Below, in pieces: positions 1 to 64,000 of a stretch of DNA of 64,000 nucleotides. The stretch is taken from NCBI RefSeq assembly GCF_018143015.1, contig NC_054743.1, positions 35,403,243 through 35,467,242 of the forward strand, written 5' to 3'. The notes beneath the pieces were generated by a model. It saw nothing but the letters and a program-made list of their open reading frames with translations, had not been told where the DNA came from and did not search any database. Source of the DNA: Lytechinus variegatus (Eukaryota). A program made the translations under genes and the position numbers. How positions within the stretch are numbered: position 1 is the first letter of the stretch; every line of letters begins with the position of its first letter.

Positions 1-257
1 AATTTACAGAAAAAAAAGAAAATTTTGCAGAAATTAATAACAGAATCATTCTGTAAATTCATAAAACAGAGATTTTTCTGATTTTTTTTACAGAACAGGT
101 CTGTTTATAAAAGGGGGAAAGAGAGTTTTATTTAAGGAAATTTGTATGGTTCCATATGATATAATGTAAGATCACGCAATCTTTTTAAATTACAGGTCAC
201 TGTTCTCGAGACTCTGCTGCAGGAACTTTTTTTTTAAAGAATACATTTCTAACAGTG
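1..257. mobile_element. MITE (CACTGTTAGAAAAAAT... family), copy truncated by the window edge
   Basis: Bases 1-257 match the right half, including the right terminal inverted repeat (TIR) ...gttctcgagactctgctgcaggaac...tctaacagtg, of the complete palindromic copy at 15888-16170. Confidence 0.7.
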
Positions 258-324
258 CATATACCTACCAGATTTCCATCTGGTTTTGCATGGTGATAAC
301 CGGTTATAACACACGCAGCAGCCC

Positions 325-877
325 CCCGGGGGGGGGGGACTTACATTGACGAGTGGATAGCATGCGCGACCAAAAAAAATGTAAAAAGGATGTCTTTTTC
401 ACGATAGGGCACGTTACGTACGTAACGTGATAAGGGTGTCAAAAACACAAAAATAATGAAAAAAAGGGTATCTATTTCGCTAGGAAAATTACGTGTTTAG
501 GGTTGAATTTTCGGGGATGATAAAACAAAATTAAAATGTTTTATAAAGGATGTCCTTTTTGCCCTAACACTTCGTGTTTAGAGTCCGATTTGCGCGAGGT
601 GTAGAAGGTGGGGTCGTACTAAACCAAATAAGGTAAAGCTGACGACCGAAGGACCACTAACAAAACATTCCTGTACTTGTTTAGGGGTTCATTTCAGGGA
701 ATATTTGCCAAGAGTATCGTTTTGTTTCCAATACTTGTTAAGGGTAGGGTTTCACACGCCAATACTTGTTAAGGGGTGCATTTTCAGAATATGGAAATTA
801 CGTGTTTAGGGTGCTTTTCGAGACCCCATGGTCGCGCATGATATCCACTCGTGAATGGAAGTGGACCCCCCCCCGGG
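325..877. mobile_element. Non-autonomous TIR DNA transposon, copy 1 (poly-G/poly-C termini, ~45-bp TIR)
   Basis: Left end ccc+G11+acttacattgacgagtggatagcatgcgcgacc is the inverted complement of right end ggtcgcgcatgatatccactcgtgaatggaagtgga+C9+ggg. The internal sequence is ~85% identical to the copy at 60547-61064. There is an internal acgttacgtacgtaacgt palindrome. Flanks GCAGCAGCC / GCAGCACC look like an imperfect 8-bp TSD. Confidence 0.75.
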
Positions 878-1927
878 GGCAGCACCCCGCTTCCCAGGGC
901 CATAGTTTATACACGGAATACACAGAATGATGATTAAGACATTATTATCGATGTTCAGTTTCCTTTTATTAAAAATATACCAGCTTTCGGCCATGTTGGC
1001 CTTCGCCAGGCCCACAAACGTAACAATATAACATGAACATAAATATTTTTTCTAAAAAAAGACTTTATACATGACTTGTAATGCATACTTATCTTTCAGC
1101 CAAATGAATCTGAAGTTATAGTTTTAAAAATTATATAGGTCAAGCCTTACATAATAATATTTAGATACAACATATGATTTATGTATAGACCAACATTATT
1201 CATTGTTATATTATTATTTTAGTTAGTTAGGTAAAAAATTAGAAGATATAGTTCGATAGTTTTACATGAGGGCGCTATACTGTGTAACAGTATGGATTAA
1301 CTTGGATTCTAACCTATTATGGTCCTAAGTGACCATGATAAACCATTGAATAAGCAGACAACACAGAATTGATTCGAGAGTGGTTTAAAGATACCATATT
1401 ATATTTGGTCTTCATGTAAAGTTTTACACACACTGAGTGTGAGAACACTCTATTGCACATTGTGTTCAAAGTTATTACACTGAGATAACTTGTGTTCACA
1501 CTGTGGTAAACAGTAGTACTGTCAACACTGCCATACACATACATGGCAGTGTGAAAAATAATTTGTAGTCATTCCACTGCAACAATGTGGGGCACCATTT
1601 TACTTTATCTTAAGTTACTGAGTATCAAAACGTCAAAGCAGTGGAATGACCATGTTAACAGTACTGTGTCCACGGTGTGAAACATAGCCAATCTGTGTTT
1701 CATTGTGTGTTGGTTCCGGCATGCATGGAAAGACTATATGTATCCATCAAATTTGATTGATGTTTAGTTCGTAAATTATAATTCGTAAATTATCATAGAG
1801 GCCCGCTACCAGATGGTACTTGGACGAGATGGTAATTGGACGAATTGGCAGTAGACCAACTGAAAATAAACCATTGCATTCACACCGTAGAGTGTGGACA
1901 CGCTTCATACCGACTATTTATCACACT

Positions 1928-2238
1928 GGCCCGTATTCTGAAGTCGGGTTTAACTTAAACTCAGGTTTAAAGTTGTGGTTTAAGTATGGACAGCCAATTG
2001 TTACATAATCACTAACAGTAGAGATATCATACTTTCAGCTCATTCGGCTCTTAAATCATTCATAATTGTGTAGGAAGTATAAATAGATGATTGTCTTCAC
2101 CATTGATGAATCAGGAAAGAGCACAGTAAACATAAGAAACATACCACTTAATAAAAAATTGGATACTTTTGGCTTCCCATACTTGAACCACAACTTTAAA
2201 CTTGAGTTTAAGTTAAACCTGACTTCAGAATACGGGCC
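1928..2238. mobile_element. Inverted-repeat (foldback/MITE-like) element
   Basis: The 62-bp arm ggcccgtattctgaagtcgggtttaacttaaactcaggtttaaagttgtggtttaagtatgg (1928-1989) is the reverse complement of 2177-2238. The ORF-track peptides 1820-2008 and 2056-2358 share the same residues only because of this inverted repeat. Confidence 0.7.
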
Positions 2239-2555
2239 ACTGTGTCGACTATTTGTTCTATCCAGCAGAGACATGGTAGGCAACTGAACGAACATAAAGG
2301 GGTAGAAGACGCAAAAGAAGGCGAAATGAATGTTATATAACTTAAAAAAAAGAACCATTCAAATATCCCTTGGAACAATAATGTAATTTTATATATCCTT
2401 CATACATTCACCATTCAATAGGCATAATAACAATTAAAGATTGGCGCAGTCACATATCCCCTACGGCGGCCATATACAGCGAGTCGAAAACAGCCGTTTT
2501 AACATTTTTTTGTAAAAGCTATGGTGTTTTGAATAAAAATTGATAAAACGACGTA

Positions 2556-2773
2556 CACTGCAAAAACTCAGCCCGAAATTTATATGTCCACACCAGAGAA
2601 GTATTGAAACAACACCAGTTTGGAATCAAATCCATGCTGTTTTAATTCTAATTAAACACCTATCTGGTGTTAGACCGAAACCAAACTGATGTAGTTTGAT
2701 TACACTTCTCTGGTGTGGACATAATATACAGATTCCGGGCTGGTATTAAATCAACACCGGAGTTTTTGCAGTG
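2556..2773. mobile_element. MITE, CACTGCAAAAACT...AGTTTTTGCAGTG family, TA-flanked
   Basis: Termini are cactgcaaaaactc... and ...gagtttttgcagtg. TA sits immediately outside both ends (2554-2555 and 2774-2775). It is related to the copy at 22263-22494. Confidence 0.7.
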
Positions 2774-3035
2774 TAGTGGAAATGTGACTGCAGCATAAGT
2801 TGACAAACATGCACGTATAACAGATAATAAAAGTCAATTTGCGTGTTGTGTAAATATTTTTGTGTATTTATGTTGTGTGTGCAAACAATAAAAAATCAAA
2901 CAAATAGTGTGAGGGAAATAGGGGCTTATTAATATTGTAATATTGTTATTATTAGGTAACATCATCATTATCTATATGAAATGAAGGCCTCCAAAGAGGG
3001 GGGGGGGGGGGCGTAGATCCGTCTCTGTACACATG

Positions 3036-3262
3036 CAGTAAAAACTGTGGTGTTAATCGGTGTACATAGAGGACCATACCAGTTATTTTACACCGGCGTT
3101 AAATGGGTGGTGTTAGTTTTACACCTATAGGTATTATTACAACACCTTTTGTTGTTACATTTACACTCTTTGGTGTTATGTTTAATATCTAGGATGTAAA
3201 TTTAACACCTCAGGGTGTGGTCCTCTATTGGTGTCAGTTTTAACACCGCAGTTTTACAGTGA
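3036..3262. mobile_element. MITE, (CACTG)TAAAACTGCGGTGTTAA family
   Basis: ~90% identical to 17465-17705. The ends are cagtaaaaactgtggtgttaa... and ...ttaacaccgcagttttacagtg, which are inverted. Confidence 0.7.
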
Positions 3263-3535
3263 ACGGTCTTTTTATGACACATGTCCAGATTATTTTGCGC
3301 TAATCTATATGTTCAGATGTTAAGTCGTGCTTAGTGTTTGATTAAGTGAATTGAATTGGTATGATCGACAAGCAGTTTGTTTTCGCCTAGCGGTATAAAT
3401 TCATTTTACTCCAATATCAATTTGACTTTAACGTGTACATATACATGTATCTGAGCTTTGAGAGTAATATCGTACTCGTACGCCAAATAGTGATTTTTTT
3501 TTGGGGGGGGCGGGGCGGGCAGGTTAGCCTAATGG

Positions 3536-3690
3536 GACCCGTTTATAAAGATATACAACTATTGTAACTTTGCCATTATGGCAACTACCATGGTAACAAT
3601 GCTCTGCAGTCAATCAATGAAGGTTACCATGGTAAGAACAGATACCATGTTACAACAGTTGTAACTCTTTATGAAACGGACCACTGGGCC
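3536..3690. mobile_element. Palindromic MITE (CCCGTTTATAAAG... TIR)
   Basis: cccgtttataaagatatacaactattgtaac is the inverted complement of gttacaacagttgtaactctttatgaaacgg. Confidence 0.6.
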
Positions 3691-3692
3691 CG

Positions 3693-3855
3693 TTTCATAA
3701 AGCTGTTTGTAAGTTAAGAGCGACTTTAAGAACGACTGGTGATCATTTCGTGTGGTTAAGGATATATTCATTGGCGATATTTAAGCGCATAAGAAATGAT
3801 CACCAGTCATTCTTAAAGTCGCTCTTAACTTATGAACAGCTTTATGAACGGCCCC
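3693..3855. mobile_element. Palindromic MITE (GGCCCGTTTCATAAAGCTGTT... TIR ~55 bp)
   Basis: ggcccgtttcataaagctgtttgtaagttaagagcgactttaagaa is the inverted complement of ttcttaaagtcgctcttaacttatgaacagctttatgaacggcc. Confidence 0.65.
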
Positions 3856-4057
3856 CTGATATGGTAAAAAAATATACATGATATTAAAATAAAAACGTTA
3901 TCAGTTTAATTTTGAATAGATCTTTGATGCTTAGCACTCAGCTTCAGTACTATTTATATATGCATAATATATTTGTTTGGTGATAAAGTCTTTTTTAACT
4001 TAATGTAGAGTGGGAAATTGGTTCCTTTAAAAGTCTATGGAAAATTTTGAAAGGTGA

Positions 4058-5167
4058 TCAAGAAACGTCAGCTCTCCGATGATTACACAATCCCTTCCAA
4101 GTTTTACGAACAAACTCAGCCACTGCATGTCGATAGGTTTCCTTCAGGAGTAGATATATCACAGTGTTCAACCAACCATTGCACAAAGTCAACCTCGACG
4201 CGAGCTCCATTATGTTTGGAGGTATCCTTTTGCCACGCACGGCCGCCACAACTTCACAAATTGTAAAAGGCAACCAAGCAATATAAAATGCCCCAGCGAT
4301 CGATACCGTCAATATCACTGATTTTATTAGCCCGCGGTGGCGCATGTGACGTGCGAGTTTCTCGGCACGTTCGACATCCTTTTGAAACTGTTCCGTGGTG
4401 CGCGTTTGCGATTCAGTGCGCACGGTCGAAGCATTCACCATGGCAACTGCGGCTTGACTGGCAATCGTCCGAGCATGCCGCCGCACAATATGCAGCATTA
4501 AAACATAAAAAATAAGAAGCAAAATAGCGTACATCCACATGGAAATGGCAAAGCTGAATATCGTGTACGGTGCGAAATATGGCTGAGAAAAGTCCACCAA
4601 GCAAACTCCGAATTCCCGGTAGACAATGATGTTGAATCGATCGCCGGCGAAATACAGAACAAAAAACAATATGATGAAAGTTCCGAATGTTTGTGATACC
4701 ATTGTGGCAATTGCGCGCTTCCGATTGACAAGAGAGGCGTAACGTAAAGGTCTTGTAACTGCGATGAAACGGTCGACATTCAGGTAAAATACTGTTGATG
4801 AGGATAGTCCCGTTGTCACCGTCAGAAAATACCCTAGAGCTTTACAAAGCGGATTTCCAAACGGCCACTCTCCTCCGACGGCAGCAACGCTCATTGGCAA
4901 CAGTAAGATACCTGTGGCCAGATCAACGAGTGCTAAGGACATGTAGAACACACGACTGGCTTCATTCAGTTCTGCTAGGTGGGGCAAGATGATGAGGTTC
5001 AAGATATTGCACACAATTGACAGGACAGCGGTAATAGCGATCAGTGTGACTCCTGTTAGTGATTGCTGCGGGTCCGGTGAGGTCGTTGGCCCAGGTCCAG
5101 GTCCAGTGAAAGGATACGACGATGTCGTACTGCCATATTCGATTATGCTCATATTCTCTAGATCCAT
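4058..5167 (-). CDS. Class A (rhodopsin-like) G-protein-coupled receptor, single coding exon, 369 aa (orphan; ligand class not assignable)
   Basis: The 1110-nt ORF has seven hydrophobic segments. Class-A landmarks are present: N in TM1 (CNILNLII), LALVDL in TM2 (D2.50), DRF in place of DRY at the end of TM3, W in TM4, FAPY in TM5, AWLPF in TM6, and NTVIY as an NPxxY variant in TM7, followed by a basic C-tail. The N-terminus has a GPGPGP linker. Confidence 0.8.
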   Translation of the reverse strand: MDLENMSIIEYGSTTSSYPFTGPGPGPTTSPDPQQSLTGVTLIAITAVLSIVCNILNLIILPHLAELNEASRVFYMSLALVDLATGILLLPMSVAAVGGEWPFGNPLCKALGYFLTVTTGLSSSTVFYLNVDRFIAVTRPLRYASLVNRKRAIATMVSQTFGTFIILFFVLYFAGDRFNIIVYREFGVCLVDFSQPYFAPYTIFSFAISMWMYAILLLIFYVLMLHIVRRHARTIASQAAVAMVNASTVRTESQTRTTEQFQKDVERAEKLARHMRHRGLIKSVILTVSIAGAFYIAWLPFTICEVVAAVRGKRIPPNIMELASRLTLCNGWLNTVIYLLLKETYRHAVAEFVRKTWKGLCNHRRADVS

Positions 5168-5271
5168 GGAAATCGAATTCTGAAAAATGAAGGTCGATTG
5201 ATATCTAACATCTCTTCATCATAATGAAGGTCGCGTAGCAATAAAGGATAATAGCATGAAAAATGACCCGG

Positions 5272-5420
5272 GCAGCGTTTCATGAAAGACTTGTCGGACG
5301 TTTAATACAAGTCCTGTTGAATCTGAGAGTTAACAAATAACTGTACTTCGCTACCAATCAAAATCAAGGAAAGTTGTCAGATCTGTCAATTTAAAGACGA
5401 TGTTGATGAAATGCTCCTTG
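5272..5420. mobile_element. MITE, GGGGCGTTTCATGAAAG...CCAATCAAAATCA...GATGAAA(C/T)GCTCC family
   Basis: gggcagcgtttcatgaaagacttgtcggacg...ccaatcaaaatcaaggaaag...gatgaaatgctcc. Same family as 15058-15222 (full), 6480-6602 and 21700-21810 (partial). Confidence 0.65.
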
Positions 5421-6226
5421 GTTTGCTGTAACTGTGAACTCTGTCATTCGGTAGAGCGAGGTAAAGAGTTGTCCTGGAACTGGGATCTTGAAGGGTGATT
5501 GACATTCGGTCACATTCCTCACAGCATCCTTTATTGATGGAAGCCCAGAAGAATCTGTTTGGTAACACACATACAAAAATGGATATGATTAACCTTCATT
5601 AATTTCTTTGAGTCTATTTAAAGTGAAAATTATCTGCTCAATGCAAGTTTATGAGAGATCGAAAATTGGCGACGTCTTTCACAGTCTAGAAGACTAAAAA
5701 TGTGAAAATTAGAAAATTTGTCGTCTCTGTGGAATAGCTCCCCCCACCGAAAGAGCCATAAAAGACTATAGCTTATACTTCTTGTCCTGTCCTACACTGA
5801 TCTTTCACTGATCTTACATTAGTATTTGAATTGGTATATACAGAGATCTTTTATGCTTAATCATGCTAATGGTCTTTCGGCAGAAATTTTTCCATGGACT
5901 TTCACTGGTCTCTCTCTTTCAAGGATCTCTCATGAGTCTTTCAGTAATCTCAAAAAATAAATTGAGAGACTGTTGAGATGTGATGGAACGGCTATACACA
6001 TGCCCTTTGAGAGATTATTGTGAGACAGCGGTAAGACCACTGGAAGACCATGCACTTTCCTTGAACTGCTTTGAACCGTTTCAAAAGTTTTGGAGGCCAT
6101 GCGAAGAAATTTCAAAGATCTGACAGAAATCAAGTAAGACCTTAGAGATCATTAAAAGCTCATTGAAAGACTGTACACTATTGAAAGATCAAGCAAATAG
6201 GAGCCGCATTGCATGAAAGGACTTTT

Positions 6227-6478
6227 CATAGTGGCTCAGCTGTAGAGCGGTAGAGCGTCCGCCTCATGAACGGGAGGTCGTGGGTTCGATCCTCGGCCGA
6301 GTCATACCAAAGACTTATAAAAATGGGACCTTCTGCCTTCTTGCTAGGCGCTCAGCATTTAGATTGGAGAAGGGTAATAATAACATCTTATGTTATGCAG
6401 GGCCCGCTGGTAGAGCAGTTTCCTAACTGAAGTGGCTACCCTGGGTAAATAAAACTTTATTATTATTATTATTATCCT
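6227..6478 (+). mobile_element. tRNA-derived SINE with (ATT)n tail
   Basis: tRNA-like head ggctcagctgtagagcggtagagcg...ggttcgatcctcggcc carries a partial internal duplication. The 3' end is ctgggtaaataaaactttattattattattatt. Confidence 0.55.
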
Positions 6479-6479
6479 A

Positions 6480-6602
6480 TTCAAGTCCTGTTTTATCCGG
6501 CAGTTGTCATAGATTCTGTTCTCAGCCAATCAAAATCAAGGAAAGTTCTCAGATCTGACAAATTGTCAGACGAATATTATTGATGTTGATGAAATGCTCG
6601 TC
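6480..6602. mobile_element. MITE fragment, CCAATCAAAATCAAGGAAAG family
   Basis: ...ctcagccaatcaaaatcaaggaaagttctcagatctgacaa...gatgttgatgaaatgctcg. The 5' TIR is missing. Confidence 0.55.
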
Positions 6603-6826
6603 AGGGGTTCTTACAACGGTCTTGCTCTCTGTGGAATGGAGGTCTTTGAGGCTGTTGTGCAAATATGCTTGGAAATTAAGTATATTGTATATATTCCGTT
6701 AGTATGTTCAGTATCTGAATCTGATTGATATTACTTTGTATTATGTTTGAATTGAAATGAAATAAAAGCCTTGAACCCTTGAAAAAGAGGGATGGGCAAT
6801 TCCATAAAATATGTACACTCTTAAAA

Positions 6827-7023
6827 TAAATCAGTCAAATTGACTAGACCAATAGTCAGCTGGGAGCAACTGATATGGCAATCACTGATATTCAAATTTC
6901 TGACATATATTCTAGTCAGAAATAACTCTTTTCTAGTAAAACATGACTAGAAAATAGTCAAATATGACTAGAATAACAGTTGCTCCCAGCTGACCCAATT
7001 AACTAGTCATTTTTGACTGATTT
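6827..7023. mobile_element. Palindromic MITE (AAATCAGTCAAATTGACTAG...CAGTTGCTCCCAGCTGAC)
   Basis: Left aatcagtcaaattgactagaccaatagtcagctgggagcaactg is the inverted complement of right cagttgctcccagctgacccaattaactagtcatttttgactgatt. Confidence 0.7.
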
Positions 7024-7702
7024 GTTTTTAGAATGTACGTCCGACCACCGGTGACCTTCATGGAATTATATGTCTCTAATGTACATTTGACAGTCTGTAA
7101 AGTTCTCAACGACTTGGTCAATTATGAAGTGAAGTAAAACCTGAGAAAAATGGGAGTCGAAAGTACAAAAAGGGTGATTGCCCCAAGACACTTACCTAAT
7201 GGTTTCACGAGGCATTCAAGAAACTGTCGAGTGAAATTAAGTTGACGACATTTTGGGGTTTTTCTTTTTTCACGCATGGATCTAAGCAAATGTGTCTCTG
7301 TGATCTCGTAGACGAAGTTTGTATTCAATTATTATTGTTAAGATGGCTGTTTAATATGGTGATAATGGTGGACGAGGAAACACACATGTACTTCAAATTT
7401 GGACCGAGGACACACAACTTAAGAACCAAACAAACGATCCCAAATTATAAACTTTTTGCATAATATAGGCGCACAATAAAAAAAGAAAATTATCAATAGC
7501 TACATCCACAAAAGTCTTCTGCTATGTACTGAAATCCATTCTTTGGAAAAACATGTCCTCGGTTTCCGCCATAAACTTGTAAATGGGCAGGTGTGCGTGT
7601 GTGTATCCCTACGTGCGCTGTGTTGTGTAAAAAGGGGATATGCAGATATCATTGAGGAAAAAAATTCAGTGAAAGAAGCAAAACCTCAATCTCCTAATAC
7701 CC

Positions 7703-8071
7703 CTTTCATAAACCCAATTATGCGGCTAATAGCATCATAATTTGGTCGTAAAATTGGAGGACAAGAGTTATCCGCATTACTCTGATGCTGCTATTATCCG
7801 CATAATAGCAGCATCGGGACAAGATTTTGAGTTTATAAACGCATTTCCAAATAATGCGGATAATTGCCATGGTGCGGTCACAAGGTCACCCTTTCCAACA
7901 CAACCGCATCGGAGGGGGCGTGTCCAGTTGTCATGACGATTATCCGCCTTTTTCAGGATGGGCGCTCGTAAAAATAATGCGGCTTATTTTCGGAGTTTGT
8001 GATCGCAATTTTTATTGAATTATCCGCATTACTCTTAGGCGGCTAATTGGAGTATAGGTTTATGAAAAGGG
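7703..8071 (+). mobile_element. Non-autonomous TIR element, copy 1 (CCTTTCATAAACC TIR; TTATCCGCA subterminal repeats)
   Basis: ~90% identical over ~370 bp to 54601-54976. The termini are cctttcataaacccaattatgcggctaat and gcggctaattgga..ggtttatgaaaagg. There are at least six internal copies of ttatccgcat/atgcggataa in both orientations. Confidence 0.7.
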
Positions 8072-8894
8072 TTTAATTTTCACCCCCGCCCTCGCTCGCT
8101 CGATCCCCTCTCTCCCCCTATTGCTTTCTCTTTTACTATCTATCTTTCCATCTTCCTCTCTTTCTCCGTCTATCACATTACTTTGGAGAGGATACAAGGT
8201 GAGCGTGTATGTCCACTGAGGAAGTTCTCATTTATGCATTATTAAACCACATCAATAAATACCACAGGAAAGCAGAAATTGCTTTGCATGGTGGAATGGA
8301 ATATATAATAGAAGCATTTCAGAATTACCACTCCGCAACTTGAACTTGTGGGTCGTTTTGTTAGCCTCCGTGAATATAATTTTGGATCGAATCACGTTTA
8401 TAGAAATTCCAGTGTCGTAAAGAATCTCACCGCCTGACAAATTAACCTGATTCTTAATGTAATGACGCATAGCATGATGGCAAGAACAAATCAAAAGCTT
8501 GTATTCGCACGCTTACACCTATGAACTCGGAGTAGATCGAATTTCATGGGTTATGCCTTTTTATTGTTATGGTTTGTGTATAAAAAAGATTGGTAAGGAT
8601 ACGAGAGAAATTATAAAAAAATCACAGCAAAATCTAAGCAACAATGCAAATTAAATCAAGCCATTTTTTTTTGTTTCTTCTTCTACTTCTCCGTACTCCA
8701 CTCCTGCGACCCCTCCCCTTTTCTTTACTTTTAGTTAATTCTTCACCATATAATAGTAACCAGCAAGTACGCTCTGTGGTTAACTACATCACAGCGTTTA
8801 TGAACGTCAAGCATTAAACTGCATAATAATTAATGTACACCAATACACAGAGATGACAAGAAAACGACTGATCGGAAAAGAGGTACCGTATGTT

Positions 8895-9112
8895 TTTAGA
8901 GGTTCACTCTAAAAACAAAAAATGTTAACTTAACATTTGAAAGGTTGGAGGAGTGACAACATTTCCTAAATGTTGCATTTACCACTTTAAATGGTTCTAC
9001 CCAACACTTAAAATGTTGGATTCAGCTTTATACAAGGTTGGATGTAACATTTGGAAAAGGTTGTCACTCCTCCAACCTTTAAAAATGTTGATTTAACATT
9101 CGATTTTTTAGA
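8895..9112. mobile_element. Palindromic MITE (CACTCTAAAAA...TTTTTAGAGTG)
   Basis: ~60-bp TIRs: cactctaaaaacaaaaaatgttaacttaacatttgaaaggttggaggagtgacaac is the inverted complement of gttgtcactcctccaacctttaaaaatgttgatttaacattcgattttttagagtg. Confidence 0.7.
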
Positions 9113-9436
9113 GTGTTTCGTAATTCCTCCTTCTCACCGTCGTGCGATCCTTTACGGGTGTTCCGTAAAGCCCTTTCACAATTGGTGTTGCGATTGTGCG
9201 CAACATATATCGTGACCAAATGATCGCACGAGTTATTGTGAAAGCCCCTCAACTGATCACGAAACTTTTCAATCCTTTCAAAAAAAATCTACGATCAATA
9301 CGATTGCCACGACTGATCTGATACGATATGATACGATCTGATTAGACAACTACGATTAATCCACGATTCAGATCAATCGCGGCGTGGAAATCTTGACAAT
9401 GGAAACTAGGTACATGTATAAATAGATCCGTATTTA

Positions 9437-10097
9437 CAGTGTGAGTAAAAAAACCTCAAAAAACTTGACACCTCACAAACTCCAAATTTAAGGAAAAATA
9501 TGCCATGAACACATAATTATTATATATTACGTGAAAGAGTGTCTTACTTCTCCCAACTAATTTGATACCATCTTTATGTGGTATGAGTTAACGCTTGGAT
9601 GACCAGGAGGTATTCTTTGCAGTGATGTAAATTTTGGTTTGCTCCAGAGTAAGGCATCACTGCAATGAGTGAATCCAGATGACAATGATGTTGTAATCCT
9701 TCAAAGGTTGTAGTAAAATCCATTTCAAAATACCCACTTTCAGTAACTTACATTTTGATTGTTTAATAAACATATTTAGCATCGATTCTCAAGCTAATCA
9801 ATGAAAACCGGGATTAGCAAAAAATTATGTTCACTAGCTCATGTAGTATTTTGACCGTCGGGATTCTTTCATTGCAGTCATGCCTTACTTTGGCGCAAGT
9901 CAAAATTTAAATCACTGCAAAGAATAACTGGTGCATCATCCAAGCGTTAAAACATACCACATAAATACGGTATCAAATTATTTGGGAAATAATATTCTTT
10001 CCAGCCATATATAACAATTATGTGTTCATGACATATTTTTCCCTTAAATTTGGGATTTGTTAGGTGTGAATTTTTTTTTACTCACACGGTAGAGTGA
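9437..10097. mobile_element. Foldback element with long (~250-bp) inverted arms
   Basis: Left arm cagtgtgagtaaaaaaacctcaaaaaacttgacacctcacaaactccaaatttaaggaaaaatatgccatgaacacataattatt... is the reverse complement of ...aacaattatgtgttcatgacatatttttcccttaaatttgggatttgttaggtgtgaatttttttttactcacacgg. The arms also pair at tttgcagtgatg / cattgcagtcatg. Confidence 0.7.
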
Positions 10098-10436
10098 GTT
10101 AATTAACGAGGGTTTTGTTCCATTCTTTTATGTGGTATATCATTTTTTTACCGTAAGTAGATATAATCATCTTTGTATTAAGAAGAACAACTACTTTAAA
10201 TCAATCATTATCCCAGATTGTCGTCACTGTATTATTAGTTCTTTGTTGGAAACGAAACAGAGAGATGTCCGCAAATATCTTGTGCATGCTTTATTTAGCT
10301 GGGCACCGTTAATAATAAATTACATTTTTTAACGAGTAATAAACAATGCTGTGGAGTAGATTCCAAACTCATACAGCTCTCGCTCGTTTACAGAGGTCCA
10401 ATCCTTGAATGATAGTAATCATTCACACATGGTAGA

Positions 10437-10712
10437 ACCAGGGGCGGATCCAGGATTTTCTAAAGGGGGGCCCATTTTTCCGAGGAAAATTTGACAAGCA
10501 AAAAAAAGAAAGAAAAGGATGGTTTTTAACCAAAATTTAATGATATTTCGTCCCCGAAAACATTTGGAAAAATAGGTCTTGATTCACTTTCAAGGGGGGG
10601 GGCACACTTCTGTTTTAATGGCATTTTCACATTACAAATTTTTAATTTTGCTTCTCAAAAGGGGAGGGGCATGGGCCGGCTGTGCCCCCCCCCCCGATCC
10701 GCCAGTCGATAT
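10437..10712. mobile_element. TIR element, CAGGGGCGGATCCAGGATTTTC family (poly-G/C internal tracts)
   Basis: Termini are caggggcggatccaggattttc and ...gatccgccagtc. A related copy is at 22838-23063, with partial copies at 27281-27575. Confidence 0.6.
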
Positions 10713-11559
10713 GACTATGAACAGTAAAATTATTGCATTACCATGATTATGGAAAGCATTTGTACAGAAACTCATGTTTCAATATGTTTTTTTTTTCTGT
10801 GCAACTTTGTTTTGAGATTGAATATAACTATTGAATTTAACTATTCTTGATCGCTTCCTCGATCATGACCATTTCATTTAATGTTATATATCGGATTAGA
10901 GAAGAAAACATAATTTCACAATAATGCGATTTCAGAAATGATTTAGGCATATAATAATTTATTCCGTTTACAATGAAGACCCTATTTCATTTTCAACAAA
11001 ACGCATTGGGCTGATATCAATCAACTCTTGATTGATATCAAGAAATGGTTTCATGTGGTTCACAAATTAGAATTTGTGAACAGAAATCAATTCTTGATGT
11101 ATCAAGAAAGGAATTCTCGATATCAGGAAATCTAATTCTTGATGTGAGAAAATGTGAATAAATTTTAAAACGGCTTACCATACGAACGTGCATGGGACGA
11201 CAAACATGACAAAAAATCCTATTAAATTATATGACTTCATATCAGATTGACACACGATATATTTCGAGATAGATACAAGTAAGCATATATCTCAACTGTT
11301 TCATTTTCATGGCTAAATATAGCTTTGGAATAATGACATACCATCTTCATTCTGGTGATTGACCTCTCGTTCACGCAATTGAAAGCAATTGAACACGATT
11401 GACCATTTGTTACTTATCTTTGGCGGCTTTAAAATCGGGCCTATATATCATTTTAGCATCGCATTTCAGTCAGCCGGGCGACTCTGACTTTGCGATTGGC
11501 CGGATTGGCTTAAAGCTACATCCAAGGGTCCGTAACACAAATCCCATCGCTTGATCCGC

Positions 11560-11890
11560 TTAAAGGTATTGTTTAACTTTGTGAGCAGCTGATTTAAAAA
11601 ATTCTCAAACCAAGATGAAACATGTGTACAAGTGCATGTATTAGAACCAATAAACCCTGAAAACAACCATTATTGAGAATGAAAAGCTAAAACTACAAGG
11701 CAAACCGCGATTTTGTAAATAGGCGTCTTATATAGACACCTAAATAGCACACATAAGTGTATGGGACGAAATTAAGATGGTGTTTCCGGTCACATTATAT
11801 TTCAATTTTTGAAGCACTGAAGCATTTTTGTAACCTATCACAGACACAGGTGTTAAGTGTGACCTTCTAGCTCAGATTTTTTGAAGTCAA
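11560..11890 (-). repeat. Dispersed repeat, inverted copy of 59130-59520
   Basis: aaccattattgagaatgaaaagctaaaactacaaggcaaaccgcgattttgtaaataggcgtcttatatagac... matches the reverse complement of 59320-59410 and flanking sequence, ~85% identity. Confidence 0.65.
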
Positions 11891-12269
11891 ACCAATGTTA
11901 ACCAATCACTTTGATCTTCAGCTGATTTTTTACTCTTGATTTCATAAATCATTAAAGGACATGTCCACCCCCCCAAAAAAAAAATATTGATTGATGCTTG
12001 AAGTATTTTTCTCTTTATCATGTTTACATTCAAGTAAACTTTTTGTTGGGATGGACTTGTCCTTTTTGCGACCGAGGCATTATAGCGTACAAATCGATTG
12101 GAAACGATTGCTAATATTTGTTTTACGGGCCCCAGATCGAGGTAAAGCTATAGGTACCATAGACCTATATAAGTACCATAGACCTATATAGGTAACAACA
12201 CTTTCAAAATTAGAAATGGATGTGGGGGGCATTTCTTTTATTGATGTTGAGGGGGGGGGTACAATGAGG

Positions 12270-12620
12270 AGTAAGGTTTAAAGGGAAATATCACCCTGAT
12301 TTTAAACCAAACATAAAAGAAACTTACACACTTAAAATGTTGGGCAAAGTATACTGTCCACTGTGTTGGGTAATGTATGTTGTTAAAATTTTAAAAATAC
12401 ATATATATTCTGGGCAATTATTATCAAATTTGGCAAATTTAAACTCAATTATTAGTTGTTTTTTTTTACCCAATTTGGACAGATGTTAAACCAATAGTTG
12501 TGTTGACAGTATGTTGCCCAGTATACTCTTAAAAAATGTTGGGCAAAAAGGCCCAATTTTTTTGCCCAACATTTTTAAGAGTATACCCAAAACATATTTC
12601 TTATAACCAAACATAAAGAG
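12270..12620. mobile_element. MITE-like element with internal perfect hairpin
   Basis: Internal palindrome ctcttaaaaaatgttgggcaaaaaggcccaatttttttgcccaacatttttaagagta (12528-12586). Outer ends are ...caccctgattttaaaccaaacataaaag / cttataaccaaacataaagagag. Confidence 0.45.
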
Positions 12621-12762
12621 AGATTTAAAAAAATTATATGATTGGCGCGCATACTTCGTTTTTTTTAGAGCGCCGTTAAAAACCAACCAACTAATAACAA
12701 CAGCAACAGGGTGTAGCCAAATTCCAAGAATGAATATAACAATGATTTTTTTTTCAAATTAC

Positions 12763-12803
12763 ATTTATGACGTCACATGCGAGCACCTCCTCCGACGTCA
12801 TGT
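12763..12803. promoter_or_regulatory. Pair of CRE-like sites (TGACGTCA / CGACGTCA) 25 bp apart
   Basis: ttatgacgtcacatgcgagcacctcctccgacgtcatgtga. Function is unknown and it lies next to a microsatellite. Confidence 0.3.
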
Positions 12804-13019
12804 GATATTATGAATTTGATAACTATTTCAGTTTTTTGATCGAGCCAATTTTTTCTTCTATTATTTCTTATCTTTTTGAAAAATAATAGGGGCAGATCCC
12901 CTGCCTCCCTGTGGCGCTGCCCGTGACTATACAAGTTATATTATTTTTTTTAGTGGATCCCCTAATTTCACATATATTTGCAGATAAATACAGAACAGTG
13001 AAAGTAGTAACCATATAGG

Positions 13020-13200
13020 GCCCGACGATGATGATGATGATGATGATAATGATGATGATGATGTTTATGATTATAATCTTAATAATAATAATAACAATAA
13101 TGATAACAATAATAATAGAAATCAAAATGATAATAATAATAGTAATAGTAATAATAATAATATTAATGAAAATATTAAGGAAAATTATTAAGAATAGCAA
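13020..13200. repeat. Microsatellite (ATG)n/(ATT)n/(ATA)n compound
   Basis: atgatgatgatgatgataatgatgatgatgatg...aataataataataacaataatgataacaataataat. The ORF-track peptides here are low-complexity artefacts. Confidence 0.9.
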
Positions 13201-15057
13201 CATACAAAGTATTTTTTTTCTATTTCCTTTGTACTTCACATTTACTTTCTCTTAACCGCTACGAGGCAATTTGCGAATTTGCGGTATATAAAACTATTAT
13301 CATTTTTCATTAATGACGATAAGAGTCATACCAACAATAATATATAAAGAGAATAACAACCCACCAAAAAAGTAATATCAAAATCAAGAAGATGAATCAG
13401 CATTTTGTTTGTCGGGGTGAATTTCTCTTTACAGATATTCAAAGACACTTATACTAACTCCTCAAAAACAAATAAATAAAAGCCGCAACCATCACAAGTA
13501 CTCGGCCAGTGTCAACAACAATTGTGTTGGAATGTTGGTTCCCAGGGTGATCTGTTGTTGTGAGATGAACTCCAGTCATTCGAGGACTCCCTTTGAAATG
13601 ATGAGATTTGTTTTCCACTTTCACCGTCTCGACCTTTAGAAAACCAAGGAAATTGATGTGGCAACGAGTCCACCAGGGAATATCTAATACCTGAGATGAT
13701 TCGCAGTGAATTTTTTAATAAGGTGTTTATTGTTTGCATTTTTCCCCACGTACGAAGTTATTGACAAAACGTCTCTTCGGTCATGGATTTTTCCCCTTTT
13801 ACAAATAGAAGGTTTTGACAACAAATACAAAATTAAGTCAAAGCATGAGCATGAGTGTGTAATATTGTGTGTGACGAATATTCCTTGTTTTCTCGTATAG
13901 GGCTTCAAAATGGTAAATACACTAAACATGGCCTGCAAGCTTGAATTAGCGTAGGACGGTCTATCTGTTATTTCTTATGTCAGTTTTTACAAAGGTTACT
14001 GTTTTCCAATGTTTGAAATATGTTATGAGTCTTTTTTATTATTTGTATATTAAATACATGACCAATTCAGCCATTTGGCTGCGAATCATTTTTTGATATG
14101 AACCTTAAATTGAATTTGTTATCACTTTATTATTTAATTTGGCTGTGAAACCTATCATCATTAATTTAAACAATAATGACAGTGTGTTATGAAGGTAACT
14201 TTCATCTTCTTCTTCTCTATAAGTACAGGCCACCGTCTGGCGTATTGTCGTACGTTCATCGTAATGAACAGTCTAATGGATATCAAGGTTATTTCCATTT
14301 CCAAATATACCCCTAGGCACAACAAAGACGATCAAAATATACAAGTCAATATTCAATTTTTGCGATTGAAATCAATCAACACTCGCTTAAAAGACTTGTA
14401 TAATCACAATTCTATATTCCTAGGTCAGGTCTAATCACCAACAAGCAATCTACGAAGAAGTTTTTGTATTATATCAGTATGATATCATTATTAAGTAAAG
14501 TTCGATGGAAACTATAATTTCTGGTATATATATAGTGCTCAACTGTATAGTATATAAACGAGGTTAAGGTTGCATCAGGAAAAAAAATAGTAAAAAGAGA
14601 GAGACAACGGAAGAAATAAGCAAGAAAGGTGAAAATTGTGAATGAGCGCTTCTTATAAGGCCATCGCACACCTGCAGATTCGCGTCCAAGATCCGTTTTG
14701 GAGCAAATTGCATTCTGCTCATTTTATGAAAATATGAATGAAAATTATCTCTTTTCTTTTGACGTTCAAATAGTGAAAGAATACTAATTCAAATAAAGTA
14801 AAAGAATACTAATATAACACTTAATGATTGGAAGCCTTTAATTTCGAATAAAGGCCAAATTGGCTTCAAATCGTAGCCAATCGTGCAACTGCTCTGATGT
14901 CATGATGACTAAAAGTAATGAATTTGCATTTAGGATAATAGCATAGTCGTCACATAAGTATTCTTACGATGATTTCGAACATTAAATATCAGTAAGATCT
15001 CCCATTATCAATATTAGTTAAGTTAAGTTAAATAACATCCACCTTTAATGCGGAAAC

Positions 15058-15222
15058 TGGGGGCGTTTCATGAAAGGACTTGTCGGACGTTTTATCCGAC
15101 AAGTCCCATTTTATCCGACAGTTACCTTAGGAACAGTGCCTCTCAGCCAATCAAAATCATGGAAAGATATCAGATCTGACAACTTGTCGGATGAAAATAT
15201 TGATGAAACGCTCCCCAGGTTA
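15058..15222. mobile_element. MITE, GGGGGCGTTTCATGAAAG family (complete)
   Basis: gggggcgtttcatgaaaggacttgtcggacg...ccaatcaaaatcatggaaag...gatgaaacgctcccc. The terminal inverted repeat is perfect. Confidence 0.75.
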
Positions 15223-15887
15223 CCAAATCATCTACATTTTATGAAGGTCCATTATTATGAAATTCTTTACCTGATTGCATAATCGGTATAGCAAATCTTT
15301 AAACCAGTTTAAGACAAAAAAAATCTATTAGATAAAATGCAATGTAATTGACAACTTATATATTTCACTTAATTACTTGTACTACCCCTCCTTCATAATT
15401 CTTTGTTTTTTATTCTGCTATAAAAAAACTTTTTGTTGGGTTATTGTTTTTGCGATATAATTTTGTACGATTTGATGTGTACCATTTATATTCGGCAAGG
15501 AGCACTGTTTTTGTTTTCATACAACAGGAGTCTCTTTCGACAAGCATTTTAGCTCATCGTGACTCCCTCACATCGTGTAATATTGTTGCTTGTTACAAGT
15601 ATTATACTTTGGGTTTTTATGTGGAAATAAATGAATAAATAAAAAGTACATCCTCGTTCACTGCATCTTTATTCACGATTATTTCAAATCTATGACAAAA
15701 GACCCCGGCAAAAGACGAACATTTTGAAAACTATTTGTTTTCAAAATTGTTTTAAAAAATTATGAAACATTTTTAGAGCATGAGTATTCACCATCACTTC
15801 CATTAACAGGTATCGACTCGAATTTAGTTTACATGCAGGGCCCCTTTAACTTACGAAAATATACCAGTGAAGAAGTGCATGAATATA

Positions 15888-16170
15888 CACTGTTAGAAAA
15901 AATAAAAGAAGTTCCTACAGCAGAGTCTCGAGAACACCTGTAATCTTACCGAATTGCGTAATCTTACGGGAAATTGGTATTTGATGTATGGAATCTTACA
16001 AATTTCCTTGAATAAAACACCCTTTCCCCTTTTTAAACAGACCTGTTCTGTTAAATTGCAGAAAAATTCTTGTTTTATGAATTTACAGAATGATTATTAC
16101 GCAATTCGGTAAGATTACAGGTGTTCTCGAGACTCTGCTGCAGGAACTTCTTTTATTTTTTCTAACAGTG
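15888..16170. mobile_element. MITE, CACTGTTAGAAAAAATAAAAGAAGTTCCTGCAGCAGAGTCTCGAGAAC family, TA-flanked
   Basis: ~75-bp TIRs: cactgttagaaaaaataaaagaagttcctacagcagagtctcgagaacacctgtaatcttaccgaattgcgtaat is the inverted complement of attacgcaattcggtaagattacaggtgttctcgagactctgctgcaggaacttcttttattttttctaacagtg. TA sits at 15886-15887 and 16171-16172. Confidence 0.8.
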
Positions 16171-16417
16171 TAGGCCAGTGACGTATATAGGACCATATAA
16201 TACGTGTACGGGTAATTTTGGTTTCGTTCAGCAATTTTTCATCGCATTATTTCCTTGTTTAATATTTATTTAAGGCACATTTCATCAAAATCCCATGAAT
16301 AAATAAGTGATTATAATGTTTCTACGGACATATTTTACACACCCTCCCTAAACATAATCTATCACTGTCAGAGACTTGAGAACGGGTTGTAAAAATGTTC
16401 ATACGAATGCTTATTGT

Positions 16418-17208
16418 TAAAGGGGAAGTTCACCCTGAGAAAAGGTTTATTACAAAAATAGCAAGAAAATAATAACAAATACTGGCGAAGGTTTGAGAAG
16501 AAATCAATCACAGAATACAACAAAATTAATTAAAATGCTGATTATTTGATCTGTGACGTCATATGCGAACAGTTTTCTTAAATATCGTATGGTAAGAAAT
16601 CAATGAAATGTCTTTTTCTCACACAAATGACAATAATTTAGATTGTATCTTTAGAATATCAATACACAACTGATTTCACATCCGCTACTAAAAAGAAAAT
16701 TTAAAAAAAAGTCGTCACCAACCATTAAAAAGGGTAACATTTATGCATTTCATATTGCATACCGTATCTTCTGTGTATGTTCGCGGTTGTATGTTGTGGT
16801 ACTCCTTTTTGTGTTGGTGTGGGTTGAGATAGTGATGACCATGAATGTCCACGGCATGGGATAATAAGAAACGATTCTCTTTAATAATATACTTCTGATA
16901 ATGAGTCTTACTTTAGAGTACTTTAGTGTACTAGATCTAGCTTTAATCGATATTAATTTGACCCGTCAGATCGGGGTCTAGTAATCAACAAACAAGTTAA
17001 AATTTGCCTAAATTTAGAAGACTGGATAAACCGCTGTTTCGGAGAAGTTTGTAAAAAAAATATTTTCTGATCTTATGACGTCAAAAATCAAAAACTTGAA
17101 ATCCTAATAACTTTTAAAACCTTTAAATCACCATTATTTTCATATAATTTTTTCTGCTATTTTTACAACAAGGTTTTTGTCAGGGTGAACCTCCATTAAA
17201 AGGAAATT
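16418..17208. mobile_element. TTAA-flanked MITE, AGGGGAAGTTCACCCTG TIR family (carries TGACGTCA)
   Basis: ttaa|aggggaagttcaccctgag ... cagggtgaacctccat|taaa. Internal tgtgacgtcatatgcgaacag and tatgacgtcaaaaatc. Related copies at 36428-36900 and 38524-38935. Confidence 0.65.
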
Positions 17209-17214
17209 CCATCC

Positions 17215-17455
17215 CGACAATAGTAGATTAGGATGAATGGAAAAAATCAATAGTATATACGCTGAAAATTCATCAAAATCGGAAGTGAAAGCGGAAATTT
17301 CACTACATTTTTCCAAAAACATCTATATGCACATCCGGGTCGGTATGCAAAATGAGGGAGTGATGACGTCACCAACAGTAAGATTTCAGTCAGGTATACC
17401 ATACAGTCAAAGAGAGAAAGAGGGATGTCTATCAACTGAAGGGAGTACTTGAGAA
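17215..17455. mobile_element. Half copy of the TGATGACGTCA foldback family
   Basis: ...tgaaaattcatcaaaatcggaagtgaaagcggaaatttcactacatttttccaaaaacatctatatgcacatccgggtcggtatgcaaaatgagggagtgatgacgtcaccaac matches one arm of 20812-21415. Confidence 0.55.
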
Positions 17456-17464
17456 GACGAGAAT

Positions 17465-17705
17465 GTACACAACAAAAACTGTGGTGTTAACCGGTGTACA
17501 TAGAGGACCACACCAGTTATTTTACACCGGTGTTAAATTGGTGGTGTTAGTTTTACACCTACAGGTGTTATTACAATACCTTTGGTTGTTACATTTACAC
17601 TCTTTGCTGTTATGTTCAATCTTTAGGGTGTAATTTTAACACCTCAAGGTGTGGTCCTCTATGAAAACCAATTTGTGTCAGTTTTAACACCATAGTTTTT
17701 CCAGT
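17465..17705. mobile_element. MITE, same family as 3036-3262
   Basis: acaaaaactgtggtgttaaccggtgtacatagaggaccacaccagttattttacaccggtgttaaattggtggtgttagttttacacc...ttaacaccatagtttttccagtg. Confidence 0.7.
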
Positions 17706-18675
17706 GTAACAGTTTTGCGGAATGGTTCTCATATTATAGAAGACAAATAAAAAATGAGAATTTAACAAAAAAGACTTGGGAAGAGACAAGATCGCATGGC
17801 AGATCGAAGGAGGGGGGGGGTTTTAAATGTAAAAAGAAAATAGAAAATTGAATTGAGGGTGTGGGTGAGTGTGTGGGTGGATGTTAGGAGTTTTACATCC
17901 CTGTAAAAAAATCGTTCCCATTGCAGTGCCCTGTCCGTTTGTTGGTTTTATTAACATCATAATCTGGAATTATGCCACGTACTATTTTCATTTTGCCGAG
18001 GAATGCCATAGAAACAGGCAGTCGTGTTAGAGTCTTTTTATTTACATCGATTGAAATGACATTGTCAAACAGACATCACGATAGTGAATCGATGGAGTAG
18101 ATCGCTTTGTTTGCATCATTAATTATACACGCCCGCTAATTACGCTCGCAGACGATCAAATTAAGTCCAATGTTTATGCATGTTAAAGGCATATTATGCC
18201 GAAATGATAATGTCCCACCTACATGTACCTACGCTTGGTGTACATGTATTCCTGTAAATCTTACATCGATTTTACATAATGATAATTAATTTACATTCAT
18301 ATTAATCACAGTTGAACAACATCAGCATAAGATCATATATTCGAAAAGCATTATAAATACTAGCGTGCAGGGCCGGCGTGCCATGGGGACCATGCCCCAT
18401 TGGCGGCAAAAGCAACGAAATTTAGGGGGAGGAAAAATATTTTCAACCAAATTTTTCCAGTCGGCTGCTAAAAGCTGACTTTTTAATATTTTTGTTTAGA
18501 GTGTAGTCCCCCTACTCAGTCTGAAGTTTTAAGTTCTTTTCTTTTTTATAAACAAGATAACATTCTATAAAGACAGGTGCGTATCGAGGATTTTGTACCC
18601 ACTTTAGGGCCCGAACTGAATATAATGCCCCTTTGTACTATTCGAAAAATGGCGCCCGTGGGCACCCCCCCAAAC

Positions 18676-19025
18676 ATGAATAATGAACAGGAAAGGTATC
18701 TAATTTAATGCGACCGCAAAGCAGCTGATTTTTTTAATATTCTGACACAAAACTGAACATTCTAGGCACTTTTTTTAAAACCATGATGGGTATCTATCGA
18801 AACGATTGATGCGAGCGCGAAGCGCGAACTGAAAATTTTTAATACGCTGACCTGAAATTTGGATATTTCTATAAGTATTTTGGTAATCATGAGCAGGACG
18901 GGTATCAATCTAAATGTTTTATGCTAGCATGTAGCGCGAGCAGAAATTTTTTGATACCCTTGCCTAAAATTAGGACATTCTAAGCACTTTTTGTAACGAT
19001 GAACAGGATAGGTATCTTACTAAAC
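18676..19025. repeat. Satellite-like tandem array, ~108-bp unit x ~3.3
   Basis: The unit ...gaacagga(a/t)aggtatct...gcg..agc...attttt.aata..ctga...att.taggcactttt..taa...atga repeats from ~18676, ~18785 and ~18895 with ~70-75% identity between units. Confidence 0.6.
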
Positions 19026-19439
19026 AATGATTACACCCAAGTAGGTCGGTAGAAGTGTTTCATTTAGGGTTCACAAATTTGTTAGTGTGTAGCATTGGTT
19101 ATCACTCCTATATCAGTGTCAATTGCAATAAATCTTGCATGGTATTTGGATCATATTCACGGATGTTGGATAGGGTAACAATGAAAAAAAAAAATTATTT
19201 CCTGGTAGTGAGTATCGCTTCCTTTCCATAACATAAATACGAATTACATATCAGGGTCCGCGTATCGGTCTTGAAAGAGGGGACTGCGCCAAAATGGGGG
19301 ATGGGGTGCCGATCATGCAATTAAAAAAAAATCACGATCGGATGCTAATTTTTACCTTTTTTGTACTTTGCATGCTTATTTAAACAAATGGAGTGGCAGC
19401 GCTAAAGGCTCCAGCAGCTTCTCGGTTCTGCGTGCAGTC

Positions 19440-19640
19440 CCTGTGTACAATAAAGGGGTTGTCACGTTTTAGCCGGTTTATGCCGACGTGCTTAATTTAT
19501 TTCTAACCTTCAAGATTTGTTATCCGATTTTGATGAAGCTTTTGGCATTTTGCTCAGTGAATTCTACTCTATTTATTAAGCTATAAATACTTTCAGCCCC
19601 GACCATCCCTAGAGCATATAGCATTTCCATTTATTTGAAA
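19440..19640 (+). repeat. Half copy of the AAAGGGATGGTCCAGGCTGAAA foldback family
   Basis: ...gatttgttatccgattttgatgaagcttttggcattttgctcagtgaattctactctatttattaagctataaatactttcagccccgaccatccct matches 60030-60130. Confidence 0.55.
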
Positions 19641-19680
19641 GCAGAAAAAAGAGCATAGCAGATTAAATGCCTTGCTCACG

Positions 19681-19760
19681 GGCATAGGTACCGCGGCCGG
19701 GGATCGAACCGCGGACTTTCCATGTATAGCCAGGCGCCTTAGACCACTAGGCCACGGCAC
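19681..19760 (-). pseudogene. tRNA-like sequence (probable tRNA pseudogene or SINE head; anticodon arm does not fold)
   Basis: The minus-strand read GGTGCCGTGGCCTAGTGGTCTAAGGCGCCTGGCTATACATGGAAAGTCCGCGGTTCGATCCCCGGCCGCGGTACC has a good acceptor stem (GGTGCCG/CGGTACC with one G:U), a D-arm GCCT-AGTGGTCTA-AGGC and a T-loop GGTTCGATCC. No anticodon stem pairs and the T-stem has 2-3 mismatches. Confidence 0.4.
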
Positions 19761-20099
19761 CTTCCCTTTTACTTTTATCGAGAAATGTGAAAAAGGGGAT
19801 AAGAATAGACGGCTGACAATACATAGGCCTACAACTCGTCAGTGTATTATTGCGATCAGGTACCAATCCAAAGTTGGATTGTAGTTTTCAATCCAACAGG
19901 TTTAGAATCCAGTCTTATCCGATTGAAACTTTTGATCCAATTTTGGATGGGTCCCAGACCACAATCTACTTGACAACGAGTGACAACCCCTTAAGCGATG
20001 GTGATCACGGCGAAGAGATGTAAAAATCGAATAAAGACCTAAAAGTCAGTGTCAGGGCTCTATGAACGATTTTTTTCCACTGGAGTTGCTGATGTAAAT

Positions 20100-20290
20100 A
20101 TGAAAAGCAGAAGAGAAAAAAAGTTTCCAATAAAAAATCGAGGTCATTTTGGCCCCCAAAACAATTTAAAAGCAAAAAAGACGAAAGAAAAAAAAGGTGT
20201 TCACTACAAAATGGAGGTCAAATTTGTCCCGAGAAATTTAAAAAGCAGAAAATAGGGTTTCCCAAATAAAAAAAATCAGGTCATTTTGGT
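20100..20290. repeat. Tandem repeat, ~65-bp unit x 3
   Basis: aaaagcagaagagaaaaaaagtttccaataaaaaatcgaggtcattttggcccccaaaacaatttaaaagcaaaaaag...aaaaagcagaaaatagggtttcccaaataaaaaaaatcaggtcattttgg. Confidence 0.5.
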
Positions 20291-20329
20291 TACATTTCTC
20301 TATTTTTACACCTTTCAGAATACCTGGGG

Positions 20330-20415
20330 TGCTGCCTATGGAGAATAATACACGCAGCACCCCCAATGAAAATCTTGGGGTGCTTTAGCACCCCCGCTTC
20401 CCAGGGCTACGGACC
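20330..20415. repeat. Repeat fragment, uninterrupted paralog of the sequence flanking the transposon at 325-877
   Basis: aataatacacgcagcacccccaatgaaaatcttggggtgctttagcacccccgcttcccagggctacgg. Compare the left flank ...ataacacacgcagcagcccccc (300-324) and right flank gggggcagcaccccgcttcccagggccatag (876-906) of the insertion. Confidence 0.55.
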
Positions 20416-20811
20416 GTGTTGTGCATTTTGGCGAAAATCCCTATGCTATTGACTGTTTAGGAGGTCAGTTCCTCGCTCATGGCTTTAAAGTGCATAGATT
20501 TCAATCAAATTGAATCATTTGGGCGAACGGAAACGAGAAAATAGAAGATCGTATCTTGATGGAAAAGGGGACAAAAACTGACATTACAGCAAATTTCAAT
20601 CACACTACACAAGCAAGGTGATATCAGATTCAGAGGGTGAATATCTATAGAGGCATATAGCGCTGGGGGTAACGTGCGTGCCGAGATGGATTTAGCAAAA
20701 GGCACTAGCAAAATACAACAACAACAACAAATCAAATGTTACAATACTATTGAATATCTGACCAACAATTTGCCTGAGTACAACGCCATAATAAATAAAA
20801 ATGTTTTTAAA

Positions 20812-21415
20812 GGACAAGTCCACCCCAACAAGAAATTGATTTGAATAAACAGAGAAAAATCCAACAAGCATAACACTGAAAATTTCATAAAAATCGGATG
20901 TAAAATAAGAAAGTTATGACATTTCAAAGTTTCGCTTAATTTCACAAAAGGGTTATATATGCACATCCTGGTTGGTATGCAAATGAAGAGACTGATGACG
21001 TCATCCATTCACTATTTCTTTTGTATTTTATTATATGAAATATTCTAATTACCTCCTCATTGTCAAGTGAAACAACGATTAAATTATTCCTCCATGAACA
21101 CGTGGAATTACCATTGTTTAATACGGTTATATGGTTCAGTCAAGTTGGTCCTTAATGTCAAATCTATAAAAAATGAAATACTGTATAATTCAAACAATAA
21201 AAAAACAAAAGAAATGGTGAGTGATGGACATCATCGAATGACTCACCTAGTTTAATTGTGCATATCACTGTTTTGTGAAAAATAGGCGAAACTTTAAAAT
21301 GTCATAACTTTCTTTTTTACATCCGATTTTGATTAAGTTTTCAGCGTTATGCTAGTTTGATTTTTCTCTATTATTCAAATCAATATTTTTCTTGATCTTT
21401 AATAATGCAATTTGG
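20812..21415. mobile_element. Foldback element, TGATGACGTCATC family, TTAA-flanked
   Basis: Left arm ttaa|aggacaagtccaccccaacaagaaattgatttgaataaacagagaaaaatccaacaagcataacactgaaaatttcataaaaatcggatgtaaaataagaaagttatgacatttcaaagtttcgcttaatttcacaaaag...actgatgacgtcatcc. The right arm, aaagaaatggtgagtgatggacatcatcgaatg...ttttgtgaaaaataggcgaaactttaaaatgtcataactttc...gatttttctctattattcaaatcaat, is its reverse complement. Confidence 0.75.
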
Positions 21416-21699
21416 AGAATGAGGGCTCTATAAAGCCCATAAACCACTTTTGCTAGCTCAGTGGTGAATGACACCCCATGACTTAACTTGATATCGTATT
21501 GACACGTGTCAATCTACGAGTAAAATAATAATGACTCCCCGTTCACATAATGATATTTGAAAATGCTGGTGATGAAATTGTATTCGCTCTGCTCCATGTC
21601 TTGATTATGCCTATATGTTAATTCCCTTTCGGGTATCTTTGTGAATTTGTTCATAAACGAAACACTGTATCGCGGATAAAAAGAGATCACTGTATCCCA

Positions 21700-21810
21700 C
21701 AAAGTCTAATTTATGCGACAATTACCATGGTAACGGTGATCCTCTGTCAATCAAAATCAAATAAAGCTGTCAATTTTCAGCCGATAAACATTGATGAAAC
21801 ATCCCCGAGC
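21700..21810. mobile_element. MITE fragment, CCAATCAAAATCA family
   Basis: ...cctctgtcaatcaaaatcaaataaagctgtcaattttcagccgataaacattgatgaaacatcccc. Confidence 0.45.
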
Positions 21811-22063
21811 CACGACATGAATAATATCACAAATCATATCTAAATAACATTATTTATACATTCTGCTATAGCCCCTACACTGCCAAGCAGGCGTAAAATT
21901 GTATATAAGGAACATTAGTAGCGATCGTTTCCGATCTACTTTAGATTTAGAAAATCTCAGAGCGGGCGAGACGTGATGTAAACATACATTCGATAACTGA
22001 AATATTTCTCCACCTTAACACTGATTTCTGCTAAGTCAAGTTGCCTCAAAATGAGGCCAGCTA

Positions 22064-22228
22064 CACTGTAAAAAATGAAGTGCTAATTTAGCACTTAAAG
22101 TGCTTGTATAGTGACTGCACTATGAGTGTTAATTTTCTAGTTTCAATTTGAACTAGAAAATCAGCAGTAGTAGTGCAGTCCTATACAAGCACTGTTAGTG
22201 CTAAATTAGCACATCATTTTTTACAGTG
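22064..22228. mobile_element. MITE (CACTGTAAAAAATGAAGTGCTAATTTAGCACT TIR), TA-flanked
   Basis: ta|cactgtaaaaaatgaagtgctaatttagcacttaaagtgcttgtatag...ctatacaagcactgttagtgctaaattagcacatcattttttacagtg|ta. Confidence 0.8.
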
Positions 22229-22262
22229 TACACACAGTTAAAACGTTATTTGAAAATTTATA

Positions 22263-22494
22263 CACTGCAAAAACTGCGGTGTTAATTTAACACCAGTCGG
22301 CAATCTATATACATGACCACTCCAGAAGTGTTGAAACAACACCGGTTTGAAATTAAATCAATGGTGTTTTAACACTAATGGGTTTGCATAAGCGCCTATC
22401 TGGAATTAGTACAAAACCAAACCGGTATTGTGTTAACACTTCTCTGGTGTGGTCATGTATAGATTCCGGACTGGTGTTAAATTAACACCGCATT
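22263..22494. mobile_element. MITE, CACTGCAAAAACTGCGGTGTTAATTTAACACC family
   Basis: cactgcaaaaactgcggtgttaatttaacaccagtcgg...ccggactggtgttaaattaacaccgcattttttgcagtg. It lies 35 bp from the preceding MITE. Confidence 0.8.
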
Positions 22495-22837
22495 TTTTGC
22501 AGTGTTATAGTGCCCATACAACTCTATGAAACAGGAGTTGTTCAACAACTTAAACATCCATGCTCTTAATCTATTAAAGATTAAATATCATAACTTTAGG
22601 GTTTTTTAAAGATTTTTAACACTTGTTTAAACATTACTGACCAACAACAATTGAAAATTTTATATAACATTGCTGAAACCAGATTTAAATAAACCATGGC
22701 TATCAGAATTATCAGAATCCCACCCGATGGGAACACACCTGAGTTTTTGGTGTGTGTGTGTGTTTTTTTTTAACTCAATCTGCATTTTGATGATCTGACC
22801 GTGGCAAATAAGCTCACAAATGAGATGAACATATTGG

Positions 22838-23063
22838 CAGGGGCGGATCCAGGATTTTCCAAAAGGGGGGGGGGCAAACTTTTCGGAGGAAAATTTTGAC
22901 AAGCCCCCAAAAAGGTTTTCAACCACAAATAAAGGATATTTCGTACCCGAAAAATTTTGACAAGCAAAACAAAAATTACAAAAAATAAAAAGGGGCATTT
23001 TTACATTACAATTTTGCTTCTCAAAGGGGTGGGGGGGCGTGTCCCCTGTGCCCCCCCGGATCC
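22838..23063. mobile_element. TIR element, CAGGGGCGGATCCAGGATTTTC family
   Basis: caggggcggatccaggattttccaaaagggggggggg...gtgcccccccggatccttgcctg. Paralog of 10437-10712. The ORF 22660-23073 is an artefact of this element. Confidence 0.65.
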
Positions 23064-24364
23064 TTGCCTGCATATTGGAGAATTTATGAACCTACTGCAG
23101 GGTCGTAAAACTGGAAATGTTGTTTATATTTGGTGATCAAAATTACGTCTTCATCGGATTATCTTTAGTTTTAATTGCATTCAATGTATACGATTTAGGT
23201 GGATTTAGTAAGAATAAATTAATGTAGTCGAAACAACATGCAATGTGAAACCGAGCACCGAAGATCGAGAAACATAAATGTCATCAAACAGTTAAAGGGG
23301 GTACTCTGGTCAAATTCATTTCAGAAAAGAGTATTAAAAAAAATAGAAGATATAACTGTGCTAGTTTGCTTTGAAAAAATTACATGTGGTGTACGAAGTA
23401 TTTATAATGGTTCAGTCCAATTATTGGTGTAACGCTTTTTCCTTGCGGTTTTACAAAATTGCTCTAGAACTTACTTTACTAGATGAATGGCATTATTTTC
23501 ACCAATTGTATAATTTACAGAAATTACATCAAGAAGGGCGCTTCTTTTTGTTTTAAAGAAAGACTATATAAATAAATGAATAAATAAATAAATAGATAAA
23601 TGAATAAATTAATCAATTAATTGGTACTCTTAAATAATTCATCATGAAGTGTTAGACATGTGAGTGTAAAAAAGCGATCAACAGGCCTACAAAAATAAAT
23701 CAAATTATTTAAAAATCTATTCCTTACATTAATCATTGTGTAAACCTATCTATATAGAATTTGTAAATCTGTGAATTTTTATTTAATACATCTTCGCCGA
23801 AAGCGCTTCGGAGGAAAGATTATTCATGTAAAATAATTAAAATTGGGATTGTCTTTTTTTTCAAGCAATCTGCTTATGATGACAATCCTTCTCCTGCAAA
23901 TTGTGAACATCATATAGTTAATCATTTTTGTCTGCAATTATCTTTTTAGTAATCTTTATTTACAATTTATGCCAAAAATGCTAACATATTATGTTTATTA
24001 TGTTATGAAAAATGTATTATACAAATGTTATGGATGCAGAAGAAAACAATAAAGAAAAAATCAAGTTCCTCAAAAAGTTTTTTAGAGAGGAAAAATAACG
24101 TTTCGCTTGCTCGATTTCAGAGGAGACAACGCCCTTTAAACTTGCATTTAAATTAGCACACTGTGTCATGTTTGCAGATAAAACATGGTAACTAACCAAC
24201 CGATAATCATTCACGACGCAGAAGCCGCAAATTATTCAGGCCATGCCTGGTAGAATTGAAAATTATCTATACATCCACCGCAGCTATATACGGCGCGTAT
24301 ATCCCGTAATCATTTGCAACTAGTTCATCGTCCGTCCTTTAGCCCAATTTTTTTTTCTAATTTT

Positions 24365-24610
24365 CACTCGGGCTGTACCCATTGGCGGCGGAAGCCAAAA
24401 ATTTTAGGAGGGGACAACCAAAAAATTTTTGACAAGCAAAAAAAAAAAAAAAAGGTTCTCAACCCAAAAATTTTAGAGGGGACGTAGGAAAATAAATTGA
24501 CAAGCAAAAAAAAAAAGAAGAAAAAGAAAAAGTCATCAACAACAAATTTAGGGGGGCACGTCCCCCCGTCCCCCCCCCCGCTTCCGCCGCCTATGGCTGT
24601 ACCCATTTGG
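24365..24610. mobile_element. TIR element, GGCTGTACCCATTGGCGGCGGAAGC family
   Basis: ggctgtacccattggcggcggaagccaaaaattttaggaggggac...ggggggcacgtcccccc...gcttccgccgcctatggctgtaccca. A partial relative is at 18355-18450. Confidence 0.65.
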
Positions 24611-25954
24611 TCCTGATATTTAATTTCAATTTTATTTCTGGTTTTTTTTGGCAACATTTTTCATAAACAAAATCGAGACAAGAAAATGCTTATAAAAAAT
24701 CTGACATCAAGATAATGAGCAAATGATTTTGTATATAAATCATCAAATGTATCATACTTAAATAAACAATTTAAGTGGTATTAACTGATACACAATGAAT
24801 AAGATGGTTAAAAGGGTGGTCACAAAGCAATCTTGAAATTGTGACAACCCTTGAAAAGTGCTGTCACTTAGTGCCTTTTCACACGTGAATCTTGAATCAT
24901 CATTGTAATGATGATTGCTATTCGTCTTCAAAATCATCGGACCTTTCACACGGAAAATTCGTATCGTAATTTGAGTGAAACTTAACTGGAATTCCCCTCC
25001 GGAGAAGAACTTGAATTCGCGATTGTGATTAGTGTTCGTGATTCTCGTTTGGTTTCACACGTGCTAAGAATTCATCATTAACCTTATTTTTCACTGGAAT
25101 CATATCATTCAAATTATGATTATTTTACCGTGTGAAAGGGCGGCTGGTTTATGAACGAAATTTTTATTTAAAAAATTATGAATATATAGACGAAGCGGAC
25201 CCACTGGGCGAGCATTAGACAGAATGATCATTAGACTAAATGGATATTATTAGACCAAGTGAAGTGTAGACTAAACGACAATTAGACCAAAGCGATAGTA
25301 GACTGCATGAAATTAGCCTAATGGTAATAGACTATGGTAGACCAACTTCAGTGTAACCCAAGTGAATATTAATCTTGAACCGCGTCGAATTTTCTCATCT
25401 GGATATTGGAATGGCTTTACTGTTGTTATCAACGACACCGCTGTAGGGAGGAGAGGAACGGATTTAAAGGGGGGGAGGCTTGTCAGATAGAAAATCAAAA
25501 TAAGATGGCAATATGTACGTTTTTGCAGATATGTAGGATAGGAGGCGATGATTGATTGCATTTATTCTTTTCATTCCAAAATTTAACAAAAGTTACAATG
25601 TAAAGCATAACACAAAAATATCATATACAGAAATGAAAAAAAGGAACCCACTGGAAAGCAAAGCTTGTTAGTATCGGTTAGTATCGGTTCCCTACATAAA
25701 TAAATAGTTAAAGTATATCTTTGATCAATGAAATTCAATTCGTAAATTAAAAAGGTTTGTACAATGAAAAAGAATACCAGTGGGGTCAAGCTTTTTATGT
25801 TTACTCACTAAGTTACAATTAACAGAAAAAATGTTATATCGTGCCCCTGCTGTATAAAAAAAACCTGAGTTCTGGAGTGTGTGAACAGACAATCACTTGG
25901 TCAAGAGAGGACGAAAACTAAAAACAAAACAAAGACAATAACAAAAACGGCACA

Positions 25955-26090
25955 CACACAAACAAAAACAAAACAGAACAGGACAAGACAGCAAAAAAGG
26001 AAAAGAAACAAAATGGCAAACACACACACAAACAAAAACAAAACAGAACAGGACAAGACAGCAAAAAAAAGGAAAAGAAACAAAACACAC
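25955..26090. repeat. Tandem duplication (~67 bp x 2) within an A/AC-rich low-complexity block (25880-26230)
   Basis: acacacacaaacaaaaacaaaacagaacaggacaagacagcaaaaaa(aa)ggaaaagaaacaaaa occurs twice. The overlapping ORFs here are low-complexity artefacts. Confidence 0.8.
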
Positions 26091-27280
26091 CAAAAAACAT
26101 AGACGGACAGAAAGATTATAAAATCAATAGAACTAGACATAAAGATGATAGGAAGAGGGAGAGAAAAAAGAATTGTGAAAGGAGAGGGAGAAAAAGAAGA
26201 AGGAAGAAAGTAAGAAGGGAAGAAGAACAAAAGAGGTGGTAGCTGCTAACACAGAAATGTTTGAGTTCTGGGTTTATACTCAAGGATAAAAATTTTCTTT
26301 AACCCTCGACTGATACTTAAATGTGTTGGTTTGTTACGTAATGATTCTATAAGGGAGTTCCATAGTTTGATACCTGTAAAAATAAATGTTTTATTCAAGA
26401 GGATTGTTCTAGCTCTTGATGGATTTTTAGTAAACATGGAATAAAAAATATTTGGAAGTTAATTTTTATCTAAACTATACATGAGTTTTCCGAGATTGCA
26501 TCGATACAAGTCACCAATCTTCAAAATATTATATTTATAGAAAAGTTTGTCAGTCTGTGAACGAAAATCAGCATGACAAACATGACAAATAATACGAATG
26601 TACTTTTCTGCAAAAGTAAAATTCTGTTCAGGAGGCAGTCAGCACAATCAACACTGTTTGTTGATAATGCTGTTGTTTTTTCAGTATTTTTTTAAATTTT
26701 AGTTGCCATGAATGATGATCTGACCGATATTACTTTTTTACGAGCCAAACATATACCAGAACTCTTTACGTCTGAAAATATGCTCAAGACGCTTGAGATC
26801 AAATCAGAGAAAGAAAAAAATAAATGCAGGTTCGAATTCTAAACAAATTCATAAATAGAATGACTGTCAAAACGCTCTTACACATGCAGGTATGTTTTCA
26901 GGTTGCCCCTGAAAGTGCACAGGAACAAGGAAATGCATAAAAATACATTAGGAAAGAAAATTATATTGTTTACGTACTGTGAAGTTATGTAAATCTACCG
27001 TTTTACTTAAGTGTGCAAAGTGGTAAAAATCAACGGGGGCCCCTATTTCTCACAGTGTAGCATAGTTTCTTTCATATTACCAGGGTCGGTTGAAACATTT
27101 TACCTCTTTCTTTCTATGACGTATTTGTCCTTCGTTGATTTGTACCACTACCCGCTATGAACAATACCCATAATCATGGACAAAACCTCTACATGATAAT
27201 TATTTCCTTCGTAATGTCAATTTTCCTTCTAACTATTTCGTAAATGATGTCCACTTCACTAATGAGACATAATCACATCA

Positions 27281-27575
27281 GGGGCGGATCCGAGATATTC
27301 CAAGGGGGGAGGGGCATTTTTGTTGAGAAAAATTTGGACAAGTGCCCCCCCCCCAAAAAAAAAAAGGGTCTTCACTCTAGGATGATGGTGATTTATGTCA
27401 CGAAAATTACGAAGCCCCCCCCAAAAAAAAAAAGTCTCCACTTGCGTATATGCACGACATTTCCCATTAAAAATGTTTGTATGCAGGGGCGGATCCAGGA
27501 TTTTCCAATTTGAAATTTGACAAGCAAAAAAAAAAAAGGGAAAGTCCTCACTTTCAAAGGGGAGTGGCACACTTG
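27281..27575. mobile_element. Two adjacent partial copies of the CAGGGGCGGATCC family
   Basis: caggggcggatccgagatattccaaggggggaggggcatttttgttgag... and tgcaggggcggatccaggattttccaatttgaaatttgacaagc... Both carry C10/A10 homopolymers. Confidence 0.5.
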
Positions 27576-28145
27576 AGTAAAAACGGTAGATTTACATTAC
27601 AAAGTTTGATCGAAGCACCCCGAGGGATGTTAATGAGTGTAATTTTACTCATTTACGCACTTTTTAGCGTGCAAAGATGAAGCACGCAATAAAGGTGTCA
27701 ATTCAAACCTTTCTTAACGTCTAAACTTATCAACTTTAAAAAAGGTGAAAATTGCACTTTTTAGGGCGCAAATGGTTATAAAAAGTGATTTTTTAAAAAA
27801 CCTTTTCCACTTAAAGTGCAAGATTACACCCCAGAATGTATTTCATTCAGGGTGCAAAATTTCTTAGTGTATTTTTATTTCATGTACAAAAGTAAAAATG
27901 CATCATTGTATAAGAAGATTGGTCCTTTCTTTGGTTAAAATGACTAAGTCACTTACAGACAGTGACTTAATATGGACAAAATATAAACAAAGACACAGTT
28001 TTCTCATAACATGATGATAAATCTACTAAAAAATAGAAATGAAACGAAATGTCACGTGCTAAGCCGAATGCACAAATAGTAAAGGGGCTAAATGGGTGTA
28101 ATGCCGAACACCATTTGATTTGTGCCAATCTAAGTACACACCCAA

Positions 28146-28195
28146 ATAAATTACAGTGATGATAACCAGTTATAATATAACTGGTTATCATCACT
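28146..28195. repeat. Perfect hairpin palindrome (19-bp arms)
   Basis: gtgatgataaccagttata at ataactggttatcatcac. The motif recurs as ggtgataaccggttataac at 294-312. Confidence 0.6.
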
Positions 28196-29184
28196 TTAAT
28201 TTGAAAGCCTATATTTTAAAGCTTGGGTCATGTATGTTTTCATAAATTCAAACATTGATCATACGTAATAAATGAAACGATAACGTATTTCGTGATTACA
28301 AGAAACGCTATACCCCGACTTTCACTCGTCCTGAGCTGCCCGACGTTTCATCATAAATTTGCGCTTGTTTCTAACAACTTAGCCACCGATTGATCAACCA
28401 CTGAATATAAAACACGTCCACGATCAAACGGAGCTCAATTTGAATTGAACTAAGAATATAAAAGTATCGGATACATAATATTATTCACTTTATTGTAAAA
28501 TTTTAACATATTTCCACCAATTAACATAATAAACATTCAATATGTAATGAACAAGATGAAGAACATACAAAAGAGTACTCATCAACCACTAAAAATATTA
28601 TTATCCATTATTTCATTTTCATTTAAATAGTCCTAGTACAGTTCACTTTCAGATTGCAAACCATTTAAAAAAGACAAAAAGACGTTTGACCTTACCGTTA
28701 AATATTTTGTGACTCTTTTATCCAATAAACTGCGATACAACAGAAGACATGACTATTTTTTTGAACTTCAAGAGATTCCTTATAAAAGATCCCCGATGAT
28801 GCACTAAGATCCCAAATGAAATTCGCGAAAAAATTTCCAACAATATGACCATCTATAACAATGGTCCAATAATATCTCCGAAGCTGGGAAAATGGCGTTG
28901 AATAAAATGCATAAAATGGAACCGCAAAGCTTGCATAAAATCACAAAATGGTTGAGATTATTGGCCGCGGGCAAAGGTAACTTAATCTTCGCGGCTTAAA
29001 TGCGGAGACAAAAAAAATCCTGATATATTGCTATCACATGTTTTATTTTGGTCAGAACGTGTCGCAGAGAGTCATAGACGGACAACTTTAATCAAAGAGG
29101 GCGCTAGACCTAATTATAGGTGTTACGAAAGTTAAACTCTGAAGTTGACTTGAAGTGACTAACTGGATTCCAATATAGGAACTG

Positions 29185-29345
29185 TTATTCCCCCCCCTCC
29201 CTCCGGGTGGAAAGATAGCTCCTCCAAGTTGACCCCCCCCCCCGAAAAATTATGAAAAGAAAGAAGATTTTTTAAGGGTAGAGTATCCGCCCTTGCCCCA
29301 CATTTTCTTTGCTCTCTACTAGCTTCCACCCCCCCCCCTCCGCTA
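29185..29345. mobile_element. Short TIR element with poly-C termini
   Basis: ttcccccccctccctccgggtggaaag...gcttccacccccccccctccgc. The inverted terminal similarity is imperfect. Confidence 0.35.
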
Positions 29346-30229
29346 AAATATCCGTGTGCCGCTACTTTATACACACAATATATTGATTGTAATTTCATTC
29401 ATTCTCGGTATCCTTCGCCGAGATGTAAAATTGTAAAAAATGTATTGTAAAGGTTTTCCCCTCCAAAACGGATGAATGGTTGAAAATCCAAATTTTCTGG
29501 GGGCTTATCAGGCCTCCACACGACAAAACATCCTTTATGAGATTTCAAAGCAACTCGGACGATAATCAAACAAATCCCAGGCTAATGTGTGCTCCTGAGG
29601 GCATGAAGATGATATTGTGGTTAGATTTTTTTTGAAGCATTTAAAAAAAAATCTCATTTATCATACCTTTTGTCAATGTTCCAGCTTTCTTTTGCATGCT
29701 GCTTTTCGAACTTCCCTAGTCTCTTCAATATTTCCATTTCTCTTTGTTTGAAAAAAAAAAACATCAAAAGTATTTAAAGGTTAAAAGTTTCCCGGATTTC
29801 AGATATAAATCTCAAAGATTACTGAAAAGTGTATGGAAACCCATTTCGATCCCACGCGAACGTGACAGGATGCTACATATTTCATAGCTAGTTTGTGCAG
29901 GCCTTCAGAACTTCAAAAGGTTTGATAAATATCCGTCTGTGATTAATTGATCAACCTCTGTTGACGACATCGCCCACCGTCGCCGCCGCTTCCGTCGGAC
30001 AAGCAGACAAAGAATGAAATGGGGGAGTCGTCCAGGATGCCCATCCCTACACATGGAAGATGTTTTTAATAGAAAAATATATGTACAAAAAGTATGGATT
30101 CCTACATTTCTTGAAAAGAGGCATCCATGATAAAGATGAGTGTTCTCCTCTTCTATCTTTTCTTACTTTCTTTTCCCATTTTCTAACCCTTAACTTTTCA
30201 ATTCCGTTCACATCCTCTCTCCTTCCCCC

Positions 30230-30545
30230 ACCTCTCTCCCTCTCCCACACACATCCACTCTCTCCCTCTCTCACACACACACACACACAACCTCTCACAT
30301 ATTCACTCCCTCTCTCTCTCACACACACACACACACTCTCACACATCCACTCTCTCTCTCTCACACACACACAAACACATCCTCTCTCTCTCTTACACAC
30401 ACACACACACATCCACTCTCTCTCTTACACACACACACACACACATCCACTCTCTCTCTCTCTCACACACACACACATCCTCTCATACATCCACTCTCAC
30501 ACACACACACACACATCCTCTCACATATCCACTCTCTCACCCTCC
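30230..30545. repeat. Compound microsatellite (CT)n(CA)n
   Basis: ctctctctcacacacacacaca...atccactctctctctc repeated. The ORFs 30047-30412 and 30060-30590 are low-complexity artefacts. Confidence 0.9.
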
Positions 30546-30772
30546 CATTTATTTCTCACTCTCCCTTGTTATTTTTTCTTTTTCTTTTAAAATATCACAA
30601 CACACCCACCTATGCGCACCAAACCCACCCTATTTCCAATAGTGTATGCTTGTCAAAACACTATACAGATGGAAAGATAATCACTATATAATCCATACTA
30701 TAAGAAAATAAAGTCATTTGGAGTAATCAAAATTAGCAATTAATTTGTAATAGATATCTTCCATGCATGGCC

Positions 30773-30886
30773 CCTTTCACAATTGGTGGTGCGACTGCTT
30801 ACACCTGTTTCGACTGTGTACAACATATATTGTTTTCAAATGATTGTAAACAATCGCACAAGCAATTTGGAAAGCCCTTTAATATA
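30773..30886. mobile_element. Short palindromic repeat (CCCTTTCACAATTGGTG...TTGGAAAGCCC); paralog at 9163-9246
   Basis: ggcccctttcacaattggtggtgcgactg...caacatatattg...aatcgcacaagcaatttggaaagccc versus cctttcacaattggtgttgcgattgtgcgcaacatatatcg...atcgcacgagttattgtgaaagcccc. Confidence 0.55.
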
Positions 30887-31710
30887 AGGTATTAAAGATG
30901 ACATTAAAATAGTTCTTCCTAGTCGCAAATACTGTACAATTTTTTTAACAGGAAACGACATGTATGTTTTCTGTTGAGTATCCTGTCTTTGAAAATGATT
31001 TTTTTTTCACGTTTCATCAAAATAAAAATCCTTCAGTCAAACACAATTGAGCCCATCAAGTATCCCCAAAAAACAAACTAAAACATATATTGACCTGTAA
31101 GCTGATAACAATTCATTTAATATGTACAACTGCTTTACATCTTACAAATATCTTACAACGCTATCATCTTCAACGTACCATCCCCGTGTTATCAATAGCT
31201 ATATTGCACCTTTGTTGAAAATAAACTACACAACTTCTTTCCTCTTCATAAAGATACCAACGGACCCAAAGGTGATAGTGAGATCTCATTGGCCAAGGCT
31301 GTACATTCCAGTCGCTACTTGCTCAAGATATCCTGACATTGCTGCAACAAATATCCTGACTCACGAACTGATCAAAGCTTTATATCTGAACAAATAAATA
31401 TGTAGATAGATGAAAACATATTACACAAGTAACAGTAAGATAATCACTCTCAGAAGAATGGCTTGGGATGAACTTTTTTTTCTCTGTACATGTATATCAA
31501 TCAATAGTAAAACTCTAGAATCATTTCATTTCAATATTTTGACGTAAAACAAAGACCATAAAAGCATATTTTTTGTGCTAATTAAGGGGCTGTTATACCT
31601 GTACACTTTCCTAAATGTCTAGAAATTAAAATCATATCTCTTTATAACACTCCTGGAATATCCATCGCAAACCATTTTATTAAGGACTTTGCAACACTTG
31701 CTAGCAAATG

Positions 31711-32100
31711 CTAGTTTTGGTAACGATATCAAAATGAGTTTGTACAGAATCCAATGAAATGACCACCAAAGTGTCTGTTTGTATAAATAAAACGTGTGTG
31801 CCAAAGGATTCTGGTAAAATTGTGTAATTGCTGAGAAATCAGCAAATAAGCACAGGATTCGGGTAGAGCGTCGGGCCCGACATTCAAAGCAATAATTATA
31901 CACTGTCCCACGTGCGCTTATCTGTGTTGGGGATCTTCGGTGTGAACATTTTTCAGCGTAGATTTCAAGATTTCACAAAGTTCAGTTTATGTAACTGTAC
32001 CAGATCTAGATCCTCGATGATATACTGACAATTAAGCCATGTTTTACAGACTTTCTCATGAAATCAGTGATTACTGCAACTACTGGAATTTCTCTTTAAC
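31711..32100 (+). repeat. Dispersed repeat, R family copy 1
   Basis: ~88% identical to 47801-48188 and partially to 34262-34470 (ctagttttggtaacgat.tcaaaatg...gtgccaaaggattctgg.a.aattgtgtaattgctgagaaat...acactgtccca..tgcgc.tatctgtgttgg...cagcgtagatttcaagatttcacaaagttcagtttatgtaactgtaccagatctagatcctcgatgata). Confidence 0.7.
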
Positions 32101-33519
32101 CTTTATCATGAATCCGGATGAAACATGGAATTTCACAGAAGCATTGACTGAAGTCTTTTTTTGGTTTGGACATAGAATTGGCAAAACTTGTGAACCTAGT
32201 ATCAAACATACCCTCAGTGTATGCAGCCAAGCCACTCGTAGAAAAACAAGTGTTTTTGTTTGCTTTTACGTGCTACATATTTTTTTTCAGTGACTTCAAA
32301 CATAACATTTCCTTTCATGAAAGCACGGATTGAAGCCCTTCTCCTAGTTTACTCTGAATTTAGTATTAGCAGAACTCATGTGAACAGTACTGAATATGAC
32401 AATAATAAAATCGAAATGGCTGATCTCTATTTAAAGGGGAATGAAACCCTTGGAACAAGTTAGCTTGTGCGGAAACAGAAAATTCGAAGAATAAGATCAA
32501 AGAAATTTTGAGAAAAATTGAATAAATAATGAGAAAGTTGTGAGCGTTTGAATATTGCGGTAACTTATGCTGTGGAGATCCTTCGATTGGCAATGGGATA
32601 GAGATGCATGAGGTCACATGTGAACAACTTTCCCTTTGGTGGACTATAAAATATCCCCCAAAATGTCTCTTTTGCTCTTTCATATTGTTCAACAAACTCC
32701 TTCAACCATAACGTATTCTTTAAAAATCTTTATTACATGCCCTCCTATAGAAAGAATACAGATCTACTGATACATGTGATACAAGAGGCAGTTCAAGTAA
32801 AATATATACAAAAGTAATTGGAAAGTTGTTCACGTGTGACATCACACATCTTTGTCGCATTGCCAATTGGAGGATCTACATTACAATAATGATCTAAACT
32901 TGAATGCTCATAAATTTCTAATTATCTATTCACTTTTTTTCTCAAACTTAAGTTGATCTCTTTCTTTGATTTTTCTGTTTTCACACAGGCTATTGTGTTT
33001 CAAAGGTTTAATTTTCCTTTAAGTAACAAGATTTATTTGTGATGGTTCTCCAGTTCCTCATCAATGTTTCATTCATTACAAATATCTTTATTTAGTTATT
33101 ATTATCGCTGACATATATAGTAAAATATGATATGATAAATCTTCTCTATACAAACATAAAACTTGGAATACACACGGGGGAGGGGGAATGGCACTGCCTT
33201 TGAAAGATGTAACCCATTCTCATAAATAAAAGCACATACAAAATTTTGTTTTCATGTCGGGTGATGTACATGTGTCCAGTTTAAAGGGTAACAAAATTGC
33301 CACGGCAACAAGAGAGTATACTTTTCATCAGCCTTGTGCGCAGGGTAAGTGGAAATTGTATAGATTCCATCTTATCATGAAAATAGAATATTTGAAAGAT
33401 TACATGTATTCAGGGTTCAGGGGAAACATTACTAAATACACATGTACTCAATCTGAGCTCAAAGCAAAATTACTTGTCTAGGATCCTTTTCTGAGATGCA
33501 ATGTTAGATGATTGTCTAT

Positions 33520-34060
33520 AAGCATAGAAATAGCAGTGCCACCCCCCCTCCCTCCTTGAATTTTTCCGCGTACATTCGTAATCCCAAAGCTTCGTTATTC
33601 CGAAGGTTCGGATATTCCGAAGGTTCGGATATTCCTGAGGTTCGTATTTCCGAACGTTCGTAATTCCAAAGGTTCGTTAGTCTGAAAATGAAGTAGGGTT
33701 CGTAATGTCGAGGGTTCGTTAGTCCGAAAACGAAATGAGGTTCGTAATTCTGAAGGTTCGTTAGTCCGAAAACGAAAAGAGGTTCGTAATTCTGAAGGTT
33801 CATTAGTCTGAAAACGAAATGATGAACGAACTTTATTTCGTTTTAGGACTAGCGAACCTTCAGAACAACAAACCTTATTTCGCTTTAGAATTAACGAACC
33901 TCCGGAACAACGAACCTTATTTCGCTTTAGCATTAACGAACCTCCGGAACATCGAACCTTCGGAATAACACCACAAATGTTCGGATTGACGAACCCTTTT
34001 ACGTTTTTGGATTAACGAACATCGAGGTATAGGCAATTTACGTGTTTCGGAATTACGAAG
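33520..34060. mobile_element. Foldback element whose arms are tandem ~20-30-bp subrepeats (GGTTCGTAATTCCGAA units)
   Basis: Left arm 33590-33830 is tandem aggttcg(t/g)a(a/t)ttccgaa(a)(cgaaatg) units. Right arm 33830-34030 is the same units reverse-complemented (gaaccttatttcgctttagaattaacgaacctccggaac...). The centre lies near 33830. Confidence 0.7.
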
Positions 34061-34261
34061 TGTAACCGAATTTTTCATACTACAATAGAAAGTATCCAGA
34101 GGATATAATGTATCTTCTCTTACTCATTGACATGGTGCTATAAAACAAAATTAGCGATATCGAACCAAGGATGCTATTAATGTACATATGGTCAAACCGT
34201 AACTCACCCTTCCTCATCTAAAAACAAGTTTCATCTATAAATTCACTCCTTAATCATGAAT

Positions 34262-34470
34262 GCCAGTTGTGATAATCTAAAAATGAGTTCGAATAGAATC
34301 ATATAAAATGACAACCAAAGTGTTTACGGTATGTAGGAATAAAAAAAAATGTGAAATTGCTGAGAAACTGTCAAAACAAGCATGACATTTCCAACCAGAT
34401 GTTTTGTCTTTTGCCAATCAAGAATAATACACTGCCCCACATGTGCTTATCTGTGTTGGCATTCTACAGT
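34262..34470 (+). repeat. Dispersed repeat, R family copy 3 (partial)
   Basis: gccagttgtgataatctaaaaatgagttcg...gtgaaattgctgagaaactg...aataatacactgccccacatgtgcttatctgtgttggc. Confidence 0.55.
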
Positions 34471-34899
34471 TAGATTAAGTTTCAGTTTAGGTGCCATGCA
34501 TCTTCTTAGAAACACCCAAGTCTTTCCCAAAGAATTTTCTTTGCTTTCTAAAAAAGAAAGAAAAAAAAACCCAGACGCAAAGTGATTCATCGACCCACAA
34601 TTCAGTGCCAGATAGTTGCGTAGATTTAAAACATCATCACTTGACTTCCATAAGCATTCAGATTTGCAACATTCTTGAACAAGACTGGCTATACTTTCCT
34701 TTTTTTTTCTCCAAGAACCCATATTCCTCTCTCATACATTTATGATTTTTTTAAAACAAAATAGAACCCTTTCTTCAAGATCATATGATCACAAACATTT
34801 CTGAGTACTTCTTGGCTTGTACAGTTCAATACAAATCTTGGCATGCTGAGGTGTGGCAGAATGGAGACCTGGTCCTGGACCGGGTCCTGGTCCTATAGC

Positions 34900-35013
34900 T
34901 CATTGCTCATGCTTTCTCTTGGTCTTCTTAGGGTTCCTGGACCTACTCTTGGCCTTGCACAGAGGACAGATGGGAGCATTTCTGTGGATCTGCTGGTGGC
35001 ACGACAGACAGTT
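34900..35013 (-). CDS. ZC4H2: ZC4H2-like protein, coding exon 5 (terminal): [37 protein letters not shown]
   Basis: Acceptor cctctctctctttctag| is at 35014-35030 on the minus strand. The reading frame is phase 0 with exon 4. Stop TGA is at 34900-34902. The C-x2-C-x10-C-P-x-C-K motif and the basic tail match the C4H2 zinc-finger C-terminus of vertebrate ZC4H2 (...[41 protein letters not shown]...) as I recall it. Confidence 0.8.
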
Positions 35014-35698
35014 CTAGAAAGAGAGAGAGGAAAAAAATGAATGATGGCCGATACATCCACCTTTAAACCCTGGTATTTACAAGCATATTATTAACATTAC
35101 AGATGCTAACAGAGTATGAAATAAACTCATATTGAAGTTGAGCAAACTGATTCAAATCAGGTAGAAATGAATTAATGGAATTTAATGTTCATTCATTTCA
35201 GGAAAATGTCTACTAATACAGTAGGGCAGATTGGTTACTTAAGACATCATTAATCCATGAATTACACAGCTTTCAAAATGCCAAATAAATCTTCTTTTGG
35301 CTTCTTAAATTGGCAAAAACTCATGAATTTTCAATATATTTTCATATTTTTAAAGAAACAAAATACTTAAAAAAGAACAGATACAAGAGGACCCTTTGCA
35401 TGAAGCATAAAACTTTTGCTTTTGCCTGAGTTTTTTTATGGCAAAAGTTTTTGCAATGGGTCACAGATGTAGAGATTTATGATCAATGAATTAATTTATT
35501 GAAAAGTTGCCTATTTGTATTTTTAAGTAGAGATTTAATTGTTTCATTGCATTGCCAAAAAAATGCTATTTTACAGGCAACTTTATACTCAATGATCCAA
35601 TATACCATGAGTAAATATAAATATTTCATTTTGATCACAGAATGCGTACGTATATGAGCTAACTTGTTGCAAGGGTTTGATACAGAGGACAATCCTAC

Positions 35699-35903
35699 CT
35701 TCATGGGTGGTGGTTGCTGTTTGAAAGGGGGTGGAGGAGGAGGAAGGGGGCCGTTCATCTCCTTGGTGTGGCTGGTTCCTGGCATCTGAAGGGGTGTAGG
35801 GTGTTCCAGAGGTACGGGTAGGGGGCATGAAGTCGGGGTGAGGGGCGACGGGGGATCCCTCTTCTCTGTGTCGTGCCACTCTGCTCTTCTCTTCCTCAGG
35901 AGC
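35699..35903 (-). CDS. ZC4H2: ZC4H2-like protein, coding exon 4: (E)LLRKRRAEWHDTEKRDPPSPLTPTSCPLPVPLEHPTPLQMPGTSHTKEMNGPLPPPPPPFKQQPPPMK
   Basis: Acceptor ttgctgttacag|G and donor ATGAAG|gtagga. The exon begins with 1 nt (phase 1), completing GA|G from exon 3. The Pro-rich segment ending QQPPPMK directly precedes the zinc finger, as in vertebrate ZC4H2. The alternative overlapping frame (ORF 35589-35963) is not supported by splice phase. Confidence 0.75.
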
Positions 35904-36427
35904 CTGTAACAGCAAATGACGCATTTTACGATTGAAATTTCCACTCATTTCATTATTCAACAAACTACAAATTTACCGAGTCAATTTTTTGACAAATTCT
36001 CTGATCATCTTATTCACCTGTAAATATTGTAATTTGGTGTTCTCTTCATTATCTGTTAGTTGCATCTGCTTCAAAAGATTACATGATGCATTTACTTCTT
36101 TATTATACACACACAAATAAAAGGTCAATAATAATATGATAAATGATACCATGAAGCCATTAAAGTTGAGTTAAATATGTAGCATAAATACAAAGATACA
36201 ATGATATAAAAAAGAAGTATATGGTATCAATATGATTAAACTCTGTGAAAATAGAGAGGTCCATTTTTAAAGTGTCATACATTAGATATGCTCTTTTACA
36301 GTTCAATGAGGTTTTGCCTGTTCAGGGGTGGCCTAAGGGTAATTTGAAGGGGGGGGGGGATGGCCAAGTTAGCCTAAAAGTTGCATCATCCTTATGCCTC
36401 AGCCCATAATAGGTGATTGTCAGAGGC

Positions 36428-36900
36428 ATTAAAGGGGAAGTTCACCCTGGCAAAGAGTTTACGGTAAAAATAGCAGAAAAAAATAATGTAATATTGCCAA
36501 AGATTTGAGCAAAATCCATCATAGTATAAGAAATTCACTCATTTGATTTGTGATGTCATACATGTACATGTATGCGAGCAGCTTTCCTGCCTATCTATGA
36601 AATGTCATTTTCTCGGAAAACTGAAAATTGTTTTTACTGTACCTTCAACATAAAAATAGACAAATCATTTCACACCCCTGCCTATAAAAAAAGCAAAAAT
36701 AAATCCTCACGAATCATTACAAAAATTAAAATAATGCATTTTATATTACATAACATATGGGGCAGCTGCTCATTTATGACGTCACAAAAATTTAAATTTC
36801 TAATAACTTTATTAATCTTTAATTAATTTTCCTCAAACCTTCACCACTATTTTTTCTGCTATTTTTACAATATTTTCTTCAGGGTGAACTTCCCCTTTAA
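36428..36900. mobile_element. TTAA-flanked MITE, AGGGGAAGTTCACCCTG family (intron 3 of ZC4H2-like gene)
   Basis: ttaa|aggggaagttcaccctggcaaagag...tttatgacgtcacaaaaat...cagggtgaacttcccct|ttaa. Confidence 0.7.
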
Positions 36901-36929
36901 GTTTATAGATCATCCTTTCGTCTCGTGTA

Positions 36930-37102
36930 TACTACTTACTCTGGATCAAGTCTCCGGTCTTCCTCTGTAAGCTCTGGGATACGATCTAGTCCTATCGACA
37001 TTCTCTGGGCGTTGATTTGTTCTTTGAGGCAAACGTATTCCTGGTACATCTTCCAAGCTGCCTCAAACGCCTTGTTCCTGTCTCCCTCTGTGTTCTTTAT
37101 CA
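36930..37102 (-). CDS. ZC4H2: ZC4H2-like protein, coding exon 3: IESVIKNTEGDRNKAFEAAWKMYQEYVCLKEQINAQRMSIGLDRIPELTEEDRRLDP(E)
   Basis: Acceptor ctcttttcactctccctttaag|ATTGAG and donor CCAGA|gtaagtag. Only one of the three frames is open across the 173 nt. Predicted coiled-coil composition, similar to the middle of vertebrate ZC4H2. Confidence 0.75.
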
Positions 37103-37246
37103 CGCTCTCAATCTTAAAGGGAGAGTGAAAAGAGGGAGGGATGGACGCTGACGGAAGAAAGAAATAAACATTATATAAGTCTATGATGTTGATGATAATG
37201 ACAGCAATGCTATAATAATGATGTTGATGTTGATGACATCGATGAA

Positions 37247-37545
37247 GCGCCGTGGTGTAGCGGTTCTGACTCTAGCCTTGTAATCAGAGGGTTGTGTGTT
37301 CGAATCCCACCATGGCCTAGCGCCCTTTGGCAAGGCGTCAATCCACACTTTGCCACTCTCACCCAGGTGCTAATTGGGTACCGGTAGGACACAACGGTCA
37401 TTGTGGTTGGTTTAGCAAGTTTGCGCCTAACAGGCTGCTTGGAATGCTATGAATCCAGTGACCGGGTAATAATAATTGTAAAGCGCTTTGAACAGTCGTA
37501 GATTGATAAAGTGCTATATAAATGCCAATTATTATTACAATGATA
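37247..37545 (+). mobile_element. Composite tRNA-derived SINE (in intron 2 of ZC4H2-like gene), followed by a microsatellite
   Basis: tRNA-like head gccgtggtgtagcggttctgac...aatcagaggg...gtgttcgaatcccaccatggc. Central domain ...caaggcgtcaatccacactttgccactctcacccaggtgctaattgggtacc. Tail gtaaagcgctttgaacagtcgtagattgataaagtgctatataaatgccaattattatta. Same architecture as 63001-63290 and 49483-49800. Confidence 0.65.
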
Positions 37546-37980
37546 ATGAGGATGATAACGTTGATCACAATGGGTATTATGATAGTGATGAGATGATGAT
37601 GATCATGATCACTGCCATTATGATGATGTCAGCAATTTTCATGATAATGATGTTAATTATGATCATTATTCTCAATCCACTTTTCAGACTGATGATCACA
37701 AAGATAATGATAAAGGTGACGATACTGATTAAGGTGACAGATGGTGATGATGGTGGTGATGATGATGGTGATGATGAAGATGATGATAGTGATGATGGTG
37801 ATGATGGTGGTAGTTGTGATGATGATAATGATGATCATGATGATGGGGATGATGATGATGATGATGGATGGGGATAATGGTGATGATGATGATGGGGATG
37901 ATGATGATAATGATGATGACGATAACAATGATCGCTCAGTAATTATTTCCAAAACAATCATAATACACTTCACCAACTAA
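37546..37980. repeat. Microsatellite (ATG/GATGATGGT)n
   Basis: gatgatgatgatcatgatcactgcc...gatggtgatgatggtggtgatgatgatggtgatgatgaagatgatgat. The ORF-track peptides 37488-37877, 37653-37976 and 37741-37980 are artefacts. Confidence 0.9.
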
Positions 37981-38250
37981 CTTCGAAAGATACTGTTTAC
38001 TCTTTAGAAGAAGTGCATTGTGATCAATTTTTGTCTTGTTTTTCTCTTTAACTCTGCATTTGTATTATAGTTCGGCCATGCCTGACAAGCACCTGTTACT
38101 GGTCCCATTTACCATGTCTATTACATGCTTCATGTGTGTATCAAATTTTCCTGCAATTTTTTTTCATTGTATCCCTGATTGTTTCATTATAACCTGTAAA
38201 CATGTGAATACTGACAAATGAAATGAAATCAACGGGGAATTGTTACTCAC

Positions 38251-38422
38251 TGTGTTAATGTCTGAATGTATCTGTCTGAGTTCCTCTACGTGTGCCAGCC
38301 TCTCCTGGTTGAGCAGGTCCATCTCATGCCGATATTCCTTTAATCTATCCTCCTCCTTCTCGGCCTCCTGCATATCCACCAGGAGCCGACCCTTCATCTT
38401 CTCCAGGTGGACCGTCTGCGAC
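38251..38422 (-). CDS. ZC4H2: ZC4H2-like protein, coding exon 2: (R)SQTVHLEKMKGRLLVDMQEAEKEEDRLKEYRHEMDLLNQERLAHVEELRQIHSDINT
   Basis: Acceptor ccctcggtttccag|GTCGCAG and donor AACACA|gtgagtaac. The run EYRHEMDLLNQERLAHVEELRQIHSDIN parallels vertebrate ZC4H2 ([31 protein letters not shown]) as I recall it. Confidence 0.8.
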
Positions 38423-38523
38423 CTGGAAACCGAGGGATTATGGAAAAGAAAAATCATTATTCTTCCTCAATAGAAAATACCTCCATTTATCATACTATTC
38501 AGACTATGCAGTTTCTTAACCCC

Positions 38524-38935
38524 AGACTATCCTTAAAGGGGAAAGCTCAGTCTGTTGTAAAATTAGCAGACAAAATATTGGTGAAGGTTTGAAATATAAT
38601 CCATTAAATATTAAGAAAGTTATTAGAAATTCAAGTTTTTGATTTGTGACAACGTTAACGAGCAGCTGCTTCATATATATACACTATAGAATACATATTT
38701 CATTTTTTAATGTGATGACTTATTCTTAATCTTCTTTTTAGCAGCAAGTGTGAAATGATTTGGGTATCGATATACTGAATGTACAATAAAAACATTTTAA
38801 ATTGATTTTTTTACCATACGATACGTACGAAAGAAGCTTGCATATGACGTCACAAATCATATAATTAAAATTCTAACAACTTTTTTTTTATTTGTCAGCT
38901 TTTTGTCAGGTTGAACTTCCCTTTTAAATTCACAT
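38524..38935. mobile_element. TTAA-flanked MITE, AGGGGAA(A)G...CACC family (intron 1)
   Basis: ttaa|aggggaaagctcagtctg...tatgacgtcacaaatc...gtcaggttgaacttccctt|ttaa. Confidence 0.6.
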
Positions 38936-39221
38936 TTCCTCTTATTTTGTTGCAATTTGCTAGGCTAGGGTTAAGAAACAAACAAGATTCACTGTCTATC
39001 TAAATGTGTTTTCCGTGAAGGGGGGGGGGGGGGGCGGAAGCACATCATCAACATTACAGAAATGTTTAAGAACATTGAAACTTTAAAAAAACGGCATTAA
39101 TGGAAAGAAGAGAAAGGTCCATTTTGACTCAAAGATGAAAGCAAGATCAGAAGAGCTGCCACATTCGCCATGCATTTCAGCCCATTTCTCTAAAGCCACC
39201 TTATGGTACATATTGCTTATA

Positions 39222-39865
39222 CTTAACGGGCAAGTCAACCCCAAGTTATCAAAATGTGGATTTGAATAAGAAAATGTAAAGAAAAACAATCAAACAAGCA
39301 TAACACTGGAAATTTTATCAGGTTATCAAATTTCAAAAATTTGCTACTTTTCAGAGAGCAGTTATAGGCACAATGGTGAAATGCAAATGAAAGAGCCACA
39401 AACTATTTAATTTGGTTTCCACTTAATAATAATAAATATTTCAATATTCTCCAATTTCACAATGAGGAACCAACTTCATAGAACCACAATAAAGTTGCAA
39501 CAATTGCAATCCAACATATCAAAGGAGGAATCAAAATCCGATATGTCACCTTATTTACTGGGTGCCATCCAGATATTGTGTACAGATTCAAACCTTGTTT
39601 CACATCATGATGAAAAAAAGAAGATTTTTTCATATCTCACATGACAAAATAGTGGGTGAGTGATATGATATTATCACTTCCCTCATTTGCATACCGATCA
39701 AGATGTGATTAACTGTTTTGTGAAATCGAGCAAAATTCTACAATGTCATAACTCTACATTCCACATCCAATATTGATGAAATTTTCAGGTTTATGTTGTT
39801 TGATTTTCCTCTTGTCATTCATTTATCAAACCAATTTTTTTGTTGGGGAGGACTTGTCGTTTGAA
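39222..39865. mobile_element. Foldback element, TGATGACGTCATC family (diverged copy)
   Basis: ttaa|cgggcaagtcaaccccaagttatcaaaatgtggatttgaataagaaaatgtaaag...ggtgaaatgcaaatgaaagag on the left. The right arm is ...catttgcataccgatcaagatgtgattaactgttttgtgaaatcgagcaaaattctacaatgtcataactc...gttggggaggacttgtcg. Confidence 0.65.
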
Positions 39866-40423
39866 GTTTATTTAAGTTCTGATAAATCAATCCCCTACTC
39901 TCCAAAGTGCAGGTCAATATTCCAATTAATCACTTGATTATATGAGTTTGTATGCCCGATAACAGTTATGATATGAATGAAAGGAAAAAAATGTGTTTCA
40001 TTGAACAAATTGTTAGAGTTTACATTAAGATACTTTTAGAATGGGTGCCAGATCAAATAAAAATATCTTCATATTTTTCTATTTTGATATAAAACCTAGA
40101 CTCAAAATTATTGAGTGGGTTGAAAAAATCTGGATACAACATTCGTCTAAAGCTTTTGAATTTTCCCTTTTTTTAAGAAAATATAAACATTGTGGAAAGA
40201 GAGAGAGATAAAAAAGAAAAATATAAATTATAAAATATAATATAATATTTATGAATTTTCAAAAAGAACTATTAATGGTTGAAACAGATTGAAAAGACAA
40301 TACACTTTTGCATTTTATTGCAATGCTATGTGTTTGATAATTCATGTAAACGACCTTTCAACAAAGAGCTTTAAAGCAAACTACATAGTTGAGAATAAGT
40401 AGTAGTTCTATCAGGTTTGAATT

Positions 40424-40474
40424 TTTAACTTTGTACATTTTCAACTGGAATAATTACCAGTTGAAAATGTACAA
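40424..40474. repeat. Perfect hairpin (22-bp arms)
   Basis: aactttgtacattttcaactgg aataatta ccagttgaaaatgtacaaagtt. Confidence 0.7.
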
Positions 40475-42097
40475 AGTTAAAATCTGTCATTGCTTTGATA
40501 GATAGTCTGGGCCCTGGGGTAATTGGTTTTAAAATGCTTAACAATCAAAGAAATAAATATTGAATATTTAGCAGAATCAATAAATGAAAATATCGTGTGA
40601 AATACATGAGCAGTATCTTTCGTCGGTATGCACATGTATGTCATGTAAGCATTTTTATACATACTTTTGCATTTTTGTACAATGATCATTGATTTGATTT
40701 TAATACAATAGATGGAAATCAAACCAAAGTACAAATTTGATTAAGATTTTGATTGTGGAAATTCAATAAATTCATTCATTCATTCATTCTTAGAATTCAT
40801 TCATTCATTCAAATATTGAGGTAAAACAGATATGTAAAAGGAAAGATCCACTCCTTTTAATAGCAATATTCTTTTACAATTTTGAAAGGACTATTGAAAG
40901 GACTATGATTAATTACCATCAAGTGCATTTTATAAGTATGTTACCTGTTAGAATAAGAAAAAAATTATTTTGTATTGTAGCCTACAATGCCCCAATGGAT
41001 CTAACAAAACAATAATAGCAGGCTTGTATCTCTTGTATCAGAAATGTGAAATTTATTGTTTTTACAATAAGCAAATGCCAGGGGAAAGGGGTCTCAAATT
41101 ACAAAACAGAAGATGTTGAGTAGTGTAAGACAATATTTTTCTCTCTTATTATTTCAATTTTGTTCAGTAATCTTTTCTAAATGACCATTTGAAAATAAAT
41201 CAAAATGTAGTACATGTATTACTCCATTTTAAAGAATTATGGATGAACACAAAAACTTTGAATCTTTACACTGGCTGTTGTAATTCTATGGACTACAATT
41301 ATGGAAAAGTCCATAATTCAATTTTTTTAAAAATGAATATTAAAAAAAGAATTAAATTTTACAGTTGAACAATTTCTTAATCTCATTTAAAGTTTGCAAA
41401 AATGTAAATAAATGTAAAAAAAAAATACACAAATACACATCCAGTCAAGAAACTGGCTCATTAAAGCCTGAAGTTTTAGCAACTCCCCAGCAAAATGTCT
41501 GTCACTATTCCATTGATTAGTCAATGATGAAAAATTATTTCATTGTACACTGTAATAAATGTATGCGCTTTGGGCCTCATGGGAAATGCGCCGTATATTA
41601 ATATGAACATGGAGGTATACCCTACAAGTATGATGTGGAGGACACTTGTTTAAAAATGGATGTAATTAGATAATTATGAAGTTTACATTCATTGGGGGTG
41701 GTTTTGTGCCCTATAAAAATAAAATATCTGCACATTTTGTTCTCTCTCTCTTTTGATGTAAAAATCAATTCCTGTAGCATGTGGAAATTTCAGGATATTT
41801 CCTGCTATGTCATCATCAAAATTACTTTAAAAAAACAAGTAATCAAAATGCCATTTTTAAAGAAAAAAAAACTAAATCAACCAAGAGAGTGAGCTAGAAA
41901 AAAAGGAAGAAACATTCAACAAAGAAATTAACAGATTAACAAAATTAAGGGTAATACACTATTGTATGATTGCATGCAATTCATGTTATTGACCCACTAT
42001 AGTCTACATCACTGAAGTTTTTAGAGAGACTTTAAAAAAAGACTTTTAAAATAGAATATGTATAATACTAAATAGGTTCATTATTGCGGATTGAAAT

Positions 42098-42315
42098 AAT
42101 CGCTAGAGGGTATTCATTTGTCTCGCAATCTACTATGGTCAACAAGGAAATTCGTGATCACTCTTGCAAAGCTCGTGAACTTGTAAGCTAGTGAACACTT
42201 TTTGCGAGAGTGATCACGAATTTCCTAGAAAGCCAGTGAACACTTTTTGCGAGAGTGATCACGAATTTCCTTGTTGACCATAGTAGATTGCGAGACAAAT
42301 GAATACCCTCTAGCG
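42098..42315. mobile_element. MITE with ~65-bp TIRs and an internal tandem duplication
   Basis: aatcgctagagggtattcatttgtctcgcaatctactatggtcaacaaggaaattcgtgatcactct...(cactttttgcgagagtgatcacgaatttcc x2)...ttgttgaccatagtagattgcgagacaaatgaataccctctagcgatt. Confidence 0.75.
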
Positions 42316-43529
42316 ATTAAGAATATGTATGTACGCAAAGTGTGAATCAAAACATTAAAAATAAAACATAATACATATTATTACCTACATGTATACAAGG
42401 CATTTTAGCAGATAAATAAATGTCATATTTCCCTTGCTACTTTTCAATTCAAGACCAACAGGGTTAACAAGTGCCATGTTGCTCTTTCCAGGAAACATCA
42501 CTTGCCCTTTAATAAAAGAACCATATTGCCCTCGTCTAAGACTCGGGCCATTATCATTCTGTTGCGGGCAACAGTAAAAAAAAAAACACTGCACGTAAAG
42601 GCCAGTCACATATGCTTAAATTTCAAAATACATGTGATAAAAACAAGTTTCACAAATGGACTTTCATGAAAAATCATCCATGAATTATCATGTTTCAGAT
42701 CTATGCAAGTGATTACAAAATAAATGATAACAAAATATATACAATTATAAAAAGATGGGCTGCAAGTATGGAAGTTGAAATAAAAGCACTTTGTTTTGTG
42801 AATTAAAAGTCATTTATTTTCATTTCCTTTCTGTCAGATTAATTTTACCAAAACATTTTAAAGCTAACAGAATATTTTATCAAACAATGGTCCTTCTCCT
42901 TGGTTTTCTTTTCACATTTGGTAGTGAACATTTTCTTTTCTTACAATAACCCGAATACAAAAGGCATTGTTGCGATCCGCCAGACCAAACAAATTACATG
43001 TATAATAGATAGTGGGCATTATTTGTATATGTAAAAGTGTCTTTGATAATAACAACCAATTACTCGAGTGTTGACCGAATAATGCTTGAAAAGGGACAGT
43101 ATGCATCCAAGTCTCTGCTGTTTTTGCACGAAGAACAAACATCAGTCACTCGATTAAATTCAAATAAGGAATCATTCATATGACAGTATTTTATTTCAGT
43201 ATTCTATACAGCATTTTAAACCCCTCAAAAAAAGTTTTGCAACTCATTTTTGGGGGATGATATCTTTTTGGTTAATGAAGTATAAAAGATGAAACTGGTA
43301 TCATTGGAAAGCTGAATTATTCTTCTTTACAATGACATGCCATTTGCTGTGATTATGTAATCATGGAATATGCAATCACCCTGAACATCGAGAAAAGTCA
43401 GAAGTGAAATGTTGCAAAATGCATTGATTTCCAAAAAGAGTCTCCATTTCTATAGAATTTCCACCATGCAGGTGACAGTGAATGCACTCGGTCCATCCTC
43501 GAAACAATTGGAAATTCGCTATTGCAAAC

Positions 43530-43925
43530 GACGCATTTTGCAACATTTCATGTCTAACATTGCTGTGTATTATCATGTCTGTGTATTTCATGATAACACT
43601 AGCATTACAAATGACACATGATTGTAAAGAAGAATAATCATGCTTTCTAAAGATATCACTTTTACACATGATGATGGCACATTAAGAAATTTATTAGCAC
43701 TCAAACTTGCAGTTTGAGTTGCAGAACTCAAACATGACATGGCAACGAATTTTGCAACATTTCATTTTTTACATTGCTGCATATTTATCATGTCTGTGTA
43801 TTTCATGATAACACTAGCATTACGAATGACACATGATCGTAAAGAGAAATAATCATACTTTCCAATGATACCACTTTTACATATGATGATGGCACACTAA
43901 GAAATTTATTAGCACTCAAACTTGT
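43530..43925. repeat. Tandem duplication, ~220-bp unit x 2
   Basis: ttgcaacatttcat.t.taacattgctg.at.ttatcatgtctgtgtatttcatgataacactagcattac.aatgacacatgat.gtaaaga.aataatcat.ctttc.aa.gata.cacttttaca.atgatgatggcaca.taagaaatttattagcactcaaacttg occurs twice, with ~90% identity. Confidence 0.75.
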
Positions 43926-44678
43926 GTTGCGGAACTTATTTTGAGGGGTTTATATTGAAACCATCTCGTACTTTCAATCCATAGTTGACCGAACATGAAT
44001 CAGAAAATATGAAAACCATGGGATATTCTTTCTTTGAATTATACTCTCTGTTTCCATTCGATGGGGCTGTAACATTGTTTCACTTTATTTTTTCAGAAAC
44101 ACACTTTAAATATGAGAACATCCTTACTTCATTTCATGAATTAAAAGTAATGCTCATGTATGGTAATGCTCATGTATGATGGATGTAAGCTGTTCGATTC
44201 ATGACATTGGATTCTAAAGGTATTAGACTGCTCTTCCAACTTTGGTATAGCATTATAGTTTGAATAGCTCTGCATGTATATCCCACAATATTGAAGGAAA
44301 TTAATCTTTTATATTAAAATGTTGAAATTCAAAATCTGAGAGGAATATAGCATCTTCAAGGAAAATGTTGTTGACAAAACATATACATGTAGCTTTCATA
44401 CACCGTCCCTTTTATACGAAAAATTGTATCATTTTTTCACTTTCATTTTGAGATCATTCTAGGCTGATAATGTGCAATATCAAAATTAACAACAGTTATT
44501 GAAACCAACTTTGAAAAATAAATAATTGGGGAATGATTACACAATAAGCAGTTGTTAGCATTCCGTTTCATTCAAAATGTTTTTCTTTCTTTCGAAGATT
44601 TGGGGTAAATAAAAATCTCATCTTGACTCCAAATTTATTGACGATAATATACTCTCAAAGCTGTTGAAAGTCACTTAC

Positions 44679-44710
44679 CTTAGAACATTTTCCAGCAAAT
44701 GGATACTCAT
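44679..44710 (-). CDS. ZC4H2: ZC4H2-like protein, coding exon 1: MSIHLLENVL(R), start codon at 44708-44710
   Basis: The minus strand reads aacagg ATG AGT ATC CAT TTG CTG GAA AAT GTT CTA AG|gtaagtgactttcaacag. An in-frame TGA lies 12 codons upstream. There is A at -3. Ending on 2 nt (AG) joins with G of exon 2 to give Arg. It loosely parallels the vertebrate N-terminus ...KLESIKEIR|NKT. Confidence 0.6.
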
Positions 44711-45500
44711 CCTGTTTCCTCCTATTAATAACAGTTTCAAATATCAGATAACCCCTCCTCAAAATTGTCCTAAAACTATGCAACAGTTGTCCTAAAACTA
44801 TGCAACAGTTGTCCAAAAACTTGCAGCAATAACAGAGGGTATATACATGTAAAGGACCATATAAGAATGGCTAATAGTCACAGAAGAAGTTGTCCTGTAT
44901 AAAAGTAGTGCAACATTGGTCCAAAACTTGCCACAAAATGGGTAGATAATGGGAAAAGACGATTGCTAATCGTAGGGGAGGGCCTCAAATGAGTTGTCCA
45001 AAACATGCATCAAAGGGATAGGATAGAGGAGCAAGATAATGACAAGTCAGAGAAGAGGAGGTCCCTTAAAAAGCATGGCAAGAGTGGTCCGTAATTGCAG
45101 CAAGAGGGATAGCTCAGACAATGACTCTTCATGGGAAAAAAGAGGTGGATGCAATTCATAAGATCCAAGTTTGCAGACACCATCCACGACGAGCGAGGGA
45201 GCCGCCTTCTTGATCGCGCCGGAGCAGTGGATAAAATGAGCAATCTTGGTCAATGCAATCACTAATCGACCCTACTTGAATAGAGCTCAGCTGCTGCATG
45301 CCCCGATTGTTGGCTAAAGTGCTGGAGTCTTTTGTGTTCGCGTGTCTTGTCTGCTAGACCATGAACATGGGTAGCATAGTGTCTCAGACGCAGTAAAGGG
45401 GGAGGGGCCTATCGGAAACAAATTTGGCTGGCTGGCTGGCAAGCCAATCCTTCACCTTCCCCCTTCTCTCTCTATTTGTCTTCCCCCTCACTCTCTTGCT
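44711..45500 (-). promoter_or_regulatory. Putative promoter / 5' region of the ZC4H2-like gene (locally CpG- and GC-enriched, CT-rich tract, CCAAT)
   Basis: 45170-45420 holds cgacgagcgagggagccgccttcttgatcgcgccggagcag, gttcgcgtgtc and gacgcagtaaaggggg, unusually CpG-dense for this window. caagccaatcc is at 45438. A polypyrimidine block is at 45440-45530. No TSS can be assigned from sequence alone. Confidence 0.3.
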
Positions 45501-45635
45501 CTCCTCTTCATATTTTCTTCTCTTTTTTTTTTAAATCGATTGTCTAATTTATTTTCTTTGTTTCATTGATATTTATCATTTTTCTTTTACTCCTGGTAAG
45601 TGTTTTTAGTCACAATCCTGTTGAAAGTCACTTAC

Positions 45636-45667
45636 CTGAGAGCATTTTCCAGCGAGTGGATGCTCAC
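45636..45667 (-). pseudogene. Duplicated copy of ZC4H2-like exon 1 plus donor, lacking the ATG (GTG) - pseudo-exon or alternative non-coding 5' exon
   Basis: The minus strand reads GTG AGC ATC CAC TCG CTG GAA AAT GCT CTC AG|gtaagtgactttcaacagg. It is ~80% identical over ~55 bp to 44657-44712 including the 18 intronic nt after the donor. The frame is open back to a TGA with no ATG. Confidence 0.5.
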
Positions 45668-46861
45668 CCCGCCCTCCTTCTCTTTACAGTACTTAACAAT
45701 TTCAGTTAAGTGTTTATAGCCAAGAAAAGATGATCAAAGTACATTTTATTGTATATTTAAGACTCACTTAAATTCATCAAGTAAAAAAATAAAATCTGTT
45801 TCATTTGAAAGAAGATATGCATTATGCAATACATATTATCTACATGTATGTATTTGTCTCAAAATCATACAGTTTTTCATTTCAAAATATTGAAAAAAAA
45901 TATTGATTGTGACATTTGAAATGAGTAATATTTGACAAATAAGGCCCTAATGGCAGACTTGCACGCAATATACAGGAGAACAGAAAACATAAAGGACCTA
46001 ATGATAATAAAAATATTAATACAATTTGCCCTATGAAATCAGACAATCACACTATCTATAACTTACTAATACAGATAAAATGACACTAGCAACAAATTTC
46101 AAGCACCCATGATACTAATACAATCTAGAATTGTCCTTAAGAAAATGAAAGAAGAGATAAAAGAGTGAGGGAAAGGGGAACGATGACAGTTTGATCTATC
46201 CGAGGATAATCTGATACTGGCTGGGAGCCGACGGGTTAATACGGGGCAACAGGAGGCTCGCTTCCCAAATCACTGAGCAGGGACGGATAAAATGCCCCCA
46301 ATCAGGCTGTTAACACCTCCATCAATTATTCAGGCCGGAGGCAAGCTACCAACCACCGAGCATTATCTGGCAACAAATCCCTATACTCCGTCATTCTTTG
46401 GTGTCTTCCAAGCTACCTTATAGCTCTCCCCGGGTGCGTTTATCATCTCTTTTCTGCGGTAAAAAGAATCACGTTTTCAAAACGTGTTTTGAGGTTCTTT
46501 TTGCAGATATGATATTAAATGCAAAGGTGTTTTGATTGTTGCCGATTGGGCTTGTAAAGACTTTTCGGATTGCACAAATTTGTGTGAATTTTAATATTTA
46601 TGTCCGAGCCTGAAATATTAATCTACAATGCTGCATAAGGGACAAACGCAAAGTTGTATTGAAATGCAGTTGAACTTCCATCACTTCTGCCCATTTCAGG
46701 TTCCAGAGTATAAACTGACCCACAATTCAAACTGATTTGAGAAGACAAGAAAGAGAATATTTAGAGGTTGACAAATAAAATTCAGCAAGAAATTTTATAA
46801 GACACAGATCATATGTAAGATAGAGAAAAGGATATATTGATACATAAAGATGCTCTACTTT

Positions 46862-47478
46862 TTAAAGTACAAGTCCATCTTGCCAACAAAAAAAGTTGAT
46901 TTGAATGAAAAGGGAAAAACCAAGCAAGCATAGCACAGAAAGTTTCATCATGAAATGGGATGTAAAATAAGAAAGTTATGACATTTCAAAATTTTGTTGA
47001 ATTTCACTAAACAGTTATATTCACAGAGGCCTACTGGTCGGTATGCAAATATCAAAGGGGACTGATGAAATCGCCAACTCTCTATTTCTGTTGCATTTTC
47101 TAACATGAAATATGAAATATTTTAATGTTTTCATTGTCATGTGAAATAAAGGCTTATTCCTCCCCTGAACATGTAGAATCACCACTGTTTGTTTTATGGT
47201 TCAGTCAGGTAGGTCCTTATTGTGAAATCTGTAGAAATTGAAATATTGTATACTAGTAAATCAAACAGTAAAAAAAAAAGAAATGGTGAGGGACATCATC
47301 GACTCTCTCACTGAGTTGTGCAAATAGTAACTGTTTTGTCAAAAAGGGGGATTTAAAATGTCATATAACTGTCTTATTTTACATCCAACTTTGATGAAAT
47401 TTTCAGTGTTTTGCTTGCTTGATTTTTCTCTAATGATTCAAATCAGCATTCTTCTTGGGTGGACTTGACCTTTAAAGA
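46862..47478. mobile_element. Foldback element, TGATGACGTCATC family, TTAA-flanked
   Basis: ttaa|agtacaagtccatcttgccaac...ggtcggtatgcaaatatcaaaggggactgatgaaatcgcc on the left. The right arm is ...gagggacatcatcgactctctcactgag...gggtggacttgacct|ttaa. Confidence 0.75.
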
Positions 47479-47800
47479 CATAATGGGTAAAATCATAAAG
47501 GGTCTTTTTATAAAATTCCAGAACTTTTATGTGTGCTTTACATGGATTAAAAATACCCGGGAGGTATTAAAAAGCAAATCAAATTTGTGCAGACAATTTC
47601 AAAATAATGTCTGTAACTGAAAAAACAAGATAATGTTTCAGTTGCATGGTGTTTAATAGTCACATTTTAGTACATGGAATAAAACGGGGAAGGGGATTCC
47701 AGGGAGTTGGGAGTGATTCCATGTTCATTTTTTACTTTTATGAACACTACATACTGGTTTCGAAGTGTGTTTTAAAAGCTTCATTTAAAGATAAAATTCC

Positions 47801-48188
47801 AGTTTTGGTAACGATCTCAAAATGTCTTTTTATAGAATCTAAAATAATGATGACCCAAGTGACTGTTTGTATGAATAAAAAATATGTGCCAAAGGATTCT
47901 GGAAGAAATTGTGTAATTGCTGAGAAATAAGCAAAATAAGCGTGGATTCAGTCACTTCCGTCGGGTCTTTATTCCAGCAATAATAATACACTGTCCCAAT
48001 TGTGCCTATCTGTGTTGGTGATCTTCAGTGTGAACATTTTCAGCGTAGATTTCAAGATTTCACAAAGTTCAGTTTATGTAACTGTACCAGATCTAGATCC
48101 TCGATGATAAACTGACAATTAAGCCTGGTTTTAAAGACTTTCTCATGAAATAAGTGTTTACTGCAACTACTGGTATTTCTCTTTAACA
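47801..48188 (+). repeat. Dispersed repeat, R family copy 2
   Basis: See 31711-32100. The two copies are ~88% identical across ~390 bp. Confidence 0.7.
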
Positions 48189-49482
48189 TCACATCTCAGA
48201 CACAGCATGGAGGTGGACGCATGTAATATATAGACCATTGACCTATAACACAGCTCAGATTTATTATAAATTAAATCACTGTCAACCCTTGATTTTCTGG
48301 AAGGCACATCAGATAACAAGTCAGACATAAAAATCAAGCCATTAATTAGATTGTCTCATCAAGGAGCTGAACTAGACCATGGTGAGAAAATCAAACAGAA
48401 GAACTGGGATTAAAGGGAGATTAGCAGGTCTATGAAAGAGGGGATTGATTAACACAAGGAGTGCAGGTGTGAACAACCAATTGACTCCTACAAAGAGGGG
48501 TAAAGAGAGGGTGAAGATAGGGTGTATAGAGGGGTTAACATTAACAATAGTCCTTTCAAGAATAAACTTTATACATTCTGGATTTGGGGGAAATGGAGGA
48601 GGGTATTGCACCAGCAGTTACATAAAACAGAGACATGAAAGGGAGATTAGTCTACATGTCTGTGCACCTGTAATTATGTTGTGTGTGTAGTATGCACTGA
48701 AGATTAGACGTTGACAAAGACTACAGGCAGATGACATTTCTTTAATGATCTTTAAGGAGAGTTGTGAAACTAGATTTTAAATTGTATTTTCAATTCAATT
48801 CATTCAATTATGTGTTATACTATTATTGCATTTTTAAACATAATATGTTTTATTTCTTTAATGGTCACTGCATGTTATGTATTTATTTATTTTCCCTGTT
48901 ATGTGTTTTTTTTATTGTAAACTCACATTGTTAGTCTTCAGACTTTTTGCTGAGTATTGTTGAATAAAACCAAATTGAATTTGAATTTTCTAAGGAAGAT
49001 ATGAAAAGAATGAAGAATTCCTAAATTCAAATGCAACAGTCATTACTCAATTCATGACAGATGAATCTTTCCATATCAGGAGTGATGAAGTGATGAAACA
49101 ATTATTGAGCAGTGCTAGATTCGTACCCTTTTCTTATCACCTTTTTTTAATCATGGCAGGATGCATACCCTTTTTAATTTTTTTTAATTACAACTTAAGA
49201 AATATGAACTACCATAATCAATTAATAGTTTGAAGAATGTCAATTAACTTTATACCACAACTCAATGGTTAAAACTTTTAAGGTGACTTTGCATTTACCT
49301 GTAAAAATATGACTAAGGTATGAAAGTGAAAAAACAACCATAATCACTGATTTTGAAATTAGAAATATCACTACAAAAGGGCTTCATGAATATTAACCCA
49401 AAGATATACATGTACAGTGCCTCCTTTTGGAAACATTTTATGTATCTAAATTGTCTCCGTCAGGAGACATTTTGCAGTTCAT

Positions 49483-49800
49483 TTAAGTGCAGCATGTGGG
49501 GCTGTTTCTGAATAATAATAAATAAAAAATAACATAGCATTTGTATCGTGCACATACCCACCTTGCTCAAGGCGCTCCTATATTACCAGGCTATTAAAGC
49601 TAGTCTACCGAATCCGGTGCTTACATCTTTTTTCTGAGGAATTACTTCCTGCCGGCAACCATTTACCTCACCTGGGTTGAGTGCAGCACGATGTGGGTAA
49701 ATTCCTTGCTGAAGGAAAACATGCCATGGCTGGGAATTGAACCCACGTCCCTCATATTGAAAGATTAAAGTCTTAACCAATAGACCACAATGCCCCCGAT
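49483..49800 (-). mobile_element. Composite tRNA-derived SINE (minus orientation)
   Basis: The reverse complement reads ggggcattgtggtctattggttaagac...gagggacgtgggttcaattcccagccatggcatgttttccttcagcaaggaatttacccacatcgtgctgcactcaacccaggtgaggtaaatgg...gagcgccttgagcaaggtggg...(ATT/ATA)n. It is ~85% identical to 63001-63140. The ORF 49583-49843 is an artefact of this element. Confidence 0.7.
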
Positions 49801-50629
49801 AGAATAAAAGCCATCGAACTTGAGCTTTAAAATCATTACACACTCAAAACTGGCAATGCTATGAAAATAACAAACTCACTGTAAAAATGCAAATTGGCAT
49901 CTTTAGGGTAAACTAATATTCTTTTATCATTAAATTTGATGATGTCATATTACTAGGAAATATTTATTCAAAATATGAAAATATATTTTTTTCAATTCAA
50001 TGATATTTGCCATATTGAGGAGCAAATAAGATTGATTTTGACTTTGAGAAAGCTTAGTAGCTCTACTGCATAAAGCACTCTTGTTCTCCACCAATCCAGA
50101 CAGATGCAATGAGCATTCATGCATAGGTTGAATGAGACTCAATGAAGCAAGCTCCTCTCACTGAGCGGCAGTCTCTTAAAGTAAACACTGACGGTTTCAC
50201 ACACAAAAAAAACAACAACGCAAAACCTGGGAAAAATTGAGGATTTCAAACTAAATTAAAATCTGATTGCTGTTCTCTTTGTTACAGTTAGTCAAAGCAG
50301 TGATTATGTTTTATGTCAGCATATACAGCACTCCCTTTGCAGTGGGAGTACTGCTGATACCCATATTGACATCCGCCGGTTTTCTGGTCCTGTCGGCAAT
50401 CTCGCCCCCTCTCTTTCTCCCCTTCTCTTTCTACTGTGGGAATTCAACAAGTGTTATGTGGGCCTTTTGCATGTAGTGTTTTCTTTTCTCCGTCCTGCAA
50501 CTTGCTGTACTGTAAGTTGGCTGGTTAAATTACAAAATAATTAAAAGCTCATATCAAAGTCTCTCATAAGTTTTGGTAATTCCCTAGGGTTGGTTATGAC
50601 TCATAGTTTCAGTTAATTACTTCATTTAG

Positions 50630-51235
50630 GCGGTGCTGCACCAGCCCGAGTTTGCTCAATCTCGAAATTTTAGCCCGATTGGCCCTCTTTGCGATTAATC
50701 TCGAGATTCAAGAAACCCCGTCTCCACCATCACAAGAAGAACGATTCCTGCTTGAGCGAGACATCTTCTTGGCTTCCCTGCTTCTTGGTTTCCCTTTTTT
50801 CAAACCTTTGAGGCTTTTTGGGATACCTTTTTCTTTCATTATTTTTTTTTAAATCTCAATGTTTCTTGATTATATTTGTATATTTATGTTCAAAATAATG
50901 TATGATATTTGTATGTTTTTACTTGTATATATTATTGAAAGAAATAACTGAGAGTAATTCCACTCTCCCTAAATCAAATCAATCACATCGATGCATTATG
51001 GTCTGATGCCATGAATAAATAATCCTGAGTGTGTCTGCACCTGCAAATTAGCGGGATAATTTGTAAAATAGCGTGCCATTTTGCAAATAATCCCAAGTTG
51101 ACTTGGGAATGCAATCTTGAAATTAATCCTAGAAACTAGAGCGATAATTGCGTCTCCATTACAAATAATCTCGAGATTGTTCAAATCGGGATCAGAAATA
51201 GCGTGCTAATTTGAAAACTCGGGCTGGTGCAGACG
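50630..51235. mobile_element. Non-autonomous TIR element (~45-bp TIR GTGCTGCACCAGCCCGAGTT...)
   Basis: ggtgctgcaccagcccgagtttgctcaatctcgaaattttagcccgatt (50632-50680) is the inverted complement of aatcgggatcagaaatagcgtgctaatttgaaaactcgggctggtgcagac (51185-51235). Internal aatctcgagatt motifs are present. Confidence 0.65.
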
Positions 51236-51769
51236 GCCCTATTGAATGGGTCTGTCCCCAGCCAAAAGGATATGAAATAAAAAGTTCAAATACATGTAGT
51301 GGATGTATTTTGCGATTTACGAAATGGGCTGTAAATTTGGGATAAAAATTAATGTTGATAGCTTTGAGATATTTACAAGTTAAGTGTTCAAAGGGGTCTT
51401 TGAAAAGAAAAAAAAAGAACTAGAATTTAATTCGTCATGCGGACGAATTAGGTGGTCTGTCTTTGTTCTCGGCATCATGATCACTATTACCATGTTCATG
51501 CATATCAATATGACCTTCATGATGACAACGGAATGCTCATTATGGATGGAATACTTGTGAAAGACGGTAGATGATAAAGCACTGTGAAAAGGGTCCGGAA
51601 AATGGTCTCTTTGATGTATGACTATACATGTATATGCATGTGATATGAAAAAAGTGATTATAATCTGTTTTATCTTGCTAAATTTCAACTTTTATACCAT
51701 AAAATCATCATAAAGGATCATGTACGAGGTGGTAAAAAGAAAAAAAAATGGAAAAAAAATCATCTTGTC

Positions 51770-51850
51770 TACCCCAGGACTCGAACCTCCGCCCTCGAGA
51801 AAGCAAGTCAAATGCGTTATCCATTGAGCCACGATATTCCCCATAGAGAT
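51770..51850 (-). pseudogene. tRNA-like fragment (probable SINE head or pseudogene)
   Basis: The minus strand reads ggggaatatcgtggctcaatggataacgcatttgacttgctttctcgagggcggaggttcgagtcctggggtagac. The D-loop and T-loop consensus are present but the stems are incomplete. The adjacent catagagattacacg recurs at 52066-52080. Confidence 0.35.
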
Positions 51851-53162
51851 TACACGTAAGCAATTTTGAGAATTACAATTCCAATTTTGCAAGTGAAATA
51901 CGGGCATGATCCCGGCATCTGATCAAAAAATGAAGGGCACACTTCCGATAGCCCAGAATCTCAGCTACAACATATTAAAAGCTCAGGGAAAGCTGACAAG
52001 AAAAAATGGAGATATGGCTCACGAAATAGAGGAATGTCGAATCTAGTTTTGGGAAAAAGTCATGTCCCATAGAGATTACACGCAAAATGAGGAAAAATGA
52101 CATGCCTCTTTTCATCGCTGTTTTACGCAATGATGCGTTTCTCAAAACGAAAATTCATGTTTACTGAGGAGAAAGAATACATTCTAAACTACAACATATC
52201 AAAATCTGGGCGAAAAACGATCTATATTCGAGAAGTTACAATCAAATTTGCATAAATTTGATGACGTCATTTTTGAAAAAATGAAATTTTTAGTTTAGGC
52301 GCCATTTTGATGACGTCATGATATAATTTAGGGATAATGGTGACACGAAATCAAATCTACAACTAATACTCTATCGATATATGAAAAAAAAATTGGGGGT
52401 CAATGGACTATTTACAGAGCTACAGTGAATTTTCAATAGGCATGTTTTTGCACATATATGGCCTATAGTGAGAGCTCGCGCGCACACGTGCTGCAAACTT
52501 TAATGGGTGTTAATTTCTATATTAATGGTTGTAGAAGGTTGATCAAGGTATCAAATTGCTCAGAATTTTATTAGCAATGCAATGATATTAAAAGAAACGG
52601 TTTTTCTGCGTTGCGTTAAGGTGTAACGCGACCGGAACCGTACCCAAAAATTTTTATAGGTCATTTGGACGATTTTTTTTACCTTTGACGCGCGCGTACG
52701 CGCGCGTCATGACCTTTACATGACCTTTGATGACATTGACAGTTGACCCTTGACATGAAGTTAATGTCATGTAAATATTGTTAATTTTTGATAATTGATA
52801 ATGAAGATATGATCAAATGAAGAATTTTACAAAATGGCGCGTAGATGACGTCATCATTACCATATGACCTTGAAAAGCTTATTTTGCCGTCTCTATGATA
52901 GATTCTATATATGACGAAAAAATCAGCAAAATTGATTCAGCCAATTTCGAGAAAAGTTGGCGACAAACATAGGTGCCAAGAATAAAGAAAGAAATAAAGA
53001 AAGAAAATTCTGACGAAATCAATAGGTGATCTGTCATAGACAGACCACCTAATAAAACATTACCAAGAGATAGTGCTAAATATATTCAAAACTGAAATTC
53101 ATGTTTAATCAGGAATCAAGTATAAATGGTCACTGCCCTTTCGTAAAAGTGACATTTGAAAT

Positions 53163-53630
53163 GATACAATAGGTGGTTTCAAACCGCCTCGATCACAAGA
53201 ATCCCTGTTAAATTACGAGAACTTTTTAAGGCTAAAAAATACCCGTTAATTATTCCTGCATTCACACCGCCCCGAAACACATCCTTCGGGATAAGTTCCC
53301 GAAGTTACGAGCATGCGCAGTGTGGTCTGATAAGCAGGCAAGGCGGGAGATTCAAAATCACTAGCCCAGCAGCCACCCACGCCGCCGCGCCCAACGACAC
53401 GCTGGGATAAAAGTTCCCGTAATTTGCTTTCACATCGCCAAAATACCTGCGACCTTGGAAAAATCCCCACGAAAGTTCTCGTAATTTCGCCAAGTACCTA
53501 CTATTTAGCGGGTATTTTCTTTCGGGGAAATTACGCGTAGTTTGCTTTCACATTACCAAAATACCTGGTATTTTCTGATCGGGGTAAATTTCCCGATCAG
53601 AGAATACCTGGAACTGGCGAACTTCGAGGC
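53163..53630. mobile_element. MITE with TIR GGTGGTTTCAAACCGCCTCGA and internal subrepeats
   Basis: aggtggtttcaaaccgcctcgatcac...tcgaggcggtctgaaaccgcctaat. Internal repeated units gggataa(g/aa)gttcccg(a/t)a(g/a)tt(a/t)(c/g)... and ...tttgctttcacat.(g/a)ccaaaatacctg. The ORFs 53246-53493 are artefacts. Confidence 0.7.
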
Positions 53631-53929
53631 GGTCTGAAACCGCCTAATAAGTACTGTAAATCACATTATTGAACCGTTCACCTCCAAACAGGGTACAAGT
53701 GATGACAGCCGCAAGAATATTGATCTGGAATATAGCATCTAATCAGTTATAATCACGAATTATTTCCTTGTCTAATCCTCCCTCCTTGAAGATAAATAGA
53801 GTTTTGAGATCCCAAAGAAGGCACTACACGTACCAAAATGAGGTAACATCAATGAAACCATTTTAAACTCTTTCTTTCATTTGATCTAGTGTCTAATCCA
53901 CTTGAAGATCAAATATAGGGTTGTGAGAT

Positions 53930-54137
53930 CAGGGGGGTGTTTCACAAAGATTTAAGTATGACTTAGAGTCGCACTTAAATGCTGAGTTGCGTACGGTATG
54001 AAATGCTTGACCGCATTGGTCAGATCGTGCCATGAGGACGCGCACTACTGCGTATTGATCAATAAGATCGCGCGTTGCATATCATGTAAGCGTCGGCATT
54101 TAAGTGCGACTTAAGTCATACTTAAATCTTTGTGAAA
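53930..54137. mobile_element. MITE (~50-bp TIR GGGGGTGTTTCACAAAGATTTAAGTATGACTTAAGTCGCACTTAAATGC)
   Basis: gggggtgtttcacaaagatttaagtatgacttagagtcgcacttaaatgc is the inverted complement of gcatttaagtgcgacttaagtcatacttaaatctttgtgaaacaccccc. Confidence 0.8.
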
Positions 54138-54600
54138 CACCCCCCAGTTCATATTTTACAGTGTACATTCAAAATAAGTTCAATTTAATTATTTGATGTT
54201 GATACATGCATGCTTTGGGTAAGGAACTTTCTTCTGAATTTACACGTTTCGCAAGTAAACGCAAACCAAAGAAATCTTTAATCAGTGTTTGTGACTTTGT
54301 CTTCCCTCGTTTTGAAAAGCCGAGAAGTGGAGCTGCTGGACTATTACTAATATTATTAATTAGTCAGAATTAAGTTCATGACTAAACTCATACAAGGCCA
54401 GAGCATTGGATGCCCTATTGGTAGATCTTAAATTAGCCTTGGATAATGTTTGCCCCTTTTCATTTTTCCCATTTGTGCAATAATTCAAAAATGTGTCCTA
54501 TAGAAAAATGGCCTTGCCCACGAAATATTGAAGTTTATAAGGACCTGCCAGGTGGTTCAAATGTCAATGATATCACACTTTTCTTTAATATCATTTCATA

Positions 54601-54976
54601 CCCCTTTCATAAACCCAATTATGCGGCTAATAGCAGCAGAATTTGGTCGTAAAATCGGAGGAGGACCAGAGTTATCCGCATTATTTTGATGCTGCTATTA
54701 TCCGCATAATAGCAGCATCGGGACCAGATTTTGACTTTATGAACGCATTTCCAAATAATGCGGATAATTGCCATGGTGCGGTCACAAGGTCACCCTTTTC
54801 CAACACCACTGCATCTGAGGGGGCGTGTCCAGTTGTCATGACGATTATCTGCCTTTTTCAGGACGGGCTCTCGTAAAAATAGTGCGGATTATTTTCGGAG
54901 TTTGTGAACGCAATTTTTAATGAATTATCCGCATTACTCTTAGGCGGCTAATTGGAGGATGGCTTTATGAAAAGGG
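54601..54976 (+). mobile_element. Non-autonomous TIR element, copy 2 (TTATCCGCA subterminal repeats)
   Basis: Paralog of 7703-8071. The identical ORF-track peptides 7742-7936 and 54643-54876 reflect this repeat, not a gene. Confidence 0.7.
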
Positions 54977-57817
54977 TATTAGAGAAAGATCAACCTCCAT
55001 GTATTAAAAATAAGGGACTTTTCCCAATTCTGACTATAGACTGTTGCGTTGTCATTACTGTGTATCGTCTGTTGTTTTTGGTGGAAAATTTTGTACAGAG
55101 GCTTTACCGATTCCTACAGAATCCAAGCATTATCCCGCCTGAAAAATTGTGTCACGGTTGAGGCGGGATGGCAGGCTTGGTCTCCAGAGGGCGGGGGATA
55201 CAATCCAATTTTCTTAATCTCTATCTACCCATGGCCACTCCCAAAGGGGACCGTGGCAAAATGGCATACTGGATGCCGACGGCGAAAGTGCAGTCTTAAG
55301 TTGCTCTTTTCTCTCTCACTCCTTGTCAAGTGGTGGGAGTACTTGCGACTGAAGAGACATAGTAGAGATGATGTTAAATGGAGAGGAGATGATGCCCTAT
55401 AATCGAAAAGAAATAATTGCCTCACCACTCCTATTACATCCTCCCGACGATCTAGCATTGAGCAGAGGAGAAACGGAAAACCATCCCTGCCAGATCGTGT
55501 TCAACTCCCGGACCCTTACTTGTTTGGTTATTCAAAAGGCATTCTGCGGTGTTGATGCTCTTGCTCGGAGAGCCATTTATTTCTTCCTGCGAGCGGGCAA
55601 GACAACTCTACGAGGGAGTAATTTAAGACATTTGCACAGAAATGCCAGATAATTAACATCTTGATTGAAAATGTGTATCTGGGGAAGGCGAGATGTTATC
55701 TTGTTGATGGCGGAACGATTTCATTTGCGCTGTGTTGTTCCTTGTCGGTTTGTGTGGTTCTGGCAGGCCATTAGATCTTAATGCCATCGGCAAGAATACA
55801 ATGGGCAAGCAAGTGAACTATTCCATCAAACGGTCTCTGTTTGTCCAAAAACGGTGCAAAGAAATGTCCCAAGGGAACGATCATATGCAAAATAGAAGAG
55901 ATAAAAGAAAGGGTTTCCTGAGAAGGACATAAAGAAGAGAGCTACCTCTCTTGATGGATGGGTCTCATTTGCCAGTAAAAATGAAAAATATCAAATATAC
56001 ATCTTAGAGACTTGAAGGGAGAGAAGATTTGGTTAAAGACCAGAACAAAGAGAATAAGGGGAAAAGAAGAGTTACTTGTGGCCGGGAAGTGTCGGTCGTT
56101 TGCATCTGGGTTAACAGGATCTGTAAGACTATGCGTAAGAAGTTAATTTCTTCCTCGGGCAAAGCGGATTTGGAAAACAAGACTTTGGTTTGATGCGCCG
56201 AACCTGACACTAAAGAGACAAGCAGCGACAGCGTTTCGAGGTGGATCTTAAGAGCTCGCTAGAGAGGACAGGTAACAAGACAAAAGCAAAGGAAAAAAGT
56301 TTTGATCAGCGAAAAGGCGAAAATGGTGAAAACACAAGAGTTTACTTGGAGAAGAAAAAGTTTAAACATTCAGGAGTGAAGAACGTGGCAGAATGAGGTC
56401 ACACAGAAATAGGGATAGGCCATCTCATTTTTGAGGAAATTTGGGAAGAATAAATATCACTCAACAAAATATCAACAAAAACAGAAAGGCATGGAGAAGT
56501 GTCGATGCCTCGGTGGGATCCCTCTTTTTGATCTAGGAAGCTCATGAGGGGCAGTATTCATTTTTTTTTTCACAACAAACAGAACTTGTTGCTTTTTGAC
56601 ATATTTGAAGACATGAAGAGTTCCTTTTTTTCAACACAAAACTAATACACCCATCAAAGTCAAGATGAAATAGTGTTTCATGATAGATCTACAAGTGCAC
56701 ACATATTATAAACGAACCAACAAATATTCAAATGAAAATGTGTTACAACAGAGATTTCAAAAATCAACCATGATTCTGCAGAACTTCCTTTGAAAACTCA
56801 ACTTTTCCTGCATTTCATTATATAGATCTATACCACCTTTTTTGAGGAAGGAAAAGAAATTATGCCATTCAAGGAACTGCAGTATGGAGGTCTCTTTCAA
56901 CTTTTATAATGGATTTGAATCCAAAGCAGCTAGGTATTAGATCACTGCAGTAATTGGTGTACAGGACACAGGCTCGTTGCTGCACTATCACAAACGACAA
57001 CAAAACTTTCTGCAGAAACGGCCTTCGAAACTCACTCTTTCTCAGCATTTCATGTTTGCATTTTAAAACATTCATTCATTGGGATGTCAACTCTTGGAAA
57101 AGGTTTAACTGCTCTGCTACTGTACATGAAGAAATCATTGCAAGCACTTTCTATTATTTTTTCTCTCTCTATATAGCATCTGGATTAAAAAATGATTTTT
57201 TTTTAAAATCTGCTTCAATACCCAGCCCATAAAAAAAGGAGTTTTGATTGTTTTAAACATCCCACATAATATTCCAGAAAAAAATATTACCAGCAAGAAA
57301 GTACGTAAGAAAAAATAGATTTGCACTATATATTTTTTTGCATAATTTTAATATACATTTTTGTAATACCAATATGTTAGTACAATTAGTACAACTCATC
57401 TTACAAAAAACAGAACAATTTCAGCTAAACAATGAGATAGCATCTCCTCCTTCCCCCTTCTCATTACTTTACAATTAATTTTGTAATTGAATTGAATCGA
57501 CCCCTTTGATAATCATAATTATCATCTCTTGTACTGTATTTATATCGTTTCCCTGTATAATGCATGTTTAGAACATATAACCTGGGCTTAATGTTGTAAT
57601 TGTTTTCCCTTTTTTATCAATAAAAGGTGATCTAGTTATATATATAAAAAGAAAATTACTTTTGCAGTGATTTCTCAAAGGTCATAGGGACATTTTATAC
57701 TGCACACAATATATGAAAGCAAGTTACAAGACCTTTTTTAGTGTGATTCAAAAAATATATTATTCATTTGCTTCTATATGAATGCAAGTCTTATAGCTGA
57801 CTCCTATATCTTAAAGG

Positions 57818-58432
57818 TCAAGTCCACCTCAGAAAAATGTTCATTTGAATAAATAGAGAAAAATCAAACAAGCATTATGCTGAAAATTTAATCAAAATCG
57901 AATGTAAAATAAGAAAGTTACAGTATGACATTTTAAAGTTTCGCTTATTTTTCACAAAACAGTGATATGCATAACTCAGTCACATGCAACTAATAAAGAC
58001 AGTCGATGATGTCCCTCACTCACTACTTTTTTTTAAAAATGTTTTTATTGAATTAAAAATTTTTTCATTTTTCACAGATTTGACAATAAGGACCAACTTG
58101 ATTGAACCATACATACATGTAGTATTAAACAATGCTGATTACACATGTTCAGGGAGGAATTAATCGTTATTTCACATGACAACAGGGAGAAAATTTGAAT
58201 ATTTCATACAATAAAATACAAAACAAATAGTGAGCAAGTGATGTCATCAGTCTCCTCATTTGCATACCGACAAGGATGTGAATATAACTGTTTTGTGAAA
58301 TTAAGCAAAAATTCAAAATGTCATAACTTTACTATTTGCATCCGATCTTCATGAAAATTTTAGTGGTATGCTTGTTGGATTTTTCTCTATTCATTTAAAT
58401 TGACTCTTTGTTAGGTCAGACTTGTCCTTTTT
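57818..58432. mobile_element. Foldback element, TGATGACGTCATC family (CG motif decayed to TGATGTCATCA), TTAA-flanked
   Basis: ttaa|aggtcaagtccacctcagaaaaatgttcatttgaataaatagagaaaaatcaaacaagcat on the left. The right arm is ...gagcaagtgatgtcatcagtctcctcatttgcataccgacaaggatgtg...gatttttctctattcatttaaattgactctttgttaggtcagacttgtcc. Confidence 0.75.
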
Positions 58433-59129
58433 AAGCTGGTTTAGGCTGGTGTGAACACTAATTGAATCAAGGGTGCCAGTCAGGAACTGAGCCTGAAATA
58501 AAATAAGAAAGAACACATAATGGATAAGGCCTGTAAAAGGTCTCAAATTGATCTAGTTGAACTTGTCAGGGCCTGAAATCAGGTACATAACACAAAAACT
58601 TGTATCTTAGCTGAAAACAGAAATTTCTATAAGGCAGGTGTGAAAGCGTCTACTGTGAATGATGATAATTTGCCTCAGAATGCAAGTAATAAGAGATAAC
58701 GCGGGATACTTCTGTGCAAATACATGTATGTATTTAACAAGTGATGAAAAGTGCAAGACTTGTTGCAAAATAATCACTGTATATACCAGCTGTTCAAATT
58801 GACAAATAGGGGAAGTGTAAAGAGCTTGTATATGGAAAAAGGAAAAAGATCATAGAAATCAAATCGTGCTGAAAAATTGAAGAAGAGGTTGAGCCAAAGA
58901 GAAAAATAAGAGACAGAGATAGACAGTGAGAGAGAGGCCGACAGACAGAAAGACAGAGTCAGAGAGTGAGAAAAAGAGAAGTGAAGAGAGAGCGCTGGCG
59001 AACTCTGCTGTATAAATAATGATTAATTCGCTAATATTACACTTTCATTAATTCCAATCAATATTTAGTGCCCTATCAAACACTTTGCGCATATGGTTGA
59101 AGACTAATTCCCATGTTCACTATCTTAAA

Positions 59130-59520
59130 GTGATTGGTTAACATTGGTTTCACTTTTAAAAAATCTGAGCTAGAAGGTCACATTTGTCATCTGTGTCTAG
59201 GATATGTTACAAAAATGAAGCCCAGAAAAAATTGCGTTAAAAAATAATCATTTAGTGCTTCAAAAATTGAAATATAAAGTGACCGGAAACACCATCTTAA
59301 TTTCCTCCCATACACTTATGTGTACTATTTAGGCGTCTATAAGACGCCTATTTACAAAATCGGGGTTTGCCTTGTAGTTTTAGCTTTTCATTCTCAATAA
59401 TTGTTGTTTTCAGGGTTTATTAGTTCTAATACATGCACTGGTACACATGTTTCATCTTGGTTTGAGAATTTTTTAAATCGGCTGCTCACAAAGTTAAACA
59501 ATACCTATTATAAAGCATTT
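59130..59520 (+). repeat. Dispersed repeat (partner of 11560-11890, opposite orientation)
   Basis: ...gtctataagacgcctatttacaaaatcggggtttgccttgtagttttagcttttcattctcaataattgttgttttcagggtttattagttctaatacatgcactggtacacatgtttcatcttggtttgagaattttttaaatc... is the reverse complement of 11560-11700. Confidence 0.65.
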
Positions 59521-59544
59521 GGAACACTTTTCAGTGTTTAAAGG

Positions 59545-60135
59545 GATGGTCCAGGCTGAAAATATTTATATCTTAATACATACAGTAGAATGCACAGAGC
59601 GAAATGCCGAAAATTTCATCAAAATTGAATAACAAATAATAAAGTTATTGAAGTTTAAAGTTTAGCAATATTTTGTGAAAACAGTCGTAATGAATAGTCA
59701 TTAGGTGGGCTGATGATGTCATATCCCCACTTTCCGTTTTCTTATGTTATTACTTAAAATCATATTTTTTTCATTATTTAATACTTGTGTGAATAATATG
59801 TCTCCCTTATAATGAAATAAGTTGCAGTAATAAATATCTAAATATGCAATAAAACAGTTGTCAATCCAATTTTTCTAGTTTTGGAGGAGAAAAATTTGAA
59901 TAAACCTAATTTCACATAATAAAATACAAAAGAACAAGTAGGGATGTGACATCATTAGCCAACCTAATGAATATTCATAACGACTGTTTTCACAAAATAT
60001 TGCTAAACTTTGAAATTCAATAACTTTGTTATTTTTTGTTATCCAATTTTGATGAAATTTTCAGCATTTTGCTCAGTGAATTCTAAGTCATTTATTTAGC
60101 TATAAATACTTTCAGCCTGGACCATCCCTTTAATA
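59545..60135. mobile_element. Foldback element, AAAGGGATGGTCCAGGCTGAAA family, TTAA-flanked
   Basis: ttaa|agggatggtccaggctgaaaatatttat...ggtgggctgatgatgtcatatcccc on the left. The right arm is ...gggatgtgacatcattagccaacctaatg...tttcagcctggaccatccct|ttaa. Confidence 0.75.
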
Positions 60136-60184
60136 GGAATATTGTGGAGGATTTCTGATCTAGGAAAGCTGAGCTGTTAAAAGG

Positions 60185-60330
60185 GTAGTCCACCTCATGA
60201 AAAAGATGGTTTGAAAAAAAAGGAGAAAACCTAACAAGCATATTAGATTGGATGTACATGTAAATTAAAAAAGTTTTGACATGAATTTCTGAGTTTTGCT
60301 TAATTTCTCATGTGACATCCCACCCTCGCA
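60185..60330. mobile_element. Half copy of the TGATGACGTCATC foldback family
   Basis: gggtagtccacctcatgaaaaagatggtttgaaaaaaaaggagaaaacctaacaagcatattagattggatgtacatgtaaattaaaaaagttttgacatgaatttctgagttttgcttaatttctcatgtgacatccc. Confidence 0.5.
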
Positions 60331-60546
60331 TTTCTTTTGTATTGTATATGAAAAATGGAAATGTTTGATTTTTCCTCAATTTAATGTGAAACAGAGTAAA
60401 TGGGCATGTATGATTCCTCCCTATGTGATATTGCCTTTGTTGAAATCTACCGATTCAACATAAATTTTCCATATGGCCAGTTCTACAATGAAACTTGTAT
60501 ATATACATGTACGTAGACTCTCCCATGACTATATGAGTAACACTGT

Positions 60547-61064
60547 CCCGGGGGGGGGGGGCGGGGGCGGGCACTTACGAGTGGATACCATGCGCGACCA
60601 AAATACACATAAAAAGGATGTCTTTTTCAAGATAGGGCATGTTACGTACGTAACGTAATAAGGGTGTCAAAAAAATTTGCGAGGGTGTAAAAAATTAAGA
60701 CTAAATGTTTTATAAAGGATGTACTTTTGCCAAAAGAGTCAACACTACGCATTTAGAGTACCATTTGTGCGAGGTGTGGGAGGTGGGGCTGTACTAAAAC
60801 CAATGATGTAGGTTAAGGTAAAATCGACGACTGACGTCCGTGACATAACAATTGAAATGCGCTGTACTTGTTTAGGTTTCAATTCAGGGAATACTTGACA
60901 ATAGTATCGTTTTGTTTCCAATACTTGTTAAGGGTAGGGTCTCACACGCCAATACTTGTTAAGGGGTGCATTTTCAGAATATGGAAAATACGTGTTTAGG
61001 TTCCTTTTCGAGACCCCATGGTTGCGCACGGTATCCACTCGTCAATGGAAGTGGCCCCTCTGGG
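60547..61064. mobile_element. Non-autonomous TIR DNA transposon, copy 2, with a perfect 8-bp TSD AACACTGT
   Basis: aacactgt|ccc+G12+cgggggcgggcacttacgagtggataccatgcgcgacc...ggttgcgcacggtatccactcgtcaatggaagtggcccctctggg|aacactgt (TSD at 60539-60546 and 61065-61072). ~85% identical to 325-877. Confidence 0.8.
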
Positions 61065-61584
61065 AACACTGTGGTGTGTGATGTACTATTTTAAAAGCAA
61101 AATGTTAAGATGCCATTATTTTCATCCAGATCTAATTTTATTTTGATCATTATGATTATGTATTTGACTTTTTCACCATTTTTTCAAATCAAGTTTTTAA
61201 ATTAATGGGGTGGACTTGAACTTGCATTAAATCAAAACTGTAACTGTAACCTGTCAGGAATTGGGAAGAAAAATAAAATCTATGCGACTTCAGGGTCTGA
61301 AATCATCGGACTATTCCGGGATCAATACATCAAAAGTGTATCCTACATTTCTAATCCTAGCAAGAAAAAGAAAATTGATGTCAGCAATATAATGTAGGCC
61401 TACACATCAAGTTCCTCTGACAGTGCTTACAAAACATGAGAGAAAGTCTCGAGTACAAACAATTGGAGCGCCTCTGGCAGTTTTGCCTGCATTAAGCGAT
61501 TCAATATAGTAGAAGTCCTGACTTTCAAAACAGCTATCAAATAATTATTCACAAAAAACACAATTCCTATAATAATAAATATAC

Positions 61585-61960
61585 TACATTCATTGACCCT
61601 AAATGACATTCGACCTTGATCATGTGACCTAAGACTTGTGCAAGATGATCAGTGATATTTGATCACCCCTATGTCCACATTTCATGAACTGTATCCATAA
61701 ACTTTCAAAGTTATGATGGCAATTCAACGATTACCCCCAACGTGGCCAAAGTTCATTGACCTTAAATGACCTTTGACCTAGGTCATGTGACTTGAAACTT
61801 GCAAGGGATGTTCAGTGATATTGGATTACTCGTATGTCCAAGTTTTATGAACTAGTTGCATAAACTTTCAAGTTACAATGGTAATTCAACAAATACCCTC
61901 AACATGGCTAATGTTCATTGAAACTAATGACCATGGTCATGTGTTCTAAAATTTGCATGG
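61585..61960. repeat. Satellite-like tandem array, ~122-bp unit x ~3
   Basis: The unit ttcattgacc.taaatgac.tt.gacct.g.tcatgtgac.t.a.acttg..ag.gatg.tcagtgatat.tg.at.ac.c.tatgtcca..ttt.atgaact....c.ataaactttcaa.gtta..atgg.aattcaac.a.taccc.caac.tggc.aa.g starts near 61585, 61710 and 61835. Identity between units is ~75-80%. Confidence 0.7.
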
Positions 61961-63000
61961 GATGTTCATTGATACTTGATTACTCCTATGTCTAATTCCT
62001 ATGAGCTTTTCCATCGGAAAAAGCAGCGCCTATAGTCTCTCTCTGCTATGCAGCCGAGGCAAAAACGCTTGAGATCATGTACATGATATGGCTTGACTCA
62101 ATATAAATTTATAACTTGTGAACAGTTTACGCAAACCAGGGAAAAAATGCAAAAAGCCCTGGAAATTAAAAGAAATACACGTAGCCCCAGCAAATCTCAG
62201 TTCACTGCGATGCTATCAAGCTTTTTATGTAACACATTCAGGCAGTAGGTTGTGAAACTAGCAGCCCCCCCAAAAAAAAAAAAAGCCTTACACAAGCACC
62301 TATTATTAGCACATGCAACCAAGCAAGAAAACTAATGATTTTTTTACTCATTGGATTCTAAAAAAAAAATGGGTTAGACAGACGGATGAGCAGACAGACT
62401 AACCTAAAAACGCAATTCCTCTGGCAACCATATACAGTGGGTGGACTGAGGCTTAAAAAGCATTAGATATGGAGGGAAGTATAGACCAGTTGGTAGTTAC
62501 TTCATGTAATTTTGGTCAAATGGCCTTTCATGTATTTCATTGTGATTGGCAGATTTCAAAGCAAGATATTACATAGGCTTGCCTTACATAGCAGTATGAA
62601 GAAATTGAATAGACCAGGTGACTAGAATAGCACACCAATGAACACTCCATGAAGGTATTTGTTGCATTCCTACTTTGAATGCATATCATAGCATGTTGCA
62701 CAATCTACATGTACTTGGCAAACTGTGAAATACCAGTCGTTCGTGGAAGCATTGTTGTTTTCCGTGGATGTATTAAATGAAAACCACAATTCAAAAGAAT
62801 ATATGAATAATCAAGACATCAAAGTTGGTGCTTATCTCATTAGATTTTAAACCACCATGTCATTTGGTACAAATGACCTTCCTCTGATCATGCGTAGAAT
62901 CTTTTAATCATGCGCAGAAAGGAACTATGAACTGGCTTATTAGGATATGGCACAGTATATTAAATTACAAGATTCTACATTTACTCATATTTTATATTTG

Positions 63001-63290
63001 GGGGAGTCATGGTCTAGTGGTTACGACTCTCGTCTCTCAATCAGAGGGACGTGGGTTCAAATCCCCACCAAGGCATGTTTTCCTTCAGCAAGAAATTTAC
63101 CCACCATGTGCTGCACTCAACCCCGGTGAGGTGAATGGGTACCCAGAAGGTTTAATTCCTTGAAATGCACTGAGCACGTGAAGGCTGCTTGAGCTCAAGC
63201 TGGGGTAATAATGATAACAATGCGCATCAGAATAGATTATTTCTAGAGAGATGGCGCACTGTAAATGCCTGTTATTATTATTAAAGACAC
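63001..63290 (+). mobile_element. Composite tRNA-derived SINE
   Basis: gggggagtcatggtctagtggttacgactctcgtctctcaatcagagggacgtgggttcaaatccccaccaaggcatgttttccttcagcaagaaatttacccaccatgtgctgcactcaaccccggtgaggtgaatgggtacc...gcgcactgtaaatgcctgttattattatta. The ORFs 62927-63163 and 62947-63129 are artefacts. Confidence 0.7.
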
Positions 63291-64000
63291 TGCAGTTCTA
63301 AAGACAATCTCACATGCATACTAAGAAGAAAATATTTTCTGAACAAGGACTATTTTCCTATTACATTCTGGTGCCAAATGACACTCTTTTTGATCCAGGA
63401 GTAGGGGGGTCTGATGAGGACTCATCATCATTGCACATTTTTTGGGTCAGCACACACACAAACACACACATTGTTTCTGTTGAAGCAAGTCCTGTAGGAA
63501 CTCGGCAACGCAGCATTCCGCCGCAGTAACGTCAATCTGGCATAACCAATTACATTGGAAGCATTTTACACCTGAGTTTATTGATCATTAAAATGGCTGA
63601 TCTCATAGGTGGACAGAAAGTACTCACTGACCTTTTGGAGAAAACATGCTACCCATACACAAATCCAATCAAGTCATTTACAAAACAGAATAAAAAAAAA
63701 TGAATGTCTACACTCGACAGAAAAAAAAATTGCCAAGTTCAGCACTTTCATCTTGGGTAATTAAAAAATGCCCTATACTGCATGTACTCAAAGGAAAATA
63801 AATCAATTCTGTCAATAAACCATGCCCTATCAGTAAATTCAAACATCTGTAACAAATGTGTGTCTTCCTTCTTTATTTGCTACACCTGTATTGCCAAACA
63901 ACTATTTCTGGGGCTAGTTTGAAGCTAAATGGTAGTAGTTGCAGTAAAACCCTAATTTTGTGAGAAAGTCTGTAAAACCAAGGTTAAGTATGACTTTATC

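Follow-up and report, generated by a model that had tools for sequence, protein, structure and literature searches.

The window, by which we mean the whole 64-kb stretch of DNA from the sea urchin Lytechinus variegatus that was analyzed, has a GC content of 35.7% and is packed with interspersed repeats. Its left part carries an intronless gene for a rhodopsin-family GPCR on the minus strand (4058-5167; Pfam 7tm_1, E = 7.6e-30). The encoded protein is identical to L. variegatus XP_041461381.1, named "trace amine-associated receptor 1-like," and its ortholog in the sister species Lytechinus pictus shares 97% identity with it. A more distant homolog (79% identical) appears on two Logan contigs, on both of which the gene stands alone. 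Approximately 3.2 kb downstream of the GPCR stop codon lies the first of two copies of a short transposable element that is the subject of this study. The second copy lies toward the other end of the window, and we found no convincing exons within 10 kb of it.

A BLAST search of positions 300 to 906 against the 64-kb window returned exactly two copies of the element, both in the same orientation: copy 1 at 325-877 (553 bp, plus strand) and copy 2 at 60547-61064 (518 bp, plus strand). The boundaries of copy 1 were set by the CCC...GGG ends of copy 2, and they become 323/324-878 if the target-site duplication (TSD) of copy 1 is 8 or 9 bp long. We found no copy in 21 kb of the corresponding L. 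pictus locus, described below, and no autonomous copy within the 64-kb window. The ~85% identity between the two copies given in the initial annotation is a fair figure, with individual BLAST segments 82.7 to 87.4% identical and a global alignment in which 441 of 498 aligned columns agree (88.6%). The global alignment also reveals a 60-bp internal block that is present in copy 1 (446-505, plus strand) and missing from copy 2. This block belongs to a set of three ~80-bp units that repeat loosely and contain AAAGGATGTCTTTTT and TACGTGTTTAGGG motifs. Throughout the interior of the element, the loosely repeated motifs TACKTGTTWAGGG and AAAGGATGTCTTTTT keep a single orientation. Copy 1 contains in addition a perfect 20-bp palindrome, CACGTTACGTACGTAACGTG (410-429), which has TTACGTAA at its core and survives in part in copy 2 at 60642-60660.

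No open reading frame is conserved in the element: the longest spans 75 codons and is not maintained in both copies. The element also has no match to an Rfam family at gathering score; the G-rich end gave a match to mir-484 at 22 bits, against a gathering score of 40, that we treated as chance. A metagenome scan with the TIR core GAGTGGATANCRTGCGCRACC produced four matches on contigs with a GC content of 50 to 63%, each confined to the pattern region and with no second arm, and these too were attributed to chance. No further copies were found in a scan of viral contigs, and a comparison of the translated frame conserved through the 3' TIR with a large protein collection gave no candidate gene call overlapping another copy.

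Both copies are bounded by terminal inverted repeats (TIRs) of ~47 bp (48-nt arms) that start with CCC-poly(G). In copy 1, the 5' TIR, CCC-G11-ACTTACATTGACGAGTGGATAGCATGCGCGACC (325-372, plus strand), spans 48 nt and is 85% complementary to positions 829-876, and the 3' TIR reads ...GGTCGCGCATGATATCCACTCGTGAATGGAAGTGGA-C9-GGG (829-877, plus strand). The outermost 12 nt at the two ends, CCCGGGGGGGGG and CCCCCCCCCGGG, are 100% complementary, and BLAST recovers the inverted match within the copy with E = 2.8e-11. The TIR arms of copy 2, delimited like those of copy 1 by alignment and inverted-repeat pairing, are CCC-G12-CGGGGGCGGGCACTTACGAGTGGATACCATGCGCGACC (60547-60600, plus strand) and ...GGTTGCGCACGGTATCCACTCGTCAATGGAAGTGGCCCCTCTGGG (61019-61064, plus strand), and they are 86% complementary. 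The TIRs have a conserved core, CACTT(C)CATTGACGAGTGGATANCATGCGCGACC, and three of the four termini read CCCGGG.../...CCCGGG. The G tracts at the four termini are G11, G9, G12(+CG5CG3), and an interrupted G4. Such a tract was probably present in the ancestral TIR, and its length varies.

Long homopolymer termini were initially regarded as unusual for an element of this type, a point that loses force in this sequence. G or C runs of at least 7 nt number 25 in the window against 0.72 expected from composition, an enrichment of ~35-fold, and they occur in many unrelated contexts, including T(n)G(n) junctions and other repeat families. Because this enrichment extends over the whole window, the poly-G/C ends are less odd than they first appear. 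The caps are part of the element ends, and their present length has most likely been inflated by the homopolymer expansion common in this genome; they are best seen as G-run ends and not as a special structural device. Examples of G/C runs elsewhere are found at 2998-3011, 3503-3510, 10594-10602/10685-10695, 24570-24579, 36349-36359, and 39020-39034; those at 10685 and 23051 are part of a different repeat family.

Direct-repeat comparison at the ends of copy 2 identifies the same 8-mer, AACACTGT, on the left (60539-60546) and on the right (61065-61072). This is the only zero-mismatch 8-mer solution and it is not extendable, in agreement with the perfect 8-bp TSD proposed for this copy beforehand. 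The sequence surrounding copy 2 is itself a MITE, diverged, TTAA-flanked, and long-armed with a Kolobok-like signature. Its left part occupies 60179-60538 and its right part, recognized by alignment to the host family, 61073-61224 (both plus strand). The host family is abundant in the window, with non-coding members of ~600 bp that have ~250-bp inverted arms. Besides the host of copy 2 (60179-61224), members lie at 20796-21394, 39225-39865, 46840-47481, 57811-58443, and 59534-60133, and related ends occur at 11954, 12065, 16419, 36431, and 36898. When the site of copy 2 is reconstructed by joining 60179-60546 to 61073-61224 with one AACACTGT retained, it aligns to the host family from terminus to terminus, and six paralogs read ATAACTGT or ATCACTGT once across the junction. 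These six paralogous empty sites independently confirm the 8-bp TSD of copy 2.

In the host family, most ends show 5'-AGG...CCT-3' termini (AAAGGNCAAGTCCACC) with TTAA immediately adjoining them on the outside, an arrangement that is the signature of Kolobok (PMC9587614). A second sub-family has the ends AAAGGGGAAGTTCACC. As abundant non-coding elements with inverted repeats in the same genome, the Kolobok-type MITEs that host copy 2 resemble the element studied here, but it has neither their TTAA flanks nor their AGG...CCT ends.

The duplication at copy 1 is less sharply defined. In the 8-bp register, the left TSD is GCAGCAGC (315-322) and the right TSD, placed by direct-repeat comparison and by the L. 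pictus site, is GCAGCACC (879-886). Registers of 9 and 10 bp, which add one or two further C residues, are also possible, and each of the three has one mismatch. The length is thus ambiguous between 8 and 10 bp because C and G runs blur the boundary of the element. To examine this site in a second species, we turned to the orthologous locus of L. pictus (L007; GCA_037042905.1, CM073229.1:18943436-18964524), which was reached via the GPCR protein cluster and taken with 10-kb flanks. L007 is collinear with the reverse complement of the window from position 1 to ~12.7 kb. Window positions 156-295 align with L007 13937-13797 and positions 879-1996 with L007 13782-12671, with ~14 bp between the aligned flanks in L. 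pictus versus 583 bp in L. variegatus.

Base by base, the L. pictus site reads ...GATTACACCCACAC GCAGAACC CCCACTTCCCAGGGCCATTG..., with the target in the context ...ACAC GCAGAACC CCCACTTCCCAGGGCC... and the element absent, and the L. variegatus site reads ...GTTATAACACAC GCAGCAGC (C5-G11...element...C9-G4) GCAGCACC CCGCTTCCCAGGGCCATAG.... The target GCAGAACC is single in L. pictus (L007 13782-13775, minus strand), where there is neither an element nor a footprint. Since L. pictus has the 8-mer once without the element, GCAGCAGC/GCAGCACC is confirmed as a TSD, and the suggestion that GCAGCA(G/C)CC at both junctions represents an 8-9-bp duplication is upheld, with registers of 8 to 10 bp. Position 5 is C in both TSD copies versus A in L. 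pictus, as would be expected if the L. variegatus sequence was duplicated.

The unoccupied L. pictus site indicates that copy 1 inserted after the species split and is specific to the L. variegatus lineage. This polarity comes from a comparison of two species, and the element might instead be ancestral and have been lost precisely from L. pictus, whose site would then be an excision site. We consider such a loss very unlikely. As a rule, a cut-and-paste element leaves both copies of its TSD or a footprint behind when it excises, whereas L. pictus has exactly one 8-mer, and a paralog of the site within L. variegatus is likewise unoccupied.

That paralog bears on the nature of the sequence that copy 1 entered, which the alignments show to be a member of an older, short hairpin-forming repeat. 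The left half of this repeat lies at 264-322 and the right half, GCAGCACCCCGCTTCCCAGGGC, at 879-900 (both plus strand), as delimited by alignments with the paralog and with the L. pictus site. The uninterrupted paralog lies at 20310-20407 (plus strand) and was defined by flank alignment, folding, and the L. pictus probe. The flanks of copy 1 match 20344-20407 collinearly at 17 of 19 positions on the left and 20 of 21 on the right, with a joint score not equaled by any of 2969 random windows. The initial annotation had taken 20330-20415 as a contiguous empty site; the region is a true paralog with collinear flanks, but 24 to 31 extra bases separate its halves in comparison with the target of copy 1, and it therefore does not represent an exact empty site. 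The paralog has AGCACCCC twice in direct orientation, at 20356 and 20387, and folds into the hairpins GGGGTGCTGC/GCAGCACCCC and GGGGTGCT/AGCACCCC, with stems of 10 and 8 bp (z = -2.7); it has no match in Rfam. Because AGCACCCC is already present twice in the paralog, the window alone confounds the inference of a TSD at copy 1, which is settled only by the ortholog.

The L. pictus empty site, being from a different genome, serves as an independent probe for this repeat. It matches the window at 20307-20365 (75% over 64 bp, E = 6e-7) and at 20387-20407, and in a three-way alignment, the L. pictus empty site and the paralog are 73% identical over 85 bp. As the empty site alone matches 20307-20365, the flank of copy 1 is repeat and not part of the element. 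A profile search of 85 kb found no further members, and the sequence can be called a repeat on the basis of the two loci seen, not a demonstrated high-copy family. The L. pictus ortholog and the match of the probe to the paralog together back the original proposal that a TIR transposon inserted, with duplication of its target, into an older repeat.

We also weighed a reading that places the real termini of a longer element in the flank sequence common to copy 1 and 20344-20407, and that makes the paralog a version of this element with an internal deletion. Such a reading can draw on the sequence CCCAATGAAAATCTTGGGG, bounded by CCC...GGGG, that lies between the two AGCACCCC repeats of the paralog, and on the fact that the paralog also folds into hairpins. 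It is hardly credible, however, given that copy 2 has different flanks with no trace of this sequence and has its own perfect TSD directly outside CCC...GGG, and that in the L. pictus ortholog, the flank is continuous and single-copy without the element. The similarity at 20330-20415 thus belongs to the flank of copy 1, and the element itself is bounded by CCC...GGG.

Two other repeats adjoin these sites. Immediately to the left of copy 1, positions 46-262 hold a degraded paralog of a 287-bp MITE at 15886-16172; this repeat ends near 262 and does not cross the copy 1 junction. The MITE at 15886-16172 looks young, as its 77-bp TIRs are 99% complementary, and the degraded copy predates the species split, as it is present at the orthologous position in L. 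pictus (L007 ~13797-14112). Immediately upstream of the hairpin paralog, at 20096-20290, about three degenerate, A-rich units of ~70 bp are arranged in tandem (…AAAAGCAGAA…GGTCATTTTGG).

Taken together, the two copies very probably represent a non-coding MITE with an 8-bp TSD that moved by cut-and-paste and is nested twice in older repeats, with copy 1 specific to L. variegatus. The direct support for a MITE, drawn from two copies, comprises TIRs, TSDs that were checked against empty sites, lengths of 553 and 518 bp (under ~800 bp) without coding capacity, two unrelated insertion sites, and one orthologous and six paralogous empty sites. In these respects, the element is an ordinary MITE and a well-documented one. 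We infer that it was mobilized in trans by a DDE-type cut-and-paste mechanism. A transposase encoded elsewhere in the genome would bind the ~47-bp TIRs, with their CACTTCCATTGACGAGTGGATANCATGCGCGACC core and CCC-poly(G) cap, and excise the element, which would then re-insert at a staggered 8-bp cut; repair of this cut would generate the 8-bp TSD. Copy 1 entered the short hairpin-forming repeat downstream of the GPCR gene after the divergence of L. variegatus and L. pictus, and copy 2 entered a TTAA-flanked MITE that belongs to an older family.

At K2P = 0.104, the two copies differ from each other to a degree similar to that seen between L. variegatus and L. pictus over the same flanks (0.05-0.13), a result compatible with activity close to the split or later. 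The post-split insertion of copy 1 likewise places activity of the family at about that time or later. Given the 60-bp indel between them, the copies may go back to source elements that differed slightly.

The superfamily of the element is less clear. The hAT terminal consensus is YARNG, and the Ac target is nTnnnnAn. The end signature of piggyBac is CCC...GGG, P ends start with CA, and the ends of Merlin and MuDR start with G. To our knowledge, none of P, Merlin, and MuDR starts with CCC, and we know of no superfamily signature, among those checked or familiar to us, that fits CCC...GGG ends together with a ~47-bp TIR and an 8-bp non-TTAA TSD.

A hAT-superfamily MITE is possible, although we view this assignment as less likely than not. 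An 8-bp TSD is a hAT hallmark, and hAT elements are common in animals including sea urchins, with Buster elements in Strongylocentrotus purpuratus (PMC3517528). The TSD of copy 2 is exactly 8 bp, and that of copy 1 is compatible with this length. The hAT-derived MITEs Mar and Vege of Drosophila willistoni are similar to our element in being non-coding and 500 to 900 bp long with TIRs and an 8-bp TSD, as well as in their nested insertions and their restriction to particular lineages (PMC3517528). However, hAT TIRs are 5 to 27 bp long (11-12 bp in Mar and Vege) with CAG-type ends such as CAG(G/A)GGTAGGC in Mar, and the Buster target is nnnTAnnn (PMC3517528). The TIRs found here exceed this range at ~47 bp, and the termini, CCCGG(G)n, are not of the CAG type. 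Nor do these termini conform to YARNG, and the duplications AACACTGT and GCAGMACC fit neither the Buster nor the Ac target, this comparison of targets being weak evidence with n = 2. Of the earlier suggestion that the element is hAT-like or P-like, the TSD length fits, whereas the ends and the TIR length are a poor match to hAT.

We lean slightly toward another superfamily with 8-9-bp TSDs (P, Merlin, MuDR/MULE, Zisupton, or Novosib) or an undescribed lineage. The mismatch of the termini with hAT points this way, as do the TSD of 8 bp, possibly 9 to 10 bp at copy 1, and the relatively long TIR. Against it, the P, Merlin, and MuDR ends (CA, G, and G, respectively) differ from the CCC of the element. 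Mu-type elements are long-TIR'd, with ~215-bp TIRs and 9-bp TSDs (PMC2774946). Non-autonomous Mutator/MuDR elements resemble the one described here in their longer TIRs, their G-rich ends, and a TSD length (9 bp, range 8-11) that could accommodate the ambiguous 8 to 10 bp of copy 1, but copy 2 has a TSD of exactly 8 bp, the TIRs are far from ~215 bp, and the ends are CCC.

A piggyBac-type element would account for the outermost 5'-CCC...GGG-3' bases, since the CCCGGG.../...CCCGGG found at three of the four termini is like the piggyBac signature. We nonetheless regard this assignment as almost certainly wrong: the duplications, AACACTGT and GCAGCA(G/C)C, are 8 bp long and variable in sequence, with TTAA at neither copy. 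Together with the empty sites, these two non-TTAA TSDs contradict piggyBac, whose TSDs are TTAA-specific (PMC9587614). Kolobok and KolobokP, with TTAA or 3-5-bp TSDs and 5'-RR...YY-3' ends, likewise disagree with an 8-bp TSD and CCC...GGG ends; KolobokP, for which the paper lists L. pictus, was rejected on its 3-5-bp TSDs and RR...YY ends (PMC9587614). It is improbable, in our estimation, that the piggyBac-like CCC...GGG ends, G-homopolymer cap, ~47-bp TIRs, and 8-bp non-TTAA TSDs mark an undescribed cut-and-paste lineage. The combination of end sequence and TSD length is the only mildly unusual aspect of the element, which probably belongs to a known superfamily.

The main value of these results is for annotation, in that they provide a clean, lineage-specific MITE insertion together with the unoccupied orthologous position in L. 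pictus. The two species are used as developmental models, and the copy 1 insertion could serve as a presence/absence marker. The insertion also documents activity of a DNA-transposon family at about the time of the species split or later. An intact autonomous partner, if found, would be a candidate endogenous transposase for an organism in which transgenesis tools are still developing. Should the lineage prove to be undescribed, its autonomous partner in Lytechinus might be the basis for a new family or a divergent clade.

Several other features of the window are worth recording. Two open frames on the minus strand, at 36939-37271 and 38167-38466, resemble real exons of a coiled-coil protein. 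A tRNA-like sequence at 49722-49794 (minus strand) matches the Rfam tRNA family at 33.1 bits without an ARAGORN call, and similar sequence is found in translated stretches at 62888-63160 (plus strand) and 51695-51922 (minus strand); as it recurs in this way, these are probably copies of a tRNA-derived SINE. Finally, a long imperfect microsatellite of the (TG/CA)n type at 30047-30590 gives rise to spurious "CVCVCV" and "THTHTH" open frames.

Follow-up and report, generated by a model that had tools for sequence, protein, structure and literature searches.

Two groups of described receptors bear most directly on the gene considered here, the vertebrate aminergic class-A receptors and the chemosensory GPCRs of sea urchins. 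The aminergic receptors carry an amine-binding aspartate at position 3.32, which acts as the counter-ion of the ligand, and the opsins carry a lysine at 7.43 that is the site of the retinal Schiff base. Orphan rhodopsin-type GPCRs are present in sea urchins in large numbers and are well documented there. In the original description of the surreal-GPCRs, a coding sequence without introns is said to be a feature of those families. Strongylocentrotus purpuratus has ~920-979 GPCRs, 538 of them classed as surreal-GPCRs, and a tandemly expanded chemosensory GPCR type has been described for sea urchins (PMC7042368). The 64 kb stretch of Lytechinus variegatus DNA analysed here (the window) holds a single receptor gene that resembles both groups in part. 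We regard it as very likely that this gene encodes a functional echinoderm orphan class-A GPCR on a one-exon coding sequence, with translation probably starting at Met6 and a non-coding exon probably lying upstream. The gene itself has little significance beyond annotation hygiene, to which three corrections contribute: one to its name, one to its start codon and one concerning the 5' end of its ortholog.

The coding sequence is the sole open reading frame of at least 200 aa in the window. Its features, and those of the encoded protein, are these:

4058..5167, minus strand: single-exon coding sequence of an orphan class-A GPCR, Met1 to stop, 369 aa, stop codon at 4060-4058
5150..5152, minus strand: Met6 ATG, the start conserved across genera, with A at position -3
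4145..5059, minus strand: seven-transmembrane core, residues 37-341, as predicted by AlphaFold2, with predicted transmembrane helices at residues 37-63, 69-98, 105-138, 149-177, 196-249, 258-311 and 317-341
4141-4067, minus strand: helix 8, residues 343-367, as predicted by AlphaFold2
4766..4774, minus strand: DRF motif (D3.49/R3.50/F3.51) at the cytoplasmic end of TM3, residues 132-134, invariant in 11 orthologs
4154..4168, minus strand: NTVIY motif (N7.49/T7.50/Y7.53) in TM7, residues 334-338, invariant in 11 orthologs

The protein is 100% identical to RefSeq XP_041461381.1 of L. variegatus (an exact match in the protein collection), which is labelled "trace amine-associated receptor 1-like"; the gene is therefore already annotated rather than new, and it belongs, as an unremarkable member, to a receptor family confined to echinoderms. 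A literature search with the four RefSeq accessions of the receptor and its orthologs found no mention of them. Pfam 7tm_1 (PF00001) matches the protein at E=7.6e-30; the score of 104.7 bits exceeds the gathering cut-off of 30.5, and the match spans profile positions 2 to 260 of 260. The coding sequence lies on one exon in the genomes of L. variegatus, L. pictus and S. purpuratus. The proposal of an intronless class-A GPCR with a 369-aa reading frame, made in a first-pass annotation of this DNA, is thus well founded. Weak Pfam matches to the nematode chemoreceptor families Srsx and Srx were also returned. NCBIfam gave no match, as expected of a library of bacterial and archaeal models, and a sigma-70 promoter and terminator scan, which is not relevant to a eukaryote, returned nothing.

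An AlphaFold2 model built from a seven-sequence alignment (mean pLDDT 69.7, pTM 0.66) has seven helices followed by helix 8, in agreement with the expectation of at least seven transmembrane helices, and includes an ECL2 hairpin. Searched against the PDB with Foldseek, the model finds class-A receptors alone at probability 1.00, the best being A2A, A1, 5-HT2A and beta-1. By sequence, the best matches among solved structures (HMMER) are the beta-3 adrenergic, 5-HT6, beta-1, 5-HT2A and TAAR1 receptors, at E-values of 1e-20 to 1e-16; the leading matches, of the amine type, reach ~1e-19 to 1e-20.

Generic positions were assigned from HMMER alignments to solved receptors and from a 164-sequence alignment of the nearest representatives. 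Ten rhodopsin-family landmarks are kept: N1.50, D2.50, C3.25, D3.49, R3.50, Y5.58, W6.48, P6.50, N7.49 and Y7.53. The earlier statement that the full landmark set is present holds for these ten but is overstated as a whole, because W4.50, P5.50, C6.47 and P7.50 are replaced. Position 4.50 is Thr rather than Trp (11 orthologs; Ile in one), and in all 11 orthologs Tyr stands in for Pro at 5.50, Ala for Cys at 6.47 (AWLP for CWxP) and Thr for Pro at 7.50. The substitutions of DRF for DRY and of NTVIY for NPxxY were correctly recognised from the start. Phe is commonly seen at 3.51, where 47 of the 164 nearest representatives have it, and only 49 of the 164 have Pro at 7.50. The alignments suggest that NTVIY is a variant of the NPxxY motif and not a loss of it. 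DRF and a non-proline residue at 7.50 are family traits, typical among the nearest relatives.

The predicted disulfide pair of C108 (C3.25) and C189 in ECL2 (EFGVCLVDF) is kept in all orthologs. Within the putative ligand pocket, the residue aligned with D3.32 of the beta-3 adrenergic receptor is Leu115; this position is Leu in 11/11 orthologs and Asp in none of the 10 closest paralog clusters. Position 7.43 is Leu328, again in 11/11 orthologs (the opsin Lys is absent), and 7.40 is Arg, not Trp. The sole conserved charged residue identified in the pocket is Glu305 at 6.55, invariant in 11 orthologs. Leu at 3.32 would rule out a classical biogenic amine as the ligand, and the lack of Lys at 7.43 would rule out retinal. 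From what holds for class-A receptors in general, we propose that a ligand would dock in the extracellular pocket formed by the transmembrane helices, that TM6 would swing outward about the W6.48/P6.50 hinge and that R3.50 of the DRF motif, together with Y5.58 and Y7.53, would then establish the G-protein-binding state. Details of this activation may differ from those of textbook receptors because W4.50, P5.50 and P7.50 are replaced.

Close relatives of the receptor are few. The L. pictus ortholog XP_054752610 is 97% identical, the S. purpuratus-group ortholog cluster (XP_011666229 and eight close Logan-contig proteins) is 79% identical, and a further homolog on an ENA contig is 56% identical. 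An HMMER search of 1.84 billion protein representatives found only 12 clusters at E<1e-30. Among the 20 closest clusters looked up, every one with a source name is echinoderm, the named relatives being Diadema, Lytechinus, Strongylocentrotus, the crinoid Antedon and the sea star Acanthaster. Calling the receptor a lineage-specific orphan is a fair description on these matches, and the suggestion that it is of the peptide type finds no specific support. The 64 kb window contains no second GPCR or paralog, and none lies within 10 kb of the ortholog on either side in S. purpuratus and L. pictus. The ratio dN/dS (Nei-Gojobori) is 0.11 against L. pictus (dS 0.15) and likewise 0.11 against S. purpuratus (dS 1.09), from which we conclude that the gene is functional and under strong purifying selection. 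By these comparisons the receptor has one-to-one orthologs in L. pictus and the S. purpuratus group and belongs to a small family.

Conservation also bears on where translation begins. The Met1 ATG (5167-5165), with T at -3, is found in Lytechinus only. Proteins of the S. purpuratus group begin MSVTEYG or MSETEYG, which corresponds to the Met6 position, and in the Strongylocentrotus-group sequences an in-frame TAA precedes the ATG by 9 nt. MSMIEYG, again at the Met6 position, opens the current L. pictus model XP_054752610.2 (362 aa). The L. variegatus model XP_041461381.1 starts at Met1, whereas the newer L. pictus and the S. purpuratus models start at the position of Met6. Met6 (5152) is the conserved start, and translation most likely begins there; because Met1 is intact in both Lytechinus genomes, either codon may be used. 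Taking Met6 rather than Met1 as the conserved start codon is the second correction to the annotation. It also displaces the reference point of the first-pass annotation, which had measured from the ATG at 5167: a distance of 12 nt becomes one of 27 nt.

That distance refers to a proposed 3' splice acceptor just upstream of the coding sequence. Three features upstream of the gene are relevant to it:

5180..5193, minus strand: candidate 3' splice acceptor ccttcatttttcag/ (the slash marks the splice junction), at a distance of 12 nt from Met1 and 27 nt from Met6
5270..5417, no strand assigned: MITE-like dispersed repeat of ~148 bp with imperfect terminal inverted repeats, upstream of the receptor gene
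5555..5578, minus strand: alternative candidate acceptor ttttgtatgtgtgttaccaaacag/attc, beyond the MITE, where the S. purpuratus acceptor region finds its best local alignment

The evidence for an upstream exon comes from the Strongylocentrotus-group ortholog. Two contigs from one sequencing project, L001 (SRR31798689) and L010 (SRR31798687), carry 211 and 151 nt, respectively, of unrelated sequence upstream of a junction 212 nt before the ATG. At the point where they diverge, six genome-collinear sequences (the S. purpuratus assembly and Logan contigs L006, L007, L008, L009 and L011) read ...tttttatatccatacag/ (...ccatacag/), within the context ...gttgattttgtttgtttttatatccatacag/ATACATTC, 212 nt upstream of the ATG. 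Downstream of the junction L001 and L010 are 99.4-99.5% identical to L009 and L011, which follow the genome upstream of it. Compared with 0.7-9.8 kb of upstream genomic sequence, the diverging 211 nt show no more similarity than shuffled controls do. A break after a pyrimidine tract and AG, with one path per project, is what spliced RNA on the one hand and genomic DNA on the other would be expected to give. The junction therefore makes a non-coding upstream exon likely. For Lytechinus itself we favour such an exon with some reserve; blastn finds no homology between the genera upstream of window position 5156, the local alignments there have p ~0.06-0.1, and the intron is one that we infer from the ortholog because the 5'UTR is barely alignable between genera.

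The intron would also be long. Positions 1-211 of L001, searched by sensitive blastn and by Smith-Waterman alignment against shuffled controls, have no above-chance match in 9.8 kb upstream of the S. purpuratus gene, in 10 kb of L. pictus or in the whole window, and it is the absence of the 211-nt piece from those 9.8 kb that implies the length. An ortholog that apparently has a long 5'UTR intron, with its acceptor ~212 nt upstream of the ATG, is the third correction and can serve as a guide for Lytechinus gene models. The two-exon transcript originally envisaged is consequently supported in one part, the non-coding upstream exon, through L001 and L010; the position of its junction is where the ortholog disagrees, since that junction lies 212 nt upstream and not 12.

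The model in its original form, in which the intron ends at ttttcag/ between 5180 and 5179 and one further non-coding exon lies beyond the MITE, is the strongest of the alternatives, and we nevertheless consider it doubtful. The string ccttcatttttcag/aattcgatttccATG is present exactly as it was described, the G of its AG falling on 5180 and the ATG occupying 5167-5165. A crude position-weight matrix places the site 47th among the 6454 AG dinucleotides that the two strands of the window contain, in the top 0.73%; sites of this quality arise by chance at ~3.7e-4 per base, that is, ~0.01 per 30 nt and ~0.04 per 100 nt upstream of the ATG. The motif may thus be called suggestive, not decisive. It is identical in L. 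pictus, like most of its neighbourhood, and sits in a 38-nt run free of substitutions, but this run is not significant because ~0.3 such runs are expected (an estimate) in a 560-nt alignment at dS 0.15. Splicing at 5180 would leave the MITE and several upstream ATGs (attATGATGaagagATG, 5215-5203) out of the mRNA, and the upstream non-coding exon that the ortholog contigs imply is in keeping with the model.

Those same contigs, however, join 212 nt upstream of the ATG rather than 12 or 27 nt, and L001 and L010 continue without a break across the segment aligned with the ttttcag site. In the Strongylocentrotus group, the last 50 nt before the ATG are without any AG scoring above 0 on the same matrix. 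With an mRNA beginning 12 nt before Met1, one would likewise not expect the L. pictus RefSeq model to start at Met6 while Met1 is intact. Taken together, the ortholog evidence argues against a junction at 5180 specifically. The matrix offers no way of choosing: the ortholog's implied acceptor scores 0.84, in the top 8%, and a score this mediocre means that matrix scores cannot decide between candidate sites. Exact look-ups with the window protein and with XP_054752610.1 found no Lytechinus transcript contigs for the receptor in the collections, and the 90% cluster of the receptor protein holds only three NCBI entries.

The ortholog junction could instead have arisen without splicing, as a structural variant such as a transposon insertion allele, or as an assembly chimera, in which case none of the species would have a 5'UTR intron. 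We judge this unlikely. Both contigs come from one project, whose runs SRR31798687 and SRR31798689 may be RNA or DNA, and the 211-nt piece of L001 has no place in the 9.8 kb upstream in S. purpuratus or in the window. L010 ends 284 nt past the stop codon, as do L002, L006 and L011, which resembles an assembly break at a repeat rather than poly(A), and an insertion polymorphism that happened to end at an AG would look alike. Against this, the breakpoint falls exactly after a pyrimidine-rich tract and AG that are identical in all six collinear sequences, and identity drops from ~99.4% to nothing at one base. A de Bruijn chimera requires a single sample to contain both paths, and the contig would be expected to end at the branch; that each project has one path would fit RNA and DNA libraries and not such a chimera.

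With an upstream exon as the preferred reading, the position of a corresponding acceptor in Lytechinus can be sought on the far side of the MITE. The candidate at 5555-5578 is the best match within 1.25 kb upstream and is conserved in L. pictus, yet 20 of 200 shuffles equal its score; as a possible acceptor it is a weak lead only. Another candidate, at ~5341 inside the MITE, emerged from a MAFFT alignment with S. purpuratus and was dropped, given that it lies in a dispersed repeat and that blastn finds no upstream homology between the genera. When the MITE was removed and S. purpuratus was realigned, upstream identity was only 49%.

The repeat reported upstream of the gene as a MITE (then placed at 5272-5420) is real and behaves like one. 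Two further copies of the repeat at 5270-5417 occur in the window, at 15063-15214 (75.7%) and at 6479-6599 (72.6%), making three in all. Its terminal inverted repeats are imperfect, as GCAGCGTTTCATGAAA shows when compared with GTTGATGAAATGCTCC in reverse complement, and are clearest in the 15 kb copy in a three-copy alignment; an inverted-repeat tool missed them. L. pictus shares the repeat, in a copy that has an internal deletion. Were an acceptor homologous to that of the ortholog used in Lytechinus, the MITE would lie inside the 5'UTR rather than in the intron.

As to the class of the receptor, the resemblance to the surreal-GPCRs raises the possibility of a chemosensory receptor of that kind, sensing environmental small molecules in tube feet or pedicellariae. 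Like the surreal-GPCRs, the receptor is echinoderm-specific and of the rhodopsin type and has an intronless coding sequence; the weak matches to nematode Srsx and Srx point in the same direction, as does the large share of surreal-GPCRs among the GPCRs of S. purpuratus. Unlike them, it is solitary in the regions examined in three genomes, with no tandem cluster, it evolves slowly and it belongs to a small family. Clean one-to-one orthologs at a dN/dS of 0.11 are not the mark of rapid lineage-specific turnover, and 12 clusters at E<1e-30 among 1.8 billion proteins are few. A solitary, slowly evolving gene argues against the tandemly expanded chemosensory type, and we find this interpretation improbable.

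The features of the pocket admit a more speculative proposal, namely an echinoderm-specific class-A subfamily without W4.50, P5.50 and P7.50 in which E6.55, and not D3.32, would bind a cationic ligand. We put this forward as a long shot. If it were true, the candidate ligand of E6.55 would be an amine or a basic neuropeptide, and the pocket would differ in its chemistry from the pockets of characterised receptors.

An orphan receptor with an aminergic-like fold, as opposed to a true amine receptor, remains our preferred reading of the protein. With the vertebrate aminergic class-A receptors, which supply its best sequence and fold matches, it shares N1.50, D2.50, the C3.25-ECL2 pair, D3.49/R3.50, Y5.58, W6.48-x-P6.50, N7.49 and Y7.53; compared with the beta-adrenergic, 5-HT6/5-HT2A, TAAR1 and H1 receptors it is without D3.32, W4.50, P5.50, P7.50 and W7.40, and its identity to them is ~20-25%. 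It is therefore best described as having an aminergic-like fold, and probably the same activation machinery, without being a member of the aminergic family. That it is nonetheless a receptor for biogenic or trace amines, which the names TAAR1-like and beta-3 adrenergic receptor-like in RefSeq imply, is very improbable: amine receptors lead the solved-structure matches and stand with adenosine receptors among the top Foldseek matches, but identity to any amine receptor is only ~20-30%, Leu occupies 3.32 throughout the orthologs with no Asp among the closest paralog clusters, Arg replaces Trp at 7.40, and the automatic names of the paralogs (rhodopsin-like, allatostatin-A receptor-like, octopamine receptor-like, alpha-1A-like) contradict one another. 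The label "beta-3 adrenergic receptor" is carried by the S. purpuratus orthologs XP_011666229 and XP_003725011. Because D3.32 is absent, this label and "TAAR1-like" are best-hit artefacts, and recognising both as misleading is the first correction to the annotation.

Further upstream on the same strand, ~30 kb from the receptor gene, lies a ZC4H2-like gene, whose exons were mapped with a human ZC4H2 sequence that served as an approximate probe only. A protein search with one of its exons returned a single fragment. The mapped exons are these:

38424-38239, minus strand: ZC4H2-like exon
37112-36948, minus strand: ZC4H2-like exon
~35.6 kb, minus strand: ZC4H2-like exon
35010-34903, minus strand: ZC4H2-like last coding exon

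The receptor's putative non-coding first exon would be expected on the minus strand at window 5.6-34.9 kb, somewhere in the ~30 kb that extend up to this neighbour.

Four Logan contigs that carry the Strongylocentrotus-group ortholog of the receptor gene come from different runs and share a 3′ end point: L002, L010 and L011 all stop exactly 284 nt past the ortholog's stop codon, and L006 stops 283 nt past it. No poly(A) signal was found near this common end; most likely the assemblies broke off there at the edge of a repeat. A further ortholog contig, L007, extends beyond this point and has an inverted repeat match at that place.

The start codon of the receptor differs between RefSeq models (window 5150-5167 (-); L005 9986-10003). 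Met1 (MDLEN...) is the start in the L. variegatus model and in the earlier of the two L. pictus models; the newer L. pictus model begins at the Met6 position despite an intact Met1 in the same assembly.

In both Lytechinus species, the chromosome that carries the receptor gene also has, outside the window, a paralog 30-35% identical to the receptor:

L. pictus, chromosome CM073229.1: XP_054752595 ('allatostatin-A receptor-like')
L. variegatus, 66.4 Mb chromosome: XP_041461654, modelled as a fragment of 145 aa

Because the accession numbers are close together, we suggest that the receptor gene and this paralog are loosely linked.

Upstream of the receptor gene and on the same strand lie exons of a ZC4H2-like zinc-finger gene. 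These exons, and the low-complexity and tandem repeats of the window, have the following positions:

30231-30538, CT/CA-rich low-complexity array
33575-33960 (33.6-34.0 kb), tandem arrays with 16-42-nt periods
34903-38424 (-), ZC4H2-like exons as a whole
35010-34903 (-), last coding exon, similar to the human C-terminus
~35.6 kb (-), exon (FKQQPPPMK)
37112-36948 (-), exon
37740-37923, tandem repeat (GAT)61, between two ZC4H2-like exons
38424-38239 (-), exon with a Pfam zf-C4H2 match (E=2.8e-17)
43531-43924, tandem repeat, 215-nt period, 1.8 copies
61589-62004, tandem repeat, 163-nt period, ~2.4 copies

The last coding exon is 89% identical to the human ZC4H2 C-terminus. The CT/CA-rich array gives rise to spurious long ORFs on both strands, at 30060-30590 (+) and 30047-30412 (-), and GC skew falls to -0.34 in the 30-32 kb bin.

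An Rfam tRNA match at 49722-49794 (-) scores 33.1 bits, barely above the gathering score of 29, and ARAGORN called no tRNA in this interval; its likely source is a SINE derived from a tRNA, or else a tRNA pseudogene. Two more copies of the ~148-bp MITE-like element located upstream of the receptor gene, at ~73-76% identity, occupy 6479-6599 and 15063-15214, the latter with almost perfect terminal inverted repeats (GGGGGCGTTTCATGAA / TTGATGAAACGCTCCCC).

What the first reader, a model, noticed from the sequence alone, without database searches (positions are those of the whole stretch)
16418..60135. Several distinct MITE and foldback families share TTAA flanks and 5'-AGG...CACC termini
At least three families sit between TTAA tetranucleotides at both ends in multiple copies. 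They are the AGGGGAAGTTCACCCTG MITEs (16418, 36428, 38524), the AGG(A/T)CAAGTCCACCCC foldbacks (20812, 46862, 57818, 39222), and the AGGGATGGTCCAGGCTG foldbacks (59545). This implies mobilisation by a TTAA-targeting transposase, piggyBac-like or Kolobok-like. The shared 5'-AGG..AAGT.CACC terminal pattern suggests one transposase source cross-mobilising several non-autonomous families. No transposase ORF is in the window.
Basis: partly seen in the sequence, partly recalled or inferred. Interest (0 to 1): 0.6.

Follow-up and report, generated by a model that had tools for sequence, protein, structure and literature searches.

The report
Kolobok-type MITEs in a sea urchin
This stretch of sea urchin (Lytechinus) DNA holds about fourteen old, non-coding copies of small cut-and-paste transposons. 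Their TTAA flanks and AGG...CCT ends mark them as passengers of a Kolobok-type transposase, which is a known kind of element and an ordinary finding.

Summary
Short inverted-repeat elements start with AGG, end with CCT and sit between TTAA tetranucleotides. When termini are found by their core sequence alone, 12 of 18 carry an exact TTAA flank against 0.16 expected (P = 4e-21). None of 34 flanks of 17 other MITEs in the window carries one.

I count four families:
- A: about 464 bp.
- B: about 600 bp.
- C: 588 bp.

Together they make about 14 copies or fragments and about 9% of the window.

They are best read as non-autonomous Kolobok elements of the Kol0/T2-MITE type. Published Kolobok hallmarks are a TTAA duplication with 5'-RR...YY-3' ends. 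T2-MITEs start with AGGRR. piggyBac ends start with CCC or CAC.

The family B tip AGGACAAGTCCACCCC matches 14 of 16 bases (15 of 16 in one copy) of the tip of transposase-encoding Xenopus XKol-A3 (AGGACATGTCAACCCC).

B, C and probably D are related beyond the tip. A shares only the tip. Copies are 68-87% identical, so they are old.

The window holds no transposase. I could not find an echinoderm Kol0 transposase with these tools. The idea of one transposase moving all families is untested. This is a new member of a known kind, of low interest.

The parts
16421..17197 (+). Family A copy 1 (777 bp). TTAA lies at 16417-16420. The right end is degraded and abuts a B fragment through a single TTAA-like tetranucleotide.
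   Evidence: (nhmmer E = 9.5e-127).
36433..36896 (+). Family A copy 2 (464 bp). Both tips are a perfect AGGGGAAGTTCACCCTG, with TTAA on both sides.
   Evidence: DNA fold z = -8.1.
38537..38923 (-). Family A copy 3 (387 bp), with TTAA on both sides (38533-38536 and 38924-38927).
   Evidence: E = 2.8e-101.
12282..12298 (+). Orphan A-like terminus, TTAA|AGGGAAATATCACCCTG. No partner end was found.
20811..21398 (+). Family B copy 1, with TTAA on both sides. The right tip has lost 10 bp internally.
   Evidence: E = 4.6e-169.
46866..47471 (+). Family B copy 2, with TTAA on both sides. The left tip has mutated to AGTACAAGTCC.
57815..58428 (-). Family B copy 3. TTAA lies at the 57815 side. At the other side the TTAA is displaced by two extra T.
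   Evidence: E = 1.2e-171.
39227..39860 (-). Family B copy 4, with mutated tips (CGG... and ...CGT). The flanks are TTAA and TTGA.
   Evidence: E = 8.3e-140.
60181..61222 (+). Fifth B-like copy. Its left half (60181-60447) and right end (61093-61222) are separated by a nested, unrelated repeat. TTAA lies at 60177-60180. The right flank is TGCA followed by TTAA.
11956..12063 (+). 108-bp internally deleted B miniature. Its left tip AGGACATGTCCACCCC matches 15 of 16 bases of Xenopus XKol-A3. The flanks are TTAA and TTTT.
17200..17380 (+). Family B 5' fragment that directly abuts A copy 1. Only 7 nt (ATTAAAA) separate the two recognisable tips, which leaves room for one TTAA and not two.
59542..60129 (+). 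Family C complete copy (588 bp). The arms are 87-90% complementary, the tips are perfect, and TTAA lies on both sides.
19506..19610 (.). Family C terminal fragment. Its flank is AGAG on the + strand, the only terminus with no TTAA-like flank.
32435..33018 (+). The tips are AGGGGAATGAAACCC and AGGAAAATTAAACC, with TTAA on both sides and arms of about 208 nt at 74.5% identity.

Best explanation
These are non-autonomous, MITE-type derivatives of Kolobok-superfamily DNA transposons of the Kol0/T2-MITE type, in a Lytechinus genome.

Inferred mechanism, from what is established for this superfamily:
- A Kolobok DDE transposase encoded elsewhere in the genome, or now extinct, recognised the roughly 16-20 bp tips.
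- It cut the element out and inserted it into a TTAA site, which was duplicated on both sides.

Families B, C and probably D descend from a common long-inverted-repeat ancestor. Family A shares only the tip. All copies in the window are old relics.

Shown here: the ends, the flanks, how the copies relate to each other, and the absence of any coding capacity.

Inferred: the identity of the transposase, and that the TTAA is a true duplication.
For: 1. TTAA flanks are specific to these families. Twelve of 18 termini found by core pattern alone carry one, against 0.16 expected (P = 4e-21). After full curation, 17 of 23 termini are exact. None of 34 flanks of 17 other MITE families in the window carries one.
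2. Every terminus reads 5'-AG...CT-3'. Kolobok is defined by TTAA duplications with 5'-RR...YY-3' ends, 'unlike piggyBac' (PMC9587614). T2-MITEs are defined by a TTAA target and an AGGRR terminus (PMC6004289).
3. Transposase-encoding Xenopus XKol-A3 elements end in AGGACATGTCAACCCC next to TTAA. Family B has AGGACAAGTCCACCCC (14 of 16), and copy 11956 has AGGACATGTCCACCCC (15 of 16).
4. No further direct repeat lies outside the TTAA.
5. A copy 1 and a B fragment abut with room for only one TTAA between their tips. That is what insertion into a pre-existing flanking TTAA would produce.
6. The elements do not code. The window holds no transposase domain and no Kolobok core similarity.
7. B and C are homologous beyond the tip (z about 15), as are C and D (z = 5.9) and B and D (z = 3.6) (alignment).
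Against: - No empty site was available, so the duplication of TTAA is inferred and not seen.
- No autonomous partner was found. A Kol0 profile search gave 276 hits, and a search with a hemichordate Kol0 protein gave 68. Neither listed a named echinoderm protein.
- A 2022 review-style list of Kolobok hosts omits echinoderms apart from the KolobokP lineage.
- Family B tips read AGGAC or AGGTC, which departs from AGGRR at the fifth base. XKol-A3 does the same.
- One C fragment has an unrelated flank.
Confidence: 0.85

Rival explanations
1. They are piggyBac-derived MITEs, moved by one of the piggyBac transposases present in Lytechinus.
For: The flanks are TTAA. piggyBac elements with TTAA duplications are reported from L. 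variegatus and L. pictus (PMC10813416).
Against: piggyBac inverted repeats begin CCC or CAC (CACTA, CCCTC, CCCTT, CCCAT). All termini here begin AGG. No TTAA-flanked inverted pair of the CCC type occurs in the window. The family B tip matches a Kolobok element at 14-15 of 16 bases.
Confidence: 0.04
2. They are solo long terminal direct repeats (LTDRs) of KolobokP, the only Kolobok lineage reported from Lytechinus, or they are cross-mobilised by its transposase.
For: KolobokP-1_LyPi exists in L. pictus, and solo LTDRs behave as non-autonomous transposons. LTDR lengths cluster near 450 and 660 bp. Family A is 464 bp and family B is 588-634 bp.
Against: The published LyPi LTDR begins GGGTGCACGCGCG. 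Neither that tip nor the whole LTDR has any significant match in the window. LTDRs have only 11-18 bp inverted repeats, whereas B and C are palindromic along their whole length. The family B tip matches the Kol0-type XKol-A3.
Confidence: 0.06
3. TTAA is the outermost part of the inverted repeat and not a target duplication. On this reading the true duplication would be TA, as for a Tc1/mariner-like element, or there would be none.
For: TTAA is a palindrome, so flanks alone cannot separate a repeat end from a duplication. No empty site was examined.
Against: Two abutting elements share a single TTAA. If TTAA belonged to each element, two would be present. The TA-flanked MITEs of the same window start with CACTG-type tips and lack the outer T...A. 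The literature documents TTAA as the duplication for elements with these tips.
Confidence: 0.04
4. One single transposase source mobilised all four families. This is the first reader's cross-mobilisation idea, treated here as a sub-hypothesis of the Kolobok reading.
For: The tips share AGG and a G-T-(T/C)-C-A core. A and B agree at 12 of 16 positions, A and D at 12 of 16, and B and C at 9 of 16.
Against: Xenopus has at least six transposase subfamilies, each with its own AGG/AGA-type tip, so shared AGG is a lineage trait. C (AGGGATGGTCCAGGC) and D (AGGGGAATGAAACCC) differ substantially from B. Nothing in the window bears on the timing of activity.
Confidence: 0.3

Closest known systems
Xenopus T2-MITE family and its autonomous XKol (Kolobok, Kol0 lineage) elements, especially subfamily A3 (Hikosaka et al. 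2018, PMC6004289)
   Same: TTAA flanks, an AGG(R)(R) terminus, short non-coding multi-copy elements with inverted repeats, and several subfamilies with different tips. The XKol-A3 tip AGGACATGTCAACCCC matches family B at 14-15 of 16 bases.
   Different: The host phylum is Echinodermata, not Amphibia. There is no sequence relationship beyond the tip. No autonomous partner has been identified. The copies here are old, whereas some Xenopus subfamilies were active recently.
KolobokP of Lytechinus pictus and other invertebrates (Kojima and Bao 2022, PMC9587614)
   Same: The same superfamily and the same genus. RR/YY ends. Solo units of about 450 or 660 bp that act as non-autonomous transposons.
   Different: The LTDR tip is GGGTGC... 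and the LTDR sequence is unrelated to anything in the window. Its inverted repeats are short. Its architecture is a composite of direct repeats.
piggyBac-derived MITEs
   Same: A TTAA target duplication.
   Different: Their tips begin CCC or CAC and end GGG or GTG (PMC10813416). Here the ends are AGG...CCT.
Sea urchin TU and Drosophila FB foldback transposons (recalled from memory, not checked here)
   Same: Long inverted arms that fold back. TU elements are found in sea urchins.
   Different: As I recall them, those elements have arms built of short tandem subrepeats and duplications of 8-9 bp. The arms here are unique sequence with TTAA flanks.

Membership tests
Kolobok superfamily (non-autonomous member) | TTAA on both sides of the element (TTAA-specific 4-bp target duplication) | tested here: met
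   17 of 23 curated termini have an exact TTAA and 5 more lie within 1-2 changes or a short offset. For termini found by core pattern alone the count is 12 of 18 against 0.16 expected, P = 4e-21.
Kolobok superfamily (non-autonomous member) | The TTAA is really duplicated on insertion, so that an empty site holds a single TTAA | not testable with these tools
   No other sea urchin DNA could be reached, and the window holds no paralogous empty site. The only indirect support is one shared TTAA between two abutting elements.
Kolobok superfamily (non-autonomous member) | Termini 5'-RR ... YY-3' | tested here: met
   All families read 5'-AG...CT-3'.
Kolobok superfamily (non-autonomous member) | An autonomous relative in the same genome with matching tips that encodes a Kolobok DDE transposase | tested here: inconclusive
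   None lies in the window. Protein searches listed no named echinoderm Kol0 homologue, but transposases are often left unannotated and the genome itself could not be searched.
T2-MITE family (Kol0-associated) | Terminal AGGRR motif next to the TTAA | tested here: met
   A has AGGGG, C has AGGGA, and D has AGGGG and AGGAA. B has AGGAC or AGGTC, where the fifth base is C, exactly as in autonomous XKol-A3 and XKol-A4.
T2-MITE family (Kol0-associated) | Short, non-coding, multi-copy, with terminal inverted repeats | tested here: met
   The elements are 108-777 bp. A has 3 copies, B has 5 full copies plus 2 partial ones, C has 1 full copy plus 1 fragment, and D has 1 copy. They contain no ORFs with protein-family matches.
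piggyBac-derived MITE | Inverted repeats that begin 5'-CCC or CAC | tested here: not met
   All tips begin AGG. The TTAA-pair scan found no CCC-type pair. The criterion comes from PMC10813416.
KolobokP solo LTDR | Sequence identity to a KolobokP LTDR of the genus, and only short (11-18 bp) inverted repeats | tested here: not met
   The KolobokP-1_LyPi LTDR has no significant match in the window. B and C are palindromic along their whole length. Only the published L. pictus LTDR could be compared.

The most novel reading that the evidence does not exclude
Echinoids carry, or once carried, a Kol0/T2-lineage Kolobok transposon. No such element turned up for echinoderms in the literature and protein data I could search, where only KolobokP is recorded. 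Its 16-bp transposase-binding tip would then have stayed almost unchanged between echinoderms and amphibians (14-15 of 16 bases), through very deep conservation or through horizontal transfer. Its MITE progeny would account for a sizeable share of the large 'unknown class II' fraction of sea urchin genomes. That fraction is 18% in Anthocidaris (PMC11316814), and these elements make up about 9% of this window.
Probability: 0.35. Interest if true: 0.4.

Novelty: new member of a known kind. Interest (0 to 1): 0.25.

Why it matters
The main value is for annotation. These families can be labelled Kolobok (T2-like) instead of 'unknown DNA transposon', in a genus used as a developmental model. Such elements may explain part of the large unclassified class II fraction reported for sea urchin genomes.

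The near-identity of the 16-bp tip with a transposase-encoding Xenopus element is a small but concrete lead. It bears on how strongly Kolobok transposases constrain their binding sites, and on whether a Kol0-type autonomous element exists or existed in echinoderms.

Nothing here points to a new mechanism.

Tried and rejected
1. Orthologous locus for an empty-site test. Exact-protein look-ups of the window's GPCR and of its L. pictus homologue found no contig.
2. Metagenome scan for AGGACAAGTCCACCCC. It returned 120 matches, and none of them has a TTAA flank; they read as chance hits, mostly in GC-rich contigs.
3. A Kolobok transposase query taken from the Xenopus paper's supplement. The machine-read CDS alignment was too corrupted by frameshifts to translate.
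4. Kol0 cores taken from the supplement of PMC9587614. They worked as queries, but a profile search and a search with a Ptychodera homologue listed no named echinoderm protein.
5. A Ptychodera locus encoding a Kol0-like protein. No terminal inverted repeats surround the gene, and the small inverted-repeat element nearby has TTA flanks with GGCC tips, which is Harbinger-like and not Kolobok.
6. KolobokP solo-LTDR idea. The published L. pictus LTDR has no match in the window.
7. Other TTAAAGG sites (for example 18187, 23296, 25468, 33285, 37118, 48414, 42508, 30878, 24135, 15845, 38339). None has a partner inverted repeat, so I treat them as chance. Site 38339 lies in a coding exon.
8. The AGG pair at 8942/9078. 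It is internal to another palindromic MITE and is not a terminus.
Full report
**Origin of the window.** The window is AT-rich (31-41% G+C) and packed with short inverted-repeat elements. Its one long intact ORF (4058-5167, minus strand) is a rhodopsin-type receptor, 97% identical to a Lytechinus pictus protein. The DNA is therefore from a Lytechinus sea urchin or a very close relative.

**Check of the observation.**
- The three terminal motifs occur where stated and far more often than chance. A has 6 hits against 0.05 expected, B has 9 against 0.39, and C has 3 against 0.08.
- Reading the junctions shows TTAA directly outside AGG... on the left and ...CCT on the right.
- For the 18 termini found by core pattern alone, with no flank in the pattern, 12 carry an exact TTAA. 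The background frequency of 0.0088 predicts 0.16, giving P = 4e-21.
- With family profile models the curated list has 23 termini. Seventeen have an exact TTAA. Five are one or two changes away or offset by a short insertion. One, at 19610, has an unrelated flank.
- As a control, 17 other inverted-repeat elements of the same window have no TTAA at any of their 34 ends. These include TA|CACTG-type families.
- A blind scan for TTAA pairs enclosing complementary 16-mers recovers only A and C as true terminal pairs. It finds no CCC-type pair.

**Inventory.**
- Family A: 16421-17197, 36433-36896 and 38537-38923, plus an orphan tip at 12282.
- Family B, full copies: 20811-21398, 46866-47471, 57815-58428 and 39227-39860.
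- Family B, other pieces: a 108-bp miniature at 11956-12063, a fragment at 17200-17380, and a fifth copy at 60181-61222. That fifth copy is split by a nested, unrelated repeat.
- Family C: 59542-60129, plus a fragment at 19506-19610.
- Together these cover about 6 kb, roughly 9% of the window.
- Copies within a family are 68-87% identical, so these are old insertions.

**Structure.**
- C folds as an almost complete hairpin, with dG -163 kcal/mol and z = -25.7.
- B copies show inverted self-similarity over their whole length.
- A and D have arms of about 140 and 208 nt.
- In A copy 2 the first 21 bases (TTAA plus 17) are identical at both ends, while the arms as a whole are only about 71% alike. 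This suggests the tip was the constrained part during the family's active life.

**Relationships between families.**
- An alignment of 14 ends suggested a shared layout, and shuffling tests qualify this.
- B and C are clearly homologous beyond the first 20 bases (z about 15).
- C and D (z = 5.9) and B and D (z = 3.6) are probably homologous.
- A is mostly not distinguishable from chance beyond the tip.
- The tips agree at 12 of 16 positions (A with B, A with D) or at 9 of 16 (B with C).

**What they are.** Two papers in the held library give the criteria.
[quoted passage not shown] - Table 5 of that second paper lists full-length, transposase-encoding Xenopus elements. Subfamily A3 ends in AGGACATGTCAACCCC next to TTAA.
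- Family B has AGGACAAGTCCACCCC (14 of 16), and the miniature at 11956 has AGGACATGTCCACCCC (15 of 16). My rough estimate is that such a match over the 24 family-by-subfamily comparisons has a chance probability near 2e-3.
- piggyBac is present in Lytechinus, but its inverted repeats start CCC or CAC (PMC10813416).
- The elements therefore meet the tested Kolobok/T2 criteria and fail the piggyBac criterion.

**Is TTAA a duplication or part of the repeat?** I could not obtain an empty site.
- No other sea urchin DNA was reachable.
- The metagenome scan returned matches with no TTAA flank, which I read as chance hits.
- The window holds no uninterrupted paralogue of an insertion site.
- Two indirect points favour a duplication. 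No further direct repeat lies outside the TTAA. Where A copy 1 meets a B fragment, only seven bases (ATTAAAA) separate the two recognisable tips, which leaves room for one TTAA and not two. That is the product expected when one element inserts into the TTAA flanking another.

**Source of the transposase.**
- The window has none. Pfam scans of all ORFs of 70 aa or more found only the receptor and two exons of a ZC4H2-like gene. tblastn with eight Kolobok catalytic cores gave nothing below E = 0.4.
- KolobokP is reported from L. pictus. However, its LTDR starts GGGTGCACGCGCG and has no significant match in the window.
- Searches of the large protein collection listed fish, molluscs, amphioxus and hemichordates but no named echinoderm. 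One used a Kol0 profile and one used a hemichordate Kol0 protein. This is weak negative evidence, because transposases are often unannotated.
- The partner may be unannotated, lost, or of another Kolobok lineage.
- The proposal that one transposase moved all four families cannot be judged from this window. The Xenopus precedent of one tip per transposase subfamily argues for caution.

**Verdict.** The cross-mobilisation idea remains open.

These are new members of a known kind of element, so the finding is ordinary. The only mildly surprising points are the near-identity of the tip with a Xenopus autonomous element and the lack of a documented Kol0-type Kolobok in echinoderms.

Noticed in passing
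window 4058-5167 (-): Intact intronless ORF of 369 aa for a rhodopsin-family GPCR (Pfam 7tm_1). It is 97% identical to L. pictus 'beta-3 adrenergic receptor-like', which identifies the source as Lytechinus.
   Followed up: partly
window 36939-37271 (-) and 38167-38466 (-): Two ORFs match Pfam zf-C4H2 and look like exons of a ZC4H2-like gene on the minus strand. Family A copies 2 and 3 and B copy 4 lie in or beside its introns, within 43-70 bp of these ORFs.
   Followed up: no
window 11564-11912 (+) and 59127-59506 (-): Two copies of another repeat, 86% identical, start with AGGTATTGTTTAACTTTGTGAGCAGC. One is preceded by TTAA and the other by ATAAT. No matching inverted repeat was found at the far end. 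Each lies about 40 bp from a B or C element. Its class is unknown.
   Followed up: partly
window 318-883 and about 60546-61073: A roughly 566-bp inverted-repeat element whose ends hold long C/G runs (GCAGCCCCCCGGGGGGGGGGG...). The second copy is nested inside the fifth B-like element.
   Followed up: partly
window 15886-16172, 22062-22230, 22262-22505, 9435-10091, 8905-9115, 6813-7038, 12521-12586: Several MITE families have (TA)CACTG, TACAGTG or GTACAC-type tips and no TTAA flanks. They are probably Tc1/mariner-like or similar. I used them only as controls.
   Followed up: no
window 1922-2244, 3686-3855, 53932-54145, 42097-42319, 43217-43952: Further unrelated inverted-repeat elements. Examples are CACACTGGCCCGTATTCTGAAG..., GGGGGGTGTTTCACAAAG... 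and TAATCGCTAGAGGG... with arms 99% alike, which suggests a young copy. The last element contains a 215-bp tandem duplication.
   Followed up: no
window 33575-33965: Arrays of 16/17-bp and 42-bp tandem units (TTCGTTATTCCGAAGG-type) are arranged as two blocks in inverted orientation.
   Followed up: no
window 30231-30538, 37740-37923, 13080-13178, 25951-26085, 61589-62004: Simple and low-complexity repeats: a CA/CT-rich compound microsatellite with strong negative GC skew, (GAT)n, (TAA)n, a 70-bp duplication and a 163-bp tandem repeat.
   Followed up: no
L121 4797-5076 (Ptychodera flava): A small inverted-repeat element with 34-nt perfect arms (GGCCAAAGTAATTAAATTC...) is flanked by TTA, which is Harbinger-like. 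It sits near a Kol0-like transposase gene that has no recognisable terminal repeats.
   Followed up: partly

Follow-up and report, generated by a model that had tools for sequence, protein, structure and literature searches.

The zinc-finger gene ZC4H2 is conserved and has a link to neurodevelopmental disease in humans, where it (UniProt Q9NQZ6) is the gene of ZARD/Wieacker-Wolff syndrome. In vertebrates, its product binds and stabilises the RING E3 ubiquitin ligase RNF220 and, in this manner, tunes ubiquitin-dependent signalling, such as the Gli/Hedgehog output. Stabilisation of RNF220 has been reported, as has the need of ZC4H2 for the proper ubiquitination of Gli; mouse and zebrafish are the only species for which this co-factor role is known (PMC7288745). 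The coiled coil of the human protein spans residues 11-104, according to UniProt as cited, and in its zinc-finger peptide of PDB 9p3z, Zn is bound by four Cys and not by the two His (PMC12383448). Outside the ZC4H2 orthologs, the closest C4H2 zinc-finger homolog is C. elegans VAB-23, which is also the source of the family's zinc-finger annotation (PMC12383448).

Among the echinoids, Zc4h2 of Strongylocentrotus purpuratus (LOC575413, isoforms X1-X3) has been put forward as a candidate TF of the oral-ectoderm lineage, and accessible elements specific to particular lineages surround the gene (bioRxiv 10.1101/2025.08.12.669999). It is 94% identical to its Lytechinus variegatus counterpart. In this locus, canonical exon 1, a conserved non-coding block, an alternative exon and exons 2-5 follow one another in collinear order. 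In S. purpuratus, the initial 83 nt of exon 2 occur as five tandem copies with a 124-nt period, and these underlie an extra isoform X2 in this species (MIVFISVNLLVSR...).

Here, a window of DNA from the green sea urchin L. variegatus, meaning the whole stretch of 64,000 nucleotides that was analysed, is compared with these systems. As judged from the sequence, positions 34900-44710 (minus strand) hold most of the ZC4H2 ortholog of this species, with isoform X2 encoded by five coding exons. The joint explanation, namely a ZC4H2 ortholog with at least two alternative first coding exons and, by homology, an RNF220 adaptor role, is considered highly probable. For a human disease gene, it offers two features open to experiment in a tractable embryo, namely an N-terminal isoform that is echinoid-specific and under selection, and an element in an intron that is deeply conserved.

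Gene structure and identity

An earlier note had proposed a five-exon ZC4H2 ortholog on the minus strand; with exon 3 moved by 10 nt, its product equals RefSeq isoform X2 at every residue. The corrected product of 231 aa is 100% identical to XP_041462878.1 (L. variegatus 'zinc finger C4H2 domain-containing protein-like' isoform X2), and no difference separates the two. Isoform X1 (XP_041462877.1) has exons 2-5 in common with this product, and its first coding exon lies outside the window. Because the gene model is already known from the public annotation (RefSeq), the gene call itself adds nothing new.

Exon 2 (38251-38422, minus strand; 172 nt, phase 2 in and 0 out) has one open frame and encodes (R)SQTVHLEKMKG...IHSDINT, the first half of a long helix. 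Exon 3 (36940-37112, minus strand; 173 nt, phase 0 in and 2 out) encodes IESVIKNTEG...RRLDP(E), with the boundaries tttaag|ATTGAG...CCAGA|gtaagt. Exon 4 (35699-35903, minus strand; 205 nt) supplies a Pro-rich, low-complexity linker ending in FKQQPPPMK, and exon 5 (34900-35013, minus strand; 111 nt plus a TGA at 34902-34900) supplies the zinc finger and the basic tail. The 3' UTR begins at 34899 (34800-34899, minus strand), where the alignment of an S. purpuratus transcript runs on to 34800; no polyadenylation signal (AATAAA or ATTAAA) occurs until 33837.

At 37102-36930, where exon 3 had been placed earlier, each of the three frames is interrupted by stops (5, 2 and 1), and the concatenated ORF is broken; this candidate was rejected, the true exon being of the same length and 10 nt away. 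The AG acceptors and GT donors described for exons 2, 4 and 5 and for the short ATG exon (44710-44679) are present, and the predicted 220-aa ORF, with 11 aa added, is recovered with phases that chain as 2+1, 0/0, 2+1 and 0/0. That each exon is open in exactly one frame is right for exon 2 and the corrected exon 3, but not for exons 4 and 5, which have two open frames each. The ORF track had been said to miss the gene entirely; in fact, exon 4 lies in frame within an ORF of 153 aa that starts with GTG (35483-35944). The exon reconstruction made from sequence alone was accurate but for the one 10-nt coordinate slip.

The three internal junctions are confirmed by a spliced S. purpuratus transcript contig (L002), which aligns to the window in the blocks 38424-38251, 37112-36940, 35902-35699 and 35015-34800. 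Its positions 112-285 fall on exon 2, 286-458 exactly on 37112-36940 and 460-654 on exon 4. In sardine and amphioxus, exons 2, 3 and 5 (coding part) measure 172, 173 and 114 nt, as in the window, and the intron phases 2,0,2,0 are the same in all three. So are the junctions themselves: IR|x, DIN(x)|, the split codon before (Y/L)(F/L)xK, and PPPMK|. The length of exon 4 differs between the phyla (205 nt here; sardine, 163 nt; amphioxus, 160 nt). The five-exon structure is common to echinoderm, amphioxus and vertebrate, and was therefore most likely present in their common ancestor.

The Pfam profile zf-C4H2 (PF10146; curated gathering cut-off 34.5 bits) matches the 231-aa isoform with 243.4 bits (E = 6.3e-72) over profile positions 5-240 of 240, and the four-exon core alone scores 239.1 bits, values well above anything expected by chance. 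The domain is found in all of the best 120 of 674 matches, and those named by their source are ZC4H2 proteins. Among the matches listed in the protein search, there is one gene per species, and the named ones are all ZC4H2. It had been expected that ZC4H2 would be the best BLASTP match, and indeed the top matches are all 'zinc finger C4H2 domain-containing protein'. The identity to vertebrate ZC4H2 is ~49% in the hit table. The C-terminal and coiled-coil strings quoted earlier both occur in the sequence, and the vertebrate C-terminus given with them is correct.

The first coding exons, canonical and probable alternative

The first coding exon in the window (44679-44710, minus strand; 32 nt) reads ATG AGT ATC CAT TTG CTG GAA AAT GTT CTA AG|gtaagt, giving MSIHLLENVL and the first two bases of a split Arg codon. 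It is an alternative first coding exon, to which the first exon of vertebrates is not homologous. Its product, MSIHLLENVLR, is identical to the N-terminus of XP_041462878.1 and is annotated also in L. pictus and S. purpuratus; the counterpart in Diadema reads MSFHLLDNVLR, and the isoform is annotated in Diadema antillarum.

The canonical N-terminus, that of isoform X1, is MGSDDTHEILNKMTNLKDIR. Neither an exact search nor tblastn finds its exon in any frame of the 64-kb window; the canonical N-terminus is not encoded there and must lie upstream, beyond position 64000. Upstream of the alternative exon, the window extends for another 19.3 kb; the distance from the alternative exon up to the canonical one is 15.4 kb in S. 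purpuratus. Collinearity in the window reaches as far as the block 63882-63777, whose S. purpuratus counterpart lies 3.8 kb downstream of exon 1. The family motif (K/R)(L/M)xx(I/L)K(E/D)IR is supplied by X1 and is not encoded by the first exon of the window, which bears on the isoform and not on the membership of the gene in ZC4H2.

In this gene, at least two alternative first coding exons would share the split Arg codon through which they join exon 2, and the alternative one would swap the first 20 residues of the helix for a shorter helical start of 11 residues. Vertebrates have alternative first exons of their own that are unrelated to these but join at this codon too (for example, MTKR|RNKT and MCMWNEF|RSKT), which shows that first exons joined at this Arg have originated repeatedly.

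The alternative exon is under purifying selection. Among L. variegatus, L. pictus and S. purpuratus, all six of its six nucleotide differences are synonymous, against an expectation of ~21% (naive P ~1e-4). The similarity collapses directly outside its 32 nt and donor, and Diadema preserves its ATG, 32-nt length, AG|GTAAG donor and reading phase. The exon appears to be echinoid-specific, as far as tested. Its use is suggested by gene-prediction models and by the evolutionary signature, and those models may have been propagated in part between species by homology. It probably has a separate promoter, and the ZC4H2 isoforms of the urchin may differ in function.

A reading in which MSIHLLENVLR is not translated as an N-terminus, the exon being either non-coding 5' sequence or an artefact of annotation and the canonical exon giving the sole protein, is considered unlikely. 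It finds some ground in the transcript, as the only spliced contig recovered (L002) carries the canonical exon and not the alternative one, and in the databases, where the alternative-isoform proteins have NCBI, UniRef and nr sources only, while the canonical S. purpuratus isoform has a Logan source. The peptide also adds almost nothing to the Pfam profile, which is matched from position 5 vs position 1 for X1. Nevertheless, an untranslated exon is at odds with the wholly synonymous differences among the three species, with conservation limited to the ORF and donor, and with everything that Diadema has preserved. A purine at -3 in both Lytechinus and Strongylocentrotus, as well as the annotation of the alternative isoform as the sole one in L. 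pictus, further argues for translation.

Still less probable is a cassette micro-exon of 33 nt (acceptor aaacag|G ATG), spliced in frame between canonical exon 1 and exon 2 so that MSIHLLENVLR is added after ...KDIR. The ATG is indeed directly preceded by a CAG in L. variegatus (cagG ATG) and in S. purpuratus (cagA ATG), and by our own reading, 33 nt keep the frame, with Arg remade at both junctions (AG|G or AG|A). However, a polypyrimidine tract is missing in both species, the 20 nt before this CAG being rich in purines; Diadema has gcaag in place of a CAG ahead of the ATG. Moreover, no isoform of ~251 aa occurs in the clusters, where the lengths are 224-240 aa.

Taking the exon as an alternative first coding exon, we lean towards the view that an echinoid-specific N-terminal isoform of ZC4H2 has been kept under purifying selection since before the Diadema-camarodont split, with an element in the long intron perhaps driving isoform or lineage expression. 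This split took place more than 200 My ago. No description of the alternative first exon and the intronic element was found in the literature searched; the isoform itself is already in RefSeq.

Conserved and mobile elements in the introns

The long first intron of the canonical isoform holds a conserved non-coding block of ~1.3 kb (55007-56359) that is present in four echinoids. Against S. purpuratus, it is collinear and 83% identical over 1383 nt; against Diadema, ~800 nt align at 77-85% identity. A run of 75 nt (window 55704-55630) is identical in all four. The mismatches have no codon periodicity, no long ORF is held in common, and a search of the block in Rfam gave no match. The block is a candidate cis-regulatory module and may drive isoform- or lineage-specific (oral ectoderm) expression.

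Introns 2 and 3 had been said to contain a transposable element each, a SINE with a microsatellite and a MITE, and both were borne out by repeat and inverted-repeat analysis. The tRNA-derived SINE of intron 2 (37244-37533, plus strand, antisense to the gene) has a tRNA-like head, A- and B-box-like motifs and an ATT-rich tail; it was not called by ARAGORN or Rfam. Beside it lies an imperfect (GAT/ATC)n microsatellite (37576-37932), in which Tandem Repeats Finder reports 61 copies of period 3 at 37740-37923 along with neighbouring arrays. The MITE of intron 3 (36429-36900, 472 bp) has perfect 21-bp terminal inverted repeats, TTAAAGGGGAAGTTCACCCTG, and related copies are seen at 16417-16767, 17073-17194 and 38555-38798.

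The suggestion that the gene helps to date these elements also proved sound. The MITE occupies the orthologous site in L. pictus as well (L003 17094-17567, 81% identity), and the S. purpuratus locus lacks it. The SINE is found in L. variegatus only: its site is empty in the orthologous L. pictus intron, the S. purpuratus locus is without it as well, and the insertion is, in this comparison of sequences, specific to L. variegatus.

That the locus is a non-functional ZC4H2 copy, either a pseudogene or an assembly duplicate, can be dismissed as extremely improbable: no point in its support was found, the ORF is intact, the splice sites are all canonical, the ancestral intron positions are kept, collinearity extends to the corresponding loci in L. 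pictus, S. purpuratus and Diadema, and the exons are 78-88% identical to S. purpuratus whereas the introns mostly do not align.

The protein and its known relatives

The protein would comprise a long N-terminal helix capable of forming a coiled coil, a disordered Pro-rich linker, a C-terminal zinc finger and a basic tail. In the AlphaFold2 prediction, residues 3-108 form a continuous helix (pLDDT 86-98), and the linker of exon 4 is predicted to be disordered (pLDDT 46-65). The zinc finger is modelled as low-confidence helices (pLDDT 55-59), unlike the hairpins seen by NMR, and its fold is suggested here by sequence identity only. It has the form CX2C-X10-CX2C, with C196, C199, H200, H204, C210 and C213 invariant across 44 homologs, and residues 193-219 are identical at 26 of 27 positions to the human zinc-finger peptide solved by NMR (PDB 9p3z). 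The basic C-terminal tail that overlaps the zinc finger, a putative NLS (human 207-224), is present and nearly invariant in the alignment.

By homology to vertebrate ZC4H2, the urchin protein is most likely a non-enzymatic adaptor, and it may act as an RNF220 co-factor in urchins too; the literature search found no urchin data on such a ZC4H2-RNF220 role. The human and other vertebrate ZC4H2 proteins have the same architecture of coiled coil, linker, C4 zinc finger and basic tail, and in sardine, all four intron positions and phases are as in the window. There are differences: the N-terminus of the window's isoform is the echinoid-specific one, the linker exon is longer and proline-rich in the urchin (205 nt) vs alanine-rich in vertebrates (163 nt in sardine), position 195 is Asn in urchin vs Ala in human, and the tail reads KKTKRK in urchin vs KKPKRK in human.

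The ZC4H2 gene model and its annotation

The earlier note had assigned five intervals to a ZC4H2 gene; these were read on the minus strand and then concatenated. Four of the five behave as claimed, with the slash marking the exon boundary: the alternative first coding exon (44710-44679; ATG...CTAAG/gtaagt), exon 2 (38422-38251; tttccag/G TCG CAG...AAC ACA/gtgagt), exon 4 (35903-35699; gttacag/G CTC CTG...ATG AAG/gtagga) and exon 5 (35013-34900; tttctag/AAC TGT...CAA TGA). At the position given for exon 3 (37102-36930), each of the three frames contains stops, and concatenation interrupts the ORF. When this exon is moved by 10 nt, with its length kept at 173 nt (37112-36940; tttaag/ATT GAG...CCA GA/gtaagt), exons 2-5 yield an unbroken 220-aa ORF, and addition of the ATG exon brings the product to 231 aa. 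It had also been stated that each exon is open in exactly one frame, which is true of exons 2 and 3, while exons 4 and 5 have two open frames each. The G+C content is 47-60% in the exons as against 30-38% in the introns.

The splicing can be followed in L002, a spliced S. purpuratus contig (Logan SRR31798688, a public sequencing run) which has none of the introns seen in its genomic counterpart, the S. purpuratus locus L001. Four abutting blocks of this contig align to the window: 112-285 to 38424-38251, 286-458 to 37112-36940, 460-654 to 35902-35699 and 653-877 to 35015-34800. Thus, the three internal junctions are confirmed, including those of the corrected exon 3. No poly(A) signal of the canonical type was found out to about 1 kb from the stop codon. 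Around 1 kb past the stop codon, the sequence at 33575-33960 is tandemly repeated, in periods of 42 bp and of 16-17 bp, and possibly belongs to the 3' UTR.

The product is a ZC4H2 ortholog, as had been proposed. Its best match, with 100% identity across the entire query, is XP_041462878.1 ('zinc finger C4H2 domain-containing protein-like isoform X2 [Lytechinus variegatus]', 231 aa), which agrees with the corrected five-exon model at every residue. The Pfam zf-C4H2 model (PF10146, gathering score 34.5) matches the product of exons 2-5 with 239 bits (E = 1.3e-70) and the 231-aa product with 243 bits. The protein database search gave 674 matches at E <= 1e-10; in the 120 listed, the zf-C4H2 domain is always present, and every name given by a source is that of a ZC4H2 protein. 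The identity to vertebrate ZC4H2 in this search is about 49%, and comparison with the vertebrate protein P0046 bears out the vertebrate C-terminus that had been quoted. Aside from the 10-nt displacement of exon 3 and two over-statements, the observation is correct, and its interpretation is supported. Since the corrected model is identical to XP_041462878.1, it is already in the public annotation; both the gene and the exact X2 isoform are known. Only the selected alternative N-terminus and the conserved intronic element are perhaps worth following up. Elsewhere in the window, an intronless 369-aa ORF on the minus strand (4058-5167) carries a rhodopsin-family GPCR domain (Pfam 7tm_1, E = 7.6e-30) and is probably a neighbouring single-exon receptor gene.

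Alternative and canonical first exons

The 32-nt ATG exon encodes MSIHLLENVLR and is an alternative first coding exon, joined to exon 2 at a split Arg codon (AG/G). The identical 11 residues are annotated in S. purpuratus X3 and in L. pictus, where they belong to the sole annotated isoform, and Diadema antillarum X2 begins with MSFHLLDNVLR. In nucleotide sequence, 5 of the 32 positions distinguish L. variegatus from S. purpuratus, and L. pictus adds one more difference. All six differences among the three species are synonymous. A random single-base change in this exon would be synonymous in around 21% of cases, so that the naive probability of such an outcome is about 1e-4, and somewhat higher under transition bias. 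Outside the ORF and its donor, alignable similarity ends within a few bases on both sides. In Diadema intron 1 (locus L004), two tandem exon-like units are found 325 nt apart (26203-26235 and 26528-26560), each with an ATG, 32 nt and an AG/GTAAGG donor. They encode MSFHLLDNVLR and MNMKSLENILR, and the downstream one (MSFHLLDNVLR) is the only one of these two candidate first exons to be annotated. In the sea star Patiria, no counterpart was found. In the AlphaFold2 model, residues 3-11 lie within the same continuous helix (3-108) as the remaining N-terminal domain, with pLDDT averaging 86 in residues 1-10 and 92-98 in residues 11-110.

In an unlikely alternative, the exon would be a 33-nt in-frame cassette that uses the CAG just 5' of the ATG. 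Against this, the sequence upstream is purine-rich, the CAG is missing in Diadema, and no isoform of around 251 aa occurs among the isoforms. We conclude that the exon appears to be a genuine, selected and echinoid-specific alternative N-terminus. A 22-bp tandem repeat (TTGTCCTAAAACTATGCAACAG, 2.8 copies; 44765-44825) lies 55-115 nt upstream of its ATG.

The N-terminus conserved in the family is of another kind. The motif (K/R)(L/M)xx(I/L)K(E/D)IR is present in S. purpuratus X1, Diadema, sea stars, a brittle star, a crinoid, hemichordates, amphioxus and sardine, and in L. variegatus it is isoform X1 (XP_041462877.1), starting with MGSDDTHEILNKMTNLKDIR, that carries this family-conserved N-terminus. 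The window was scanned for it with a motif regex, by exact six-frame matching of MGSDDTHEILNKMTNLKDIR and its sub-strings, and by permissive tblastn with the N-termini of S. purpuratus, Diadema, Patiria and L. variegatus X1; none of these gave a credible match, which places the canonical exon outside the window. In S. purpuratus, this exon precedes the MSIHLLENVLR exon by 15.4 kb and exon 2 by 20.1 kb. On the upstream side of the alternative exon, the window offers only 19.3 kb. The outermost collinear block (63882-63777) has its S. purpuratus counterpart 3.8 kb downstream of exon 1. The canonical exon, with the MGSDDTHEILNKMTNLKDI peptide ahead of AG/GT, is therefore expected on the minus strand a few kb beyond 64000.

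The start of exon 2 is single in the window and five-fold in S. purpuratus. There, a unit made up of the acceptor region plus the initial 83 nt of the exon occurs in five tandem copies with a 124-nt period (L001 29684-30262), and these copies account for the N-terminus of the S. purpuratus isoform X2, MIVFISVNLLVSR.

Conserved and repetitive elements of the introns

The long first intron contains a stretch (55007-56359) that is collinear with S. purpuratus and 83% identical to it over 1383 nt. Its overall identity is comparable to that of the coding exons, and parts of its core (about 55360-56245) reach 94-98%. Around 800 nt can be aligned to Diadema, with 77-85% identity, and a 75-nt run (55704-55630) is identical in four echinoids; the block was not found in the sea star Patiria. 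A coding role was rejected, as the mismatches lack codon periodicity, no long ORF is shared and the indels are not multiples of three. Nor is there an Rfam match that would make it an RNA gene. The block is probably a cis-regulatory module. Smaller blocks conserved with S. purpuratus intron 1 and collinear with it are present at 45232-45440, 46127-46408 (inverted), 48315-48511, 50099-50162 and 63777-63882. The first of these, 0.5-0.7 kb upstream of the alternative exon, could be its promoter.

Both transposable-element claims of the earlier note, a MITE in intron 3 and a SINE with a microsatellite in intron 2, hold. The intron 3 element (36429-36900) is 472 bp long, with perfect 21-bp terminal inverted repeats whose first bases are TTAA, and has related copies elsewhere in the window. 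It is found at the orthologous L. pictus position (81% identity) and is missing from the S. purpuratus locus; thus, its insertion is younger than the Lytechinus/Strongylocentrotus split and older than the divergence of the two Lytechinus species. The tRNA-derived SINE of intron 2 (about 37244-37533, plus strand, around 290 nt) adjoins a long imperfect (GAT)n array. L. pictus has an empty site exactly at this position, which makes the insertion specific to L. variegatus. The SINE call is based on a reading of the sequence and on this empty site; ARAGORN found no tRNA in the window and Rfam did not match the head of the element. More tRNA-derived SINE copies occur at 49500-49800 (minus), 6251-6475 (plus) and 63010-63074. 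The first includes the only above-threshold Rfam match of the window (49722-49794; tRNA, 33.1 bits). The second shares 92% identity with a copy that lies, at a non-orthologous site, in intron 4 of S. purpuratus ZC4H2; the SINE family is thus common to both genera.

Other repeats of intron 1 include a perfect 26-bp hairpin with an 8-nt loop (40423-40482). Its best Rfam match, mir-153, scores 39.7 bits and stays below the gathering score (54). A miRNA homolog was rejected, as the matches are equal on both strands and across several unrelated miRNA models, and as S. purpuratus does not conserve the hairpin. It is probably a small foldback repeat. A 74-nt inverted repeat (within 42097-42319; 99% complementary, 75-nt spacer) and a 215-bp tandem duplication (43531-43924) nested inside longer inverted repeats (43217-43957) are likely to be foldback or MITE-type elements. 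Outside the gene, a long imperfect (TG/CA)-rich low-complexity tract (30047-30590) gives spurious ORFs of 121-176 aa on both strands.

The product and its counterparts in other animals

The product has four parts: the long helix (3-108), a low-confidence proline-rich linker, a zinc-finger motif (C196-x2-C199-H200-x3-H204-x5-C210-x2-C213) and a basic tail. The motif residues are invariant across 44 homologs, and residues 193-219 are identical at 26 of 27 positions to the human peptide of PDB 9p3z. By NMR, that peptide has a RANBP2-like fold; zinc is bound with picomolar affinity by four Cys, and the two His are not ligands (PMC12383448). The AlphaFold2 model of the finger, helical and of low confidence, was set aside. 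[quoted passage not shown] Interactions with SMAD, TRPV4 and RLIM have been reported too (summarised in PMC12383448). By homology, the urchin protein would most likely act as an adaptor and stabiliser like the vertebrate one. The one urchin-specific datum found comes from a single-cell study, in which S. purpuratus Zc4h2 (LOC575413) is a candidate oral-ectoderm lineage factor surrounded by lineage-specific accessible elements (bioRxiv 10.1101/2025.08.12.669999).

ZC4H2 proteins of one vertebrate and amphioxus were mapped exactly to their own genomic loci. The coding exons measure 53, 172, 173, 163 and 114 nt in Sardina pilchardus (L006), 56, 172, 173, 160 and 114 nt in Branchiostoma lanceolatum (L007), and 32 (the alternative exon), 172, 173, 205 and 114 nt in L. 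variegatus, with phases 2,0,2,0 in each. The five-exon structure is common to echinoderm, amphioxus and vertebrate, and the linker exon is the sole length-variable part of what they share. Vertebrate ZC4H2 also has alternative first exons, which are spliced at the same codon and are unrelated to the urchin one. Thus, N-terminal isoform diversity is recurrent in ZC4H2.

Follow-up and report, generated by a model that had tools for sequence, protein, structure and literature searches.

Templated insertions with flanking microhomology are a known product of MMBIR and are at times tied to complex rearrangements (PMC8421209). The short duplication described here, at the 5' end of the ZC4H2 gene of the sea urchin Lytechinus variegatus, resembles the products of FoSTeS, MMBIR, and SD-MMEJ in several respects: the insert copies nearby sequence, microhomology of 3 nt and of 5 to 8 nt is found at the junctions, the target has been recopied as a flanking repeat, poly(A) and terminal inverted repeats are lacking, and a small inversion lies nearby, a link of position only. 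It departs from the events reported in PMC8421209, which are inverted copies of templates within 100 bp, in that the Lytechinus template lies ~0.95 kb away and is present in direct orientation, and from somatic or disease-associated templated insertions in being a fixed germline event common to two species. Alternative first exons and promoters offer another parallel, as ZC4H2 does use alternative first coding exons (MGSDDTHEILNKMTNLKDIR in isoform X1 and MSIHLLENVLR in isoform X2), but the upstream copy has no duplicated promoter, no ATG in L. variegatus, and a peptide that is not conserved. Like mutually exclusive tandem exons, the duplicated unit includes an exon of equal length and phase with an intact donor; unlike them, it involves a first exon without an acceptor, its copies have a spacing of 957 bp, filled by unrelated sequence and a putative promoter block, and one of the two Lytechinus copies is unconstrained. 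Finally, the copy shares a 16-nt flanking direct repeat with retro-copies, but it includes intron sequence and lacks both poly(A) and an endonuclease-type target motif. The downstream copy is the real, conserved exon 1b. On balance, we regard it as fairly probable that the upstream copy arose by a short templated insertion in the Lytechinus lineage, shortly before the split of L. variegatus and L. pictus, and that it is now a decaying pseudo-exon.

The gene at this locus is the L. variegatus ZC4H2 orthologue. Within the window (the whole 64-kb stretch of DNA analyzed), a spliced 231-amino-acid model is 100% identical to RefSeq XP_041462878.1 (isoform X2) and contains PF10146 (zf-C4H2); the C-terminal C4H2 zinc finger, the N-terminal coiled-coil region, and orthology to annotated ZC4H2 were all found. 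Exons 2, 3, and 5 were located by tblastn with a human ZC4H2 query, to which the finger is 89% identical. In the spliced model, which lies on the minus strand, exon 2 (38251 to 38422) provides the acceptor common to all alternative first exons and is followed by exon 3 (36940 to 37112), exon 4 (35699 to 35903), and exon 5 (34900 to 35013), which contains both the stop codon and the sequence for the C4H2 zinc finger. An earlier note on this DNA had proposed the exon 2 acceptor at 38422, and the identity of the model spliced from it to isoform X2 bears this out.

The MSIHLLENVLR exon is an alternative first exon (1b), that of RefSeq isoform X2. Its coding part (ATG to AG, 32 nt, 44679 to 44710, minus strand) encodes MSIHLLENVL and ends two bases into the R codon. 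Its 5' splice site is AAG/GTAAGT (44673 to 44678, minus strand); splicing from there to the acceptor at 38422 is in phase 2 and reproduces the RefSeq protein. RefSeq isoform X1 starts with a different, canonical first exon (MGSDDTHEILNKMTNLKDIR), which is absent from the 64-kb window as searched by tblastn and by a scan with 4- to 7-mer peptides. The alternative first exons all join exon 2, and equivalents of both occur in S. purpuratus and Diadema; L. pictus and S. purpuratus have exactly the same exon 1b peptide, and Diadema matches it at 9 of 11 residues. The derivation of exon 1b from exon 1a and its donor was considered separately and rejected, the similarity in S. purpuratus and Diadema being no greater than that of shuffled controls.

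A repeat search revealed a two-copy direct repeat on the minus strand, at 44650 to 44712 and 45607 to 45669, with 84% identity over 63 nt and a spacing of 957 bp. With 3 or fewer mismatches, a 35-nt pattern that runs across the end of the exon and the donor has only these two matches in 64 kb, with 0.00 expected from shuffles, so that the duplicate reported in the earlier note at about 950 bp upstream of exon 1 is real. The downstream copy runs from the ATG at 44710 to the AG at 44679 (MSIHLLENVLR) and the upstream copy from a GTG at 45667 to the AG at 45636 (VSIHSLENALR). Their coding parts have 27 of 33 nt in common, and the donor and following intronic bases, GTAAGTGACTTTCAACAG, are the same in both, in agreement with the earlier description of a match running through coding bases, donor, and adjoining intron. 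Other details of that description also hold: the upstream copy has GTG in place of ATG (45667 to 45665), the downstream ATG is preceded by an in-frame stop 11 codons upstream, and no ATG occurs in the 23 open codons that separate the upstream copy from an in-frame TGA. The downstream ATG, previously placed at 44712, is in fact at 44710, and the match had been drawn too short.

Counted from the ATG, the core of the homology spans about −13 to +64 (~85% identical), and a weaker stretch reaches −41; both ends are abrupt, at about −13 (or −41) on one side and between +61 and +64 on the other, so that the duplicated tract measures only about 75 to 105 nt, its source lies 957 bp away, and no homology extends beyond it. 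Whether the 5' boundary is −13 or −41 is uncertain, as the similarity of −41 to −14 is significant in a permutation test for the L. variegatus upstream copy (P of about 0.005) and not for that of L. pictus. The template segment (about −41, or −13, to +64) corresponds to 44647 to 44751 on the minus strand, as delimited by local alignments of the copies of both species and by a seven-sequence alignment; the same alignments, the repeat search, and the L. pictus orthologue place the inserted copy at 45604 to 45708 on the minus strand. Within the latter, the GTG pseudo-start (45667 to 45665) opens the ex-coding part (45667 to 45636), which is followed by an intact donor, CAG/GTAAGT (45635 to 45630). 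A decayed tandem duplication of the whole 957 bp was ruled out: wider homology around the two copies was looked for as its trace and none was found, there being no repeated sequence between or around them.

It is extremely unlikely that the pair reflects chance similarity or a dispersed repeat or transposable-element family. Dispersed repeats do occur in the region (for example, at 46859 to 47484 of the window), but zero chance matches are expected, one of the copies is a conserved coding exon, and no further copy of the unit is present in the 64-kb window, while those seen across about 260 kb of related loci are all orthologous. No dispersed family, which the earlier note had named as a possible refutation, was thus encountered in that sequence.

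Between the two copies lies a single-copy, GC-rich conserved block (45134 to 45440, minus strand), recognized by alignment to S. purpuratus, with which it is collinear and 69.6% identical over 332 nt; Diadema keeps a 24-nt core at 92% identity. The block opens with GCCAGCCAGCCAGCCAAATTTGTT and a GGCCCCTCCCC box and, judging from these features, is probably the promoter or 5' untranslated region of exon 1b. The earlier note had described 45170 to 45420 as CpG enriched. This segment is indeed GC rich (GC content of 0.52, with 13 CpGs), but its CpG observed/expected ratio is 0.78 compared with 0.70 for the whole window, so that the enrichment is due mostly to GC content. Two origins had been offered for the pair. 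The first, recent duplication of a first exon that has a promoter of its own or uses an alternative one, finds no support, given a tract of ~75 to 105 nt that excludes 45134 to 45440 and a peptide that is not conserved between L. variegatus and L. pictus; the second, a decaying duplicate, is supported by the presence of an orthologous copy in L. pictus, noncoding-like evolution, and loss of the ATG only in L. variegatus.

The upstream copy is bracketed by a 16-nt direct repeat, TGGCTATAAACACTTA on its 5' side (45707 to 45722, minus strand) and TGACTAAAAACACTTA on its 3' side (45597 to 45612, minus strand), identified by 16-mer search and from the junction sequences. With up to 2 mismatches, the 16-mer TGACTATAAACACTTA has two matches in 64 kb (0.10 expected), 110 nt apart and bracketing the copy, and two matches in the 29.5-kb L. 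pictus locus (L003, 8980 to 8995 and 9089 to 9104), 109 nt apart and likewise bracketing the copy. Microhomology is present at both junctions. The last 3 nt of the 5' repeat (TTA) match the source at −44 to −42, which counts as junction microhomology if the boundary is −41, and the stretch homologous to the source intron extends over the first 5 to 8 nt of the 3' repeat (TGACT[ATA]). At the 3' junction, the downstream copy reads CATTGTGACTG in L. pictus and GAGAGTATA in L. variegatus, and the upstream copies read GTGACTA(T/A)A; from these sequences, the ancestral microhomology was probably TGACTATA. Neither poly(A) nor terminal inverted repeats were found at the copy. If the insert starts at −13, ~27 nt of filler between the 5' repeat and −13 has no source in the window or the related loci, which counts against an insertion.

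A flanking direct repeat of 16 nt is of the usual size in target-primed reverse transcription. The copy might accordingly be read as a short 5' fragment of nascent, unspliced exon 1b pre-mRNA, reverse-transcribed and inserted by a non-LTR retrotransposon enzyme with a 16-bp target-site duplication, and the fragment does begin close to where the exon starts and is oriented like the gene. We consider such an RNA-mediated origin very unlikely, because the 3' end has no poly(A) or A-rich stretch, the repeat starts at CT/TGAC rather than at a TT/AAAA-like nick site, the fragment ends within the intron, and DNA template switching explains the microhomology at both junctions more simply. The combination of target-site duplication, poly(A), and endonuclease-type target that characterizes LINE-mediated retro-copies was not found here; the 16-nt repeat is present.

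We infer that the copy arose by template switching during DNA synthesis, in a sequence of steps that might have been as follows. A strand in replication or repair synthesis would have left its template ~0.95 kb upstream of exon 1b; it would then have copied ~75 to 105 nt comprising the start codon, the 32 coding bases, the 5' splice site, and ~30 intronic bases, before rejoining the original template through the 5- to 8-nt microhomology TGACT[ATA]. Recopying of 16 nt on return would have produced the direct repeat that flanks the insert. No promoter came along with the insert, and its former coding part has since drifted at a neutral-like rate.

L. pictus carries an upstream copy at the orthologous site (L003, 9034 to 9066), with an ATG and the peptide MNIHELENVPR, 967 bp upstream of its own exon 1b, in a collinear alignment with 90% identity once gapped columns are set aside; the copy therefore predates the split of the two species. 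Between them, the upstream copies differ at 7 of 33 nt and 5 of 11 residues (VSIHSLENALR versus MNIHELENVPR), with the start lost in L. variegatus; the downstream copies, the true exon 1b, differ at a single nucleotide of 33, a synonymous change. As 31% of the 33-nt windows in the region differ by at least as much as the two upstream copies, these 7 ex-coding differences fall inside the local distribution, and accelerated change of the copy was rejected as a description. No purifying selection on the peptide of the copy is seen, its divergence being typical of local noncoding windows. Changes since the split are also distributed differently: the upstream copies have 8 in their exon part against 3 in their intron part, and the downstream copies have 1 and 8, respectively (Fisher P = 0.0098). 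Within +1 to +63, only position 30, at which the upstream copies share a C with S. purpuratus, divides the upstream from the downstream copies, and the remaining differences are single-lineage changes; −6 to −4 also divides them. An initiation codon in frame with exon 2 is missing from the upstream copy of L. variegatus and present in that of L. pictus, and the GTG at 45667 might reflect a polymorphic site or a wrong base in the assembly of this single haplotype. Sequence comparison thus shows the upstream copy to be free of coding constraint; it appears to evolve like neighboring noncoding DNA, with the ATG lost in L. variegatus only. Because it has no promoter, drifts in a neutral-like manner, and has lost its start in L. 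variegatus, we interpret it as a decaying pseudo-exon rather than a second coding first exon, and we infer that it has no function.

A conserved noncoding block (46008 to 46540, with no strand assigned) lies ~300 bp upstream of the inserted copy, as seen in alignments of L. variegatus with L. pictus, S. purpuratus, and Diadema. It is 96 to 98% identical between the two Lytechinus species, in both of which it is inverted relative to S. purpuratus and two Diadema species (reverse matches at 23456 to 23118 of S. purpuratus L001, 76% over 345 nt, and in Diadema, 72% over 105 nt). Its association with the insertion is purely one of position, as the breakpoints of the inversion cannot be placed. A coding role for the block was rejected, given stops in all frames and mismatches without 3-nt periodicity. 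The block has no Rfam match; an Rfam scan of 43500 to 48000 gave only a sub-threshold SNORD107 match, and a tRNA scan of 34000 to 48000 found none.

Not every feature of the copy fits decay. Its donor and the next ~30 nt are well kept, with 3 changes compared with 8 in the source intron, which counts against decay; the CAG/GTAAGT donor, a perfect consensus, is in the right phase in both species, and no indel has entered the 33 nt, so that the frame to exon 2 is preserved. With this intact donor, a read-through transcript could in principle splice from the upstream copy. The copy might even be a working leader exon, noncoding in L. variegatus and alternative-coding in L. pictus, spliced from the donor at 45635 to exon 2 in transcripts that would begin upstream of 45667 and would perhaps be driven by the inverted block at 46008 to 46540; in L. 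variegatus, the first in-frame AUG would then be the Met of EKMKGRL in exon 2. The strong conservation of that GC-rich block ~300 bp upstream is in keeping with a leader exon, as are the two L. pictus RefSeq protein accessions with one and the same sequence, which are consistent with transcripts differing in their untranslated regions. We nevertheless judge this unlikely. The promoter was not duplicated with the copy; the ~60 nt upstream of the copy together with the ex-coding part form the least conserved 100-nt row (71 of 100) of the 2-kb alignment between the two species; 5 of 11 residues of the peptide differ, with a Pro in L. pictus and the start lost in L. variegatus; and the peptide of the copy does not stand at the start of any of the six proteins in the 90% cluster around this ZC4H2 protein.

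Polarity is indicated by the downstream copy, which is collinear with exon 1b and the promoter block of S. purpuratus, and by the direct repeat, which flanks the upstream copy and marks it as the derived one. Comparison of syntenic regions in relatives, suggested in the earlier note as a check, gives two copies in L. pictus and one in the 46 kb of the S. purpuratus locus, from which a second copy appears to be absent. Neither S. purpuratus nor Diadema has a second copy at this position; searching them for one, or for an empty target site, gave low-complexity matches only, the flanks being too diverged to align. Diadema antillarum and D. setosum each have two mini-exon copies 325 bp apart (9676 and 10001 of L005), encoding MNMKSLENILR and MSFHLLDNVLR. 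Each copy starts with an ATG, is followed by a GTAAGG donor, and is 100% conserved from one Diadema species to the other; nothing convincing was found in the way of repeats flanking them.

These Diadema copies are a counterpoint to a young insertion in Lytechinus and leave some probability to an older origin followed by gene conversion. An ancient pair of mini-exons would have been homogenized by gene conversion shortly before the split of L. variegatus and L. pictus, with S. purpuratus having lost one member. Besides the conserved pair itself, the Asn at residue 2 shared by the L. pictus upstream copy and the Diadema upstream copy, and the TCG at codon 5 shared by the latter and the L. variegatus upstream copy, point in this direction, and a gene conversion tract of 75 to 100 nt is plausible. 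The positions do not correspond, however, since the GCCAGCC block has both copies on its downstream side in Diadema and the Lytechinus copy on its upstream side. An ancient pair also requires loss in S. purpuratus, transposition, and conversion, leaves the bracketing 16-nt repeat and the junction microhomology unexplained, and has no residual homology in the flanks beyond the tract to its credit. We therefore rate it as quite improbable and retain the templated insertion as our explanation.

In S. purpuratus, the exon 2 acceptor junction is repeated in a tandem array (124 bp, ×4.8), and this array, together with the possibly independent mini-exon duplications in Lytechinus and Diadema, leads us to a speculative proposal that we hold to be rather doubtful: extra promoter-proximal copies of splice junctions at the 5' end of ZC4H2 might be retained by selection, the upstream copy in Lytechinus serving as a noncoding leader exon or a U1-binding element. 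If so, the copy would channel upstream-initiated transcripts into exon 2, giving a truncated N terminus in L. variegatus and a variant one in L. pictus, or alternatively would boost transcription from the adjoining promoter.

In annotation, the upstream copy should not be called a coding exon, and what appears as "exon 1" in this window is the alternative exon 1b. A role as an oral-ectoderm lineage factor in the sea urchin has been put forward for Zc4h2 (bioRxiv 10.1101/2025.08.12.669999), and the inverted conserved element near the copy may be of interest for studies of Zc4h2 regulation. If our explanation is right, as we believe somewhat more readily than not, the Lytechinus locus offers a clean natural case of a templated insertion fixed in the germline, with junctions still legible in the 16-nt repeat and the microhomology. 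The insertion would have happened to place a start codon and a consensus 5' splice site upstream of a promoter. Raw material for new first exons and upstream open reading frames would arise in this way, here in the course of decay, with the ATG lost in L. variegatus and kept in L. pictus.

A tblastn search with human ZC4H2 located minus-strand exons of the gene, among them a zinc-finger exon 89% identical to the human protein. From the splice sites we built a model of five coding exons, all on the minus strand (exon 1b, 44710-44679; exon 2, 38422-38251; exon 3, 37112-36940; exon 4, 35903-35699; exon 5, 35013-34900), with a spliced product of 231 aa that matches XP_041462878.1, isoform X2 of L. 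variegatus, at 100% identity from end to end. Isoform X1 in the same protein cluster has 240 aa and begins MGSDDTHEILNKMTNLKDIR, the canonical N-terminus, which is similar to that of the starfish, brittle-star and crinoid proteins. The first exon of X1 is absent from the 64-kb window; it lies 15.4 kb 5' of exon 1b in S. purpuratus and 21.5 kb 5' in Diadema. In L. variegatus it must be located over 19 kb 5' of exon 1b, past window position 64000, so that the window edge cuts the gene. What the earlier note called exon 1 is indeed a first coding exon, but the alternative one. L. pictus and S. purpuratus encode the same peptide, MSIHLLENVLR, and Diadema encodes MSFHLLDNVLR; this retention indicates that exon 1b is old and constrained. 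We are thus dealing with an ordinary ZC4H2 orthologue whose alternative first exons were already known.

A repeat search recovered minus-strand 44650-44712 and 45607-45669 as a two-copy direct repeat of 63 nt with 84% identity and a spacing of 957 bp. On the minus strand, the downstream copy, exon 1b itself, reads ATG AGT ATC CAT TTG CTG GAA AAT GTT CTA AG/GTAAGT (ATG at 44710, donor G at 44678) and the upstream copy GTG AGC ATC CAC TCG CTG GAA AAT GCT CTC AG/GTAAGT (GTG at 45667, donor G at 45635); the 18 intronic bases GTAAGTGACTTTCAACAG do not differ between them (18/18). A 35-nt pattern over the exon end and donor has two matches in the 64-kb window, both of them these copies, against 0.00 expected from dinucleotide-preserving shuffles. 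The duplication of exon and donor, the GTG in place of ATG and the extension of the match into the intron, all claimed by the earlier note, are therefore real; chance similarity or a dispersed repeat, contradicted by these statistics and by the copy count in the sequence available, is exceedingly improbable. The reading frames are likewise as described there: an in-frame stop lies 11 codons 5' of the downstream ATG, and the frame of the upstream copy extends 23 codons in the 5' direction to a TGA, with no ATG in that stretch. The block between the copies, described as CpG enriched, is GC rich (GC 0.52, 13 CpGs), but its CpG observed/expected ratio of 0.78 barely exceeds the window average of 0.70.

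Orthologous loci were compared from four species: S. purpuratus (L001), L. pictus (L003), D. antillarum (L004 and L005) and D. setosum (L006). In L. pictus, exon 1b is at L003 10001 and a second copy, with ATG and encoding MNIHELENVPR, is found 967 bp upstream at 9034-9066. A global alignment of L. variegatus 46600-44610 with L. pictus 8150-10105 is collinear, with 90% identity over ungapped columns, and the upstream copies of the two species are thus orthologous. No second mini-exon copy was found in 46 kb of the S. purpuratus locus, so that the synteny comparison proposed earlier gives two copies at the orthologous site in L. pictus and one in S. purpuratus. A conserved GC-rich block at L. 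variegatus 45440-45134, beginning GCCAGCCAGCCAGCCAAATTTGTT, matches S. purpuratus 24956-25275, and Diadema retains a recognisable core of it. Collinearity with both S. purpuratus exon 1b and this block identifies the downstream copy as the original; the single-copy block is likely the promoter or 5'UTR of exon 1b.

Local alignments of the four Lytechinus copies place the duplicated core at about -13 to +61..+64 relative to the ATG. Weaker similarity reaching -41 is significant for the L. variegatus upstream copy (P about 0.005) and not for that of L. pictus, and no other duplicated sequence was found around the two copies. Within +1..+63, position 30 alone separates both upstream copies (C, as in S. 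purpuratus) from both downstream copies (A), as does the trinucleotide at -6..-4; the remaining differences are each private to one lineage. As nearly all differences are private, the copies were nearly identical when the two Lytechinus species split, and the duplication, or its last homogenisation, dates to shortly before that split and after divergence from Strongylocentrotus.

Homogenisation by gene conversion of an old paralogous mini-exon pair is suggested by Diadema, where D. antillarum and D. setosum carry two mini-exons 325 bp apart, MNMKSLENILR and MSFHLLDNVLR, each perfectly conserved between the species and having an ATG and a GTAAGG donor (L005 9676-9708 and 10001-10033; L004 31203 and 31528; L006 ~35193 and ~35518). 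Diadema RefSeq proteins use the downstream mini-exon only; by nucleotide similarity, Lytechinus exon 1b is closer to the upstream one. However, the Diadema pair is entirely downstream of the GCCAGCC block, whereas the Lytechinus upstream copy lies upstream of it, and conversion leaves unexplained a 16-nt repeat bracketing that copy; we consider this origin improbable. The D. antillarum ZC4H2 5' region occurs on two contigs, JBFRCO010000273.1 (L004) and JBFRCO010000104.1 (L005), with 97.5% identity over 900 nt, which probably represent uncollapsed haplotypes rather than separate genes.

The bracketing repeats, on the minus strand at 45722-45707 (TGGCTATAAACACTTA) and 45612-45597 (TGACTAAAAACACTTA), are spaced 110 nt apart and are the only two matches to the 16-mer in 64 kb at up to 2 mismatches (0.10 expected). 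L. pictus has the same pair around its copy (8980-8995 and 9089-9104, 109 nt apart) and no other in 29.5 kb; neither the S. purpuratus nor the Diadema loci contain the 16-mer. In the source, homology is likewise preceded by the TTA that ends the 5' repeat (GGGGTTA/TCTGATATT). Homology with the source intron ends on the 5-8 bases that open the 3' repeat (TGACT, probably TGACTATA in the ancestor); here the downstream copy reads CATTGTGACTG in L. pictus and GAGAGTATA in L. variegatus. The simplest mechanism would be a two-step template switch, in which synthesis would run through ...TGACTATAAACACTTA, jump via TTA to the exon 1b region ~0.95 kb off, copy about 100 nt there, return via TGACT(ATA) to the first template and copy the 16 nt again. 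This predicts a repeat spacing of 16 + about 105 - 8, roughly 110, as observed. RNA-mediated insertion would also agree with the 16-nt repeat, yet the insert contains intron sequence and has no poly(A) or TT/AAAA-type target site, making that route highly unlikely. Terminal inverted repeats are also lacking. With its nearby template, sharp boundaries, junction microhomology and re-copied flanking target, the upstream copy fits a templated insertion. Templated insertions flanked by microhomology have been described for MMBIR-type repair (PMC8421209); unlike those events, the Lytechinus copy is in direct orientation and from a more distant template.

Between the two Lytechinus species the upstream copy differs at 7 of 33 formerly coding sites, among them the start codon (GTG in L. 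variegatus, ATG in L. pictus), and at 5 of 11 residues, one of them a proline in L. pictus. Since 7 or more differences occur in 31% of the 33-nt windows of the 2-kb alignment, the upstream copy behaves like the surrounding noncoding DNA; true exon 1b shows a single, synonymous difference across its 33 sites. Lineage-specific changes (exon/intron) number 8/3 in the upstream and 1/8 in the downstream copies (Fisher p = 0.0098), and the least conserved 100-column row of the alignment (71/100) holds the upstream copy and its 5' flank. We rejected the upstream copy as a coding alternative first exon, since it has no start codon in L. variegatus and its peptide shows no constraint; on this comparison it is not a coding exon. 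A working leader exon would accord with the preserved frame and the donor CAG/GTAAGT, intact in both species, but no promoter was duplicated, the 5' flank and peptide are poorly conserved, and none of the six proteins in the 90% cluster starts with the upstream peptide; we regard this role as unlikely. Of the alternatives raised earlier, a recently duplicated first exon with its own or an alternative promoter is not supported, and a decaying duplicate, its start lost in L. variegatus and kept in L. pictus, is.

A noncoding block at 46008-46540, some 300 bp 5' of the inserted copy, is 96-98% identical between the Lytechinus species; its identity is 76% with S. purpuratus (345 nt) and 72% with Diadema (105 nt). 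It contains no ORF and matched no Rfam family. Relative to ZC4H2 it is inverted in both Lytechinus species versus S. purpuratus and the two Diadema species, implying one or more additional small rearrangements; the breakpoints do not align, and any tie to the insertion is one of position. The block is a candidate enhancer; Zc4h2 has been reported to have several lineage-specific regulatory elements (bioRxiv 10.1101/2025.08.12.669999). Upstream of this block, both Lytechinus species carry a ~620-bp dispersed repeat (46859-47484 in L. variegatus), probably a transposable element, with an extra copy in L. pictus that starts ~60 nt past the donor of exon 1b (L003 10094-10714) and related copies in an S. 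purpuratus intron (L001 33638-34187). A GA-rich tract between the inserted copy and the promoter-like block (45446-45545) has expanded in L. pictus, and its S. purpuratus counterpart (L001 about 24720-24910) is much longer; Diadema has a GA-rich tract on the opposite side of the GCCAGCC block. Just 5' of exon 1b, a perfect 22-nt tandem duplication (TTGTCCTAAAACTATGCAACAG x2; 44765-44808) with a third, diverged unit falls in an alignment gap in L. pictus. In S. purpuratus, a tandem array of 124 bp x 4.8 with 96% matches (L001 29674-30262) is made up of the last part of intron 1, the acceptor and ~75 nt from the start of exon 2. RefSeq isoform X2 (MIVFISVNLLVSRSQK...) appears to derive from this array, which may be either a genuine duplication of the junction or an artefact of assembly.

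The upstream copy, probably a templated insertion, is a fresh example of an already known type of event. Its value is mainly for annotation, and it offers a tidy natural case of a start codon and splice donor seeded 5' of a promoter, with decay differing between two sister species.
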